A DNA stretch of 64,000 bases, from contig JAHDYR010000025.1 of assembly GCA_019828565.1 (NCBI GenBank), forward strand, positions 960,509-1,024,508, read 5' to 3'. The notes under the pieces were generated by a model that worked only from the letters and a program-made list of their open reading frames with translations, searched no databases and was not told where the DNA came from. Both the position numbers and the translations under genes were made by a program. Below are positions 1 to 64,000 of the stretch, piece after piece. Numbering within the stretch: position 1 is the stretch's first letter; the number at the start of each line of letters is the position of its first letter. This stretch comes from Carpediemonas membranifera BICM (Eukaryota; Protista; Fornicata).

Positions 1-350
1 TCAATCTTCCAGTCCGTTGAGGGAGACTGCTTTAGGGTCATTGGAAAGCGTCGAGGGAGAGCCAAGACCAGGCTGGTGAAAGAGAAGAATGCTGCGCCCA
101 TTCCACTGGTCGCTGTGAGGTAGGCCTAAGCGTATTTTGTTCACATGCAGCCAAGTATTTATGGCTTTATCACTTTGTCTAAATCCAGATCGATGACACT
201 GAGATACTAAGCGGCACAGACCATGTCGACCCATCTAATTTTGACTCTGAAACCACGGCCATTGGATGAGAGAGCACGACGGCCGGTGATCAGACATTCT
301 TTTGACCCTCACTGTGGTCCTAGTCAACTAGATATTTACAGACATACTGC

Positions 351-3300
351 TCACTGGTAAAACGCATCGTCTCCGGAATCTTCGTCGTCATTTCTGTCAG
401 TCTCGAATACCAGCTTCGCATCAGCTTCAAGGCTGGCCACAGCGTCCTCGATATCGGGCATGTCTGGGTGGAACGCCCAGGTCGCCTTCTTCAGGGACTT
501 CAGCATCAGTAGGTAGTTGGAATAGTGCCTGCATGGGCTCACGGCGAGGGACAACAGCGCAGGTCGCTCCATAGGGCACCCCGTCATCTTGCCGACCTCA
601 CCATCGAAGAGACGGAACTCAGAAGAATAATCATCAGGGTCGAACAGAGGATGACTCGCCATCTTCGACCTTGTCGTCCGTTGGATGTATTCCTGGTAGT
701 CTTCCAATGCTTGTGGGCAACAAATGTGCTCGACGAGGACCTTCGCGAGCGATGTACGTGCGAAGACATTGAACGGTTCGACCAGCACGGTCCTGAGGCT
801 GGACAAAAGCTGCTGCGAGTGCTCGACAATGTCTCCCACGCCGTCGAACAACTCATCTGGATGCCGAAGCTCAGGTGGGAACGCATCAGCGTTGATCTGC
901 ACGATCCGCTTCCATTTGGGGATGACTTGATCGATGAGGAACTTCATGGACTTGACGAACTCTTCCTCCACCTTGATGAACTCCATCGCGTGTCCTCGTC
1001 TAGCCACCCGCTTGGAAGCGGTTGCCTCGAATGTCTTCGTGCTGAAAACAACCGGAGTCGCCTTGAAGACGGCCCGCTTCATGGCGTCGGGCGTGGTTAC
1101 CTTGGGCGGGAGACGAAGCTCCGTCCCTGCGTTATTCGTTCTGTCCGTTGTTCCAACCGGGACGGCGTTGATGTTTGACCCGCCCAGGCTTCGAACGACG
1201 GAAACCCTCTCATCGGCCCTGGAGGAAGCAAATACATAGTGCTCGAACCTGTGGCGCGTCTCGTCGTCCTCGAGGGCGGTGCGGAGGACGGCTTGCATAT
1301 CGGCAGTCCTGTCGTCGAATGTCAGAAGGCCGAGGACGTCATCGACGGTGCGAGGGCTGGGCTCGGTCAGCATGGCGCGGAGGTCATCGACGCTCAGTGC
1401 TCTGAGGGCTGCGAGCGTGTCGTCGCCGAGATTCTTCTCCATTCCCTCGCGGACGACTTTCATGCGCTCGGCAAAGCGACGCCGCACCTCATCGCGGTAC
1501 TCATCGAGGCCGACGGCGACGAACCCAGCGAGCGGGCACGCCTCGCGTGCAGCGGCGAGCGAAACCATCGCCCAGTGGAGCTCGGGCATCAGGGCCTCGA
1601 GGTCGACACCTTCGCCCTTCAGCGCGCGGAACCACGCCGAGCTGGCCATGTGGGCGGGCATCGCGATGTCGTTGAGCAGCATGAGCTGAAGCACGCGACC
1701 CAGCCCCACCAAAAGAGGGCGCAGCTCGGCAAGCTCCAGGTCGAGGATGCCCGGCGCGAAGACAAGCGTGCCAGCGCGGAACAGTGGCTGGTTGCCGACG
1801 AACGTATGTTGCACAGCATCAACCAGACCTGGCAGTGCGTTGGTCGCCTCCACGTCCGATAACGAGATGTTGGCACTGCTGAAATCCTTGCCTGCGCCAG
1901 CGAGCTCGCAAAGGTCGCTGGCCGGAAAACCAGCAAGTTCGAGAGACACGTCATCTCTTGGGCCGTTCCTGAAACTGTCACGGAAAGCAAGCATCGCGCC
2001 ACTCTGACCAGCGAGGCAGGCAAGAGCGTCGAAAGCAGTGAATCGCCGGGCAGGGTCATTGGCGAGCACGCCGCTCAGCGTCTCATTCAGCCTTCCGGTG
2101 GTGTGATCCGCGATCTGCTCCTCAATATAAGCGTCGCGTGGGGGGAACTTAGTGGCATCCACACGGATTCCAGTCAGGAATGCCAAGTACTGCGCGGCGT
2201 CCTTCTGGAAGATGAGGGAAAGGGCGATCAAACCCGCTCTGTACACGTCTGCGGCCTTTGACGCCTCCTCACGCATCATGTGCGTCATGTTCACCTCCTC
2301 TGGGGCAACGATCGGGCTGCTTAACCCACCGAGGATCTTTGTCGCGGTTGTCGTGTTCTCTGTGCTCGGAGGGGTCCCAAAAGTGTCGTAGTACCCGTTC
2401 TCGAAGCTGTACAACACAGGTTGGCCGTTTCTCTGACGGATGACGTCAGGATGCAGCGCCCGGTGTGTCGCTCCAGACCTATGCATTCGGGCAACTACTC
2501 TCAGCAGGCTCTCTAGGCGCGACTCTGTCAGAGGAGTTCCGTCACGGAACAGCGTGGGGAGATATTCCATGTAGAGATAGCACGTGCCCCTCACCTCTCC
2601 CACGGTCGTGTCGTCTGCTAGGTCGAAGATGATGTAGTGCAGTTTGGGCACAATGCGACTAGACGAAAGATGTGATAGGATCGTGGCCTCGCGGAGACAT
2701 CTCTTGCTCTCGCCGGCGGCTGGCCGATTGTCAGGGTTTTGTGACCGTCTGGCTCTCAGCTTAAATGCCTTGACAAAGAAAACATCGTCATTCCGTTTGA
2801 CAATGCGGTCGACGTTGGTGATGAGCGGATCGCGATCGATCCCGTTCGGGGATATATCGTGGAAATCTGTGACCGTCAAGTTGTGCCGCGTCTCAGGTAA
2901 CGCAAGCATATCAGCAATCTTGAGCTGCTTGAGCTTGTCGAGAAGCCCCTGGTCTTCTTTCACAAGGTTGATTTCTGGGCACAGCTCCGCATGCTGGTAA
3001 ACTGACTCGATAAGACTGTCAATCTTACGAACGCGTTCTTCTGAGCTGAGAACGCTACCAGCATGCGCCTGTTGCTGGACGGCGGCGTCACTCTGGGACT
3101 TGTGATACTGGTAGTTGCCCAGGTTCCGGCACTGCTGGATGACCTCTCTGACCTTCTCGAAGATCTCCAGGTCAGCCTCAGCGTTGACCTTGGTGTTCTT
3201 GAGCAGATCAAGCACCTCCTTGTCGGCGTTACGCAATCCGTTCATATGGAGCTCGGCCACCCAGGTCCACTTCCAGTCCTCGGCTGGCTCAGATTCTGAT

Positions 3301-4691
3301 ATGCCACGGAGGGTGGTGTACAAGCGCTTCTGCTGTGTCGGCTTCAGCACCGAGAGGGAGGGGTGCTCAAGTTCTTCGTCAGCCTGACTGACAAGGGCCC
3401 GGAGCTCGCTGAGAAAGTCGGAGGGTCGACCTGCATGTTGAAACGATGCAAGCTGGCCAACGACAGTGTGGCTGGCCATGAGCAGCTGGATCGTCCGGGC
3501 AATGTCGGCAATGACAGACTCGTAGGCTTTCTTGCGAGAGGCCGCGCGATCCTGCGCTGCAGATAGTTTGTCCTCACTGGCACCATCATGCTCCTGACCC
3601 AAGTGGACAGAAGAACGCCGGGCTGCGTCAAGCTGGGCTTTCAGGGCATTGAGGTCGGCAGGCGTGGTGTCCTCGAAGACAGTGATCTTGTCGAACGCCG
3701 CAGAGATTGACGTGGCGACTGTGACAGCGAGGGGCATCGTTGTGCAGAGTCTGACTGTCGCCTGTACAGCTTCCTGGAGGGTATCGCGTGCCATACGGTC
3801 AGACCAGGGCCTAACGGCCTCCTGCAGGTCACTGCTGAGAGGCGCGTTGACTGTAGAGCCGTCTTTCAGGACCCTACGGCATATAACGTCGTCGGCGCGG
3901 CTGACTTCAACCTCGATATCGGGTTGTTTGAGGCGGATTATGACCATGTTGGGGAGTTCAGTCTTAACCACCAGCCGGTTGATGATCGCGCGCAGGTGGG
4001 GAATGCGAAGTTTCAGTGTCCCATTTTGGTTGATGGTGCTGGGAATTTTGTCCCTGTCGATCGAGGCGAGGACATCCTCGACCTCCAAGAAAACGGCAAC
4101 GGCTGCCTGGACCGAGCTGTTGGCTGGGAGGACGCAGTACTTCGCCCTCTGGACAGGACTAGTGTAAGTATGCTCGCTTGAGGGCATGGCATCGTTTCTC
4201 ATCTGTCTGACATCGCGTGTGACGCTGCACTGCGGAACGGTCATGCCGAACTCAAAGCTGATGCGATGGTTGTTCAGGAGCATGGTATCAAGCACGTTCG
4301 AGAAATCATTGAACGTACTGACAACGTTCGCGGGGGGGATGAGTCTGAACCGCTCAAAGGCAAACGGGTCTTCGTTGAAGCGGTGGATCTTGGAAGTGTA
4401 CATCAGTGCGTTCAGCTGCTTCAGCAGTACGGTGAAGAGAGAGGGGCAGCCACTCTTGTGAACAAAGAAGCCTTCAATGTTGCTGACAACGACTGTAGGC
4501 GTGGGGACAGTGATGTAAATCGCCATATTCTCGGGAACAGGGATATTGCTGTTCAGGAAATACAGCAGAACACTTCGGAGGTCATCCTTATCCACGGCGC
4601 CGGAGGGGTACTTCTCCTTTGAATCCGGTTCGCGAGGGAGAATGAACGTCTCGCTGACGTCAAGATCGCCTGCGTAGAGGTTAGTTAGCAC
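351..4691 (-). CDS. Multidomain protein: coiled-coil region, pseudokinase, degenerate HECT-like domain, RhoGEF (DH) domain
   Basis: 1446-aa ORF. Kinase motifs FVKAF, LREATIL, HRALHPDV, APEE, ADVYRAG. HECT-like GRVLQLMLLN...FRALKGEGVDLEALMPEL...LRLPP. DH motifs EFIKVEEEFVKSM and SPCRHYSNYLLMLKSLKKAT. True 5' end is probably upstream via an intron at about 4670..4745 (GTATG...CTAAC...CAG on minus strand). Confidence 0.8.
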   Translation of the reverse strand: MLTNLYAGDLDVSETFILPREPDSKEKYPSGAVDKDDLRSVLLYFLNSNIPVPENMAIYITVPTPTVVVSNIEGFFVHKSGCPSLFTVLLKQLNALMYTSKIHRFNEDPFAFERFRLIPPANVVSTFNDFSNVLDTMLLNNHRISFEFGMTVPQCSVTRDVRQMRNDAMPSSEHTYTSPVQRAKYCVLPANSSVQAAVAVFLEVEDVLASIDRDKIPSTINQNGTLKLRIPHLRAIINRLVVKTELPNMVIIRLKQPDIEVEVSRADDVICRRVLKDGSTVNAPLSSDLQEAVRPWSDRMARDTLQEAVQATVRLCTTMPLAVTVATSISAAFDKITVFEDTTPADLNALKAQLDAARRSSVHLGQEHDGASEDKLSAAQDRAASRKKAYESVIADIARTIQLLMASHTVVGQLASFQHAGRPSDFLSELRALVSQADEELEHPSLSVLKPTQQKRLYTTLRGISESEPAEDWKWTWVAELHMNGLRNADKEVLDLLKNTKVNAEADLEIFEKVREVIQQCRNLGNYQYHKSQSDAAVQQQAHAGSVLSSEERVRKIDSLIESVYQHAELCPEINLVKEDQGLLDKLKQLKIADMLALPETRHNLTVTDFHDISPNGIDRDPLITNVDRIVKRNDDVFFVKAFKLRARRSQNPDNRPAAGESKRCLREATILSHLSSSRIVPKLHYIIFDLADDTTVGEVRGTCYLYMEYLPTLFRDGTPLTESRLESLLRVVARMHRSGATHRALHPDVIRQRNGQPVLYSFENGYYDTFGTPPSTENTTTATKILGGLSSPIVAPEEVNMTHMMREEASKAADVYRAGLIALSLIFQKDAAQYLAFLTGIRVDATKFPPRDAYIEEQIADHTTGRLNETLSGVLANDPARRFTAFDALACLAGQSGAMLAFRDSFRNGPRDDVSLELAGFPASDLCELAGAGKDFSSANISLSDVEATNALPGLVDAVQHTFVGNQPLFRAGTLVFAPGILDLELAELRPLLVGLGRVLQLMLLNDIAMPAHMASSAWFRALKGEGVDLEALMPELHWAMVSLAAAREACPLAGFVAVGLDEYRDEVRRRFAERMKVVREGMEKNLGDDTLAALRALSVDDLRAMLTEPSPRTVDDVLGLLTFDDRTADMQAVLRTALEDDETRHRFEHYVFASSRADERVSVVRSLGGSNINAVPVGTTDRTNNAGTELRLPPKVTTPDAMKRAVFKATPVVFSTKTFEATASKRVARRGHAMEFIKVEEEFVKSMKFLIDQVIPKWKRIVQINADAFPPELRHPDELFDGVGDIVEHSQQLLSSLRTVLVEPFNVFARTSLAKVLVEHICCPQALEDYQEYIQRTTRSKMASHPLFDPDDYSSEFRLFDGEVGKMTGCPMERPALLSLAVSPCRHYSNYLLMLKSLKKATWAFHPDMPDIEDAVASLEADAKLVFETDRNDDEDSGDDAFYQ

Positions 4692-5384
4692 CTTGTCGAC
4701 GTGCTCGCAGTCGGGGATGTGTCAGGAGTAGGGAGGGTGTCATACCATGGGCTGTGGAAGCGCGGAAGAAAGACACAAACGCTTTGGCGCTGGATAATGA
4801 AATTCTAGGGGTACATACGAGCTGAATAAGTTCCTTGGGGGCTACAAACCAGTGCGAGGACAACGGCTTCCGACTTCTGCGTTAGCGCAATTTTTAGCAA
4901 ACGTACAAGCTGCATAATGAGCGTAAACTTCTAACAAACGATCTGAATTACAGCTTAGAGGACAAAACGAACCGTCCACAGAACCGTTCTTTCATAGATT
5001 CTGCCAGTTTGGGTTTCTGTGGTGACTCGAGCTACAGTCGGTCGTCGCCGGTCGCGTTCCATCGTGACGGATGACGAATGGTAATCAGATGATCTGCTGC
5101 GGCTGGCTATCTCTATCGCATAGGGCTCACATCCCCCAGACATCCGCTTTGTCGCTTGTCCATCGTGACAAGCAGGTTTAGAGCGCCTCGGCGCAGTTCA
5201 GGTTCTCGGTTGCATGTAGAAGTTGCGCAGTCGGCTTCATGGGACCGATTGATAAACTTTGGTCTGATCTTGACCAGCTTGGGAGGTCTTCTTTGGATGA
5301 CTGCGGGGCAGAGTTTAGAGGCCATCAGCAGGTTGGGAGACAAATGCGGCTGGCTCTAGACTGAGCTCATGACTCACAGCGTCG

Positions 5385-5464
5385 CGTCTGCTTCGCAGCT
5401 GGCGTCGGTGGTCGGCGAGTCGGCAGTCAGAATTTGGCAACCACCGAACTGAGCGCTGAAAGCG
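5385..5464 (+). promoter_or_regulatory. Conserved 5' leader/promoter of the RCC1-like family
   Basis: CGCAGCTGGCGTCGGTGGTCGGCGAGTCGGCAGTCAGAATTTG...CCGAACTGAGCG precedes the ATG of R1 and recurs at 11994..12071(-), 15871..15950, 34080..34150(-), 38702..38781(-), and truncated at 45975..46014. Regulatory role is inferred. Confidence 0.6.
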
Positions 5465-7078
5465 ATGAGCAGCGCTAGTTCCTCGCCATCGGCCATCAAA
5501 GATGCCCTTATCTCCGCATATCGCGCCTCGCTCGTTGTAACGGCCTCCATCTCCGGGGACATCCCCTCGTTGCTCCAGCACGCCTACTCCAGGCACTTCC
5601 GCGAGCAGATGCCCTCGATCCACAACAACAAGAGCACTGTTACACCAACGAGCGTCCCTTCTCTCGAATCCCTCCTCGCCACGCTCTCCGAGATCCACCC
5701 TCTCGAACCATCCGCGCAAGCCCTCCTCGACCGCGCCCGCTCGATCCTCACCAGCGGCCCCCCGCTGTCCATGAACGTCGAGCTCGCGGATGGCGAGGAG
5801 CTCCCGGTCGCCATGCACACGCTGAACCAGGGCGCGGTGTGGGCGTGTCTGCTGGGTGGCGGGGCCAACCCCGATCTAGAGGACAGGGTGCTGGAGGAGG
5901 CTCGTGAGGTGCAGCCAGATGATATTGAGATGCATAACAGAATCCGCAAGGCTCTCACCCCCGAGGCCAAGTGCCTCTGGTTCCTCTGCCGCAAGTTCTT
6001 CTTCTCGCTGAACGTCGCCGAGAAGGACGGCGAGAGCTATCAGTACACAGTATACGGCGATTGCTACCACCACCTCATGTACATGGGCCGACTCTTCATG
6101 CTCGACACTGACTATCACGCCGCCCTCACCAGGGCCAGGATGCCCAGGGCCCTCGAGGTCTACAGCGACGAGATCACACACATCGCCAGGACACCCAAGG
6201 GTCTGTGGGGCTGGGGTGATAGCGGATATGGTCAGCTGGGGTTCAAGTCATCTGGGTTCGTCGACCCGACCCGCCTCACCTTCCCCAACTGCCCCAAGGT
6301 CGCCGAGCACGAGGCCAGCCTGCCCCCCTGGGAGAAGCAGAGGATGGTGACTGGTGTATCGATAATGAGCGGTCAGACGTTCATCCTCACCCCAGCCGGC
6401 ACTGTCATGGCGGGCAACAAGGCGAATTGGTTCATAGGCGAAGCCGAGAGGGGCAATAGACGTCTGTTCACCCCAGTAGCAGTGCCCACTGGATTTGTCC
6501 CAGATCACATCATGCATGCATGGAACAGCGCTGTCATCCTCTCAATGGGCGATCGGCAGGTGATCAGCGGAGAAAGCTGGAAAGGCCAGCTGGGACTTGG
6601 TCATGAGAATGATATGTCTGGATTCGTCGACTTGCCATTCAGGGTCGACCGGATCATGACTCCTGAAGATGATTTTAACGTCTTCCTCAGTGGCCGCCAG
6701 CTGCTCTTCGCTGGCCGAGTTACACCTCATATCGCCCAGTCGGGCCTGCTGCCTGGGTACAGCGAGGGCGACAAGTGCCTCACAGCCACCCAATTCCGGT
6801 TCCCAGAGAGAGTCAAGGGATTCTTTTGTGACTATGATCTTATCTGGGTCACTGAGGGCCGCACTCATCTATGCGACGGAGAAAACCAGTACAGCGTGCC
6901 TTTTGAGGCGATGGCAGTTGGTATCACAACTCAAGAAGATGAAGCCTTCAGCTCATTCCGCGACGCTACTGGCCAGTTGTTCAGGGTATCCGAGGCTGGC
7001 GCTGAGCCAGTCGAGTGCGAGACGCCCGAGTCGTGGGAAGACATCATTCCCGTCGACATCGACCCGTATGGTTCATAA
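5465..7078 (+). CDS. RCC1-like repeat family copy R1 (intact, 537 aa)
   Basis: RCC1/BLIP-II blade motifs GLWGWGDSGYGQLG and GQLGLGH; no signal peptide; near-identical to other copies. Confidence 0.85.
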   Translation: MSSASSSPSAIKDALISAYRASLVVTASISGDIPSLLQHAYSRHFREQMPSIHNNKSTVTPTSVPSLESLLATLSEIHPLEPSAQALLDRARSILTSGPPLSMNVELADGEELPVAMHTLNQGAVWACLLGGGANPDLEDRVLEEAREVQPDDIEMHNRIRKALTPEAKCLWFLCRKFFFSLNVAEKDGESYQYTVYGDCYHHLMYMGRLFMLDTDYHAALTRARMPRALEVYSDEITHIARTPKGLWGWGDSGYGQLGFKSSGFVDPTRLTFPNCPKVAEHEASLPPWEKQRMVTGVSIMSGQTFILTPAGTVMAGNKANWFIGEAERGNRRLFTPVAVPTGFVPDHIMHAWNSAVILSMGDRQVISGESWKGQLGLGHENDMSGFVDLPFRVDRIMTPEDDFNVFLSGRQLLFAGRVTPHIAQSGLLPGYSEGDKCLTATQFRFPERVKGFFCDYDLIWVTEGRTHLCDGENQYSVPFEAMAVGITTQEDEAFSSFRDATGQLFRVSEAGAEPVECETPESWEDIIPVDIDPYGS

Positions 7079-7159
7079 ATAGTGACAGCCAACCCCACCC
7101 CAAGTCTCTTAATCATTTATCACTCGCTCAAGCTGGCCCGCTTGTCGGCCCCGCTGCTC

Positions 7160-7577
7160 ATCCGAAAACGCTCTCACGCCCGAGGCCAAGTGCCTCTGGT
7201 TCCTCTGCCGCAAGTTCTTCTTCTCGCTGAACGTCGCCGAGAAGGACGGCGAGAGCTATCAGCGCCCTGTGCCCGACAGATGCTACCACCACCTCATGTA
7301 CATGGGCCGACTCTTCATGCTCGACACTGACTATCACGCCGCCCTCACCAGGGCCAGGATGCCCAGGGCCCTCGAGGTCTACAGCGACGAGATCACACAC
7401 ATCGCCAGGACACCCAAGGGTCTGTGGGGCTGGGGTGATAACGGCTCTGGTCAGCTGGGGTTCGAGTCGTCTGGGTTCGTCGACCCGACCCGCCTCACCT
7501 TCCCCGCCTGCCCCAAGGTCGCCGAGCACGAGGCCAGCCTGCCCCCCTGGGAGAAGCACAGGATGGTGACTGATGTG
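7160..7577 (+). pseudogene. RCC1-like family internal fragment R2
   Basis: Homologous from ALTPEAKCLWFLCRK to HRMVTDV; truncated at both ends. Confidence 0.85.
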
Positions 7578-7810
7578 CCTCGTGTGACGCCACAACAGCG
7601 CATAATAATGCCCTATCGAAGGCTACTCCCTCGTCGTGCTGAGCATGAAGCACAATGAGTTGGGGTGAGCTCTGAGGAGTGGTGATGCTGAATTGCAGAT
7701 CGGACAGGCAGATTGCTCAGTTTCTACACGACATTTAATAAAGTACATCGTGTTCTAAAAAGATTCTATCAGTTCTATGCAATAATACACCCATGCCAAT
7801 GTGACAAGCC

Positions 7811-10273
7811 TCACATCTCATCTGGCGCCAAGAGCACCAGATGTCTCCGGGCCCGCTCAACCTTTCGCCCCCACGAGCCGTACAACACGGCTGCTACCAA
7901 GACAGTGAACGAGAACAGGAAACATAAGAAAACGCCAGCCGCTGGGAAAACGACAAATGATGCGTCGAGCGCCACACGAACAAAAAGCTTGCCAAAGAAC
8001 CCACCGCCATCGTCGGCCAGGGAGAAGATTATGGGCTCCACAATGAACGTACGCAGACCGGCATGAAGCTCAACCGAAGCTTGCGGCGTATCAAGCATCA
8101 CGAGGGGCGTAAACCCATCACTAGAAGCCTGCCCAGCCCCCAACCCCACGGCGACAGCATCCAGCCCGCTGGGAGAGAGGAATATGTTCGCAGGGGCACA
8201 CCACTGGCCCTTAGACTCTACCCAGCCTGCCGAGAGATACGTTGTCACGTGCTCACCGACCACCATGATCGCCCAGGGCGTGTCTGTGGCAAAGGGAGAC
8301 TCGTCTACGGTGAAGGGGAGCTCGGCAGAGACGGCGCAGATCAGGGCGGGAACGATTGTGTTGGTTTGGGAGATTGTCGGGATTCCGGTCAAAGATATGT
8401 TCAAGATATGGAAATTATCGGAATAAATCTGTTCGTATTCGTAGCTGCACATGAATGTAAAATCGTTATCGTAAAGCGGTGGGCTGTTGAACATCACATC
8501 TTGGATGCTCAGGCTATCCCTAAAAAATCCAGGAATCGAATCTGGACAAAAGGGGGTTGGGTGAAATGCCTCGACCGCTGTGTCAACGATTCTGCGGCGG
8601 ACCCAATCTGATGCTTTGATCGACTCCGGCACCATGGTGTGAGTCACGACAGTTTCTCCACCATGGGCGTGGAATGTGACCTCCACGTCGCCTCTGTGGA
8701 GAACTGAAGCCGAGAAAGTGAGTGCGATCACAGCCATCGCATCAATTGATTGAATCAACACGCCGCCCCTCGACGAGTCGACCGACCTCATCCTGCTCTT
8801 AAAAGCAGACTCCACCAGGGTTATAGCCTCACCAAAGTGCAGGGTCGACCCGCATATAAACGTGCAAGCGGTGATATGCGGTCTGTCGTCAAACGTCATT
8901 TCCAGGTAGCCGTCCGGGCACCCTCCCTCGGGGGCATCGAGACAGGAGCTCTGGCCCCATGCTGGCTGGTACTTGGCCACCCCGCACGACCGCAGCTCCT
9001 CTCTGCGGACATCGCCGTCCACTGGCTGAGCGTAGCCTGGTGGGGCAGGCTGGCATCGCCCGTCATTGATGAAAAAGCCCTTGCCGCAAGTCGTGCGACC
9101 CACACCGCAGTCGAGAGGGGTGGGTGAAGTAAATATCGCAGTGGAAGTTAGCCCAGACTGCATAGAGAAGTGCCGGTCGAGCTCCATGGGCAGAGGGACC
9201 TGTACGGGTGTCCGCTGATAAACATCATGGCCCGAGTGGAACGTTCCCAGTCGACCCAGGATTGCTAGACCCACTCCAAACACGCTGTGGCCCACCCCAT
9301 CCCACTGCGCTGCGAGAGAAAAGAGCAGGCCAGCACTGACCGCCGTAATGTTTCGAAGACCGGTGTCAGTGAGGGTGGGTGTGGGTGTATTGTGACCGAG
9401 GAAGAGCTCGTAGCCCTCGTTCTTTCCGATGGCGAAGAGCTCGTTGTCCTCACTGATGATTAAGGCGCCAGAGATGGTCGCGCGTGCAGTTTTTGCTCTG
9501 AATGGAAGGTCGATCTTAGTGAATGAGTCAAGAAAGCCATCCAGCCACTGCCCAGAGACAAATACCTCGCCCGTATCTGTCAAAACCAGGCTAGTGTTGA
9601 CGATGGAATCGACGGTCATCGGCCTGGAATTCGAGGGCAGGTCGACAATTGTGGGGTATTCAAAGAGCAGCCCTTGATCGACTGACAGGCCAAGCTGGCC
9701 CAGGTCATTGCATCCCATGCCCAGTATAATACCATCGCTCAGGAGCATTGTGTGGCATGACCCGGCTGCAGCGTCGAGGATGGGGGCAAAGAGGGGTATG
9801 ACCCTTGGTTTGCACTCGTGGCTGTTCATCTGGCCTGTCCCAAGCTGGCCGTACTCGTTCGACCCGTATGCCATGGTCAGGTTGTTGTTGAAACCGACAA
9901 CAGTGTGTGCCCCACCAACAGCGACGGCAACGGGCTTGATGTCTGCTATACTGGTGTGCACCTTCTCGTAAAGAGAGCGCGGGGCAGACGACTGGCGGCC
10001 TAGGGCGCAATCTGTGTTGCAGCCAGCCGAATAGAAAGCAGTGGGGCTCAGCATGACGGAAAAGGGGCAGGATGACTTGGAGAGAGCGATCTGAACTGGC
10101 TCATAGTCAGACACGTAGGTTATATTGGCTGGTGGAGTGATGCTGAACGTTGTTCCGAGCTCGTAGAAGGTGTTTCCGCCCCAGAAGACGGCATCGGTCG
10201 CAAAAGAGAAAGAAAAGAGGCTAACAAGTGCTGCAGTGACAATTATGATATGTATGTTGAAGCAATAGAGCAT
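7811..10273 (-). CDS. Membrane protein with signal peptide, RCC1-like repeats, Cys-rich module and C-terminal TM segment(s)
   Basis: ATG at 10273 gives hydrophobic MLYCFNIHIIIVTAALVSLFSFSFA; AVGGAHT, YGSNEYGQLG, GCNDLGQLG; CQPAPPGYAQP...CGVAKYQP; hydrophobic C-terminus. The upstream part of the track ORF overlaps R3. Confidence 0.8.
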   Translation of the reverse strand: MLYCFNIHIIIVTAALVSLFSFSFATDAVFWGGNTFYELGTTFSITPPANITYVSDYEPVQIALSKSSCPFSVMLSPTAFYSAGCNTDCALGRQSSAPRSLYEKVHTSIADIKPVAVAVGGAHTVVGFNNNLTMAYGSNEYGQLGTGQMNSHECKPRVIPLFAPILDAAAGSCHTMLLSDGIILGMGCNDLGQLGLSVDQGLLFEYPTIVDLPSNSRPMTVDSIVNTSLVLTDTGEVFVSGQWLDGFLDSFTKIDLPFRAKTARATISGALIISEDNELFAIGKNEGYELFLGHNTPTPTLTDTGLRNITAVSAGLLFSLAAQWDGVGHSVFGVGLAILGRLGTFHSGHDVYQRTPVQVPLPMELDRHFSMQSGLTSTAIFTSPTPLDCGVGRTTCGKGFFINDGRCQPAPPGYAQPVDGDVRREELRSCGVAKYQPAWGQSSCLDAPEGGCPDGYLEMTFDDRPHITACTFICGSTLHFGEAITLVESAFKSRMRSVDSSRGGVLIQSIDAMAVIALTFSASVLHRGDVEVTFHAHGGETVVTHTMVPESIKASDWVRRRIVDTAVEAFHPTPFCPDSIPGFFRDSLSIQDVMFNSPPLYDNDFTFMCSYEYEQIYSDNFHILNISLTGIPTISQTNTIVPALICAVSAELPFTVDESPFATDTPWAIMVVGEHVTTYLSAGWVESKGQWCAPANIFLSPSGLDAVAVGLGAGQASSDGFTPLVMLDTPQASVELHAGLRTFIVEPIIFSLADDGGGFFGKLFVRVALDASFVVFPAAGVFLCFLFSFTVLVAAVLYGSWGRKVERARRHLVLLAPDEM

Positions 10274-10383
10274 ACTTGAAGTGAGTATAGAGCCCAAACG
10301 GCACTGAGAGGTACGATGAACGAACCAAATCTGCTTTCCTAAGGATGCACCTTGGTTGCAAAACAAGGGCCGGCTGACAGTAT

Positions 10384-11993
10384 TTATGAACCATACGGGT
10401 CGATGTCGACGGGAATGATGTCTTCCCACGACTCGGGCGTCTCGCACTCGACTGGCTCAGCGCCAGCCTCGGATACCCTGAACCACTGGCCAGTAGCGTC
10501 GCGGAATGAGCTGAAGGCTTCATCTTCTTGAGTTGTGATACCAACTGCCGTCGCCTCAAAAGGCACGCTGTACTGGTTTTCTCCGTCGCATAGATGAGTG
10601 CGGCCCTCAGTGACCCAGATAAGATCATAGTCACAAAAGAATCCCTTGACTCTCTCTGGGAACCGGAATTGGGTGGCTGTGAGGCACTTGTCGCCCTCGC
10701 TGTACCCAGGCAGCAGGCCCGACTGGGCGATATGAGGTGTAACTCGGCCAGCGAAGAGCAGCTGGCGGCCGCTGAGGAAGACGTTGAAGAATAATTCAAA
10801 GGCTATGATCCGGTCGACCCTGAATGGCAGCTCCTCGAAGCCGGTCATCTCGTTCTCGTGACCGAGACCCAGCCGGCCATTCTCGTTCCATCCGCCGATC
10901 ACCTGCCGATCGCCCATTGACAGGATAACAGTGTAGAATGAATCCACGATGTGATCTGCGACAAAGCCAGTGGGTACGGCGACTGGGTGGAAGAGGTGCC
11001 TGTTCTCGTCCTCGACTGTGCCGACAAACGCTTTCGCATCCGCACCAGCCATGACAGTGCCGACCGGAGTGAAGATGAACGTTCGAGCTCTTATCAGCGA
11101 TACACCAGTCACCATCCTGTGCTTCTCCCAGGGGGGCAGGCTGGCCTCGTGCTCGGCGACCTTGGGCAGGCGGGGAAGGTGAGGCGGGTCGGGTCGACGA
11201 ACCCAGATGACTTGAACCCCAGCTGACCATATCCGCTATCACCCCAGCCCCACAGACCCTTGGGTGTCCTGGCGATGTGTGTGATCTCGTCGCTGTAGAC
11301 CTCGAGGGCCCTGGGCATCCTGGCCCTGGTGAGGGCGGCGTGATAGTCAGTGTCGAGCATGAAGAGTCGGCCCATGTACATGAGGTGGTGGTAGCAATCG
11401 CCGTATACTGTGTACTGATAGCTCTCGCCGTCCTTCTCGGCGACGTTCAGCGAGAAGAAGAACTTGCGGCAGAGGAACCAGAGGCACTTGGCCTCGGGGG
11501 TGAGAGCCTTGCGGATTCTGTTATGCATCTCAATATCATCTGGCTCCTTCTCTCGAGCCTCCTCCAGCACCCTGTCCTCTAGATCGGGGTTGGCTCCGCC
11601 ACCCAGCAGACACGCCCACACCGCGCCCTGGTTCAGCGTGTGCATGGCGATCGGGAGCTCCTCGCCGTCCGCGAGCTCGACGTTCATGGACAGCGGGGGG
11701 CCACTGGTGAGGATCGAGCGGGCGCGGTCGAGGAGGGCTTGCGCGGATGGTTCGAGAGGGTGGATCTCGGAGAGCGTGGCGAGGAGGGATTCGAGAGAAG
11801 GGACGCTCGTTGGTGTAGCAGTGCTCTTGTTGTTGTGGATCGAGGGCATCTGCTCGCGGAAGTGCCTGGAGTAGGCGTGCTGGAGCAACGAGGGGATGTC
11901 CCCGGAGATGGAGGCCGTTACAACGAGCGAGGCGCGGAATACGGAGATAAGCGCATCTTTGATGGCCGATGGCGAGGAACTAGCGCTGCTCAT
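10384..11993 (-). pseudogene. RCC1-like family copy R3 (one frameshift)
   Basis: Full-length homology; split by a 1-nt deletion at 11164..11166 into ORFs 11109..12002 and 10384..11115. Confidence 0.85.
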
Positions 11994-12517
11994 TGGTCCC
12001 AACGCTCAGTTCGGTAGTTGCTCAAATTCTGACTGCCGACTCGCCGACCACCGACGCCAGCTGCGAAGCAGGCGTGTCGCGCGAGTCATGCTCACAGTGG
12101 AGAGCCAACTAGATCATTTCCCAAGCTGCCGAGGGGCCTCTGAACTCTGCCGTGTGAAGGCCTCCCACACTGGTCAAGTTTCGGCAAGCGCGTCGGGTAC
12201 AATGTTGGCTGGTGCTCACTCCACATGCAGCAATCCAGCTCGAGAAGACCCCAAACACCTAGTAGCCTTTATTAACATCTACAAGCGACACGAGGTCATC
12301 TCTTCCCTGTGCTATCCGCAGTATATTCTGGGCGATCGGCTCAAAGTACCACTCCTGGGTCATGCTGTCCGCCATGGGGAGCCATGCACGGTGCGGGGAG
12401 AGTACAATGTTGGGCAGGGTATCAAAGGGGTGGGTGAAGGGGAGCGTGTCGTCGTGGTGCCTGGCCACGGATACATTGCAGAAGCGAGGAATACTATTCA
12501 TGTAATTCGTCAAGTAG

Positions 12518-14356
12518 TCAACTATCTATCGGATTGTGACTCCGACAACGGCGCAAAGGGCAGTCAGTCCGGACCATCCGTTGGTCTTGCTCATAGACGT
12601 CGACCGGGGTGACCTCAGCAGTGCAAGGAGGCGGCCTACCACACTCGATCAGCTCTTTCCCATCCTTTTTCAGCCCGCGCCAGCGCCCGGCACTGTCATG
12701 GATGTAAGAGGAGCAGGGTTCCCTGGAACCGATGCAGCGGTCATGCCAGGCCACTGCCGTAGTCACAATGTCAAGGCTGACTGGCACACGATCGCTGTCG
12801 GTGACATGGGTCGCCCCATTGCTGATCCAGACAACCATACGCTCGTTAGAAAAGAAGCCCGAGACATGGGATGAGAACTGGAGCGGCGTGGCAGTGAGGC
12901 ATTTCTCGCCCTGCTGGTATCCTGGAAGCAGGCCTGACTGGGCGATGTGCTCTGGGACCCAGCCGGAGAAAAGAAGCCGACTGTCAGCGAGGAAAATGTT
13001 CCAGCTGTTGCCGTGACCCAGCATCAGGTCGACCCCGAAGGGAAGCTCCTGGAACCCACACATCTCATCGTTGTGCCCGAGTCCCAACTGGCCATTCCAG
13101 TTGCGACCGCAAATCATCTGTCGATCGCCAGAAGACAGAATGACAGTTGAGCAAGCTGCCATCACATATTGTGGCACAAAGTGATCTGGAACAATGACAA
13201 GGCGGAAGAGGCTGGCCGACTTCCCGACGGAGCCGACGAAATGCCAGGATTCATAGCCAGACATCACCACGCCGAGAGGGGTGAGGATGAAGGTGCCGCC
13301 GAAGCACAGCGACACACCGGTCACCACCCTGTGCTTCTCCCAGGGGGGCAGGCTGGCCTCGAGCTCGGCGACCTTGGGGCAGGCGGGGAAGGTGAGGCGG
13401 GTCGGGTCGACGAACCCAGATGACTTGAACCCCAGCTGGCCATATTCGTTGTAGCCCCAGCCCCACATGCCCTTGGGGGTCCTGGCGATGTGGGCGAGGT
13501 GACCATCAAACTCGTGGCTGTAGACCTCGAGGGCCCTGGGCATCCTGGCCCTGGTGAGGGTGGTGTGGTGCCTTGTGTCGAGCATGAAGAGTCGGCCCAT
13601 GTACATGCGGTGATAATAGCTATTGTAATGCCCGGTATGTTGGTACTTCTCGCCGTCCTTCTCGGCGACGTTCAGCGAGAAGAAGAACTTGCGGCAGAGG
13701 AACCAGAGGCACTTGGCCTCGGGGGCGAGAGCCTTGCGGATCTTGTCGTGCATCGTGGTCTTGCCGGGCCACTTCATTCGAGCATCATCCAGCACCGTGT
13801 CCTCGAGGTCGGGGTTGGCCCCCGCCTCGACGAGCAGCGCCCAGATCGTACCCTGCAAAAGCGTGAAGATGCAGGGCGGGAGCTCCTCGCCGGGCGCCAG
13901 TGGGATGTCCATGCTCACACCGGGCCTCCCAGAAGAAAGGATGTTGACCGCTTCGGTACGCGTAACCTGACCAGTACAGGAGTGGTCCTCGGGCAGGTCC
14001 TCTCCGAACTCAAGAACGTTGGCCTCACGAACCATCTTTCCAGTGTTGCAAGGCATCTCTGCCTTCTGGGTGGGCAAGTTGGCATGTAGATGGAAAGTTT
14101 TGCCGCTTTCGATGCCTTCGGGGCTCGTAGGCTTCGTAACGCACATCGTCTCGAGACGTGAACGGATTTCGTCCAGTCTGGCTAACAAAGGCTTGATCTC
14201 CCAATCAGAAAGCTGTATACCACGTAACATATTAAGATTACGCCCAATGCCTTCGATGTGGGCATCCAGTTGCTCAAGTTCCTCTTGCCCTGCCATGAAT
14301 GATGTGAGCAGGCAATCGACTTCCAACCGAGTCGCTTCTGGTGATGAGCTCGGCAA
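12518..14356 (-). CDS. Divergent RCC1-like family member R4 (intact, start uncertain)
   Basis: Central EAKCLWFLCRKFFF...WEKHRVVTGVS near-identical to the family; unique coiled-coil-like N-terminus and diverged C-terminus. Confidence 0.8.
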   Translation of the reverse strand: MPSSSPEATRLEVDCLLTSFMAGQEELEQLDAHIEGIGRNLNMLRGIQLSDWEIKPLLARLDEIRSRLETMCVTKPTSPEGIESGKTFHLHANLPTQKAEMPCNTGKMVREANVLEFGEDLPEDHSCTGQVTRTEAVNILSSGRPGVSMDIPLAPGEELPPCIFTLLQGTIWALLVEAGANPDLEDTVLDDARMKWPGKTTMHDKIRKALAPEAKCLWFLCRKFFFSLNVAEKDGEKYQHTGHYNSYYHRMYMGRLFMLDTRHHTTLTRARMPRALEVYSHEFDGHLAHIARTPKGMWGWGYNEYGQLGFKSSGFVDPTRLTFPACPKVAELEASLPPWEKHRVVTGVSLCFGGTFILTPLGVVMSGYESWHFVGSVGKSASLFRLVIVPDHFVPQYVMAACSTVILSSGDRQMICGRNWNGQLGLGHNDEMCGFQELPFGVDLMLGHGNSWNIFLADSRLLFSGWVPEHIAQSGLLPGYQQGEKCLTATPLQFSSHVSGFFSNERMVVWISNGATHVTDSDRVPVSLDIVTTAVAWHDRCIGSREPCSSYIHDSAGRWRGLKKDGKELIECGRPPPCTAEVTPVDVYEQDQRMVRTDCPLRRCRSHNPIDS

Positions 14357-14621
14357 TCGCTCAGCATGTCAGACTTCTGGCTGACTTGGGGCCTCCCACC
14401 ACCTTTTTGAACTTTGTTGACCGTATCATGGCTGAATATGGCGGACTATCCGCGAGCTGAAGCACTGTCCGGTAATACTCCGTCGGTCAAGATCAATCTT
14501 GGGGCAGCCATCTCTCATTATCTCGCAGAGTAAGATCTTATGATTCATGGGCAGTTTTGGACACAAAGTTGATGGCAAGGATAATAATCGATGACACTCA
14601 CTGTAGACACCAACATAAGTG

Positions 14622-15632
14622 ATGCGCGTGGCTTTCTTTGGCACAAAAACGTTTGATAGAGAGTCTTTTGACGACAGTAACGAGGCCAACCATCGTTTCC
14701 ACTTCGACATCGATTATTTCGACGTTGCTCTCACCGAACGAACGCTTCCTCTCGCACACGGCTACCAGACAGTATGTGCCTTTGTTAATGACGATCTTTC
14801 GGCGCCAATCCTCCGCGATCTCCACAAGCACGGCACATCCATCATTGCCCTTCGCTGTGCCGGCTACAACAACCTTGACCTCGAGACCGCCGACGCCATA
14901 GGCATGACTGTTGTCCACGTCCCGAGCTACAGCCCCGAGGCCGTCGCCGAGCACACTGTAGCCCTCATGCTTACCCTCAACAGGAAGACACACAAGGCGT
15001 ACCAGCGTACTCGGGACGCCAACTTCAACCTGGACGGGCTCGTGGGCTTCAACCTCTTTGGCAAGACTGTGGGCATCATCGGCACAGGTCAGATCGGCCT
15101 GGCAGCCATTAGGATCTTCCGTGGATTCGGCATGAGAGTCATCGCCCATGATCCTCATGAAAGAAGCGAGGCCAAGGAGCTCGGCGCTGAGTACGTCGAC
15201 CTCGACACTCTGTTCAGACAGTCCGACGTCATTACTCTTCATTGCCCACTGTTTGAGGCAAACTACCACATTCTCAACGCTGAGGCGTTCGCCAAGATGA
15301 AGAAGGGCGTCATGGTCATCAACACCAGCCGAGGCGCGTTGCTGAACTCGGCAGACGCTATTGAGGCGCTGAAGGATGGCACCATCAGCGCACTCGGCCT
15401 CGACGTATACGAGGAAGAAAGCGAGCTCTTCTTCCAGGACAAGTCGAACGAGGTCATCCCAGATGACGTGTTCAGACGGTTGTCCGCATGTCACAACGTC
15501 TTGTTCACGGGCCACCAGGCCTTCCTGACGAGGGAGGCGCTTGTGGCCATCGCCGACACTACCCTGGAGAACCTAGCCCTGCTCGACAGAGACGACCCCT
15601 GCGACAACATCCTCCACCACAAAGGAAAGTAA
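14622..15632 (+). CDS. ldhA: NAD-dependent D-lactate dehydrogenase, bacterial LdhA type
   Basis: ALRCAGYNN, YSPEAVAEH, AYQRTRDANF, GTGQIG, INTSRG, DDVFRRLSACHNVLFTGHQAFLT match gammaproteobacterial LdhA as recalled. Confidence 0.95.
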   Translation: MRVAFFGTKTFDRESFDDSNEANHRFHFDIDYFDVALTERTLPLAHGYQTVCAFVNDDLSAPILRDLHKHGTSIIALRCAGYNNLDLETADAIGMTVVHVPSYSPEAVAEHTVALMLTLNRKTHKAYQRTRDANFNLDGLVGFNLFGKTVGIIGTGQIGLAAIRIFRGFGMRVIAHDPHERSEAKELGAEYVDLDTLFRQSDVITLHCPLFEANYHILNAEAFAKMKKGVMVINTSRGALLNSADAIEALKDGTISALGLDVYEEESELFFQDKSNEVIPDDVFRRLSACHNVLFTGHQAFLTREALVAIADTTLENLALLDRDDPCDNILHHKGK

Positions 15633-15950
15633 ATGGAATGGATGCTCCATAGAAATGATTAGGATGCCCGTCACTCTTTGTGCCAGATCATGTTGACACA
15701 ACAGACCTCAGAGCTGTCGCCGCCATGTTCATTGCGTGGTGACGAGCATGTCTCGGCGCTGTCCATGGTCATGCCCCAGCCTCGCTGAGGGTGTTGCGGT
15801 GTCAAGAGCTAAACCCAGGATTAACTAGGGTTAAGGAATGGTTTTAGCTTGACCATCACCAGCATCTCATCGTCTGCTTCGCAGCTGGCGTCGGTGGTCG
15901 GCGAGTCGGCAGTCAGAATTTGGCCATCGCCGAACTGAGCGCTGAAAGCC

Positions 15951-17582
15951 ATGAGCAGCGCTAGTTCCTCGCCATCGGCCATCAAAGATGCGCTTATCTC
16001 CGTATTCCGCGCCTCGCTCGTTGTAACGGCCTCCATCTCCGGGGACATCCCCTCGTTGCTCCAGCACGCCTACTCCAGACACTTCGGCGAGCAGATGCCC
16101 TCGATCCACAACAACAAGAGCACTGTTACACCAACGAGCGTCCCTTCTCTCGAATCCCTCCTCGCCACGCTCTCCAAGATCCCCCCTCTCGAACCAACCG
16201 CGCAAGCCCTCCTCGACCGCGCCCGCTCGATCCTCACCAGTGGCCCCCCGCTGTCCATGAACGTCGAGCTCGCGGACGGCGAGGAGCTCCCGGTCGCGAT
16301 GCACACGCTGAACCAGGGCGCGGTGTGGGCTTGTCTCATGGGTGGTGGGGCCAACCCCGATCTAGAGGACAGGGTGCTGGAGGAGGCTCGGGAGAAGCAA
16401 CCACATATGACCGATATTCATAACAGAATCCGCAAGGCTCTCACCCCCGAGGCCAAGTGCCTCTGGTTCCTCTGCCGCAAGTTCTTCTTCTCGCTGAACG
16501 TCGCCGAGAAGGACGGCAAGAGCTATCAGTGCAGCTGTAGTGGATACTACCACCACCACATGTACATGGGCCGACTCTTCATGCTCCGCACTGACTATCA
16601 CGCCGCCCTCACCAGGGCCAGGATGCCCAGGGCCCTCGAGGTCTACAGCAACGAGATCACACACATCGCCAGGACACCCAAGGGTCTGTGGGGCTGGGGT
16701 GATAACGGCTCTGGTCAGCTGGGGTTCGAGTCGTCTGGGTTCGTCGACCCGACCCGCCTCACCTTCCCCGCCTGCCCCAAGGTCGCCGAGCACGAGGCCA
16801 GCCTGCCCCCCTGGGAGAAGCACAGGGTGGTGACCGGTGTGTCGCTGATAAGAGCTCGAACGTTCATCTTCACTCCGGTCGGCACTGTCATGGCTGGTGC
16901 GGATGCGAAAGCGTTTGTCGGCACAGTCGAGGACGAGAACAGGCACCTCTTCCACCCAGTCGCCGTACCCACTGGCTTTGTCGCAGATCACATCGTGGAT
17001 TCATTCTACACTGTTATCCTGTCAATGGGCGATCGGCAGGTGATCGGCGGATGGAACGAGAATGGCCGGCTGGGACTCGGTCACGAGAACGAGATGACCG
17101 GCTTCGAGGAGCTGCCATTCAGGGTCGACCGGATCATAGCCTTTGAATTATTCTTCAACGTCTTCCTCAGCGGCCGCCAGCTGCTGTTCGCCGGCGAAGT
17201 TCCCCGTCCTATCGCCCAGTCGGGCCTGCTGCCTGGGTACAGTGAGGATGACAAGTGCCTCACAGCCACCCAGCTCCGGTTCCCAGAGAGAGTCAAGGGG
17301 TTCTGTTGCATGTTTTTGAGACTCCTCTGGGTCACTGAGGGCCGCACTCATCTGCGCAACCGTGACAAACAGTACTGTATGCCTTTTGAGGCGACGTCAT
17401 TTGGCGGCAGAGTAATACGTGGCAGAGAAGTCTACTCATTACGTGACGCCGCCGGCCAGTGGTTTATGGAGAAGACATTGCCTGATGATATAGCTGGGGT
17501 AACTAGGCTGGTCAAGTGCAAAGTACCTACTTCACAATGGGAGATCATCCCAGTCGACGTCGACCCGTGGGCCGAGCAGTAA
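15951..17582 (+). CDS. RCC1-like family copy R5 (intact, 543 aa)
   Basis: Full ORF with family framework and its own cassette combination. Confidence 0.85.
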   Translation: MSSASSSPSAIKDALISVFRASLVVTASISGDIPSLLQHAYSRHFGEQMPSIHNNKSTVTPTSVPSLESLLATLSKIPPLEPTAQALLDRARSILTSGPPLSMNVELADGEELPVAMHTLNQGAVWACLMGGGANPDLEDRVLEEAREKQPHMTDIHNRIRKALTPEAKCLWFLCRKFFFSLNVAEKDGKSYQCSCSGYYHHHMYMGRLFMLRTDYHAALTRARMPRALEVYSNEITHIARTPKGLWGWGDNGSGQLGFESSGFVDPTRLTFPACPKVAEHEASLPPWEKHRVVTGVSLIRARTFIFTPVGTVMAGADAKAFVGTVEDENRHLFHPVAVPTGFVADHIVDSFYTVILSMGDRQVIGGWNENGRLGLGHENEMTGFEELPFRVDRIIAFELFFNVFLSGRQLLFAGEVPRPIAQSGLLPGYSEDDKCLTATQLRFPERVKGFCCMFLRLLWVTEGRTHLRNRDKQYCMPFEATSFGGRVIRGREVYSLRDAAGQWFMEKTLPDDIAGVTRLVKCKVPTSQWEIIPVDVDPWAEQ

Positions 17583-17759
17583 ACGAGATCCGCATCCTTG
17601 CGCCATCCTTGTGAGTCGACTCTGCCCAGCTCCGCTCTACATCCGATGCAGCTAATTGATCGCTCCACGCTCACAGGAGTTTTACTTGCCAAGCTATGTG
17701 TGTGGGCGCTTAGTGGACGCGATCTCAATTGATGGTTTCATTTCCAGCGCACAGAACAG

Positions 17760-20700
17760 ATGAACGACGCAGATGAAGATCTAACGCTCTCTTCCAACAG
17801 TGTTGACCTTATCAAACATCCCATTGTGGCGCATGGCCGCATTGTTTCGTCTCTTCTCGCGCTGCAGGAGCTGAGCGTCCCTCCCTCAGTCTTCTCCAGC
17901 GTCTACAACAGCCTCGTAGAAGAACACGGAGCACCTAACCGTGTTTTGATTACAGGAGAGACCGTTCCCCTCACCGAAGAGCAGTTCAATGCTCGCTACA
18001 GTTCCCACCCCCACAGTGTTATCCCCTCGCTCCCCCCGCTCCACCAAATGCTCCCCGCGCCACAGAATCCTGCCCCAACACGCTTCCGTGCGGCCTTTAC
18101 TGGCAGGGAGATCCCTCGTGCGATGCACATGGCCCATGCTCTTTCTTCTTATCGCAGGATCCCGCCAAGTGCAATGGCTCTCGCGATCACGCCTCTTTTT
18201 ACCGCTTGTGGTCATCTCTCGCCTGTGTTCTGCATTGCGTTCTCTGATGACGGCAGGCTCCTCGCAACGGGTGGGGACGACGGACTGGTCAAGTTGTGGG
18301 ACACGCGGACTGGTATGCTACGCCGAACGCTCAAAGGTCATTTCCTCGGGAATACGAAGACGGATGTGATCAGCGAGATCGCCATATCGCCCGGTTCAGA
18401 ATACGCTGCGTCATGCGCCGGCACCGAGTCCATCGCTTTGCTCTACCCCTTGACGCCGGGGCCAAGGCAGTACGCCGCGATTCCCCTCAAGGCGCACGAT
18501 GGTCAGATCAACTTGGTGCGGTTTATCCCGCCTCATTTATGCAAGGAGCCGACCCTCATCACCGTAGCAGACGACGGACGCGTCTACCTGTGGCCTGCAC
18601 GTGGAGCAGAGGCCGCGCTCAACGCTGAAGGCCCTTTTGCCCCACCCCATGAGTTCGTATACGCCTGCGAGGCCGAGGTATGCTGGGTGGAGGTGTGCCC
18701 GACACCGCCGCTCAGGATTGCGGTCGTTAATGCGGCAGGGTCTGTGATTGTCACCAGAAGAGGCCAGGACGGCGCCTGGGCCAGTACAGCTGTGCACAGC
18801 TTCGGAAGCGACGGGTCGCTCGCCAGATTCACAGAGGATGGCGCCATGCTCTTGGCGTGTAGCCAGTCTGCGGTGGCTGCGTTCGATGTCTCTGACCCCG
18901 ACTCAAACCCGACTCAACTCTGGGTGTCAGATTTGACTCTGTTGCCGGCAATTGGCCCGCTGAGGAGTAGAACGCCAGTGAAAGCCCAGGTCGGCAATAT
19001 GGTCCTCTCCGGCCGCCACGCAGTTGTCACGGCCGTCCAAGAGACGCCCAGAGGCAATGGCAGATTCAGACTAATCGGCATGGCATATCTTCTAGATCTT
19101 CCTACAGGTCGTATCAGATACGGTTGGACCTCAACAACAGGGGACGTGACACCGTCCGTGACGACCATCGGCGGTCTGGTCCTCTTGGGCGGGGCTGACG
19201 GATATGTCCGGTTACTCGACCCAGATTCCCCTACCGTGCCGCTCAAGACCTTTCCCTTCCCGTCATTCAACTCCTTTCCAGGGCCCGAGACGCAGCGGAC
19301 TAGCGTTATTGTCAATGTGGCCTGCACGCATGCCGAGTCGAGCCCGACCGGACTCCTCGCCGCTCTAGCCAACGGGGAGGGCCAGATCCTGCTGGTTGGC
19401 CCCCACGCTGCCCGGGAGATACTCTGCCGGGCGCCACAGGAGCAGTTCTTCGAGCACGACTACATGCCAGTCACTGTTGACAGCGCGGGTTTCTCTGCTG
19501 ATGTCAACACGGGTCTGCCGCCGCATATGATTCGGGATCAGATGCTGTGTAGTGCCGGGCTCAAGCCATATCGTCCAGGCCTTCCGTACCACGCCCAACA
19601 GGAGTCTACTTTCACTGAGTTTTTACCAGATATGCGCCCGATCATTTCTGAAGTTGATTGGTATCTTCACGTGGCAGATTTCAAGCGGCAAACCCTCACC
19701 CGCACATGCGGAGACCCCGATATCTGCCTCCCCACCGCCATCATCAAGCCCGCCCTGCTACTTCAGACCCGACCCAGAGAGAGACCCCGAGCTCCCCCTG
19801 TCCAGCGCCAGGAGGCTGAGCGAGAGGTCGAGGATGAGTCTGACACCGACGACTACACGCACCAGGAGACTCCGGTGCGACGGATCGCCGTGCGAACACG
19901 GCGGCCTGTCCGGGGGTGGTCGGACAGTGACTCGGCTGAGTCGGAACTCGACTTGACTGACTCCGACTTTGCCCCGCAGAGGAGGCGGAGGCCTGCCCCG
20001 CCATCCCCAGTGGCGAGCCCGGAACCAGACCCTAACAGGTATCGCGTGTACTATATCCCTGGATGCGGTCCCGCCCCGGACATGCCTGCCTGGCCCAACA
20101 TCCCGTCCAAGCCAGTCGTTGATGCCGCAGACGTTCCTAGGCTCAGGACCCTGCCCGCCTCATCGTCGCGATGCCTCAACTCGTGTGCGCCGGTCGACGG
20201 GTTGTATATCCCGTGCCTGGGCGATCTTGTGGTCTACTCACCCACACTCCACCGCCAGTACGCTGCCAGCTTGCCGTTCATGAGACGCGGTGTGGCGAAT
20301 GACATCTATCCTTGCACTTTGCCGGCAGATTTTGCATTTCCGGCACGTGTGGTCGATATCGCGAGTGAATACCATTGGTCTTTTCCGGATAATCTTGCCG
20401 GGAAGTATTGCATCACGGTCCAGGTCATGGAACTCAAGCCAATATTGCCCATATCGGTTTCCAACATTGATTGGCTCAGGCGCTGGCCTCTGTGGCCGAA
20501 TCTGTTGTTTGAGATCGGTGTGACTGAAATTGAAATCCTCGAATATCGCGAGTATCTATTGAGACAATCATCCGCTGTCACCGCCGCGGCTCCTCTGATC
20601 CCCCAAGCTGTCCCGGCGTGGGCGGCGCGACTCTCAGCCCTCCAGTCTTGCCGGCTCAGGGTTGTCACGGTGCCTGAGGTCAGATCGCCCAAAATCCCTG

Positions 20701-22037
20701 CATCTCCAGTGATCTCCGCCCAATCTTTAATAGATTCACTCTCTCGGGTCCAAAGAAAGATTGGCAGTGGCATGCTCGTCACCTCGACCGTATCTCTCAA
20801 GATCGGATTCGATTTCGTCGATCCTGACCAGACCGCCCCCATGGAGACCCAAGATGACTCCGACATCGACTCCGACTCTGACTCGGCGACTCACCTCTAC
20901 TACGGAAAGACGGAGCGCACCAACAGGGGCTGGCTGTGCCGGGCGGTTGACTACGGCATCCAGGACGAGGATGACAACTACCTTGTGAACGATCGCTTCG
21001 ACCTTCACGCCGCAGCCCAGAGGCTTGAGCCTCCCCATGCTGGGGGTGCGGTGGTCATTAACGACACCACTCTCACGCCGCTCGACCTGGCGCCGTTGAC
21101 TGTACTCACGGCGCTTGAGTTTGCTGCGGAACACGCCCTCCCGCTGATTCCCTTAGATTTAGTCCAGGTTATCAAATTCACACGATCTCCGGATGCGGAT
21201 ATAGATTCAGCGATCATCCTCCGCTACGCCGGCCGAGTGCCGCTCACCCCACCGCCTCTCCCGACCGCCGCCCTTTTCCCTTTCCACGTGATACAGCTAA
21301 CTGTCACTGACTTTGAGGACGTGCTCGAGGCCCGCATGCAAGCATCTGAGTCTGAGCTCGATATTTATGAGGAGAGGCAGACCCGTAATAAGAGCCGGAA
21401 GAAGACCCGCACCCAGCGTCGTCGGAAGGCGAAGAAGCACAAGGCGCCTGCAGACGCGGCGACTTGTTTCCTCACGGCTCAGATGCCTGCCTACAAGCGC
21501 GTGTTCCCAGGCAACAACGAGCTCGGTGATGTCTTCGGTTGCGACCAACTCAAGCTCACGGTGACTCTAACGGACGATCTTGCTCTCAGATTGCAAGAAG
21601 CCAATGAAGAGAGCTACTCCAGGGCCGAGGCGAGCATCGTAGAGCTGCCTGAGGACATGGTCACGTCAGCCAAGACCCCGATGGCAATGCTCCCCATACC
21701 CGATTTCTTGCGCGAAAGAATGGCTCTTTCAATCGCCGCGCTATGCAAGCAGAGGGCGACCGTGAGCCCATGGACTTCAGCGGCAGCACTAATCACAGAC
21801 CCGGGGCAGATCGAGGGATATATGGAGGAGATTCCAGATCCGGTCCATATCTGTCTGATTCTCCGGCGTTTGCTCTCTGGTTGGTATACGCGATTGGGCA
21901 TGATTGACTGCGACTTGGCGACTCTGGCAGAGAACCCGGTGACATTTAGCGGTGACGAGGACCTGGCTGCAGTAGCTAGGGTGTTACAGCGCGATATCTT
22001 GAAGGATTTGGAGATTATCATTCGTACAAAGCGTTGA
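17760..22037 (+). CDS. BRWD/PHIP-like WD40 and bromodomain protein
   Basis: [31 protein letters not shown]; family-typical [10 protein letters not shown]...LPPH and [11 protein letters not shown]; C-terminal bromo-like [23 protein letters not shown]. Confidence 0.85.
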
Positions 22038-22294
22038 TCGACGTGTTTGAGTGACATTGAGCGTTTAAAAATGCAGGCAAATATGTTTATCGTTGGAGAG
22101 TGGATGGCGTATATTTGGCGAGATTTCAGGGACGACCACTTTTAAAAAATAGGCGCGACCCAGCGCAACGAGTTTGAACGCTATCGCCGGGAGATTGACT
22201 TAATCGCGAGTGCTAGCTAGGTGCTAGTTGATGCATTTGGGGGAATGAAAGGAATATTTTATATCTGCAAACTGCACAGACTAGCATACAATCT

Positions 22295-24454
22295 CTAATC
22301 GAACCCCAGATACGCTCTGAGGCAATCCTCCGTCTTTGCCACCAAATCCGCCGCATAAAATGCTACCAGCCGCCCGAGCACCTCCACCGGCATCTCCGCC
22401 TTTGTATTAGGGAATCCGGGCGCGCACTTCCCGTCACTCCTCAGCACAGGCAGAGTCAGCATTTCCCCGTGGTGACGGTTCCAGTCTCGCGCCCGGTCGT
22501 TGAACGCCAGGAGCTTGGCTCCGCTGAGACTACCAGTGTTTCCTGTTGGGATCAGAGCCTCGATTGCCCGCATGCGGGAGTCTGGGCCATCATGGAAGGT
22601 GTGCTGGCGCCTGTGACCGGGGTTACCTGGCCGGGTGTGCTCCTTGGATTCCTTGGACCGCCTCGGGTTGGTGCGGAGCTTGGGTTGGGGGGTTTGGGCG
22701 ATCTCAGGCGTGAGTGTGGGGTCGGTTCGCGTGTTTTCGATCACAGCGGGCTTCTCAGTCTGCTCGGTCTCGTCCCTTGGCAAGGTGGTGACGTTACATT
22801 CCCCACCACCCGCCGCCGCCTTCTCATGCTCCTCCTGGGCCCGAGAGGGTACTGGCGGTGCGGGTCCACAAGACTTGCTACACGCGGGGCTCGAACCCTC
22901 GCTCTTCGCCCCACGCCCTTCGTCTACCAACCCGACTGGAGGACCCATGACCTCCAACCTAATTTCCCTGCTATCCCTCTTCTCGCCGAGCTCAGCCAGC
23001 AGTCTAGGGGACATTGGGCTCTCAGCAATGGTGCTCATGCTCGCACTTCTGCTGCGAGGTGTGACAACTGCGCCCAAGCCAGCATAGGGCGACTGCCCAA
23101 TGATCGACCTGGTACCATGGGCCGTGAGGTCGAGTCTGGTGCTCACAGTAGAGGTCGAGGCCCCATGGGCGGCGAAGGTTGAGGTTGAGACTGTCCTGAT
23201 GTCTTCAAAAGCGGCCTTCGCAGCGAGGGGGGTCTGCCCGACCAGGCCTGGATCACAGTCGTCCTCTACCCAGGGCCGGAGCAGGCGTGTCTTTTCGTCC
23301 GAGCAGATGAAGACTCCCGCGGCCATGAGGCTGAGATACTCGTGGGAAAAGTAGTACGACTGGCCGACAAACGGGTGGAAGAGAGTCAACGTGCCGCCGC
23401 ACAGTTCGCACGTGGCCTGTTTCGATCGGGTGAACAGCGACTGGCATTCTCTGCATCGGAAAGAGTTCAGGTCCCTGGGGAAGGTGTAGTGGGAGAGCTT
23501 CCCGTCCACAACCACCGGTGACAGACGCAGGTTAAGTACCGTGCCCTCCTCGTAGCCCTGGCACGCGGAGGTGACTACCCGGATCGGATCAGGGTGGCCA
23601 ATGGACCTGAGCCCGTCAATGACGGCGTCAAGGGTGATCATATCTGCCTCAGAGTCGAGTGAAGTCACGTCAGTGATGGCGTTGGGTGGGGTGCGTGGAA
23701 TGCGGGCAGTTATGGCCCTAATGACGGTGGGCATGGTGTGAGCCGTGTAATGCTGCGACCAGTTGACTCGGAAGTGAGCTACCGCGCCGATGGAGCGTGC
23801 AGTCGCCGTCGCCTCTTCCCAGGAGACGTAGTTCGGTGCCCTCGACAACGTAGAGTGAGTGAACGTCGAGTCGAGGTATCTTCTGTTGTCATTGAAGAGG
23901 GGATGTCCAAGGGGGTCATGCACGCCGACAAGTATCAAGGGCATGTCTGTGCGCCTGCTTTTGGTCATGAGACAGAGCGTGGAGAGGCGGCGGTACCACA
24001 TGTCGCGACAGGACTGGAGCGAGGCCTTGGAGCGTGTAGAGTAGAGCATGATTACTGCTGAAGCGTAGTTGAGAGAAAGGCCGAGAACTGCATCCCATTC
24101 TGGATCCTCTTGACCTGTAGTATCGATCAGTTCAACGGAGAAATCACGCCCATCGATACAGTGGAAGCTGCTGCTGTTGGTGGAGAGTGAAGGTCCCTCA
24201 GAGCGGAGCTCAATCTCAGGATTCGCGATAAAGTTGATGAAGCTTGTCTTGTTGGTGCATTCGTCGCCAACTACCACGATCGATAGGTCATAAACCATCG
24301 TATCGCCGCGGACAGGACGATTGCAAGAGAACGCAGAATAGAGACGACTGTGGGCGACTCCGCACACAATGGGCCAAGGCGGCTGAGGTGTCATGCGCAC
24401 CATGTCTGGCCATCGCGGGGCAAGTGTTGAGCTTCTTTCAATTTTTGATGTCAT
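22295..24454 (-). CDS. Divergent Rho-like GTPase domain + CxxC zinc ribbon + Mug135-C-like tail
   Basis: IVVVGDECTNKTS (degenerate G1), DTTGQE (G3), CREC...CELC, C-terminal NDRARDWN...LPVL...G...FPNT...LVAFY...LRAYLG. Start may be later (MVYDL). Confidence 0.65.
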   Translation of the reverse strand: MTSKIERSSTLAPRWPDMVRMTPQPPWPIVCGVAHSRLYSAFSCNRPVRGDTMVYDLSIVVVGDECTNKTSFINFIANPEIELRSEGPSLSTNSSSFHCIDGRDFSVELIDTTGQEDPEWDAVLGLSLNYASAVIMLYSTRSKASLQSCRDMWYRRLSTLCLMTKSRRTDMPLILVGVHDPLGHPLFNDNRRYLDSTFTHSTLSRAPNYVSWEEATATARSIGAVAHFRVNWSQHYTAHTMPTVIRAITARIPRTPPNAITDVTSLDSEADMITLDAVIDGLRSIGHPDPIRVVTSACQGYEEGTVLNLRLSPVVVDGKLSHYTFPRDLNSFRCRECQSLFTRSKQATCELCGGTLTLFHPFVGQSYYFSHEYLSLMAAGVFICSDEKTRLLRPWVEDDCDPGLVGQTPLAAKAAFEDIRTVSTSTFAAHGASTSTVSTRLDLTAHGTRSIIGQSPYAGLGAVVTPRSRSASMSTIAESPMSPRLLAELGEKRDSREIRLEVMGPPVGLVDEGRGAKSEGSSPACSKSCGPAPPVPSRAQEEHEKAAAGGGECNVTTLPRDETEQTEKPAVIENTRTDPTLTPEIAQTPQPKLRTNPRRSKESKEHTRPGNPGHRRQHTFHDGPDSRMRAIEALIPTGNTGSLSGAKLLAFNDRARDWNRHHGEMLTLPVLRSDGKCAPGFPNTKAEMPVEVLGRLVAFYAADLVAKTEDCLRAYLGFD

Positions 24455-24956
24455 TCCGATTTCAAAGATCAGATCGTACTTTTGAATTGAGAAGAATCTT
24501 GCTTATGGCACAGGATCTCCCGTGCCCTGGGGAATGGAAGCGTCCATTTTCTCGAGCCAAGGTGGACTTTTCGTGTTGTGTGTCTCCGGTCGCACAGTTT
24601 CTGACCCAAGTTGTGGAGTAATCAATTGATTAACACCCTTTTGCTTTAAGCCAACGCCACAAAGTAGGGTTAAATCGCCACAAGGAAATGATCTCCTAGA
24701 TCTGGGTTGGGCCGAGATAATGCAGCAGTAGTGTCAACAAGCCCAAGTTATTCGTCTGCCTAGCACTTGGTTGCGAATGAACTAACTCGCCGTCGAGTCG
24801 GGCAACAACATGGAGCGGCGTACCAAGCGCTCAAAGCATTCGTGTTGGAATAGATATAAGGATAGCACCCGCCCTGCAAACTATTGTCGACCAGTGGGCC
24901 AGCTTGAGCGAGTGATAAATGATTAAGAGACTTGGGGTGGGGTTGGCTGTCACTAT

Positions 24957-26102
24957 TTATGTCCCATACGGGTCGATGTCGACGGGAATGATGTCTTCCC
25001 ACGACTCGGGCGTCTCGCACTCGACTGGCTCAGCCACCCCATCTGACCCACCCACCATTTCAAACCACTGGCCGGTGGAGTCGCGGAATGAGAGGACCCA
25101 GCTGCCGCTAACCCGTCTTCTACCAAGAGCGGTTGCCTCAAAGAGCACACAGTACTGTTTGTCACGGTTGCGCAGATGAGTGCGGCCCTCAGTGACCCAG
25201 GCGAGAGTCGTGTCATCAGACTGGAACCCCTTGACCTTCTCTCGGAACCGGAGCGGGGTGGCTGTGATGCAGAAGTCATCCTCACTGTACCCAGACAGCA
25301 GGCCCGACTGGGCGATAGGACGGGGAACTTCGCCGGCGAACAGCAGCTGGCGGCCGCTGAGGAAGACGTTGAAGAATAATTCAAAGGCTATGATCCGGTC
25401 GACCCTGAATGGCAGCTCCTCGAAGCCGGTCATCTCGTTCTCGTGACCGAGTCCCAGCCGGCCATTCTCGTTCCATCCGCCGATCACCTGCCGATCGCCC
25501 ATTGACAGGATAACAGTGTAGAATGAATCCACGATGTGATCTGCGACAAAGCCAGTGGGTACGGCGACTGGGTGGAAGAGGTGCCTGTTCTCGTCCTCGA
25601 CTGTGCCGACAAACGCTTTCGCATCCGCACCAGCCATGACAGTGCCGACCGGAGTGAAGATGAACGTTCGAGCTCTTATCAGCGACACATCGGTCACCAT
25701 CCTGTGCTTCTCCCAGGGGGGCAGGCTGGCCTCGTGCTCGGCGACCTTGGGCAGGCGGGGAAGGTGAGGCGGGTCGGGTCGACGAACCCAGATGACTTGA
25801 ACCCCAGCTGACCATATCCGCTATCACCCCAGCCCCACAGACCCTTGGGTGTCCTGGCGATGTGTGTGATCTCGTTGCTGTAGATCTCGAGGGCCCTGGG
25901 CATCCTGGCCCTGGTGAGGGCGGCGTGATAGTCAGTGTCGAGCATGAAGAGTCGGCCCATGTACATGAGGTGGTGGTAGCATCTGTCGGGCACAGGGCGC
26001 TGATAGCTCTCGCCGTCCTTCTCGGCGACGTTCAGCGAGAAGAAGAACTTGCGGCAGAGGAACCAGAGGCACTTGGCCTCGGGCGTGAGAGCGTTTTCGG
26101 AT
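24957..26102 (-). pseudogene. RCC1-like family copy R6 (5'-truncated, frameshifted)
   Basis: Same 5' junction as R2; 1-nt deletion at 25749..25751; complete C-terminus DIDPYGT. Confidence 0.85.
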
Positions 26103-26357
26103 GAGCAGCGGGGCCGACAAGCGGGCCAGCTTGAGCGAGTGATAAATGATTAAGAGACTTGGGGTGGGGTTGGCTGTCACTATTTATGAACCATACGGGT
26201 CGATGTCGACGGGAATGATGTCTTCCCACGACTCGGGCGTCTCGCACTCGACTGGCTCAGCGCCAGCCTCGGATACCCTGAACAACTGGCCAGTAGCGTC
26301 GCGGAATGAGCTGAAGGCTTCATCTTCTTGAGTTGTGATACCAACTGCCATCGCCTC

Positions 26358-26459
26358 TGTTGGTTCATCAATAGATTATTTAATAGTCTTGAGTCGTCCA
26401 GCTCGACACATGGGTGTCGAGCTCTATTCTTTGTAAAGCTTTGTTCTCACGAACCCACA
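26358..26459 (+). repeat. 5' LTR of Gypsy-A
   Basis: Direct repeat of 32394..32495; contains hairpin AGCTCGACAC-ATGG-GTGTCGAGCT. Confidence 0.97.
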
Positions 26460-26474
26460 GTAACGTTACTTACA

Positions 26475-29400
26475 ATGACTGAGGACAAGGGTCCGTTATG
26501 TACTCAACCAGAGATTAATGCTCTGCTTTCGTTTAAGGAGAAACTCGATCGCCATGTCCGAACGGGCGGAAAACGCCGACTTATCAAGCGTTTGGGTCCG
26601 GCTGTCACCTCATACTGTGCAGCAGTTGGTGTAGACGTAGCCAAGACGTACAAGAGCGCGAAGCACAACACAGTGACGGGCGAGAAGCGTAAGAAACATG
26701 AGAGAGAGGACCTCGTTTTCAGAGCGATTGCTAACGCAATTAAGCCCACTGATCCGATCCTAGAGCGCCGTCTTTTCCAGCTAACGACCCAGGGTATTGA
26801 CGTGGGACGTCTCTCACTCTATGCCGACAGATTCATCAGCCGCAAGGCCGTCTTGGCTCCCTCTTTCTCCGACGCCGTGATGCGCAGCATGTTCGTGAAG
26901 GGAATCCAGGACGAGGACCTCCGTAGGGAGGTCAAGGAGGCGGCTACAGGGCTTGACCTTAACAGCACCATCCAGGTCGCTCTCCAGACGTGCAAGCGTC
27001 TCCAAGAGGCTGCGATGATTACTTCCAGGACCATCAAGTCCGATTCTCAGCCTCGAAACCGCCCTCCTAAGGACCAGCGCGCAAGCCATTCTCGAGGTCT
27101 GCGCCGACAGGGCGGCCCGCCTCACCCGGGTGAGCACCAGTCTCATGGCAAGCACCAGTACCGGGGAGCCCAGTCTGAAATGCAGAGAAGTCAGCAGACC
27201 GGCTCAAGCACCGATCATCAGAGCACCAGCCGTACCATCGTGTGCTACAACTGCGGCAAGTCCGGTCACACATCGCGCCAGTGTCGGAACCCGAAGACTG
27301 TCTGCAGCAAGTGCGGTAAGCAGGGACATCAAGACAAGTTCTGTCGGGGTACTTCAGTAAACCCCCAGGCTTGTTCATCCTTTTCTCGTGCACCCGCTCA
27401 TGTCCTGACATCGTTGAGTCAGACACACAGCAACGCGCTCCCGATAGTAACAGCAGAGGTTCCGGTCGGTAATGATCACAGTGTGCAATGGGAGCGTGTA
27501 CTTTTCGACTGCGGGGCGGATATTTGCTTGGTGAACCCCCAGTCGGCAACCGCTGCTGAACTTATTCCGACGAAGCTCAGTCAACCTATCGTCATCAAGA
27601 CTCCAGGGGGATCTATTGAGTCCGACGTTTGCTATGAGATTCCCCTTCTCATGCATAAGTCACCTTTCACTCCAAAGGCACTGTCGACTACTGTCGCCGC
27701 ATACGGAGTTGAATGCATCTACGACCTTCTATTGTCGTACCCAACGATGGTTGAGTGGGGCATCCTGCCCAGTGTCGCGGAATCTCAAGCGAGCCGGGAC
27801 TCTGACGATATGGAACCGTCCGTCCCCCCAATGGACGCGATGCAGTCCTACACTATGTCAACAGATTTTACAGCGATGCATGCGCGAATCATCGCCAAGT
27901 TCAGCCGTTGCTTCGAGGAGCGTGAGGGGTTTTCTGCCTTAGAGCCTTATGACCTGATCTTGAAGGAGGACCGAGTAGTAGCGTCCAGGTCAAATTACAT
28001 CCCCTCACCAGAAGCAGGGTCTGTTTGATGAGCACGTCCGGGAGCTGTTAGCCAAGAAGTATATTGAGGCGAGTTTCTCTCCGTACTCGTCCCCAGCTCT
28101 CCTCGTCCCGAAGGGCCGAGACAGAACTCGTATGGTTGTCGATTTCAGAAGGATCAACGACCTGACTGAGCCGTTTGATTACCCGATCCCAGAGGTTCAA
28201 GCGTGCCTCGCACGGTTGGCAGGAGCTAAGATCTTCGCCACGATTGACCTTTCGAAGGGTTATCATCAAGTCAAGTTGTCCGAAAGGTCGAGACAATACA
28301 CTGCGTTCCAGACCCCACGAGGCAAGTTCCAGTATACGGGCATGCCGTTTGGATTGAAAAACGCTGGGGCGCATTTCCAGTTTGCAATTGAACGGGGATT
28401 CCACGATCTACTTGGTACCGCGTGTATCATATATATTGACGACATTATAATTTTCGGCCGCACAGAGCAAGAGTACTTGTCCAACTTGAACAAGGTGTTG
28501 GCGAGGGCCGAAGAGTTGAAACTCAGCCTCAACAAGGAGAAGTCACACTTTGGACTCGCAGAAGTCGAGTTCTTAGGCTGGGTGGTGTCGGGTACAGGAT
28601 TTAGAATGGCGCCAGACCGCATTCGGGATGTTGAGACGCTGCGTGTCCCGAAGACGAAGAAGGCCGCTCAAGCCCTAATGGGATTCTTGAACTTCATGAG
28701 AGATTTTTGTGCCAGGTTTTTCGAGGATCGTGCACCCTTTAGCTCAAGCCGCGTGTGGCAAGGCACCTCCCGACGGCAGCGATCAGGTCGAGGCTTTGGC
28801 GCAGGTCAAAGATCTGCTGTGTCAGGCTCCCGCCCTCGAACACTTCGATGTTACCCGTGAGCACGTCGTCATGACTGACGCGTCAGACCTTGGAATTGGC
28901 GGAGTGTTGCTACAAGACGGTAAGCCGGTGTCATACATGTCCAAGTCTTTCAACGATGTGCAGACGAGATGGAGCACAATTGAACAGGAGGCGTATGCAA
29001 TCGTTTCCGCGTTGCAGAGGTGGCGCAGGTTCTTGTGTTGGACACCATTCACATTGCTGACTGATCATCGCAATCTTGTGTTTATGTCGCGTTCTTCCAA
29101 CTCCAAGGTTCAACGGTGGTACGAATCAATATCTGATCTTGATTTCACGATCAAACATGTGGCCGGAGTGGATAACAGTGCAGCCGATGGTCTCAGTCGC
29201 GTGTTTGCGGCATCGGCAGATCGGTTGCCAGTGGCGTCTGAGACGGAGATAGCTGAGGCACACAGACACGGGCAAGCTCACCTGCCACTGCATACCACGA
29301 TACAATTCTTGAGGACACATGGCAAGAGGGCGCCCGTGGATCAGGTGGCGAGGGTGATCGACAGATGTCCGGTATGTCAACTCACAGCAAAACCAGCTGA

Positions 29401-30479
29401 AGCCGCCAGGGCATACTTACATACAGCCGGACTCAGGCCGTTCATGAAGGTAGCAATGGACACTATCGGTCCGTTGCCCGAGTCGCTCGGATACAAGTTC
29501 ATTTTTAGTAGTAGTCGATATGGCTTCGAGGTGGACCGAGCTCATTCCGCTGAAGACAACGAGAGCCGACGAAGCTGTCAGAGCATTTGCTGACCAGTGG
29601 ATACTCAGGTATGGAGTCCCTCGAGTCCTCCAAACAGACGGAGGCAAGCAGTTTGTCAACAAGCTGTTCAAGGACTTGTCCGTCCGAGTTGGCTTTTCAA
29701 TCCATACAACCACTCCATATCATCCACAGTCAAATGGAGTGGTCGAACGAGCGAACAGCAGAGTCGAGCGTATTCTGAGGGCGCGGCAGTACGAGCTGAG
29801 GTCGGAGCTGTGGTCGGAGTCGTTGCCAGTCGCACAGTACATTGTCAACGCGACACCACACTCAGCAACGCGTTTAACCCCAGCAGAGGTGATTTTTGGT
29901 AGTGATCTGCGCGTACCGGCCGACATGCTAATCGTCAAAGAACTGGGTGAGAAGGCGGTCAGCCAACCAGCGAGCAACGTAGCTGCTGCCAAACTCGCTC
30001 GAGAGCTCGCTGAAGCACGTATTAAGGCAATGCACGCTGACGCTCTCAGCAAGCTGCCCCCTCCTGAACCAATTACGTCTGAGTTTGTATTGGTCAAATA
30101 CCCGAATGGGCCACCATCAAAGTTGGCTGCAGGGTGGCGAGGCCCCATGCAACTGATCCAGCCTATCATGAGGAATGACTTTCCTGTTGGTTACTGGGTT
30201 AGAGATGTCAATACGAGGACCGAATTCCAGGTCGCGTCCGAGAGGGTCAGACCATTTTCAGGCGAGCTGTCCATGCAACATGCCCAAGAGCTAGCAGCAG
30301 TGACGATCGGCGAGTATGTCGTGGAGTCGATATACGAAGCAACGCATGAGCGCAGACTCAGCGATCGGCAGTTCCACGTCCGATGGGCAGGGTACGAGCC
30401 TTCGGAAGATACGTGGGAGCCGTACCAGAACGTTAAGGGATGCGAAGCGTTGGATATATATCTGGGGAAGGCCGAATAA
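26475..30479 (+). CDS. Gag-Pol polyprotein of Gypsy-A (three apparent 1-nt frameshifts)
   Basis: Two CCHC knuckles; PR LFDCGAD; RT YIDD; RNase H TDASDLGIGGVL; IN HHCC plus MDTIGP, TDGGKQF, VERAN; chromodomain FHVRWAGYEPSEDTWEP. Breaks near 28000, 28705 and 29503 each fall in a homopolymer run. Confidence 0.93.
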
Positions 30480-30504
30480 ATGGCCCCCAAGCATCAGAAA
30501 CTGT

Positions 30505-31626
30505 TTATTCGCAAGTGTCACAACGGACGTTACCATCGAGGGCAACGTCGTCGGCGAGGTAAGACTCGTAAGACAGATGCTCAGTGAGGAACTGGGCAAC
30601 GGCAGGGTGAGTCTGCATGCGCCGAGTAGCGATGGCAATGCTGCTCACATTGGGGCATTCCTCATAACTGACATGCAGGCGCAGAAGACCAGGGGCGTCA
30701 AAACGATAATGCCAAACACGCGAGACCGTGAAGGCTGCAGAAGTCATGTCTTGCAGAGTCAGCGACGGGGCGCGGTCAGCAGTAACCGGCATGAAGCCTG
30801 ACAGAAGACTGAACTCTGCGTCGTCGAAGGAAGCGCCGCTACGCATGCGAGCGAAGTACTGACGAGCGAACTCAGCGCAATCAGCGCGGGTGAGGATACC
30901 GAGGGCCTCTCCCATGTGCAGCACAAAATATAGGTTGACATCGTGGCCGAGCATGACAGCACGGAAGACATGAGGACGCATGGTGACGATGCTGAGGCCA
31001 GAGCGATTCTCGATCTCTTGCTTGAGCGCGTTCGGCACATACGCGCGTTTGTCTCGAACAGCAGTGAGGTAGGCTGAAACGATGGCAGCATCAGTCGAAT
31101 CGCGACGTATGGAGAGGTAAGCCGACATCGCCTGGAGTACGATAGCGTCACGGCAGAGATCAGCGCCGGCGTCATGCGAGTGCACTGCAGCGGAAGCGCG
31201 GGTGTAAGAGTGCAGCCGGTTGTCGGTGAGCAGCAGTAACTCAGTCCGGGGAGAGTTCCAGTAGTAGCTGACTGCCTGCCGGGTGACGAGTTCCACGTAG
31301 CCAGAGAGGGATGGCGGGGTGTCGTCCGACTCGGAGTCAGACTCATTGTCGGTTGGGTCAGGAGAAGCCGGAAGGTAGCGTAGGTCGACGGCGTTAACGC
31401 TCTCGCTGTCAGATGCAGAACTGGTTACGGCGCCAGCAAGTTCCTCTGGGACATTAGGGACGTTTTGGCGCCTAGGAGCACGTCGCGGCTGGTAAGGGGT
31501 GAACAGCTCGAGGTAGGAACCAGTTTCAGAGATATGGCGACGGAGGAGACGGCAAAATTGCATTCTCGAAGTGTTAGTCGTAAGACGATTTAGAATAGTT
31601 TCCACAGCGGCGTCGAAATCCCCCAT
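30505..31626 (-). CDS. Antisense accessory ORF inside Gypsy-A (373 aa, unknown function)
   Basis: ATG-initiated, uninterrupted, tail-to-tail with pol and within the LTR boundaries. Confidence 0.7.
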   Translation of the reverse strand: MGDFDAAVETILNRLTTNTSRMQFCRLLRRHISETGSYLELFTPYQPRRAPRRQNVPNVPEELAGAVTSSASDSESVNAVDLRYLPASPDPTDNESDSESDDTPPSLSGYVELVTRQAVSYYWNSPRTELLLLTDNRLHSYTRASAAVHSHDAGADLCRDAIVLQAMSAYLSIRRDSTDAAIVSAYLTAVRDKRAYVPNALKQEIENRSGLSIVTMRPHVFRAVMLGHDVNLYFVLHMGEALGILTRADCAEFARQYFARMRSGASFDDAEFSLLSGFMPVTADRAPSLTLQDMTSAAFTVSRVWHYRFDAPGLLRLHVSYEECPNVSSIAIATRRMQTHPAVAQFLTEHLSYESYLADDVALDGNVRCDTCE

Positions 31627-32393
31627 GAGCTGTGATCGTCTAGAAAGTCGACTTTCCAGAAAGCAAAAAATGCGAAATCGATGAAACGCAATGGTTACGC
31701 AACAATGCTGTTCAGAAGTGGAACATAGAGTTGTTTACATGGTGGAACTGATGTTGTTATTCAATATAGCCGCGTTTTCGGGATCCAAAAAGTGTTTCCG
31801 GCGGTGCAAAAACGAAAAAGTGCCATATCTCGCGAACGAGAAGGAATTGGAGCCTCTTAACCCGTTTTTTTGAACGCCGTGTAAGATTAGGCGGAATGTA
31901 ACCAACCTCTGGTAAGAATTGACATGGGGACATCGATGGCACCTAAAAGTGCGCCATTTGACCCTTTCAGAATCGTCGGGTATGTTTCAAAGACTTTCAA
32001 GAGGGGCAGGACCCCAGGTAAGGATACCCATAACATAGCGCGCTAATACAGTGGTACCACGCAAGATTTGATCAGATAATATTAGGTAATTTAGATTTGG
32101 TAGTGAGGTAAGCATATCTCAGAAACGTGACTGGACATCACGCCGGGCATAAGACACAGGGTTTTTATAGCCAGTCTGGTCAACGGGTATCCGGTGAACT
32201 CGAAAGTCCCGAGCTCACAACGGTTCAGGCAATAGGGCTTAGTCCATTGCCAACTCCGGCTCCATGGCGAGTCCCCATGGAAGCGACGGTTACTGGAGCT
32301 TGTATCTGGGCAATTCACCCGGACCAAGCACCTAGCACACCCTTCATAATAGTGTTGAGTTTTTTGATGCTCTACCGGAGCATGGGAGGGAAG

Positions 32394-32495
32394 TGTTGGT
32401 TCATCAATAGATTACTTAATAGTCTTGAGTCGTCCAGCTCGACACATGGGTGTCGAGCTCTATTCTTTGTAAAGCTTTGTTCTCACGAACCCACA
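32394..32495 (+). repeat. 3' LTR of Gypsy-A
   Basis: Preceded by PPT, followed by TSD CCTC. Confidence 0.97.
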
Positions 32496-32895
32496 CCTCA
32501 AAAGGCACGCTGTACTGGTTTTCTCCGTCGCATAGATGAGTGCGGCCCTCAGTGACCCAGATAAGATCATAGTCACAAAAGAATCCCTTGACTCTCTCTG
32601 GGAACCGGAGTTGGGTGGCTGTGAGGCACTTGTCGCCCTCGCTGTACCCAGGCAGCAGGCCCGACTGGGCGATAGGACGGGGAACTTCGCCGGCGAACAG
32701 CAGCTGGCGGTCGCAGAGGAAGACGTTAAAATCATCTTCAGGAGTCATGATCCGGTCGACCCTGAATGGCAAGTCGACGAATCCAGACATATCATTCTCA
32801 TGACCAAGTCCCAGCTGGCCTTTCCAGCTTTCTCCGCTGATCACCTGCCGATCGCCCATGGAGAGGATGACAGTCACTGCATGCAACGGACCCAC

Positions 32896-33019
32896 TGTGG
32901 TCTGTCAAGACTTAGAAGAACTTTTAGTAAAAGCAAAGAAGAGAGGGTTTGACCCTGCTGTGGTAAATATGGCAATAATAAATATATCAACTATGTAAAC
33001 AATGGGTAGGACCCTGACA
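32896..33019. mobile_element. Solo LTR (124 bp) of another family
   Basis: AT-rich TGT...ACA insert with TSD CCAC (32892..32895, 33020..33023); absent from the equivalent site in R9. Confidence 0.8.
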
Positions 33020-34255
33020 CCACATGCATGATGTGATCTGGGACAAAGCCACCGGGCACGGCGACTGGGTGGAAGAGGTGTTTGTTTTTCTCCCGCTCGA
33101 CCGGGTCGACAAACTTTTCTGAACTGCCACCAGCCATGACAGTGCCGACTGGGGTGAGTATGAACGTCTGCCATCTCTCCATCGACACATCGGTCACCAT
33201 CCTGTGCTTCTCCCAGGGGGGCAGGCTGGCCTCGTGCTCGGCGACCTTGGGGCAGTTGGGGAAGGTGAGGCGGGTCGGGTCGACGAACCCAGATGACTTG
33301 AACCCCAGCTGACCATATCCGCTATCACCCCAGCCCCACAGACCCTTGGGTGTCCTGGCGATGTGTGTGATCTCGTTGCTGTAGACCTCGAGGGCCCTGG
33401 GCATCCTGGCCCTGGTGAGGGCGGCGTGATAGTCAGTGTCGAGCATGAAGAGTCGGCCCATGTACATGAGGTGGTGGTAGCAATCGCCGTATACTGTGTA
33501 CTGATAGCTCTCGCCGTCCTTCTCGGCGACGTTCAGCGAAAAGAAGAACTTGCGGCAGAGGAACCAGAGGCACTTGGCCTCGGGGGTGAGAGCCTTGCGG
33601 ATTCTGTTATGCATCTCAATATCATCTGGCTCCTCCTCTCGTGCCTCCTCCAGCACCCTGTCCTCGAGGTCTGGGTTGGCCCCGCCGCCCAGCAGACACG
33701 CCCACACCGCGCCCTGGTTCAGCGTGTGCATGGCGATCGGGAGCTCCTCGCCGTCCGCGAGCTCGACGTTCATGGACAGCGGGGGGCCGCTGGTGAGGAT
33801 CGAGCGGGCGCGGTCGAGGAGGGCTTGCGCGGATGGTTCGAGAGGGGGGAGCTTGGAGAGCGTGGCGAGGAGGGATTCGAGAGAAGGGGCGCTCGTTGGT
33901 GTAACAGTGCTCTTGTTGTTGTGGATCGAGGGCATCTGCTCGCCGAAGTGCCTGGAGTAGGCGCATTGGATCAACGAGGGGATGTCCCCAGAGATGGAGG
34001 CCGTTTCGGTGAGCGAGGCGCGGAATACGGAGATAAGGGCATCTCTGATGGCCGATGGCGAGGAACTAGCGCTGCTCATGGCTTTCAGCGCTCAGTTCGG
34101 CGATGGCCAAATTCTGACTGCCGACTCGCCGACCACCGACGCCAGCTGCGGAGTCAACAGGAGATGAGGCATGACCATCGCCTGCACCGACATACACTGG
34201 ATGATTTACGAATTTGTCCACTCTTTGTGCACAATGTGTTGTCAAGATACCGACT

Positions 34256-34485
34256 TATATAAACTGCACAATGACTCAGGGGTGCAGGGCAAATATGACC
34301 CAATCAATTGATCACCACAGCTGCCTCCTCTCCCGGTGGTTGATGACCCCCGACGATGATGACTGACTATCGAAATATCACTCTCAAGAAGAAGGAAGGG
34401 AGAACGGGAAGGGGTAATGAAGTATCATAGAGTGCACAGTGCAAGCAGTAAAGTAGGACTCTCAATCGTCTATAGCAGACTTCAC
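34256..34485. repeat. 230-bp dispersed intergenic repeat, copy 1
   Basis: Matches 49428..49657 with one mismatch seen. Confidence 0.9.
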
Positions 34486-34687
34486 TAGAACTGTGTGCAC
34501 TTTATGCTCCACTACACTTGTCAGATGTTTCAATGTAGCAATGTAGCCTGCCAAGCATTGTCCTGCTGCGGCATCGAAGTGTATCTATGAGTTACATTAC
34601 CGACTTTATTTTCGTTTCGCACTTCAATCGATCTTACGACGTTCCTGACGAACGCATGGTGCGAACTGCATAACAATCAAATATCGA

Positions 34688-35527
34688 ATGGAAGCAGGCG
34701 ATCCACGTAGCAGAGAGACGTATGAGACCTATATTAAGCGTCTCATCGATTCCTACATTTCCGAGCGACGCGAGTATCCCTTCATCCGCAACCCGAACCG
34801 TGAGAAAGGCATTCGCCGCCGGGAACGCCACAAGGAGGATGTCCCGTGGCATCCCTTCTGGGTTGGTTTCTTCAACCTCATCCCCGGCCTCGGTATTGCC
34901 ATCATGGGTCAGAAGCAGAGAGGCCTGCACTACTTTGGCTTCTGGCTCCTCCTAATTGTCACATGCATCGCCGCGAGCATCGCCCTCTCCATCCTGGGCT
35001 TCATCTTCGCGCTCACGATCATCCTCATCCCGCTCGCCGTGGTTTGCTGGATCGCTGCCTCGCTCGTTCTCTTCATACCTCTTGTAGATATGGGCATGAC
35101 CGCCGCAGACGGTGGGATTCTCGCCTCCAGGATCAGGAGGGGGTACTATGTCATGCCTGGGGAAGCCGCGTACGGAGCTGTCCGTTTATTCGGCGGCCAG
35201 TTCATCAAGCCGAGCTTCGTCTTCCACTCTGCATCGCCAGAGGTTCCTGAGATCTCCAGCGCGGTCAATAAGACGGCCAGGAGGCTCAGAGAGCTTGAGG
35301 TTAGACTGGAAAGACAGAGACAAGGCTACCAAGGCAACACGTCAGCTTACCTTGATGAGATCGAGAGAGAGCTTGACGAGGGCTCGCCCGCCCCTGTTGA
35401 TGTGCAGGCCGTACCGTCCGCTGCGCTCGACGCCCAGCCACAGCAGAAGGTCCACCCGATGGCCCAGAGCGCTGAGCCGCCCAGTGAGCCTGTACCAGCG
35501 GAGCCGACACCGAGTGGGCCGGCCTAG
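34688..35527 (+). CDS. Membrane protein with TM2-like motif, paralog 1
   Basis: FFNLIPGLGIAIMGQKQRG followed by long hydrophobic helices; tandem paralog downstream. Confidence 0.8.
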   Translation: MEAGDPRSRETYETYIKRLIDSYISERREYPFIRNPNREKGIRRRERHKEDVPWHPFWVGFFNLIPGLGIAIMGQKQRGLHYFGFWLLLIVTCIAASIALSILGFIFALTIILIPLAVVCWIAASLVLFIPLVDMGMTAADGGILASRIRRGYYVMPGEAAYGAVRLFGGQFIKPSFVFHSASPEVPEISSAVNKTARRLRELEVRLERQRQGYQGNTSAYLDEIERELDEGSPAPVDVQAVPSAALDAQPQQKVHPMAQSAEPPSEPVPAEPTPSGPA

Positions 35528-35633
35528 GTCAGTGTGGACGTTGTAAATGTGTTCTTGATGGCATTGTATCAATGAGGGTTTGATAATCATTGATGAAGAT
35601 GAAGATGCGGTTTGATGAACCGAGACAATCGGT

Positions 35634-35861
35634 CTGCCCTTCAGAGACGACCGGATCATACCAGACTTTTCGTTTAACGTCTTCCTCAGCGACCGTCAGC
35701 TGCTTTTCGCCGGCGAAGTTCCCGATCACATCGATCAGTCGGGCCTTCGGTATGGATACCGAGAGGACGACAACTGCCTTATAGCCACCCCGCTCCGGTT
35801 CCCAAATTGGGTCACAGGATGACTGAGCAGAGACAATTATGTACTCCGTGTGACCGAGGGC
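35634..35861 (+). pseudogene. Decayed RCC1-like family relic
   Basis: Translates to LPFRDDRIIPDFSFNVFLSDRQLLFAGEVPDHIDQSGL...CLIATPLRFP. Confidence 0.8.
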
Positions 35862-35970
35862 GAATTACATGCCATCGAGTAAACGCGTAAATACGCAGAG
35901 ACTGCTTCTTGCAACTACAGCACTGCAACGAAAGCCAGTGCGAACCATATGCAACACAACAAAGAAAGCA

Positions 35971-37053
35971 ATGGAGCCTGAAACTGAACAGCAGCCCAAT
36001 ACGATACCCATGGACAAGCAGGAAGCCCAGCCATCAGCTGAGACAGCAGAAAGAACAGAACAACTCGCAGAAGAAGAACCTGCCCGCATACCTGGCGTGG
36101 ACACCCAGCCACAACAGCCGAACGAGGTCACTACAGAGCGACAGGTACAGGCGGATATTCTCAACGCTCCCCTCGAGGGCATGAGCAAAGAGCGCACCAG
36201 ACAGACGTACGAGATCTACATCGATCGACTCATCGACTCCTACGTGTCCGAGGAGGGCCGCGACTACCCATTCATCCGAAACCCTGCCCGCGAGAAGGGG
36301 CTCCGTCGCCGCGAGCTACACGAGCCTGATATGCCCTGGCAGCCAGTCTGGGTCGGCCTCTGCAACCTCATCCCCGGCCTTGGCCTCGCAATCATGGGCC
36401 AGAAGCGCCGGGGTGCGCACTACTTTCTCTTTTGGCTCGGCCTGATTCTCGTTTGCTTGCTCGTCAGCCTCTTCCTTATCATCGTCGGCGCTCTCCTCAG
36501 TGTAACCATCATCTTCCTTCCCTTCACGATTGTGGCCTTCGTGCTTGCTTTCGCCGTCCTACTCGTACCCCTCGTGGACATGGTCCTCTGTGCCATTGAC
36601 GGTGGTAACATCGCGAGCAGGCTCCGTAGCGGCTACTACGTCATGCCCGGCGAGGCTTCGTACGGTTTCGTGCGCTACTTCGGCGGCCAGTTCATCAAGC
36701 CGAGCTTCGTATACAGCACAACCTCTTCGAAGGTGCCGGAGATTTCGGTGTCTGTGAACAAGACAGCGATCAAGCTTCGGCAGCTCAGCATTCGCCGCGA
36801 GTACGAGGAAAGGGACGAGATCGGGCTCAGAGCGAACCATAGAGGAAACACGTCCGCTTACCTTGATGAGATCGAGAGAGAGCTTGGCGAGGGCTCGCCC
36901 GCCCCTGTTGATGTGCAGGCCGTACCGTCCGCTGCGCTCGACGCCCAGCCACAGCGAGAGACTGGGATGGAGCCGGGCAAGACCCAGCCGACGGTCCAGG
37001 GCGAGGCACCACCCGCCCCGCAGACTGTGGAGCCGACCAGCGGGCCAGCTTGA
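35971..37053 (+). CDS. Membrane protein with TM2-like motif, paralog 2
   Basis: CNLIPGLGLAIMGQKRRG; collinear with paralog 1; ATG 35971 preferred over 35869. Confidence 0.8.
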   Translation: MEPETEQQPNTIPMDKQEAQPSAETAERTEQLAEEEPARIPGVDTQPQQPNEVTTERQVQADILNAPLEGMSKERTRQTYEIYIDRLIDSYVSEEGRDYPFIRNPAREKGLRRRELHEPDMPWQPVWVGLCNLIPGLGLAIMGQKRRGAHYFLFWLGLILVCLLVSLFLIIVGALLSVTIIFLPFTIVAFVLAFAVLLVPLVDMVLCAIDGGNIASRLRSGYYVMPGEASYGFVRYFGGQFIKPSFVYSTTSSKVPEISVSVNKTAIKLRQLSIRREYEERDEIGLRANHRGNTSAYLDEIERELGEGSPAPVDVQAVPSAALDAQPQRETGMEPGKTQPTVQGEAPPAPQTVEPTSGPA

Positions 37054-37102
37054 GCGAGTGATAAATGATTGAGAGACTTGGGGTGGGGTTGGCTGTCACT
37101 AT

Positions 37103-38701
37103 TTATGAACCATACGGGTCGATGTCGACGGGAATGATGTCTTCCCACGACTCGGGCGTCTCGCACTCGACTGGCTCAGCGCCAGCCTCGGATACCCTGA
37201 ACAACTGGCCAGTAGCGTCGCGGAATGAGCTGAAGGCTTCATCTTCTTGAGTTGTGATACCAACTGCCGTCGCCTCAAAAGGCACGCTGTACTGGTTTTC
37301 TCCGTCGCATAGATGAGTGCGGCCCTCAGTGACCCAGATAAGATCATAGTCACAAAAGAATCCCTTGACTCTCTCTGGGAACCGGAGCTGGGTGGCTGTG
37401 AGGCACTTGTCGCCCTCGCTGTACCCAGGCAGCAGGCCCGACTGGGCGATAGGACGGGGAACTTCGCCGGCGAACAGCAGCTGGCGGCCGCTGAGGAAGA
37501 CGTTGAAGAATAATTCAAAGGCTATGATCCGGTCGACCCTGAATGGAAGCTCCTCGAAGCCGGTCATCTCGTTCACATGCCCGAGTCCCAGCCGGCCATT
37601 CTCGTTCCATCCGCCGATCACCTGCCGATCGCCCATTGACAGGATAACAGTGTAGAATGAATCCACGATGTGATCTGCGACAAAGCCAGTGGGTACGGCG
37701 ACTGGGTGGAAGAGGTGCCTGTTCTCGTCCTCGACTGTGCCGACAAACGCTTTCGCATCCGCACCAGCCATGACAGTGCCGACCGGAGTGAAGATGAACG
37801 TTCGAGCTCTTATCAGCGACACATCGGTCACCATCCTGTGCTTCTCCCAGGGGGGCAGGCTGGCCTCGAGCTCGGCGACCTTGGGCAGGCGGGGAAGGTG
37901 AGGCGGGTCGTGTCGACGAACCCAGATGACTGGAACCCCAGCTCACCATTGTAGCAAGCGCCCCAGCCCCACAGACCCTTGGGCGTCCTGGCGACGTGGG
38001 TGATCCAGTTGCTGTAGACCTCGAGGGCCCTGTGCATCCTGGCCCTGGTGATAGTCAGTGTCGAGCATGAAGAGTCGGCCCATGTACATGCGGTGGTGGT
38101 AGCATCTGTCGGGCACAGGGCGCTGATAGCTCTCGCCGTCCTTCTCGGCGACGTTCAGCGAGAAGAAGAACTTGCGGCAGAGGAACCAGAGGCACTTGGC
38201 CTCGGGGGTGAGAGCCTTGCGGATTCTGTTATGCATCTCAATATCATCTGGCTCCTCCTCTCGTGCCTCCTCCAGCACCCTGTCCTCGAGGTCGGGGTTG
38301 GCCCCGCCGCCCAGCAGACACGCCCACACCGCGCCCTGGTTCAGCGTGTGCATGGCGACCGGGAGCTCCTCGCCGTCCGCGAGCTCGACGTTCATGGACA
38401 GCGGGGGGCCGCTGGTGAGGATCGAGCGGGCGCGGTCGAGGAGGGCTTGCGCGGATGGTTCGAGAGGGGGGAGCTTGGAGAGCGTGGCGAGGAGGGATTC
38501 GAGAGATGGGGCGCTCGTTGGTGTAACAGTGCTCTTGTTGTTGTGGATCGAGGGCATCTGCTCGCCGAAGTGCCTGGAGTAGGCGCATTGGATCAACGAG
38601 GGGATGTCCCCGGAGATGGAGGCCGTTGCGGTGAGCGAGGCGCGGAATACGGAGATAAGGGCATCTCTGATGGCCGATGGCGAGGAACTAGCGCTGCTCA
38701 T
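37103..38701 (-). pseudogene. RCC1-like family copy R8
   Basis: Full length with an 11-nt deletion near 38050 and a 1-nt deletion at 37883..37885. Confidence 0.87.
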
Positions 38702-38979
38702 CGCTTTCAGCGCTCAGTTCGGCGATGGCCAAATTCTGACTGCCGACTCGCCGACCACCAACGCCAGCTGCGGATCAGACGCGGTACCGTGAGTCACGAT
38801 TACAGCAGCTATACAAGCTGGATCCGGCACCCAAGCTGCAGAGGGGTCCCGCCCCACCGAGTCTCCCAATGCCCCGAAAGAACTGTGTTTCCCATAGAAG
38901 AAGTTCCCATCCTAGGGAGCCAACGATGCCGAGCTACCAACGCGTCACCATCGTTTTAACGAAATACAAAGACAAACTA

Positions 38980-40279
38980 TTACTCCTTCCTGAGTGTCAG
39001 CCTGGTCACCTCCTCGCCAAGCATCTCCACATTGTCCTGCAGCGCGATGTTCTGCAGCATGACATCCTCCAGCACCTTCCTCAGTGTCTCCACCTCCTCC
39101 TGTGCCGCGGGGTCGACCCCCTTGGAACCACTGCTGACGACGGACAGAGGGTTGGGTACTAATCTTCTGATTACGTTCTTCCGATCGCCGCGGGGGGTGC
39201 CGGACAAAGTGCTCGCGGGCGAGAGGAAGCCGCTGTCTTGTGGGGCGACGCCGTCATGCGTGATGTACCATTGCAGGAGGCGATCCTTCTTCTCCAATTC
39301 CATCAGAAGAACATCCTCGGTAGCGGCCTCGCCTGTGGTCTTCCGCATGCGCTCCGGGTCGAGTAAAAGCTTCTCGAGCCGCTCGCGGGAGTCTATCCCA
39401 GCTTTGATGTCCTCTTTCGCAGTTTTAAGCTCGGATTCGAGGTCACGGATGGTACGCCTGAGCGAGTCCTCTCTTGTCGACTGGGCAATTAGCTGGCGCT
39501 TCATTTGAGTCAGCTGCACGTTTGCCGTATCCGATGCGCCCTCAGCCCTGGCGCTGCGTGACTCTAGGTCGGCAGACACCAGCTTGAGCGCATCGAGCTC
39601 AGCCGTTCGCCGTTCGAGCTGGGTCCTTGCCTCGGAAAGCTCAGTCTCAGCCCCAGCCAAGTCAGCGGACAACTCCTCGATCCTCTTAGCGGCCTGGGCG
39701 TTCCTCTCCGTGACTTCTTGGAGCTCTGCCTGGGTCGTCTCGAGCAGAGGCTTGAGCTCGCCTACTGTCCGTCGAGATTCTTCAAGCTCGGTGTTCAGAG
39801 CTGCTATGGTCTGCCTGCCGCTGTCTGCGTCACCCTGGGTGGCCCTGAACATCGACTTCAGTTTTTCCATCTCGGTCATCTTGGCCTCTAGCATCTCATC
39901 TCTGAGAGATGCTTCGCCTTCAAGCCGGGATACGGTTGTTTCCATCTCTCGCATGTCCTGCATGACGGACTGCTTCGCCTGGTCCGACTCCGAGGCCCGT
40001 TCTCTCGCTTGTTCCAAGAGTGTCGTCGCTTGTGCAGACTGCGCTTTGATTGCGCTCAGCGCTTGGTTCAGGCGCCTGTTTTCTTCCTTCTGGATCCGAA
40101 GCTCAGTCTGAATGTTCTCGTTCTTTGCCTTTTGGTTCGTGAGGGCGGTCGCCTTTTCCTTGAGCTGGATGGTCAGCTTGTTGACCTCGTTATCAAGCCG
40201 CATGATCTGTGGTAAGCATACAGGGGTGGATACACACTTGCTTGGCCTGTTTGGCCATGTCTATCGGGGAATCACCCAT
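38980..40279 (-). CDS. Long coiled-coil protein with a predicted 31-nt intron (40207..40237)
   Basis: Heptad-rich 407-aa ORF; removing GTGTGT...CTTACCACAG joins MGDSPIDMAKQAKQ in frame to IMRLDN. Confidence 0.75.
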
Positions 40280-40480
40280 CTATTGCTCTAAAGCCTCGTT
40301 AATGACCTCGTGTTGAGGGCTGTTATGTTCGCCCTGGCCGAAATGTAAATCGGAGAAACGACCCAAAACACCATTGGGCGGGCTATCGACCACTAATCAC
40401 ATGCTTATGTGGTGCTATCCCATTAGATTTGCCGCCCGGGAATTTTGACTTGGTTCGGCAGTCATGCACATCAAGACGGG

Positions 40481-41077
40481 ATGCGGAGACCCGCGAAAAT
40501 CCCAATCACCGTCACAACGGATGGGTTCGATTTTGTGGACCCAGAGGGTTCGAAACGAGCGTTTCAGTTCGTCAAGGACTTGAATGAGGCGCTAGAGAAT
40601 GAAAAGTGCGAATATCGGACGTTTGAAGGCTTCCCTGAGATACCTGCACTCATCATGGTACATGGTGCACAGCCATACTTCTCAGAAGATGCCCCGTATG
40701 AGGAAAACGAGGATGCTGTTGACGAATTCATCGTTCGTTCCGAGAATTTCGTGCCATGCGACGAATTCAGCTCCGACTACGGCTCCGATACCGACACAGC
40801 AGGCTCCCTACACTCCATCCACTCCCCAATAGTAGTCCAACAACAGCTTCGAGCCGTTCTCCAGCGCCCCGACCCAGTCCTCCACTCCCGGCCCTACGGA
40901 TCCATAGAATCGCCCAAGTCGATGGCCCGGTACGTGGTCACGGGCAGGGCAATCACTAGCAGTCTGCCACAGCGAAGGAGGTCGACGATTAGGTCGCAGT
41001 CAAGACCTAGGCCGTCGCTGGCGAAGTCGGCAAGTGGTATAGAAGGTCTCACCGTTGTCGGGACTCAGATCAGGTGA
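40481..41077 (+). CDS. Hypothetical protein
   Basis: About 200-aa ORF filling the intergenic space; no recognised motif. Confidence 0.55.
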   Translation: MRRPAKIPITVTTDGFDFVDPEGSKRAFQFVKDLNEALENEKCEYRTFEGFPEIPALIMVHGAQPYFSEDAPYEENEDAVDEFIVRSENFVPCDEFSSDYGSDTDTAGSLHSIHSPIVVQQQLRAVLQRPDPVLHSRPYGSIESPKSMARYVVTGRAITSSLPQRRRSTIRSQSRPRPSLAKSASGIEGLTVVGTQIR

Positions 41078-41098
41078 CACTGAGATTAACTGAAGGCT

Positions 41099-42058
41099 GT
41101 GGGTGCGATCCACGCACAGTTTAGAGATACATATTACATGTTATGGTGCAGGCTTTGGAACGTAATAATAAACGCTCCGGCGAGAACGATGACGCAGGTT
41201 GAATACTCGTCACAGCTGGATTATAGCAATATGAATCCGAATGAGGCGCGCAATGATCTTATTCGGCGCACGAATGAAGTCCGCAAGGAATCCGAGGAGC
41301 TAAGGAACGACGTGGAAGCCGCTGCCAACACAATATTGCCCTATTCGCTTCCGCAAGTGCTGAAAAACATTGCAGTTGCTGGATTAATCGCTAGCGACAG
41401 CGATAGAGGCTTCACCGCCGACCTGACCAAACTTGCGCGCGTTTCCTGGGTGCACTTCCCGCCCCGCCCCGTTTCTCTCCTGGGGGAAGGCCTGGCCACA
41501 ACCACCGTAGCCGCAGACAAGCCTGACACTCCCGCTGCACCACGCAACACTTCACAGAAACGAAAGAGTGCCGACGCCCAGTCCCGCGTTCACGTCAACA
41601 CAGTTGCTGTGGACAGTGACAACAGACGCCAAGAGGAGGTCCGCCAAGCCGCCCAGACGAACCAACTGACATCCCTAAAGAAGGACTATGTGCCCTGGGA
41701 CTTGGCTGTCGTTGACCCACTATCGTTTAGCCAGACCGTGGAGAACATATTCGACGTATCCCATTTAGTCCGGAAAGGACTCGCCCGCATCGTAGTTTCT
41801 GATGATAGGGAGCTTATCGAGTCGGTTTTCCGCGAAGTTGGCCATCCCTGGCGGTTTGACGGGCAGCCGGTCTCTCTGGTCAAGTTGAAGTGCGTACCTG
41901 GTCGCCCACAAGCGCAGGCTAGAGGGAGGTGTATTGCACCGCGCCATGTTAGCGCCAAGGCGATTCAGAAATCAATTGAGCGGTTTGGGATCACACACTG
42001 CTTGAGCGGACATCGGGTGTATGACGACCTGCTGAAGAACCTGACTGCGACTGAGTAG
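41099..42058 (+). CDS. NSE4: Nse4/EID-family kleisin of the SMC5/6 complex (start uncertain)
   Basis: Nse4 C-terminal signature DPLSFSQTVENIFDVSHLVRKGLARI. Confidence 0.75.
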   Translation: MGAIHAQFRDTYYMLWCRLWNVIINAPARTMTQVEYSSQLDYSNMNPNEARNDLIRRTNEVRKESEELRNDVEAAANTILPYSLPQVLKNIAVAGLIASDSDRGFTADLTKLARVSWVHFPPRPVSLLGEGLATTTVAADKPDTPAAPRNTSQKRKSADAQSRVHVNTVAVDSDNRRQEEVRQAAQTNQLTSLKKDYVPWDLAVVDPLSFSQTVENIFDVSHLVRKGLARIVVSDDRELIESVFREVGHPWRFDGQPVSLVKLKCVPGRPQAQARGRCIAPRHVSAKAIQKSIERFGITHCLSGHRVYDDLLKNLTATE

Positions 42059-42335
42059 ACTGAGTCGGTAATCAGACAGTAATCATAAATGATGAGAGGT
42101 TGTTGCTGACGTGGGACGGGGAAGATGGAATGATGTGGCGAAGCTGGCAGAGGTTGAGCGAGGGCTGCCGGCCATGAGAGTTTCTTCATGGTGCTGCGAG
42201 AAGGCATGCCGACCCCGGCTAGATAGATCAACTTCGAATCAGATTGATCGAGGCAGAACAGAGGAAGTTCCAAGCCGAGACGAAATGGACGCAGTTTCCA
42301 AAGAGATGCTTGAATGGAAAACAACTGAGAGCTAC

Positions 42336-43052
42336 ATGGTCAAGCTCCACATTGCGCATAACTATATCTCCGGTGTCTTTATGGAGCAGCGTTTCCACCC
42401 CGAATGGACCGTGGAGAAGGTCAAGGACCAGGTGTACCTGCGCACGGGCACGGAGCCCGCGTTCCAGGTGCTCACGCTGCAGGACGCCAGCGGAAAGACC
42501 ATCTGCACGCTTGACAACGACGCCGCGACGCTCGCCTCGCTCGGCGCCCAGGACGGCTTCACGCTGCACTGCCAGGACACGAACCCCAACTCGCTGGCCA
42601 AGAACGGCGGCTTCGAGGACCTCAGCCAGGTCGAGAAGTACGAGATCTCCGACGAGGCGTACGAGGCGAGAGACAACTCGTACCGCGCCTGGAAGAAGAA
42701 GCTCGAGCGCGAGGAGCCTAACCACCCTTGGCTCGTCAAGATCCGCAACATGAAAGAGAACAAGACCGACGAGGAAGAAGCCAAGCACGTCCACGTCGGC
42801 GACCGTGTCGAGGTCCTTGGTGGCCGCCGCGGTACCGTCCGCTTCGTCGGCGTCGTGCCCGAGATCAAGTCTGGCTGGTGGGTTGGCATCGAGTACGACG
42901 AGCCCAGCGGCAAGCACGACGGCGTGGTCAAGGGCAAGCGCTACTTCGACGCGGCCCCCATGTGCGGCGGCTTCATGCGGCCCAGCGCAGTCAAGGTGGG
43001 TGACTTCCCCCCTCTCGGCCTCGACGACCTCGAGGACGACGACGAGTTGTAA
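42336..43052 (+). CDS. TBCB: Tubulin-folding cofactor B
   Basis: Ubiquitin-like N-domain, EDLSQVEKYEISDEAY, CAP-Gly GIEYDEPSGKHDGVVKGKRYF; start may be up to about 50 nt upstream. Confidence 0.93.
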   Translation: MVKLHIAHNYISGVFMEQRFHPEWTVEKVKDQVYLRTGTEPAFQVLTLQDASGKTICTLDNDAATLASLGAQDGFTLHCQDTNPNSLAKNGGFEDLSQVEKYEISDEAYEARDNSYRAWKKKLEREEPNHPWLVKIRNMKENKTDEEEAKHVHVGDRVEVLGGRRGTVRFVGVVPEIKSGWWVGIEYDEPSGKHDGVVKGKRYFDAAPMCGGFMRPSAVKVGDFPPLGLDDLEDDDEL

Positions 43053-43508
43053 ATAGTAGTAACCGACAGTGCCTGTGCTACTGTGGGCCGGCACTGACTG
43101 TCGCTGAGTCGCTGAAATTAACGACGAGCATGCTCACGTCTGTGCTCTCGATCAGGGGAACGTACAAGCTGGATCGACTGCTGTAATGGTTGGTTTGTTG
43201 GTGCGTCACAAATCCTGTTGACTTCACAGCTGGCGTCGCCAGTCCCCGAGTCAGTGTGTCTCTGTCGCCACCAATCTCAACCTTTACGTGAGCAATCATC
43301 ACACTTGTTAACCACCCGAGCAACAGGCTAACTGACCACATCTACATACACAGCAAGGAAGCATGTAGGCCGGCACGTCCGACTGACTCAAGTCCACAGC
43401 CAGAGCGACACCACTGTGTCACCGGGAGGAGGAGACGACACATCAAACATCAAACTCTGACTCGGGTCCACGGTCTGGGCGACCGCGGTGTCAGCGGGAG
43501 GGGGGATA

Positions 43509-45974
43509 TTAGTAGGAGCGGTCACCCGCGCCGGCTAAGGCGTTGTAGACCCGGCAGTTGCCCTCAGCAAGGGCGACGGCGATGTCAAACTTGAGCCGGT
43601 GGATGTCCCAGCGACTCGGGGACTGCGGGTCATAGCGAGACTTGGAGCCCGCCATAGCCGCGATCTCCTTGAGGAAGTCGAGTGACTTGCGAAGCCATCA
43701 GCACCCAATGCAAACGGACGCACATCAGGGTTGTTGGCCTTCGCATACTTCCAGATCTTGTGTTTCTCAGCGCCCTGCTGGTTGTTGGGCACCGCAGAGA
43801 CCACCACGTCCACGGCGCACTCTTTTCCCTCTCTTCCAGCACGGAACTTCACGTCCGGGCGCACTTCCTCCTTCGAGTCCTCTTCACCGGCTTCTATCAA
43901 CTTCTCTTCCACTCTCACGTCCGCGAACCCCGCTAGCTTCAGGTGCCAGGCGATGACCGCCTTAACTGTGTCGTGGCGGGCGATGACTAGGTCCCAAGCT
44001 CCCTTGCAGCAGAGATGGTGGTACTCCTGACCGCCTGCGGCAACCCTGCAACCAAACTTGCAAGCCTGATTCGGCGGGAGGGCACCCATCAAGGCCGCCA
44101 GCTGGAGGCGAAGGGCGGAGTCCGAGATTTCGTTGAGAACGGGCCTGTATTCGGTGATCAGGTATCTTGCCACGTTGTTACACTCCTCCCGCTCCTCCTC
44201 CGGACCTTCCAGCGACATCCTCAGGGACCGCTGCAGCTTGCCCTTCTTCGCTTCCTTCTTTGCTTCCGCCTCGTTATCAGGCCACTCAGCCGGGAAAGTG
44301 GCCGGATCACTCAACGGCATCTGAGGCCGAAGATCCATCATGGGCCTCATGACGCTTCTCTCACATCCCTCCCCCATGCCATCGTGGGTCATCTGCGCCT
44401 GGATGGTAGCAGCCACATACCCGGTGAGGTTGTCCTTCACCAGGTCCGGGATCCTCAGCCCGTTGTTCCTTATCGGCTCCCGCGCCTGCACCGGCAGCGT
44501 ATCCTCGCCCAGGACCGCAGCGAAGACATCCTCCAGGCTCTCCTGCATGCGCGGGAGCAGACCCCGGATCAGCACCGGCTCGATGGTCTGCATGATGTAG
44601 TTGAGAGAGCCGCAGAGGCACATACGCGCCATAACCAACACATGCCTTACTGCCACCGGCGAGAAGTTATCCCTCGCTGTTTCCGCGAGGATGCGGGCCT
44701 TGGTGTCCACTTCGACCAGCCGGCCCAGTAGGTATTGGCGAACCTCGTCGTCGCGTCCGATCGGGATCTTCGCCGGGGCGATGCAGCCCGCCGGCGGGAC
44801 TCCGCACACCCTGAGGCCAGGGTCCGAGTCGTGGGCAACCGGCATGAGCACCACGGTCTTCCGCTCAACGAGGGTGATGCCAGCGGCCGCTCCCAAACGG
44901 GCGAGGTGCCTCTGGAACTCGTTGAAGGAGTGCCCGGTTTCCATCGTCTGCCCGTTAGTGATTTCCTCCAACGGCCCGGCCGCCCCGACATCGTAGAGGT
45001 AGGCAGACCACTCTTGGCGGTTGGGGCTCTTCGCCGCGGCCGCCAAGAGGACGGGTCCCGATCATGAAGATGAAGAGGGCGGGGCCCAGCGTGTCTCCCT
45101 GATGGACACCCGTCTTGCAGTCAACCGTGAAGGTGTCTGAAAAGAACACCTTAGACACGCCTTGATAGCACACCCTGAGGTAAGGAAGCAGCTCTGGAAT
45201 ATAGTGCTTCACCGCCACCTCGCGGCTCAGGGAGTTGAACGCGTTCTTGAAATCGAACGACGCCACGATCGACCCCCTCTTGTGGGCAGCCTTCAGCCGA
45301 AGGGCGTGAAGCTCGGCGGCGCCCTTCTGTCGGAAACCGAGCTGGCGGGAGCCAAGCACCTTCTGAATGGCATCGCCGTGCTTGACGATGAATGCGTTGG
45401 CAAGGAGCTTTTTCTGGGTTGACCCCATGGCTATAGGCCTCACCCCGCCGCCTGCCTTCGCGAAGGGGGTGCCCCTGGCGTTAAACAGCCACGACTCCCG
45501 GACAGCCCTGGCGCATGGCGAGTCGCCTGCCACAAGCGCATTGAGCAGGGCTGCCATCTCATCCAGGAAGACCGGGTCGCTGCAGCCATGGCGGTAAGGT
45601 GGAGGGCAGTGAAACCCTCACAGCCCGGCGAGGCGTCCTTGTGAAGGCGGCCCAGCGCCACCCTCACCTCGTCCGCGGTGAATGGAGTCGATTCAGCATG
45701 GGGGCACGCTCCCGAGTCAGCTTCCATGGCATGCTTGAGCTCAGCCATAATGTCTCCGGATGGGCTAGCATCTTCGGGGAAGAGCTCTTTCACCTTCTCC
45801 TGGACCTCCGCCCGCGAGATGTCGGCGATGTCCTACTGATTGGTAAGTGCCCTGTAGCCCTTGGCCACGCGGCCTTGGCACATGTGCCTAGCTGCCCGCT
45901 TGTCACGGGAAAAGGCCGGACTGGGCCTCACCAGCCTCTGAGCCAGCCTGGACGGACCGACTATTGGATAAGTT
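43509..45974 (-). mobile_element. 5'-truncated, degenerate CRE-like non-LTR retrotransposon (RT + restriction-like endonuclease)
   Basis: GGVRPIAMG, DFKNAFNS, GVHQGDTLGPALF, YLYD (decayed YLDD), CKFGC...H..C, RHD, RPD, KIWKY; several frameshifts; 3' UTR probably extends below 43509. Confidence 0.88.
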
Positions 45975-46014
45975 AGTCAGAATTTGGCCATCGCCGAACT
46001 GAGCGCTGAAAGCC

Positions 46015-47625
46015 ATGAGCAGCGCTAGTTCCTCGCCATCGGCCATCAGAGATGCGCTTATCTCCGTATTCCGCGCCTCGCTCGTTGTAACGGCCTCCAT
46101 CTCCGGGGACATCCCCTCGTTGCTCCAGCACGCCTACTCCAGACACTTCGGCGAGCAGATGCCCTCGATCCACAACAACAAGAGCACTGTTACACCAACG
46201 AGCGTCCCTCCTCGCCACGCTCTCCAAGATCCCCCCTCTCGAACCAACCGCGCAAGCCCTCCTCGACCGCGCCCGCTCGATCCTCACCAGCGGCCCCCCG
46301 CTGTCCATGAACGTCGAGCTCGCGGACGGCGAGGAGCTCCCGGTCGCCATGCACACGCTGAACCAGGGCGCGGTGTGGGCGTGTCTCATGGGTGGTGGGG
46401 CCAACCCCGACCTCGAGGACAGGGTGCTGGAGGAGGCAAGAGAGGAGGAGCCAGATGATATTGAGATGCATAACAGAATCCGCAAGGCTCTCACCCCCGA
46501 GGCCAAGTGCCTCTGGTTCCTCTGCCGCAAGTTCTTCTTCTCGCTGAACGTCGCTGAGAAGGACGGCGAGAGCTATCAGTACACAGTATACGGCGATTGC
46601 TACCACCACCTCATGTACATGGGCCGACTCTTCATGCTCGACACTGACTATCACGCCGCCCTCACCAGGGCCAGGATGCCCAGGGCCCTCGAGGTCTACA
46701 GCGACTGGACCACCCACATCGCCAGGACACCCAAGGGTCTGTGGGGCTGGGGTGATAGCGGATATGGTCAGCTGGGGTTCAAGTCATCTGGGTTCGTCGA
46801 CCCGACCCGCCTCACCTTCCCCGCCTGCCCAAGGTCGCCGAGCACGAGGCCAGCCTGCCCCCCTGGGAGAAGCACAGGGTGGTGACCGATGTGTCGATGG
46901 AGAGATGGCAGACGTTCATACTCACCCCAGTCAGCACTGTCATGGCTGGTGGCAGTTCAGAAAAGTTTGTCGACCCGGTCGAGCGGGAGAAAAACAAACA
47001 CCTCTTCCACCCAGTCGCCGTGCCCGGTGGCTTTGTCCCAGATCACATCATGCATGTGGGTCCGTTGCATGCAGTGACTGTCATCCTCTCCATGGGCGAT
47101 CGGCAGGTGATCAGCGGAGAAAGCTGGAAAGGCCAGCTGGGACTTGGTCATGAGAATGATATGTCTGGATTCGTCGACTTGCCATTCAGGGTCGACCGGA
47201 TCATGACTCCTGAAGATGATTTTAACGTCTTCCTCTGCGACCGCCAGCTGCTGTTCGCCGGCGAAGTTCCCCGTCCTATCGCCCAGTCGGGCCTGCTGCC
47301 TGGGTACAGCGAGGGCGACAAGTGCCTCACAGCCACCCAACTCCGGTTCCCAGAGAGAGTCAAGGGATTCTTTTGTGACTATGATCTTATCTGGGTCACT
47401 GAGGGCCGCACTCATCTATGCGACGGAGAAAACCAGTACAGCGTGCCTTTTGAGGCGACGGCAGTTGGTATCACAACTCAAGAAGATGAAGCCTTCAGCT
47501 CATTCCGCGACGCTACTGGCCAGTTGTTCAGGGTATCCGAGGCTGGCGCTGAGCCAGTCGAGTGCGAGACGCCCGAGTCGTGGGAAGACATCATTCCCGT
47601 CGACATCGACCCGTATGGTTCATAA
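46015..47625 (+). pseudogene. RCC1-like family copy R9
   Basis: 14-nt deletion near 46207 and 1-nt deletion at 46828..46830; leader cut by the CRE-like element. Confidence 0.87.
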
Positions 47626-47789
47626 ATAGTGACAGCCGACCTGATTCGAGTATCTTAACCACTCATCCACTCAATCAAACCCAAAAGCCAATTGAGCACA
47701 GCTTCCCGCTCTAGAAGAACGTCTTTGTCTCGAATCGTCAAGCCTATTCCGCCATACATCTAACCTTTGCTTGAACAAGCAAGAGTGTC

Positions 47790-47886
47790 AGATGGGGTGA
47801 TCAAGTTGGGTGAGTGCGAGGCCAAATCATCTATAAGATTTGAATGATATCATCCCTGTCGACCTGACGACTCTGCTGTGACAGCC
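47790..47886 (+). pseudogene. Decayed C-terminal relic of the RCC1-like family
   Basis: DGVIKLGECE...DIIPVD followed by GTGACAGCC, resembling the family 3' end. Confidence 0.55.
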
Positions 47887-48270
47887 TGAGTAGCAATCGC
47901 CCAAGTGAGGGATTTATGTGCCAAACCTGGTCGTCTGTGCGAAAATATTGTCACGTGCGATGTGTTCACATCGTGTCAGACTTGATGCACATCTTGATGC
48001 TCGGTGCAACTAGTTCTGGATCTATCTCGCGTAAGCAGCTGGCTTAGGCCGACAGCTCGACTGGGAGGAGCTCTAGTTTTCTGTAACTGGCTCAGCAACG
48101 ACAGTAACGACAGCAATTACGACGCTCCTCATGACTCTCTGCCCAGTGCTTCTCTCCATGCCCACACACTGCCTGGACTCCTACCAACCCCGACTGCCCA
48201 GTGGTCAAGTCCGCCTCAGTGGTAACATGTTACATGTTGCTGGTGGCACAGACAGAATTCAACATTTCAT

Positions 48271-48765
48271 TTAACAGGAGATACCGCTCTTGAGAGTAGC
48301 GACCATAATAACTGACACAATCATGCCATACAGGCCGAGGACCTCACCAAAAACAAGCAAGAGGATCATGCCGATGAAAAGCTTAGGCTCGCGGGCAATG
48401 GCGCGCGTCACAGCGTCACCGGTGATGCCGATAGCGATACCAGATGCAAGGGACGCCACACCGACTGAGAGACCGGCGGCAAGGTGGGCAAACCCGTCCC
48501 AAATAGGATAGTTGGAAGCGCTCCCCATGTTGAGCATGATGAAGAAACTGGTGATGAGGCCGTAAATACCAAGCATACCAGCCATAAGAACGGGAAGAAT
48601 GTGCTTAATGACGGCGCCAGGCTTCTGTACACCGAGTGTGACGATACCGACACCGGATTTGGCGGTACCGTATGCAGCACCAAGGCAAGAAAGGCCGATA
48701 GCGGCAGCAACTCCCATGAAACCAAAGAAAGGGGCAGAAGCAGGGCACAGATCAGACGTCGCCAT
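48271..48765 (-). CDS. VMA3: V-type ATPase proteolipid subunit c
   Basis: APFFGFMG, GAAYGTAKSG, PVLMAG, FGEVLGLYG with the conserved Glu. Confidence 0.95.
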   Translation of the reverse strand: MATSDLCPASAPFFGFMGVAAAIGLSCLGAAYGTAKSGVGIVTLGVQKPGAVIKHILPVLMAGMLGIYGLITSFFIMLNMGSASNYPIWDGFAHLAAGLSVGVASLASGIAIGITGDAVTRAIAREPKLFIGMILLLVFGEVLGLYGMIVSVIMVATLKSGISC

Positions 48766-49427
48766 GACTCGTTGATAGTGCATCTTTTTTCCAGAAAAAA
48801 AGGGATGGTTTGAATACTCCATGGAGGGTCGGAAATAGAGTCTGCTACTGCTCAAAAATGAGATTGACGCCATGCGTTACCTACTAACCGTATTTTTATC
48901 AGGCAATTTTGTGGAAATCGTCTGGAGATCGGTTGGCAATATCGACAGCAGCGGCCCATGGCAAGCGCAGGATAGTGCGCTATGATCCTATAAGTCGCTT
49001 CTGTCGACACCGAAAATAGTAGAAAGGGCCATTCTGAACTATCATAGAGTGCACAGTGCAAGCACTGCGTCTCTCCACTGCAATTAGCTTGCCCGGAGGC
49101 GAAGACTAGCGGCTGGTTAGCCGTAATTGGTGTATTGGGGTTATAGTTGGGAAGACGGGCTGGATTTCTGAAAGCACTGGCTTGATACTGTGCATCCGTC
49201 ATGAGGCCGCAATCCAAGATGTTCTGTGCAGCAGTCTTGTCTCTGTGGGAGAGATTGAGCCAAGTGGTGGTAGGATCGGAATTGAGGCGTTGCTGTCTGT
49301 ACCATGGAGCACCTTGACAATTCGGGTTGTGGCATCGCATCGTGCGCCTCGTGTAGCGAGTTCTACGGAACCTCGCGGGGCAGAAGGGGCAGACGAGTGA
49401 GATACTGCAGTCTTCCGATCTGATTTA

Positions 49428-49657
49428 TATATAAACTGCACAATGACTCAGGGGTGCAGGGCAAATATGACCCAATCAATTGATCACCACAGCTGCCTCC
49501 TCTCCCGGTGGTTGATGACCCCCGACGATGATGACTGACTATCGAAATATCACTCTCAAGAAGAAGGAAGGGAGAACGGGAAGGGGTAATGAAGTATCAT
49601 AGAGTGCACAGTGCAAGCAGTAAAGTAGGGCTCTCAATCGTCTATAGCAGACTTCAC
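49428..49657. repeat. 230-bp dispersed intergenic repeat, copy 2
   Basis: Matches 34256..34485. Confidence 0.9.
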
Positions 49658-49717
49658 ATTCATTCTTCGCAGTTTTGCCTGCAGTTCTGCGAGGGCTTGA
49701 CAATTCTAACCAACCGA

Positions 49718-50199
49718 TGGATTTCAGTCCAGATGATCTGGAAACAGCGTCCTTCAACTCCGATTCTTCGGTACTACCCGCAGATAACAAGAGTGATTGG
49801 ATCGACGTCCTTCTCACCGCCGCAGCCCAGTTTCCCAACGAGTTCCCAGTTGCTCAAGCTTTAAAACAAGCTCCTTTGCCCAGAAAGAGAGCTACACGAA
49901 GATCTCACACGATGAAGAAGGAATCCCCAGCCCGCCAGCGCAGGTCATGCACGCAACGAGCCCTGCAACGGCGCAAGAAGGCCTCAGATCAGTTCCTCGC
50001 AGTCGCCACCAAGGACGAGAACGGTAGAAGTCGCGTTGAAGTCCTTGAGTGCGCTTGGTTCGATGGCACCGGCTACCCCATTGCTGCTGGCGCCCTCGCC
50101 CACGATCCTTTCACTCCTAATTTCACAGGCCCCCTCCGGCGCTGGAAAATGGCACAGCACATCTTCACCATGTGCAGAGCCCGGCAAACACTTTACTAA
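49718..50199 (+). CDS. Hypothetical basic protein
   Basis: ORF from MDFSPDD; no recognised motif. Confidence 0.45.
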
Positions 50200-50388
50200 T
50201 CTCGCTATGCAACGTTACTCGGTCTTGATGACGAAGACCACCTCGGTTACCGATACTCGGCTTAAAATTATGGTCTAAAACTTAAAATAAACTTCGGATT
50301 GTATGTCTATCTGTGTGACTGCTTTCCATGACCCGTCACGTGCCGTTTGACTTGTTGTTAGCCAGAGTCGTTTCGAGTCATCTGACTT

Positions 50389-51225
50389 TTGTGGAATCTT
50401 CACAATCTAAGGAAAGCGTCAAAGAATGTTGCAAGAATGATGCTAATCAAGCTCATTTGCTTCCTGAGAATGCTCGAAACGACCATTTTTCCTGCAGAGT
50501 CTTTTACAACATCCAGCCGATACCCGTCTTCCAAGGTCGACACCACCAGGGAAACAAGAGAGAACACAAGCCAGGCCAGCTCACTTCCCCTTCCCCGCCT
50601 CCACGTCTGGGTGGTAGATCTTGAGATCCAGCAGTGCGGAGTCGGCCGGCAAGACGCCCTCGACCTCAAGCACGCCCTTGGCAAGGTCAATAGCCACAAG
50701 TTTCACTGGTACAAGGTGGATGCTGCCTTCTACTGTCCGCGTGGGCTCAGTATGCAAGATATCTCCGTTATAAACGGTAGCGTTAAACTGCCGGGGGTCG
50801 GCGAATTCGGAGAGGGAACCGAGACGACCTGGGAGGGGAACATAGTTGCCCACGTGGCCGGGCGCAAGAGATACTTGCTGAGTACCTTCGCATGCGGTTG
50901 GGGCTGGGCTAGGCGAAGGTGGGGCGAGGAGAATGAGCCAGAGATGGCCACCGACGAACCCATCCAGGCTGTTCAGGCCAGGAAGGAGACGAGGGACAAA
51001 AGCTAGAGTGTGCTTGTTTTCTTGCGTGGTAATGGAAGCTATTGGAGCCGTCCAAAGGGATGCGTTGGCTGAAACGGTGCGGGTATTATTCACGAGAGCC
51101 GCATCACCATCCAGCATCTTCTTCCGAAGCTCCTCGCGCTTCTGTTTCAATACAGCAATATCATCTGTGAATTGAGCTATCTGATGCTCGAAATACTCAA
51201 CGCTGACGCCATCTTCGTCACTCAT
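50389..51225. CDS. Unresolved overlapping hypothetical ORFs (+50389..51006; -50581..51225)
   Basis: Both about 200 aa; the minus ORF begins with a coiled-coil-like MSDEDGVSVEYFEHQ. Cannot decide which is real. Confidence 0.3.
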
Positions 51226-51378
51226 GGCTCGTTCAGCACTAAAATGCGTAATCGCGAAGTCTACCCGAATCACGTCCACCTGCACTCAGCTCTGCTCACA
51301 CGACGTTTGACTTGCCAATCAAGCGTTCGAGCGAGTCTATTTTTGATGGGATCATGACACCTCAGATCCACCCTGAAC

Positions 51379-51651
51379 ATGGCTAGCGGAAACAAGAGCG
51401 CCGTTGAACTAATGAATGAATACGATAAGAAGTTTTCGAACTTCAAGAAGGCCGGTAAGCAGCGTTTGTAGCCGTTTTCGCCCTTTTATTCAGACAAAGA
51501 CATCAAGAGCCTAATCCTGAGCAAATGGGGCCTTGCAGGCCTCGTCTTGATCATCGTAATCATATTAGCAGTGATCCTGCTCATCATCTTCCTTGTAGCC
51601 TACCTTCGTCTCTTCTCTTTCTTGCCGTCCATCATGACGCTCTTCAATTGA
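51379..51651 (+). CDS. Small (77 aa) C-terminally anchored membrane protein with a 39-nt intron (51455..51493)
   Basis: GTAAGC...TTCAG intron contains an in-frame stop; splicing gives MASGNKSAVELMNEYDKKFSNFKKADKDIKSLILSKWG plus a hydrophobic helix. Not in the ORF track. Confidence 0.65.
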
Positions 51652-52031
51652 GCATCAACACGGGAGATCAGACTCATAACAGCTGAATCATGGTAGTAGC
51701 AGCGTGTACAGTAAACAGATGCCCCAGTTTCTTGTCTCATTGAGCAGTTTGGCTCCAATGGTGACTATTGACCAAATTTTGCCTTGAGTGATGATACTGA
51801 GCCACAGTCACGGCCTTAGTCCAGTCGACGTCGTGTCTTAGCATGGCAGAGTTTGCTCTTTAGCTCCTCACCGCTTGGCCGAGTGTACTGCCAGTCAAGG
51901 TCGACCCTTCACAATTTTTCGCCCAGCCTAGCGACACGCCCATCATGCAGCCTGCTAACCCGCCTGCTAACCCGCCTCGGCGTCGCTCTAGCTTGATATC
52001 TCCGCTGGACTAGAGGCAGAAAATTGCACCG

Positions 52032-54272
52032 ATGAGCACCGATCACAGCTTTGAACAGAAGTTGAATGAGCTGGAGCGCAAATTGGCACTGCAGAACCAT
52101 CTGAAGATGAATGGGATCAACTTTGGCCATGGGAGGCATGGTGCGTCAAGTAGGCGCTACTCCCGGCTTTCGCAAGGCATTTCTACCACATATGCACCAA
52201 GTATCAACCTTTCGAGGGATACGAACAACGGATCACAGGGCCAGCACCACATATCTTCGATGAAACGGCTCACCACACGAACAAGCGTCCGTCAGCAAGA
52301 GGCTGAGCAGCAAACTCTGCGCAAAAACGTAGCAGAGAACAAGACCATAGCCGCGCTACCACTCGGCACGCAGTACCCCGCGCTCAAGTTCTCTCTTGCA
52401 GCCGGTTCGCCAATCACTCTCCCTCTGAGAGAGTCAAACGACACAGTCCTCAGTCGACTGAACCTCGACGCCATCTCCAGGACAGTAGTGGCATTCTCAG
52501 ACATCCACGGCCTCATGTACTACCCGCAGTACTCGGCCCTCGTCTCTGCTGTCTGGTGGCTGATGCACGTGCTCGTCTTTGAAAACGAGGACGATTGGAA
52601 GAAAGAAACGGCCCCACCGGCCATCCCAGCGGTAGGCGAGGAGCCAGACTTGTTCCAGCAGCACCTAGACATATCAGAATACCCAAAGTACGACGACAAC
52701 ATCCGCCTGAGCTCCGTCTCGTGGCTCAGGGATGTAGTAGCCACCTCCTACGTCTCCCTCCATCGCCGACTCGAGCCCCGAGTCAAAGACAGACTGACGG
52801 ACATGCTCCCATACCTAGTGACCGAGTCCGTCGTCGAGTCGATCCACTCACTTTGGCCCAGGGCGGCACAGATCGACTGTCCACTGCCGTTCGCCAACAT
52901 GCTGAGGTGCGAGGTGGTGTTCTCGATGACCGGCATTGAACACCCCCCGGACACTGTGGCTGCGAAAGCTGCCCGTCTCTTCGCGCCGATGGTGCTCAAA
53001 GCTACTGAAGAAATCGTCGATGAGCCGCTCTACCACGCATTTGAACTTTTCCCAAGGCAGTTTAAGCCGACCACGCGTGCTTTCGTCGCCCCTAGGAACA
53101 TGTACAAGATCCCTGAGCTCCCCTCAATGCCCGAGGAGACGAAGCAAACTCCAGTGCAAGTCAACAAAAAGAAGGACCCCGCCAACACTTCTGTGGCCCA
53201 GATGAAGGCTGCGGCAGGCCTCGCGGATGAAATGACTGACGCTATGCGAGCTAGGTTACTCAGTAAGGCGGTGGGGGCGTTCCAGGATGCAGCGATCACC
53301 AAGCCTTCGTACCTCGTGGCAAAGGAGGAGGCTTCGTTCGAGAATAGAGTCAAGGAGAGGGAAAGTGACGAACTCACCGTTAGATTATACAAATCTAAGA
53401 TCGTGGTACCCAAATCTCGGGCAGTTGATCGCCCAATCAAACAAAATCGCCTGGACATGTACTCCCTATCCCCTATTGTCACCACATATCAGCGCCTGAT
53501 GAAAGAAAAACAGGCACACGCCTGGATTCTCTCCGTGACCCAGGCCGAGCAGGCCAAGGAGGACGAACTCGCCCGTGCACTCAAGCAGTCCACGTTTAGG
53601 GCAAGCAGTGGGCGGACACCGCTGAGGTCGTCCATGGCGGTTGGGTCTTTGACTCCGCTTGACTTGCCCGCAGTTTATGGCTATATCGCGCAAGACTGCA
53701 CGCACCAGGCAGCACGGTCGAAGTCGGTTTGTGCCGGTGAAATCCGTCATCTTGAGCGGCAGCAGGAGAAGCATTCGAAGGCTGTTCGACGCCAACAAGC
53801 GTTGAGCAAGAAGCTAGTTGACGAACGCAAGCGGATCGAGCTCGACCGCCTGGCTGTGCTGGGCGATGGCCTCGAGGAGGGCACGTCAACCTCGGTCCAC
53901 ATCCAGCGGGCCCGTACCTCCCTCCAGCACCGCATGGACGTGTCCGAGCGGGCAGCAGAGGAGCGAGCGAACGCCGCCCGCCCCGGCCTCTTGCCAGTGA
54001 GTGAGCTGGCGAAGCAGCTGGGACATGAGCCACTCGGCATAGCAGGACGGGGCAGTTTCACGAGCCAGGGGACGAGGCGGGCGCGGCGGGGGCGGGAGCA
54101 GCAGAGGGTGACCATGGCTGAAAGCGCTGTCGCTGATAGAAGAGCGTTTAGCGAGATGGCTGTGCGATGCCCGCTCAAGGCGATAGTTCCAGAGTCGGTG
54201 TCGCCGTCCAGGGCGGCGCGGAGGACCATGGAGAGCGTGCTGTCGCCGTCGCTCAAGGGACAGTATGATTGA
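52032..54272 (+). CDS. FAM227-like (FWWh domain) protein
   Basis: SAVWWLMH...VATSYVSL...KDRLTDMLPYLVTESV pattern recalled for FAM227. Confidence 0.6.
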   Translation: MSTDHSFEQKLNELERKLALQNHLKMNGINFGHGRHGASSRRYSRLSQGISTTYAPSINLSRDTNNGSQGQHHISSMKRLTTRTSVRQQEAEQQTLRKNVAENKTIAALPLGTQYPALKFSLAAGSPITLPLRESNDTVLSRLNLDAISRTVVAFSDIHGLMYYPQYSALVSAVWWLMHVLVFENEDDWKKETAPPAIPAVGEEPDLFQQHLDISEYPKYDDNIRLSSVSWLRDVVATSYVSLHRRLEPRVKDRLTDMLPYLVTESVVESIHSLWPRAAQIDCPLPFANMLRCEVVFSMTGIEHPPDTVAAKAARLFAPMVLKATEEIVDEPLYHAFELFPRQFKPTTRAFVAPRNMYKIPELPSMPEETKQTPVQVNKKKDPANTSVAQMKAAAGLADEMTDAMRARLLSKAVGAFQDAAITKPSYLVAKEEASFENRVKERESDELTVRLYKSKIVVPKSRAVDRPIKQNRLDMYSLSPIVTTYQRLMKEKQAHAWILSVTQAEQAKEDELARALKQSTFRASSGRTPLRSSMAVGSLTPLDLPAVYGYIAQDCTHQAARSKSVCAGEIRHLERQQEKHSKAVRRQQALSKKLVDERKRIELDRLAVLGDGLEEGTSTSVHIQRARTSLQHRMDVSERAAEERANAARPGLLPVSELAKQLGHEPLGIAGRGSFTSQGTRRARRGREQQRVTMAESAVADRRAFSEMAVRCPLKAIVPESVSPSRAARRTMESVLSPSLKGQYD

Positions 54273-54467
54273 CGATTTGATCGGTGTTTGATCGATCATT
54301 GTAAAATGTAGCAGCACAGATTTGTTTATTTAGAGTGACACTAGAAAGCTGTTGTCCGACAAGCAGCACACTGATAACATCTCAGTCACTGTCTTTCTCC
54401 AGGCATTTTTAGACAAGACGACACGTTGTGGCAACTACTAAAGAACAGACAAGTGTTTATCAATTGA

Positions 54468-55500
54468 TTACTCAACGTGCCCGAGTCCCAGCCGGCCTTT
54501 CCAGCTTTCTCCGCTGATCACCTGCCGATCGCCCATTGAGAGGATGACAGCGCTGTTCCATGCATGCATGATGTGATCTGGGACAAATCCAGTGGGCACT
54601 GCTACTGGGGTGAACAGACGTCTATTGCCCCTCTCGGCTTCGCCTATGAACCAATTCGCCTTGTTGCCCGCCATGACAGTGCCGACTGGGGTGAGTATGA
54701 ACGTCTGCCATCTCTCCATCGACACATCGGTCACCACCCTGTGCTTCTCCCAGGGGGGCAGGCTGGCCTCGTGCTCGGCGACCTTGGGGCAGTTGGGGAA
54801 GGTGAGGCGGGTCGGGTCGACGAACCCAGATGACTTGAACCCCAGCTGACCATATCCGCTATCACCCCAGCCCCACAGACCCTTGGGCGTCCTGGCGATG
54901 TGTGTGATCTCGTTGCTGTAGACCTCGAGGGCCCTGGGCATCCTGGCCCTGGTGAGGGCGGCGTGATAGTCAGTGTCGAGCATGAAGAGTCGGCCCATGT
55001 ACATGTGGTGGTGGTAGCAATCGCCGTATACTGTGTACTGATAGCTCTCGCCGTCCTTCTCGGCGACGTTCAGCGAGAAGAAGAACTTGCGGCAGAGGAA
55101 CCAGAGGCACTTGGCCTCGGGGGTGAGAGCCTTGCGGATTCTGTTATGCATCTCAATATCATCTGGCTCCTCCTCTCGTGCCTCCTCCAGCACCCTGTCC
55201 TCGAGGTCGGGGTTGGCCCCGCCGCCCAGCAGACACGCCCACACCGCGCCCTGGTTCAGCGTGTGCATGGCGATCGGGAGCTCCTCGCCGTCCGCGAGCT
55301 CGACGTTCATGGACAGCGGGGGGCCGCTGGTGAGGATCGAGCGGGCGCGGTCGAGGAGGGCTTGCGCGGTTGGTTCGAGAGGGGGGATCTTGGAGAGCGT
55401 GGCGAGGAGGGATTCGAGAGAAGGGACGCTCGTTGGTGTAACAGTGCTCTTGTTGTTGTGGATCGAGGGCATCTGCTCGCGGAAGTGCCTGGAGTAGGCG
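54468..55500 (-). pseudogene. RCC1-like family copy R10 (3'-truncated, 5' interrupted by Gypsy-B)
   Basis: Homology from HAYSRHF to LGLGH; breaks at 55500/55501. Confidence 0.87.
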
Positions 55501-55579
55501 TGTATTGTGGCCCTATGAGCTAATCAACTGATGACGTTTTTAAACTGCACACTTCTCTCTCTTGCTCTGTCGCAGCACA

Positions 55580-56638
55580 ATGAATTCATTAGCGTTGTCC
55601 GATATGCAAGTAAGTCCTCTTAACTTAGACGGACTTCCCACGCTGCCGGATTTGCCAGTTCCGGCAGCTCTCGCTACTCCAGAGGAGTTTCAGGCCCGTA
55701 TTGACGTTCTTGAGGCTCAAGCACGTCTAGCCGCTGTCTTGCGGCAGTCTTCGGGCTCCTCACCAATGGTAGCCGTTAAGCGTCCTCGTTGCCCGCTCTC
55801 ACTCGCCGGTCTTGGCGAAGATCAGTGGCGGACCTACCTGGAGGCATACGAGCGGTTTAAGCTTGCTCATCCCATGGCAGAGAGTCCCATGTGCGGCGTT
55901 AGCCATCTGCTGCCGGCGATGCGGCTCGACTCTCGCCTCACCAACATCCTCCCGCTCCACCAGGCCTGGGCCACCCGTGCGGCTTTTCCGCCCACGTCCC
56001 AGGCAGCCCTCTCAGTGGAGCTGGCGGCCACTCAGGCTGATTTTGATCGCCTGAAGGCCATCGTGGCCGCTGCGTTCACCTTGGCCGATCCTACTCTCCT
56101 TCAGCGCGACCTGCTAGCAAAGGGTCTGGCCCTCTGGCGCGGCAGCCTTCCCCCCAGCCCCGACCTGGCTATGTCGGCCGTAGTGACGGCCTTTGAACAG
56201 GCCCGGGTCTGGCTGGACCCCACGGGGATTCTTTCCCCCGCTGCTGTCTTGCGCACCTTCACCGCGACTCTCAAAGAGGCGCCTGCCAGCATTAGGCAGG
56301 CGCATGAGTGTCTGGCGGCGCTCCGCAAGAACACTGACGTCACGCAGCTGGCCGTCGACGTCATCGCCGAGCTGCGTGCCGTGGAGACCGCGCGTCGCCG
56401 CGCAATGACGTATCAGGCCGCCCCCAGCCTGCCTGTTGCCGCACCGACGCGTACCGTCATGCCACTCCCGGCTACCCCTGCGCCTGCATCATTGGTTCAT
56501 CCCCCTCGTGGGCAGGTTAAGGCCGAGGCTACTCCGAAGTTCCCCGCCGTGCCACGTAAGGACGCCCGTAAGCAGGGCGACCATAAGGCCCTTTTGGGTT
56601 CAAAGGACGACACCCACGTCAACGCCAAGTTCGCCTAG
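55580..56638 (+). CDS. Gag-like ORF of Gypsy-B
   Basis: Position directly after the putative LTR; helical then Pro-rich; no knuckle retained. Confidence 0.6.
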   Translation: MNSLALSDMQVSPLNLDGLPTLPDLPVPAALATPEEFQARIDVLEAQARLAAVLRQSSGSSPMVAVKRPRCPLSLAGLGEDQWRTYLEAYERFKLAHPMAESPMCGVSHLLPAMRLDSRLTNILPLHQAWATRAAFPPTSQAALSVELAATQADFDRLKAIVAAAFTLADPTLLQRDLLAKGLALWRGSLPPSPDLAMSAVVTAFEQARVWLDPTGILSPAAVLRTFTATLKEAPASIRQAHECLAALRKNTDVTQLAVDVIAELRAVETARRRAMTYQAAPSLPVAAPTRTVMPLPATPAPASLVHPPRGQVKAEATPKFPAVPRKDARKQGDHKALLGSKDDTHVNAKFA

Positions 56639-58375
56639 CGTTGGTGCAACCCGGCTAACCCCCCCTTCGAGGGCATGACGTGGTGCCAACACCATAAGCG
56701 CTGGGGTTCCCACAAGCCTGACGTCTGCTCGCTCGTCGTGGGCAGGGCCAACACGGCTGATATCACGAAGCCGGCCCGTCAGCAACTTACCTTACCTTAC
56801 CTTACAGAAGGTGGCAGGGGGGCAACCGTGGAGAATCCTTGAGCTCATCAGAGCCTGGTCGAGGTCGGCCACCCGAATATCTTCGCCTAACATCCCGTGC
56901 AGACTGGCGACGATATTCCCGTTGGCGGGGTCAAAGACTATGACCGCCCCTTCGCATATGACGGCCTCATCCCCCGCCTTGGATGCGGGTTTGGACGCTT
57001 CGAAGTCAATGCACCCGATCAGCATCCTCTTGCCCTGCGGGTTGGTGAGCGGGCAGGACGGGGGGAGTCTGCTGTTGGCTGACAGTTCTCTACCCCTTGG
57101 CGGGTTGACGTCACTATCACTACCAGGGACTCTTCTGGCCGAGTCGTCGGCGTTGGGCCGGGGGCCATCTTGGGTACCCCCGGTCTCCGAGCCCGCACTT
57201 TCGCCGCTGGGCATGGTGGCGGGGTTCCCCCCGCTAGTTGGGTTCCAACCTGCTTCGCCCCCAATGAACGAGGGGGCGACTGGATCGCCCATGTTGGGTT
57301 GGCCAGTGGTCGGGTCGCCGCCGTTGTGCGGGGCAACGCCCAGGTTGCCCCCTGGTGGGTGGGTCCGTCCTTGGGCCGCCGTTGGGCGGGCTATCACCTG
57401 CACTTGCTCTGCCATTATTCGGTGGGGGGTGACCGGGTTGCCCTCGTGGGGTGGGTTGTCGGTTTGCTCGTTGCCCTTGGGCGGGCCGTCCCCTGTGGAT
57501 TCGGTGACGAGCAGCTTGGTACCCTGGTCCGCCATCCAGATGTTTGCGATCCTGCTAACGAGGGTGGAAGCGTCGCAGAGGTCCGGGTGGATGAACTCAG
57601 GGGCCGGCATTGGCCGGGTAGTAGTATCCCATGCGGCCCACAGCTCTTTGAAGCCCGGAACCGTCCAGCGAAGCACTAAGTCTTCGGCCTCACTGCGCGC
57701 TAGCTCGTCGCCGGCAATGTTGAGGGCTGAATCCGTGGGTGTCCTGCTAACCAACACAGGTCTGGTCTCCCCATCGGTCCTGCTGTAGACAGCTATCGCG
57801 GAGAACATGCCACCTTCCCAGGGCTTGACGGCCTGTCCGTCAAGGGGGGGGAAGCCTCCTGCTGGGGGTCTGGGGCTGAGGGGGACGGGGGCATCCTCCC
57901 AGGCCCGACCTAGGGCCGCCCACTTGTTGTTGACGTTGTTGTGGGCTCTGTCCGCACCTGGCGCTTTCGCTGAGCCGGCTGTGGCTTGGCCGCCTGCCTT
58001 GAGGAGCCAGGCGGCGCTCTGCTGGCCGAACCTTGTCCTGATCCCAGGCCCTGTGAGGCTTTGGTGACCTGCGGCCTTGAATGTGCTGGCAACTAGCTCG
58101 AACAGCAAGGATCTAGCCGGTGGCGGGCTTGATACCTTGAAGTTGGCGGCGTTATCCCTCGAGAAGATCACTGTGGTGTTGTTGCACTTGGCGAGGATGG
58201 AATCGGCTGCTCTTCGGACTTTTTGCCACTCTTCGGTCGTAGCTAAGCGTTTTCCAAGCTTGGTGAGCTCTGTTCCAGCTTCGTCTACATCATTCCCCCG
58301 GCCCATGGCTTGTTGGGGGAACTTTGTGTTTGTGGCCGAAATTGGTCTCAAAAAGTCAGAGGGGAAAGTCGGCAT
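56600..58375 (-). CDS. Antisense insert in Gypsy-B encoding a protein with a DEDD-exonuclease-like C-terminus
   Basis: Long ORF ending IGCIDFEAS...VICEGAVIVFD...ILHG; stop lies inside (GTAAG)4; the same frame continues to 56600. Confidence 0.5.
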
Positions 58376-59610
58376 GAATCCCCCGGGGGGGGAGCCCTCC
58401 CTGCCCGCCTCGCCTGTAGCCAACCCCGTCCCCTGTTCGGGTAAGGCGGTTATCCGCGACGCGAACCAGGAGCCGACGACCGCGGACATCCACCAACTGC
58501 CGATTAGGATGCCCGGCGCCAACACCCAGGTGTCCCTCGAGTGGCCGTTCCACGTGTTGCATGGGAAGGGTCACTCCATCCTGCTGGGACGAGACATCCT
58601 GCGGGAGGTTGGTCTCCTCACGGACACCACCCTGATCATCCCATCCGACACGCCCGTCGAGGATGATGATGACATCAACCCTGTCGGATTCCTCGACTTC
58701 GAGGGTGACACAACGGACACCAGCGACGTGGAGGCGCGGATCGCTGCCGAGCTCTCTAAGATTACCATACCCGAGGCCCCCTCCACGACGAGCTAACTGC
58801 ATTAGTCCATGAGTTCCGCGAGCTTTTCGACCCCGTCCTACCGGCCGAGGGCTCCACCCTTCCAGCCTTCACCATCGAGCTGATCGCCCCCTTCACGACC
58901 AAGGCCTCGCCCCGACCTGTCAAGGGGTATCTCGATGTGGTCCAGAAGGAGATCGATCGCCTCCTGCGGGAGGGAATCATCCAGCCGAGCACTAGCCCCG
59001 TCGCGTGCCCCCATGTCCTGGCGGATAAGAAGGGAGGGGAGAAGCGTTTCTGCGTCGCATACAACCCCCTTAATGACGCATCAGCCAAGGACGCATACCC
59101 CCTTCCAGACATGAGGGACTTCCTGAACGCGGCGGCGGGTTCGTCTTTCTTCGGCAGTTTCGACCTTCGTTCTGGTTACAACCAGATGTGGCTCGCCCCG
59201 GAAGCAATGCCTCTAACCTCATTCGTCGTGCCCGGTGGACAGTATGAGTACCGCAGGCTCCCGTTCGGGCTGGCCAACGCCCCTGGTCGCTTCCAGAGGG
59301 CCATGGACACGGCGCTCAGAGACGTGCCTGGCAAGAGCGTCAATGTCGACGACATCCTCAACTACGCTGACTCGCCCGAGCTGTACTTGGGTCGCACTAG
59401 ACAGCTGTTCGAGGCCCTTCGGGCCTGCCGTCTCCGCCTCAAGGCGGAGAAGTGCACTCTCGGCGCGCCTGAGACAGAGGCGCTCGGTTTCGTTGTCAAT
59501 AAGGAGGGCTCTCGTATCTCGGATAAGCGCAAGCAGGCCATGCTCGAGCTGCCACCCCCGTCAGATATACGAGAGCTGAGGCGGACCCTTGGGAAGTTCA
59601 ACTTCCTAGC

Positions 59611-62600
59611 GGGGGAGGAAGAAGAAGTTTAGATGGTGCTGTGATTCTCACCCCGGGCCTTCTTGCTCCCATTTTCCTGGCCTAAGGTTAACCGGGGCAC
59701 TCCTGGCTCTCTCAGTGCTGGGTTACACGCTCTGAGCCAGCCACCTTACTGCGTCGGCTTTGATTCGGTTCCAATCAGTCTAGGAGCTCTTCAGCTCTCT
59801 CCGTACGGTGTTGCTGTTTTCCTGTCTCTAATAGTGCCCGACACGCTATTAGGGCGTAGACATCTGTCCCCGGCACCTTCGCAGGTGGGTTCTTCCCCCA
59901 CAGGTCTTTTTGTCTATGGCTCTCTCCATTCTCTGATGATTCTCTGCGTTCCTCGGACATAGGCACCCTCTCTTCTGTCCGGGAGATACTCTTCAATGCC
60001 CCCACGACCCTGTTACGCGATCTACCCGAAGGCGGGGATAGCCACTATGTTCTCTGGGACAGTCTCCGGTTAGGTCGACTGGAATCTCTGAATAAGCCAC
60101 GCCCGTGCTTGGGGGTCGTGTGACTCAGCGCTTCACTCCCAGGTCAGCATGGGCTGCATCTTCCGAGTCTCTCCTTTTCCGTTAACAAGGGCGGCAACAC
60201 TCCCATCCTGCTGTCTGTTCCCCTACGCCGGGTTCCCAGTATCTCTCAGGTCATTTCGGTCTGCTGCAACCAGTTGTTGGTTTTCTCTGATCTCTTAGCT
60301 TTGTGGATTTTCTCTGTGCCCTCTGCGTTTCTCTCACTCTATCTTGAACCTCTTGTAAATCTTTGCTAATGCTTGGAGTCCAGCCCGGAGGCCTTCCCAT
60401 TCTCTCTCAGATGCTTTGCTGAGGATGAAATGCATTTCTTGTATTGGTCTTTCCTCGTACCATTGTTTGTCTGGGTTTGACCCACTTCGCAGTGGCGACT
60501 TCTCTGCGGAGCATCTTGCTTCATTCATAATTTCGGTCCAGCCGGTCCCTCTGTCCACCCCGCTACATTCGCATATTATATGAGAGGCTGACCCTAACCT
60601 CTGAGCGGCTGCCCATTCTCTAATCCATATCTCTCTCTGCGCCTCAGGTGGGTTTTCTCTGTGATTCTGTATAGGAGATCTAGCTCCGGTTTTGCGGAGC
60701 ATAGCGGACATGTTCTTTCTATGGTCTCTTTGTCTCTTAGGTTCCTGGTTAACATGCACAGTGCTCTCTTGGGTCCTTGCCCTTTCCCAGCTGAGCTGGG
60801 CGATGGGCAGATATTTGCTGCCACTGTCGCTATCTTTGACCATTCTCCAAAGGATTGTCCGTTCGCAGGCTTTCTCTTGATCAGTGCTTTGCCATAAATG
60901 CTCTGCTTGCCAGTCTCGCCCCCATTACATCCATCATTGACCTTGCAGTCTTGCTCTTCTCTCTGCTGGCGTATTCATTCCAGATGAGCTTGGTGCCCCA
61001 TGCCAGTCGGCTCTCTATTGATGACTCTGGGTTGGTGTCCTTGAGGATTTGCTCTGCTCTCTTCTTGGTTTTACCCATTATTGTCTCTGGTCCCCAAACC
61101 AAATCACTTATTGGGGTGTCCCATTTCTCGAATGCTAAGTATCTCTTCAGTGCGAGGGTATCTAGATGTGTCTCCAAATCTGGCCAGCCGTTCAATAGCC
61201 TCATAGCCGCTCCACCTCCCGGGCCTGTCCCAGCTATAATGCCCTGCCAGTCGTTCCATATTTTCTTCCCTCCAGGCTCGTGTCCCCATATCTCTATTCC
61301 AAACATGATTCTGGGCCATATGTATGTCTCTAGGAGTAGTCTGGCAGTCTTTGCCGGCATGCTCTTTCGGGTCCATCCTGTCCACCTTGCCAGATTCTTA
61401 TATCTTTCACTTTGATACTTCTTTCTCATCATACAGGCCACTAGAGGGTAATTCCCACTCGACAGCCAAATTCCTAAGTATCTCGCTTCCTCTGCCGCCC
61501 ACAGCGTTACCCCGCCCAGCCTAATTACTGCTGTTCTATCTCTACTTACCATCAAATTCTTTTGAGGCATTTGCCCTCATTTCATGCTCTTCTATGATCT
61601 CTAGCATCCACTCCGCTAGTCTCTTTGCCTCCTCTGGTGTGTCTGCAGTGACTGCCGTGTCATCGACGAACATGGTTAGGTTGCCTGGCAGGGGATCTTC
61701 CCTTGGTTCAATTCTCTTTGGTGCTTCTCTGATGTCGTAGTTCTCTTTTGTTGCTTTCTTCCTTGCCAGGTACGGCCAGTTTGCCATGTATAACAGGAAC
61801 AAAGTTGGTGCAAGAACGCATCCTTGCTTCACCCCTCTGTTTGTTCTCTCCCACCTGGTAGCTCCTTTCACTGTGATCCACGTCTCCTCTAAGGTACTCT
61901 GTATTGGCCTGATGAGGTGACTCTTGACTCCCATCCTTTCCAGCTTGTCCATCAGGATGTCTCGTGGGACGGTGTCATATGCTTTCTCTATGTCTAGGAA
62001 TATCGACGTGGTACCTTTGCCACTCTGGTGTCTCTGGACTATGTATTGAATCTGCTGGATCACCTCCTTCTCAGTCTGGAACCCTGCTTGTTCTCTTGGT
62101 ATATAACTCTTCGTTGCTTGTTCCAGTCTGTTCTTCAGCAGCCTTCCGTAAACTCTAATTAGTAACGGCGTGAGCGATATTGGCCTATAGCTCTCTGCCT
62201 TGACCTTGGACTTTCCGGTCTTGTGTATGGCCGATATGGTCGCGTACTTCCATGTGGTCGGGATCTGGCCTTCTCTATAAATTTTGTTGATCAGCCTCGT
62301 GATTTCTCTGATGCTTTTCGTGCTTAGGTCTCTGATCATTTCTCCTGACACTTGGTCCGGCCCCACGGCCGTGTCTCTCTTTATTCTCTTGATCGCTGCT
62401 TGAACCTCTACTGCTTGGAACTCTCTCTTTGGCGCATGCCCCTCCCAGCTTCTCCACACAGGGTCTCTCCCTTGGCTTACTGTTGCATATTGCTTCAGTA
62501 GTGTCTCTCCGATGACTGTTTTGTCTGTTGTTATACATCCGTCTTTGATTAAACTGTTAGGCATTCCCTTGTATTGGTTTTCACACCACCATCTCTTGAT

Positions 62601-63878
62601 TGCTCCTTCTATGACCACTCTGCTAGCTCTGTATCCAGCTTTGATGCTGGACTCAACATCTTGCACCCAGTCTATGCGCATTTTTTCTCTAAAATCTCGG
62701 AGTTCTCTTTGCAATGTTTCCTTTTTTCCTCAAATTCCCGTCCTCACTCCAGGGGGTGAGACCGATTTCGGACCACACTGCTGTTGTATACACCGGGTCT
62801 CTCTCTGTTTTCCTCTTCCTAGAGCGCGGTATCTCTTCTCCTATGTCTCTCCTGACTCTTGTTTCCCATTGGTCTATTGATTGATTGGGTTTTAGGTGAC
62901 TTACTCCGGCGCTGCCTTCTCTTGCCTTCATTGGCCATACATTCGCGTTCGCAATGTCAACCCACTCCTCCTGGCTATCTCTCTTGTTGAAGTCTCTCTC
63001 TTCCCAGGTGAGAATGATTCCCTCATGGGCTGAGCCCCAGACCCCCAGGTTGCCCGAATCAATCACTTCCGCCGAACAACTCTGGATATTCCTTGATACC
63101 AGTGCATAGTCTGGTGTGGTACCGGCTGAGGGGTAGGCGGGTCTCACCGGAGCTATTACCCTGAGGCCATAGTCTCTCAGTAGCTGCCTCCATCTACCAC
63201 TTCTGTTCATACCTGATGCTGGTTCGTTCCAGTCTCCAACTAGTATGACCTCCATATTCCCTTTTGTTTCTAGTAAGTCTCTAATATCATTGCGGAACTT
63301 ATCCTTTTCTGCCGCCGTGTGGTTAGATCCTGGGGCGTATACTGTTACCACCAACACATCTCTGCCTGTTTTCAGTATGCTTGCCTGTACTCTTCCCGAA
63401 ATGCTGTCTGTGATGCCTAATTCCCATGTTCCTCTGGCGTGAGGACTTATTACCGTCGCTACTCCTTCTCTGGTTGTTCTCTTCCTTATGTTCGTGAAAC
63501 CCTGCGGTGGTGTGATTCCTCTTCTCTTCAGATCTCGCGCTGCTCTGATGCTGGTGGTTTTCTCTTGTTTGTATTCTTCTTGGACCGATTCCTCAGTTTC
63601 TTTTCCAGCTAGTGCATACTGTAAGTCCACAAAGCTATCAATCTTTGTATTCGCTGTTCTCCATGTCTCTTGCAATAGTATACCTTCAACTCCATGCCTG
63701 TTTGTCTGTAACATTGTTGCTATGGATGGAGTAAAGTCCTTCCCTTTCCCAATATGTCCTTGTGAGTTAAGGCTTGCTATCTTCATTGTTACCATCTCTA
63801 GCTTTGTTGTTCACTAAACTGCGGAAATTCCGCTTAATTTGAAATCTCTGTCCATTACTTAGGTTCCAGTGGTTCAAC
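59611..63878 (-). mobile_element. APE-type non-LTR retrotransposon (LINE) nested in Gypsy-B RT
   Basis: 14-bp TSD TTCAACTTCCTAGC at 59597..59610 and 63879..63892; APE (SLNSQG, LQET, VYAP, GDWN, PDY), RT (YRPISL, DIEKAYD, GVKQG, FVDD), CPLC...H...C; frameshifted ORF 63795 to 60334. Confidence 0.95.
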
Positions 63879-64000
63879 TTCAACTTCCTAGCTCGCTACA
63901 TTGACGGCCTGAGCACTATCGCCCAGTCTCTTTGCGAGCTTTTGAAGGAAGACACGGACTTCGTGTGGTCCGATGCACACCAGACTGCCTTCGAGGAGCC

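Follow-up and report, generated by a model that had tools for sequence, protein, structure and literature searches.

The 64-kb window analysed here, the whole stretch of DNA under study, lies near the end of contig JAHDYR010000025.1 (~960-1,024 kb) in assembly GCA_019828565.1 of Carpediemonas membranifera, on which the RCC1-like copies described below were located. This free-living metamonad is haploid and has 8,300 predicted genes (PMC8516963). Carpediemonas is a marine flagellate. All results for the family come from this single assembly of one isolate.

Self-BLAST and alignment revealed ten full or partial copies of a single gene without introns in the window, together with one extra small fragment (Table 1). 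A first-pass annotation of the same DNA had counted ten copies. That count stands, with the corrections that R2 is a 411-nt fragment (R2f), R7 is one split gene, R4 is a divergent paralogue and one fragment had been overlooked. Its statement that R1, R4 and R5 are the sole intact copies of the window was borne out by ORF and alignment checks. R6, R10 and R2f are truncated, and a 1-bp deletion is common to R3, R6, R8 and R9. The retrotransposon that splits R7 is 6.1 kb long, with 102-bp LTRs that differ by one base, a 4-bp TSD (GAGG) and a frameshifted pol gene; the ~120-bp insert in R7 has no second occurrence in the DNA examined. NCBI spliced models that bridge the frameshifts (P0002, P0230, P0070 and P0020) were mapped to the window, with P0002 forming one row of alignment A1, and the R7 pieces were separated by N in the alignment rather than joined into one model.

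The junction between R1 and R2f is found again at R7/R6, with an exact run of 472 nt, and the 443-nt flank that R3 has in common with a copy ~45 kb away takes in the start of an unrelated gene. The D-lactate dehydrogenase beside R4/R5 and the dehydrogenase in L001, the locus of that distant flank, are not close paralogues. R4, though divergent, has exact loop alleles in common with copies elsewhere. The contig end is rich in retroelements, and no telomere repeats were found within the 64-kb window.

Table 1. Copies of the RCC1-like gene and associated features in the window (window coordinates).
Feature	Position	Strand	Remarks
Conserved ~80-nt 5′ leader, most copies	5385..5464	+	Ragged outer limit (5268-5425 equivalents) without a fixed end
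R1, intact, 537 aa	5465..7078	+	Helical domain 1-188, 7-blade RCC1-like propeller 190-532 (predicted)
R2f, 411-nt fragment, codons 162-298	7167..7577	+	Fused to R1 3′ flank at short microhomology
R3, full length, 1-bp deletion at ~nt 828	10384..11993	-
R3 5′ flank, 443 nt	12023..12465	-	Identical to flank of copy ~45 kb off (L001:8163-8605)
R4, intact ORF, 612 aa	12518..14356	-	Divergent paralogue (67% nt), different N-terminus
R5, intact, 543 aa	15951..17582	+
R6, 5′-truncated, begins at codon 162, with 1-bp deletion	24957..26095	-
R7, 3′ piece	26184..26353	-
Ty3/gypsy chromodomain LTR retrotransposon within R7	26358..32495	+
R7, middle piece	32496..32897	-	400 nt identical to R9
~120-bp AT-rich insert in R7	32898..33021	-	Intron in NCBI model
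R7, 5′ piece with ATG	33022..34079	-
Degenerate 187-nt fragment, blade 5 region	35634..35820	+	Missed earlier
R8, full length, 11-bp and 1-bp deletions	37103..38701	-
R9, full length, 14-bp and 1-bp deletions	46015..47625	+
R10, both ends truncated, codons 39-375	54476..55502	-

Beyond the window, at least 191 proteins match a profile of the N-terminal domain, and every one checked comes from C. membranifera; the family has ~200 copies, more than 2% of the genome's 8,300 genes. No relatives with the N-terminal domain were found outside C. membranifera, the lower-ranked matches being generic RCC1-repeat proteins, and by this measure the family appears to be lineage-specific, confined to Carpediemonas. 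The copies are intronless and occur alone or in small groups, in either orientation, amid housekeeping genes, with the highest density on contigs 25, 67 and 2. About one third of the 44 genomic copies that we aligned are intact. A search of a literature collection with few subscription journals found no description of the family, including no paper pairing Carpediemonas with RCC1. Identity as a transposable element was considered and rejected: 5′ and 3′ boundaries are ragged over ~40 copies, with no TIR, TSD, poly(A) or transposase/RT domain.

Mosaic structure of the copies

The first-pass annotation had read the copies as mosaics of alternative cassettes. At the DNA level, all of the cassettes that it listed are present as exact nucleotide alleles. 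The four combinations of two adjacent sites are real (TPEDDF+RVTPH in R1; AFELFF+RVTPH in R3; AFELFF+EVPRP in R5, R6 and R8; TPEDDF+EVPRP in R7 and R9), and MERWQ is joined to NKANW in R10. The cassettes have no fixed limits: the ends of exchanged tracts are scattered over the conserved framework and also lie in the N-terminal domain and the flanks.

Recombination between copies as the source of the mosaics is supported by the PHI test, exact-tract painting and distance-dependent sharing. PHI gave z = -14.7 for eight close window copies, and z between -15 and -31 over four independent sets drawn from the window, elsewhere on contig 25 and contig 67. Among six near-full copies, the four-gamete test gives an incompatibility of 0.03 for sites <10 nt apart, climbing to 0.66-0.69 for sites >500 nt apart; sites in the framework alone are likewise incompatible (0.46), as are N-terminal sites. 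The close window copies show little private variation and can be tiled almost wholly with stretches of 25-400 nt that match other copies exactly. R1, for example, is painted by R3 (nt 455-822), R10 (935-1123), R7/R9 (1124-1224) and again R3 (1252-1447). Copies within 10 kb of each other share 46% of the gene, those 200-400 kb apart 15% and those on different contigs 11% (sharing versus genomic distance, Mantel rho -0.66, p = 0.0005).

R3 and the copy ~45 kb away have no difference in their 443-nt flank, while their coding sequences are mostly 73-100% identical per 60-nt window and most loops differ. Unless the flank arrived later, this suggests that tract replacement far outpaces point mutation. 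A pair of membrane-protein paralogues unrelated to this family, ~66% identical to each other, also shares an exact tract of 68 nt, which hints that ectopic conversion may be a general property of the region. Two comparisons with clonal simulations were less informative. Hudson-Kaplan Rm showed no excess (15 observed, simulated mean 21), and the incompatible fraction of 0.41 was above the simulated maximum at fitted rate variation (0.30) but not above that at extreme rate variation (0.44). The claim of recombination therefore rests on PHI, the distance trend and the exact tracts; by PHI and the distance trend, reassortment is far beyond chance.

Mosaics of this kind could in principle be chimeras formed between near-identical repeats during assembly or polishing. 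The assembly was made from nanopore R9.4 long reads (83x) and was iteratively polished with Nanopolish and 150x Illumina reads (PMC8516963), using ABruijn, Nanopolish and unicycler_polish as software; such iterative short-read polishing, the scarcity of private variation in the window copies and the single sequence source would all favour artefacts. Against this stand the depth of both read types in a haploid genome (PMC8516963) and the size of the copies, which at 1.6 kb are short relative to long reads and are flanked by unique genes. What separates the alleles is multi-base blocks and indels of 3-12 nt, and exact tracts are held in common with copies on another contig that are only 79-83% identical. 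Each frameshift is restricted to a single neighbourhood, the 1-bp deletion occurring in four window copies only although 20 others have an identical sequence context and are intact, and sharing follows genomic distance. An artefactual origin of the mosaics is unlikely, and we give the formation of chimeras between repeats very little credence.

A second possibility is programmed diversification as in Borrelia vlsE, Neisseria pilE/pilS, trypanosome VSG and chicken Ig, where one or a few active loci are overwritten, during the growth of a clone, with sequence from silent broken copies; the first-pass annotation had cast the broken copies as such donors. The defining traits of the vls system are a single site of expression, cassettes that are silent, and transfer in one direction (PMC11499132). 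Likeness to vlsE, pilE/pilS and VSG lies in the segmental mosaics, with variable regions set in a ~90% identical framework. The dense cluster with ~70% broken copies, the exact tract sharing with shuffling apparently much faster than point mutation, and the usable loop alleles held by fragments R2f and R10 also suit such a programme. The silent-donor model is nevertheless not supported. Three window copies and many elsewhere are intact, which argues against a single expression site as in vlsE, pilE and VSG. No array of silent cassettes without a 5′ end was found, the copies being interspersed among housekeeping genes, and no dedicated donor class is visible among the family copies: most broken full-length copies, among them R3, R7, R8 and R9, retain the 5′ leader and ATG. 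Shared tracts account for 98-100% of the broken copies, which are no less mosaic than the intact ones and so must have received sequence as well. Inactivating indels are shared locally, frameshifts having spread from copy to copy, and the N-terminal domain and flanks are exchanged as well. The product, by hydropathy, is not a surface protein, and the organism is free-living. The direction of single exchange events cannot be read from one genome, and there is no sign of one-way transfer; broken copies probably serve in a common allele pool. We therefore regard programmed diversification as quite improbable and, by analogy, the family does not seem to resemble a switchable expression locus.

A diversity-generating retroelement was also discounted, as there is no adenine bias and self-BLAST found no template repeat; the reverse transcriptases nearby sit within LTR and LINE-like elements. 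Changes involving A make up 59% in loops versus 52% in the framework, in line with base composition.

The propeller and its variable face

An AlphaFold2 model of R1 (pLDDT 88.7) comprises the helical domain followed by seven propeller blades. The top 44 Foldseek matches in the PDB are all RCC1-like domains (RLDs; best E 3e-10, TM 0.35/0.48), the best being those of UVR8, RPGR, WBSCR16, RCC1 and HERC proteins, and the viral list is headed by giant-virus RCC1 and F-box-RCC1 proteins. Pfam profile PF00415 scores over its cut-off in R4 and R5 and slightly under it in R1. These results agree with the RCC1-like propeller named in the first-pass annotation. The GQLG motif is kept in only two blades, and PF25390 scores far under its cut-off. 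Compared with other RLD proteins (UVR8, RPGR, HERC RLDs, RCC1 and giant-virus F-box-RCC1), the Carpediemonas family has the same seven-bladed RCC1-type propeller at only 10-17% identity. Those proteins have a conserved face, whereas here the face is hypervariable, the N-terminal helical domain is novel and there are ~200 recombining paralogues.

The N-terminal domain of ~190 aa is predicted to fold with confidence (pLDDT 91). Pfam, PDB-sequence and Foldseek searches returned nothing for it in Pfam or the PDB, with no match to F-box, BTB, SOCS, NACHT or cell-death domains. Identity as an F-box, BTB, SOCS, HeLo or ankyrin domain was rejected for want of a significant match, and hits to a Lin-12 ankyrin chain (E = 1) and an EF-hand protein (E = 0.003) were discounted. 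A conserved L-x-x-x-C motif, with C175 invariant, bears a purely visual resemblance to a BC-box or F-box end. The first-pass annotation had noted neither a signal peptide nor a transmembrane segment, and a hydropathy scan of R1, R4 and R5 concurs: no hydrophobic signal or membrane-spanning stretch was detected in R1 or R5 (maximum 19-aa Kyte-Doolittle values of 1.15 and 1.47), and the R4 maximum of 1.74 is located inside the propeller.

In four-stranded propellers the A-B and C-D turns lie on one face. Assigning faces by blade topology from predicted secondary structure, we found mean entropies of 2.25 bits for A-B turns and 1.92 bits for C-D turns, against 0.62 for B-C turns and 0.63 for D-A linker ends on the opposite face (p = 3e-19). 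The A-B/C-D face holds 28 of the 40 most variable sites and the other face one, and the one-sided pattern recurs in 36 distant paralogues. In an alignment with UVR8, the second variable turn falls on the GWRHT motif (an A-B turn), and variable turns also match the G-N-x-x-G-Q-L-G segment. The GWRHT motif marks the dimer and COP1-binding face of UVR8. The earlier proposal that the variable segments are loops on one propeller face thus gains support from this topology-based, UVR8-type assignment, and the turns would lie on the usual ligand-binding face of RCC1-like propellers.

Pairwise pN is 0.40-0.46 in loops and 0.10 in the framework. Loop pS is also raised, about two-fold, giving loop pN/pS of 1.0-1.25 with intervals that include 1. 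Recent changes among near-identical local haplotypes number 48 nonsynonymous to 3 synonymous in loops whose boundaries were partly chosen by entropy; at non-circular loop sites, defined by geometry alone or from distant paralogues, dN/dS is 1.3-2.3 (p 0.01-0.24). The same counting gives 0.5-0.8 outside these turns, whether on the opposite face, elsewhere in the propeller or in the N-terminal domain, and the framework and N-terminal core are under purifying selection (0.06-0.5). Diversifying selection on the top-face turns is moderately supported; with borderline dN/dS and pN/pS intervals spanning 1, relaxed constraint may also account for the data. GC3 is 0.51 in loops, 0.81 in the framework and ~0.7 in ordinary genes, a contrast that fits GC-biased homogenisation of the framework.

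Birth, death and possible role of the family

Copies of this family have duplicated with ragged ends and died, they exchange sequence locally in many directions, and they are hypervariable on one face. The explanation we favour, with reasonable confidence, is a birth-and-death family subject to fast multidirectional ectopic gene conversion and to diversifying selection on a cytosolic binding face, with a putative role in recognising changing foreign ligands. The data show that copies arise with ragged ends, carry captured flanks with them, and are lost to indels and retrotransposon insertion. Tracts of 30-400 nt are swapped in many directions, chiefly between neighbours within ~100 kb and sometimes across contigs; because the breakpoints fall within conserved framework, the divergent top-face turns move as apparent cassettes. 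New loop alleles would come from point mutations of the ordinary kind and from small indels, and would then be favoured by selection, which the data bear out in part. The exchange may proceed by homologous-recombination gene conversion or by template switching.

Carpediemonas is without ORC and Cdc6, and Dmc1-dependent recombination has been proposed to start its replication (PMC8516963), which might boost such exchange. That hypothesis predicts high ectopic conversion, which is measurable at the propeller loci. A more specific scheme combines these elements into a fast-evolving intracellular immune repertoire, in which binding faces are renewed during clonal growth by template switching (broken copies included) as a direct result of ORC-less, recombination-initiated replication, and the N-terminal domain serves as a novel module, either effector or ligase adaptor; we think this unlikely.

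The strong asymmetry between propeller faces speaks against the view that the pattern is a by-product, either of an unstable region of high ectopic recombination or of a selfish gene family, its loops drifting under relaxed constraint with no role in recognition. The recent nonsynonymous excess in loops and the purifying selection on framework and N-terminal core also count against it, as does the lack of transposase, fixed ends, TIRs, TSDs and poly(A). Such an origin would nonetheless accommodate single copies amid housekeeping genes in both orientations, the two thirds of copies that are broken, the exact tract in an unrelated paralogue pair, loop pN/pS near 1 with the two-fold rise in pS, and the retroelement-rich contig end. 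We consider it a minority possibility.

Under the favoured explanation, the variable face may bind fast-changing foreign ligands, such as proteins of viruses, symbionts, prey or selfish elements, and the helical domain may link it to a partner in the cell that stays constant. That the family serves to recognise changing foreign ligands is, in our judgement, somewhat likelier than not, and the cytosolic face probably acts in conflict or non-self recognition; the propeller protein could be an immune sensor or adaptor, as the first-pass annotation had suggested. We know of no RCC1 propeller scaffold that serves as a variable receptor. For the question of how free-living protists recognise viruses, symbionts and other invaders, the propeller family is a concrete candidate, with a shuffled and apparently positively selected binding face.

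Plant NLR clusters and the F-box and MATH-BTB expansions of nematodes are clustered birth-and-death families that pair a conserved N-terminal module with a variable binding domain. The Carpediemonas family resembles them in layout, but has no F-box, BTB or SOCS match. In the HNWD family of Podospora anserina (het-d/het-e), diversifying selection acts on the interaction face, and near-identical WD repeats are exchanged within and between genes (PMC1805685). HNWD is similar to the Carpediemonas family in its intracellular propeller and in the exchange of sequence within a gene family that includes pseudogenes (PMC1805685). Unlike the near-identical HNWD blades, those of the Carpediemonas family differ from one another, and exchange occurs between matching positions of separate genes; the family is ~20 times larger, and Pfam and Foldseek searches found no NACHT or HET domain in it. 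HNWD, plant NLR clusters and nematode F-box expansions would be the closest working analogues, the Carpediemonas family appearing to be a member of none. Its exact-tract mosaicism is unusually dense in comparison with the plant NLR and nematode F-box families.

Genes and duplications among the family copies

Several other genes are interspersed with the RCC1-like family copies (R1 to R10; R2, itself a fragment, is labelled R2f). As read from its sequence, the canonical RCC1-repeat protein has an apparent N-terminal hydrophobic leader, a Cys-rich segment and a C-terminal TM helix. The D-lactate dehydrogenase gene looks bacterial and was possibly acquired by lateral transfer. The Nse4 match and CAP-Gly gene also lie within the cluster. 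The tandem membrane-protein paralogues are ~66% identical and share one exact 68-nt tract near the C-terminus. A 42-bp piece of the intergenic duplicate recurs at another C. membranifera locus (L005), and the duplicate is possibly a small mobile element. Within the family itself, the L-x-x-x-C motif of R1 resembles, by eye, a BC-box or F-box end, with no profile support for this assignment.

Features within and beyond the window (L-prefixed coordinates, another locus)
Feature	Position	Remarks
L-x-x-x-C motif, conserved	5972-6001 (R1 residues 170-179)	End of N-terminal domain; C175 invariant
Canonical RCC1-repeat protein	7811-10447 (-)	878-aa ORF, distinct from family; between R2f and R3
D-lactate dehydrogenase	14619-15632	Intronless; between R4 and R5
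Ty3/gypsy element	26358-32495	Chromodomain; very short LTRs (102 bp)
AT-rich insert in R7	32898-33021	~120 bp; ends compatible with GT/AG
Intergenic duplicate	34256-34485, 49428-49657	230 bp, 99.6% identity
Membrane-protein paralogues	34688-35527, 35869-37053	Tandem
Nse4 (SMC5/6 kleisin)	41099-42058	C-terminal match
Tubulin-cofactor-B-like CAP-Gly gene	42111-43052	Within the cluster
Retroelement remnant	43535-45557	Non-LTR-like, RT-bearing
Second Ty3-like gag/pol	55562-59632	Remnant; adjoins R10
LINE (APE endonuclease, RT)	60881-63795	Remnant; contig end; strong strand skew
FG-GAP/ephrin-receptor-like gene	L007:1042-8164	2,339 aa; adjoins two family copies

Retroelements and the insert in R7

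The Ty3/gypsy element that splits R7 is young. Between its integrase and 3′ LTR sits an antisense ORF of 373 aa (30505-31626), which has no match in Pfam. The AT-rich insert in R7 is an intron according to NCBI model J8273_3605. The LINE lies at the contig end; no telomere repeats were seen in the window.

Family copies at other loci

In several gene models (L004:15693-19542; proteins P0037, P0049, P0122, P0134, P0137, P0239), a family copy is joined to an unrelated domain, with RhoGEF, VPS37, prenyltransferase and ThiF among the partners; these may be either real fusions or annotation run-through. The FG-GAP/ephrin-receptor-like gene comprises approximately nine tandem units of 768 bp each, with ~99% identity.
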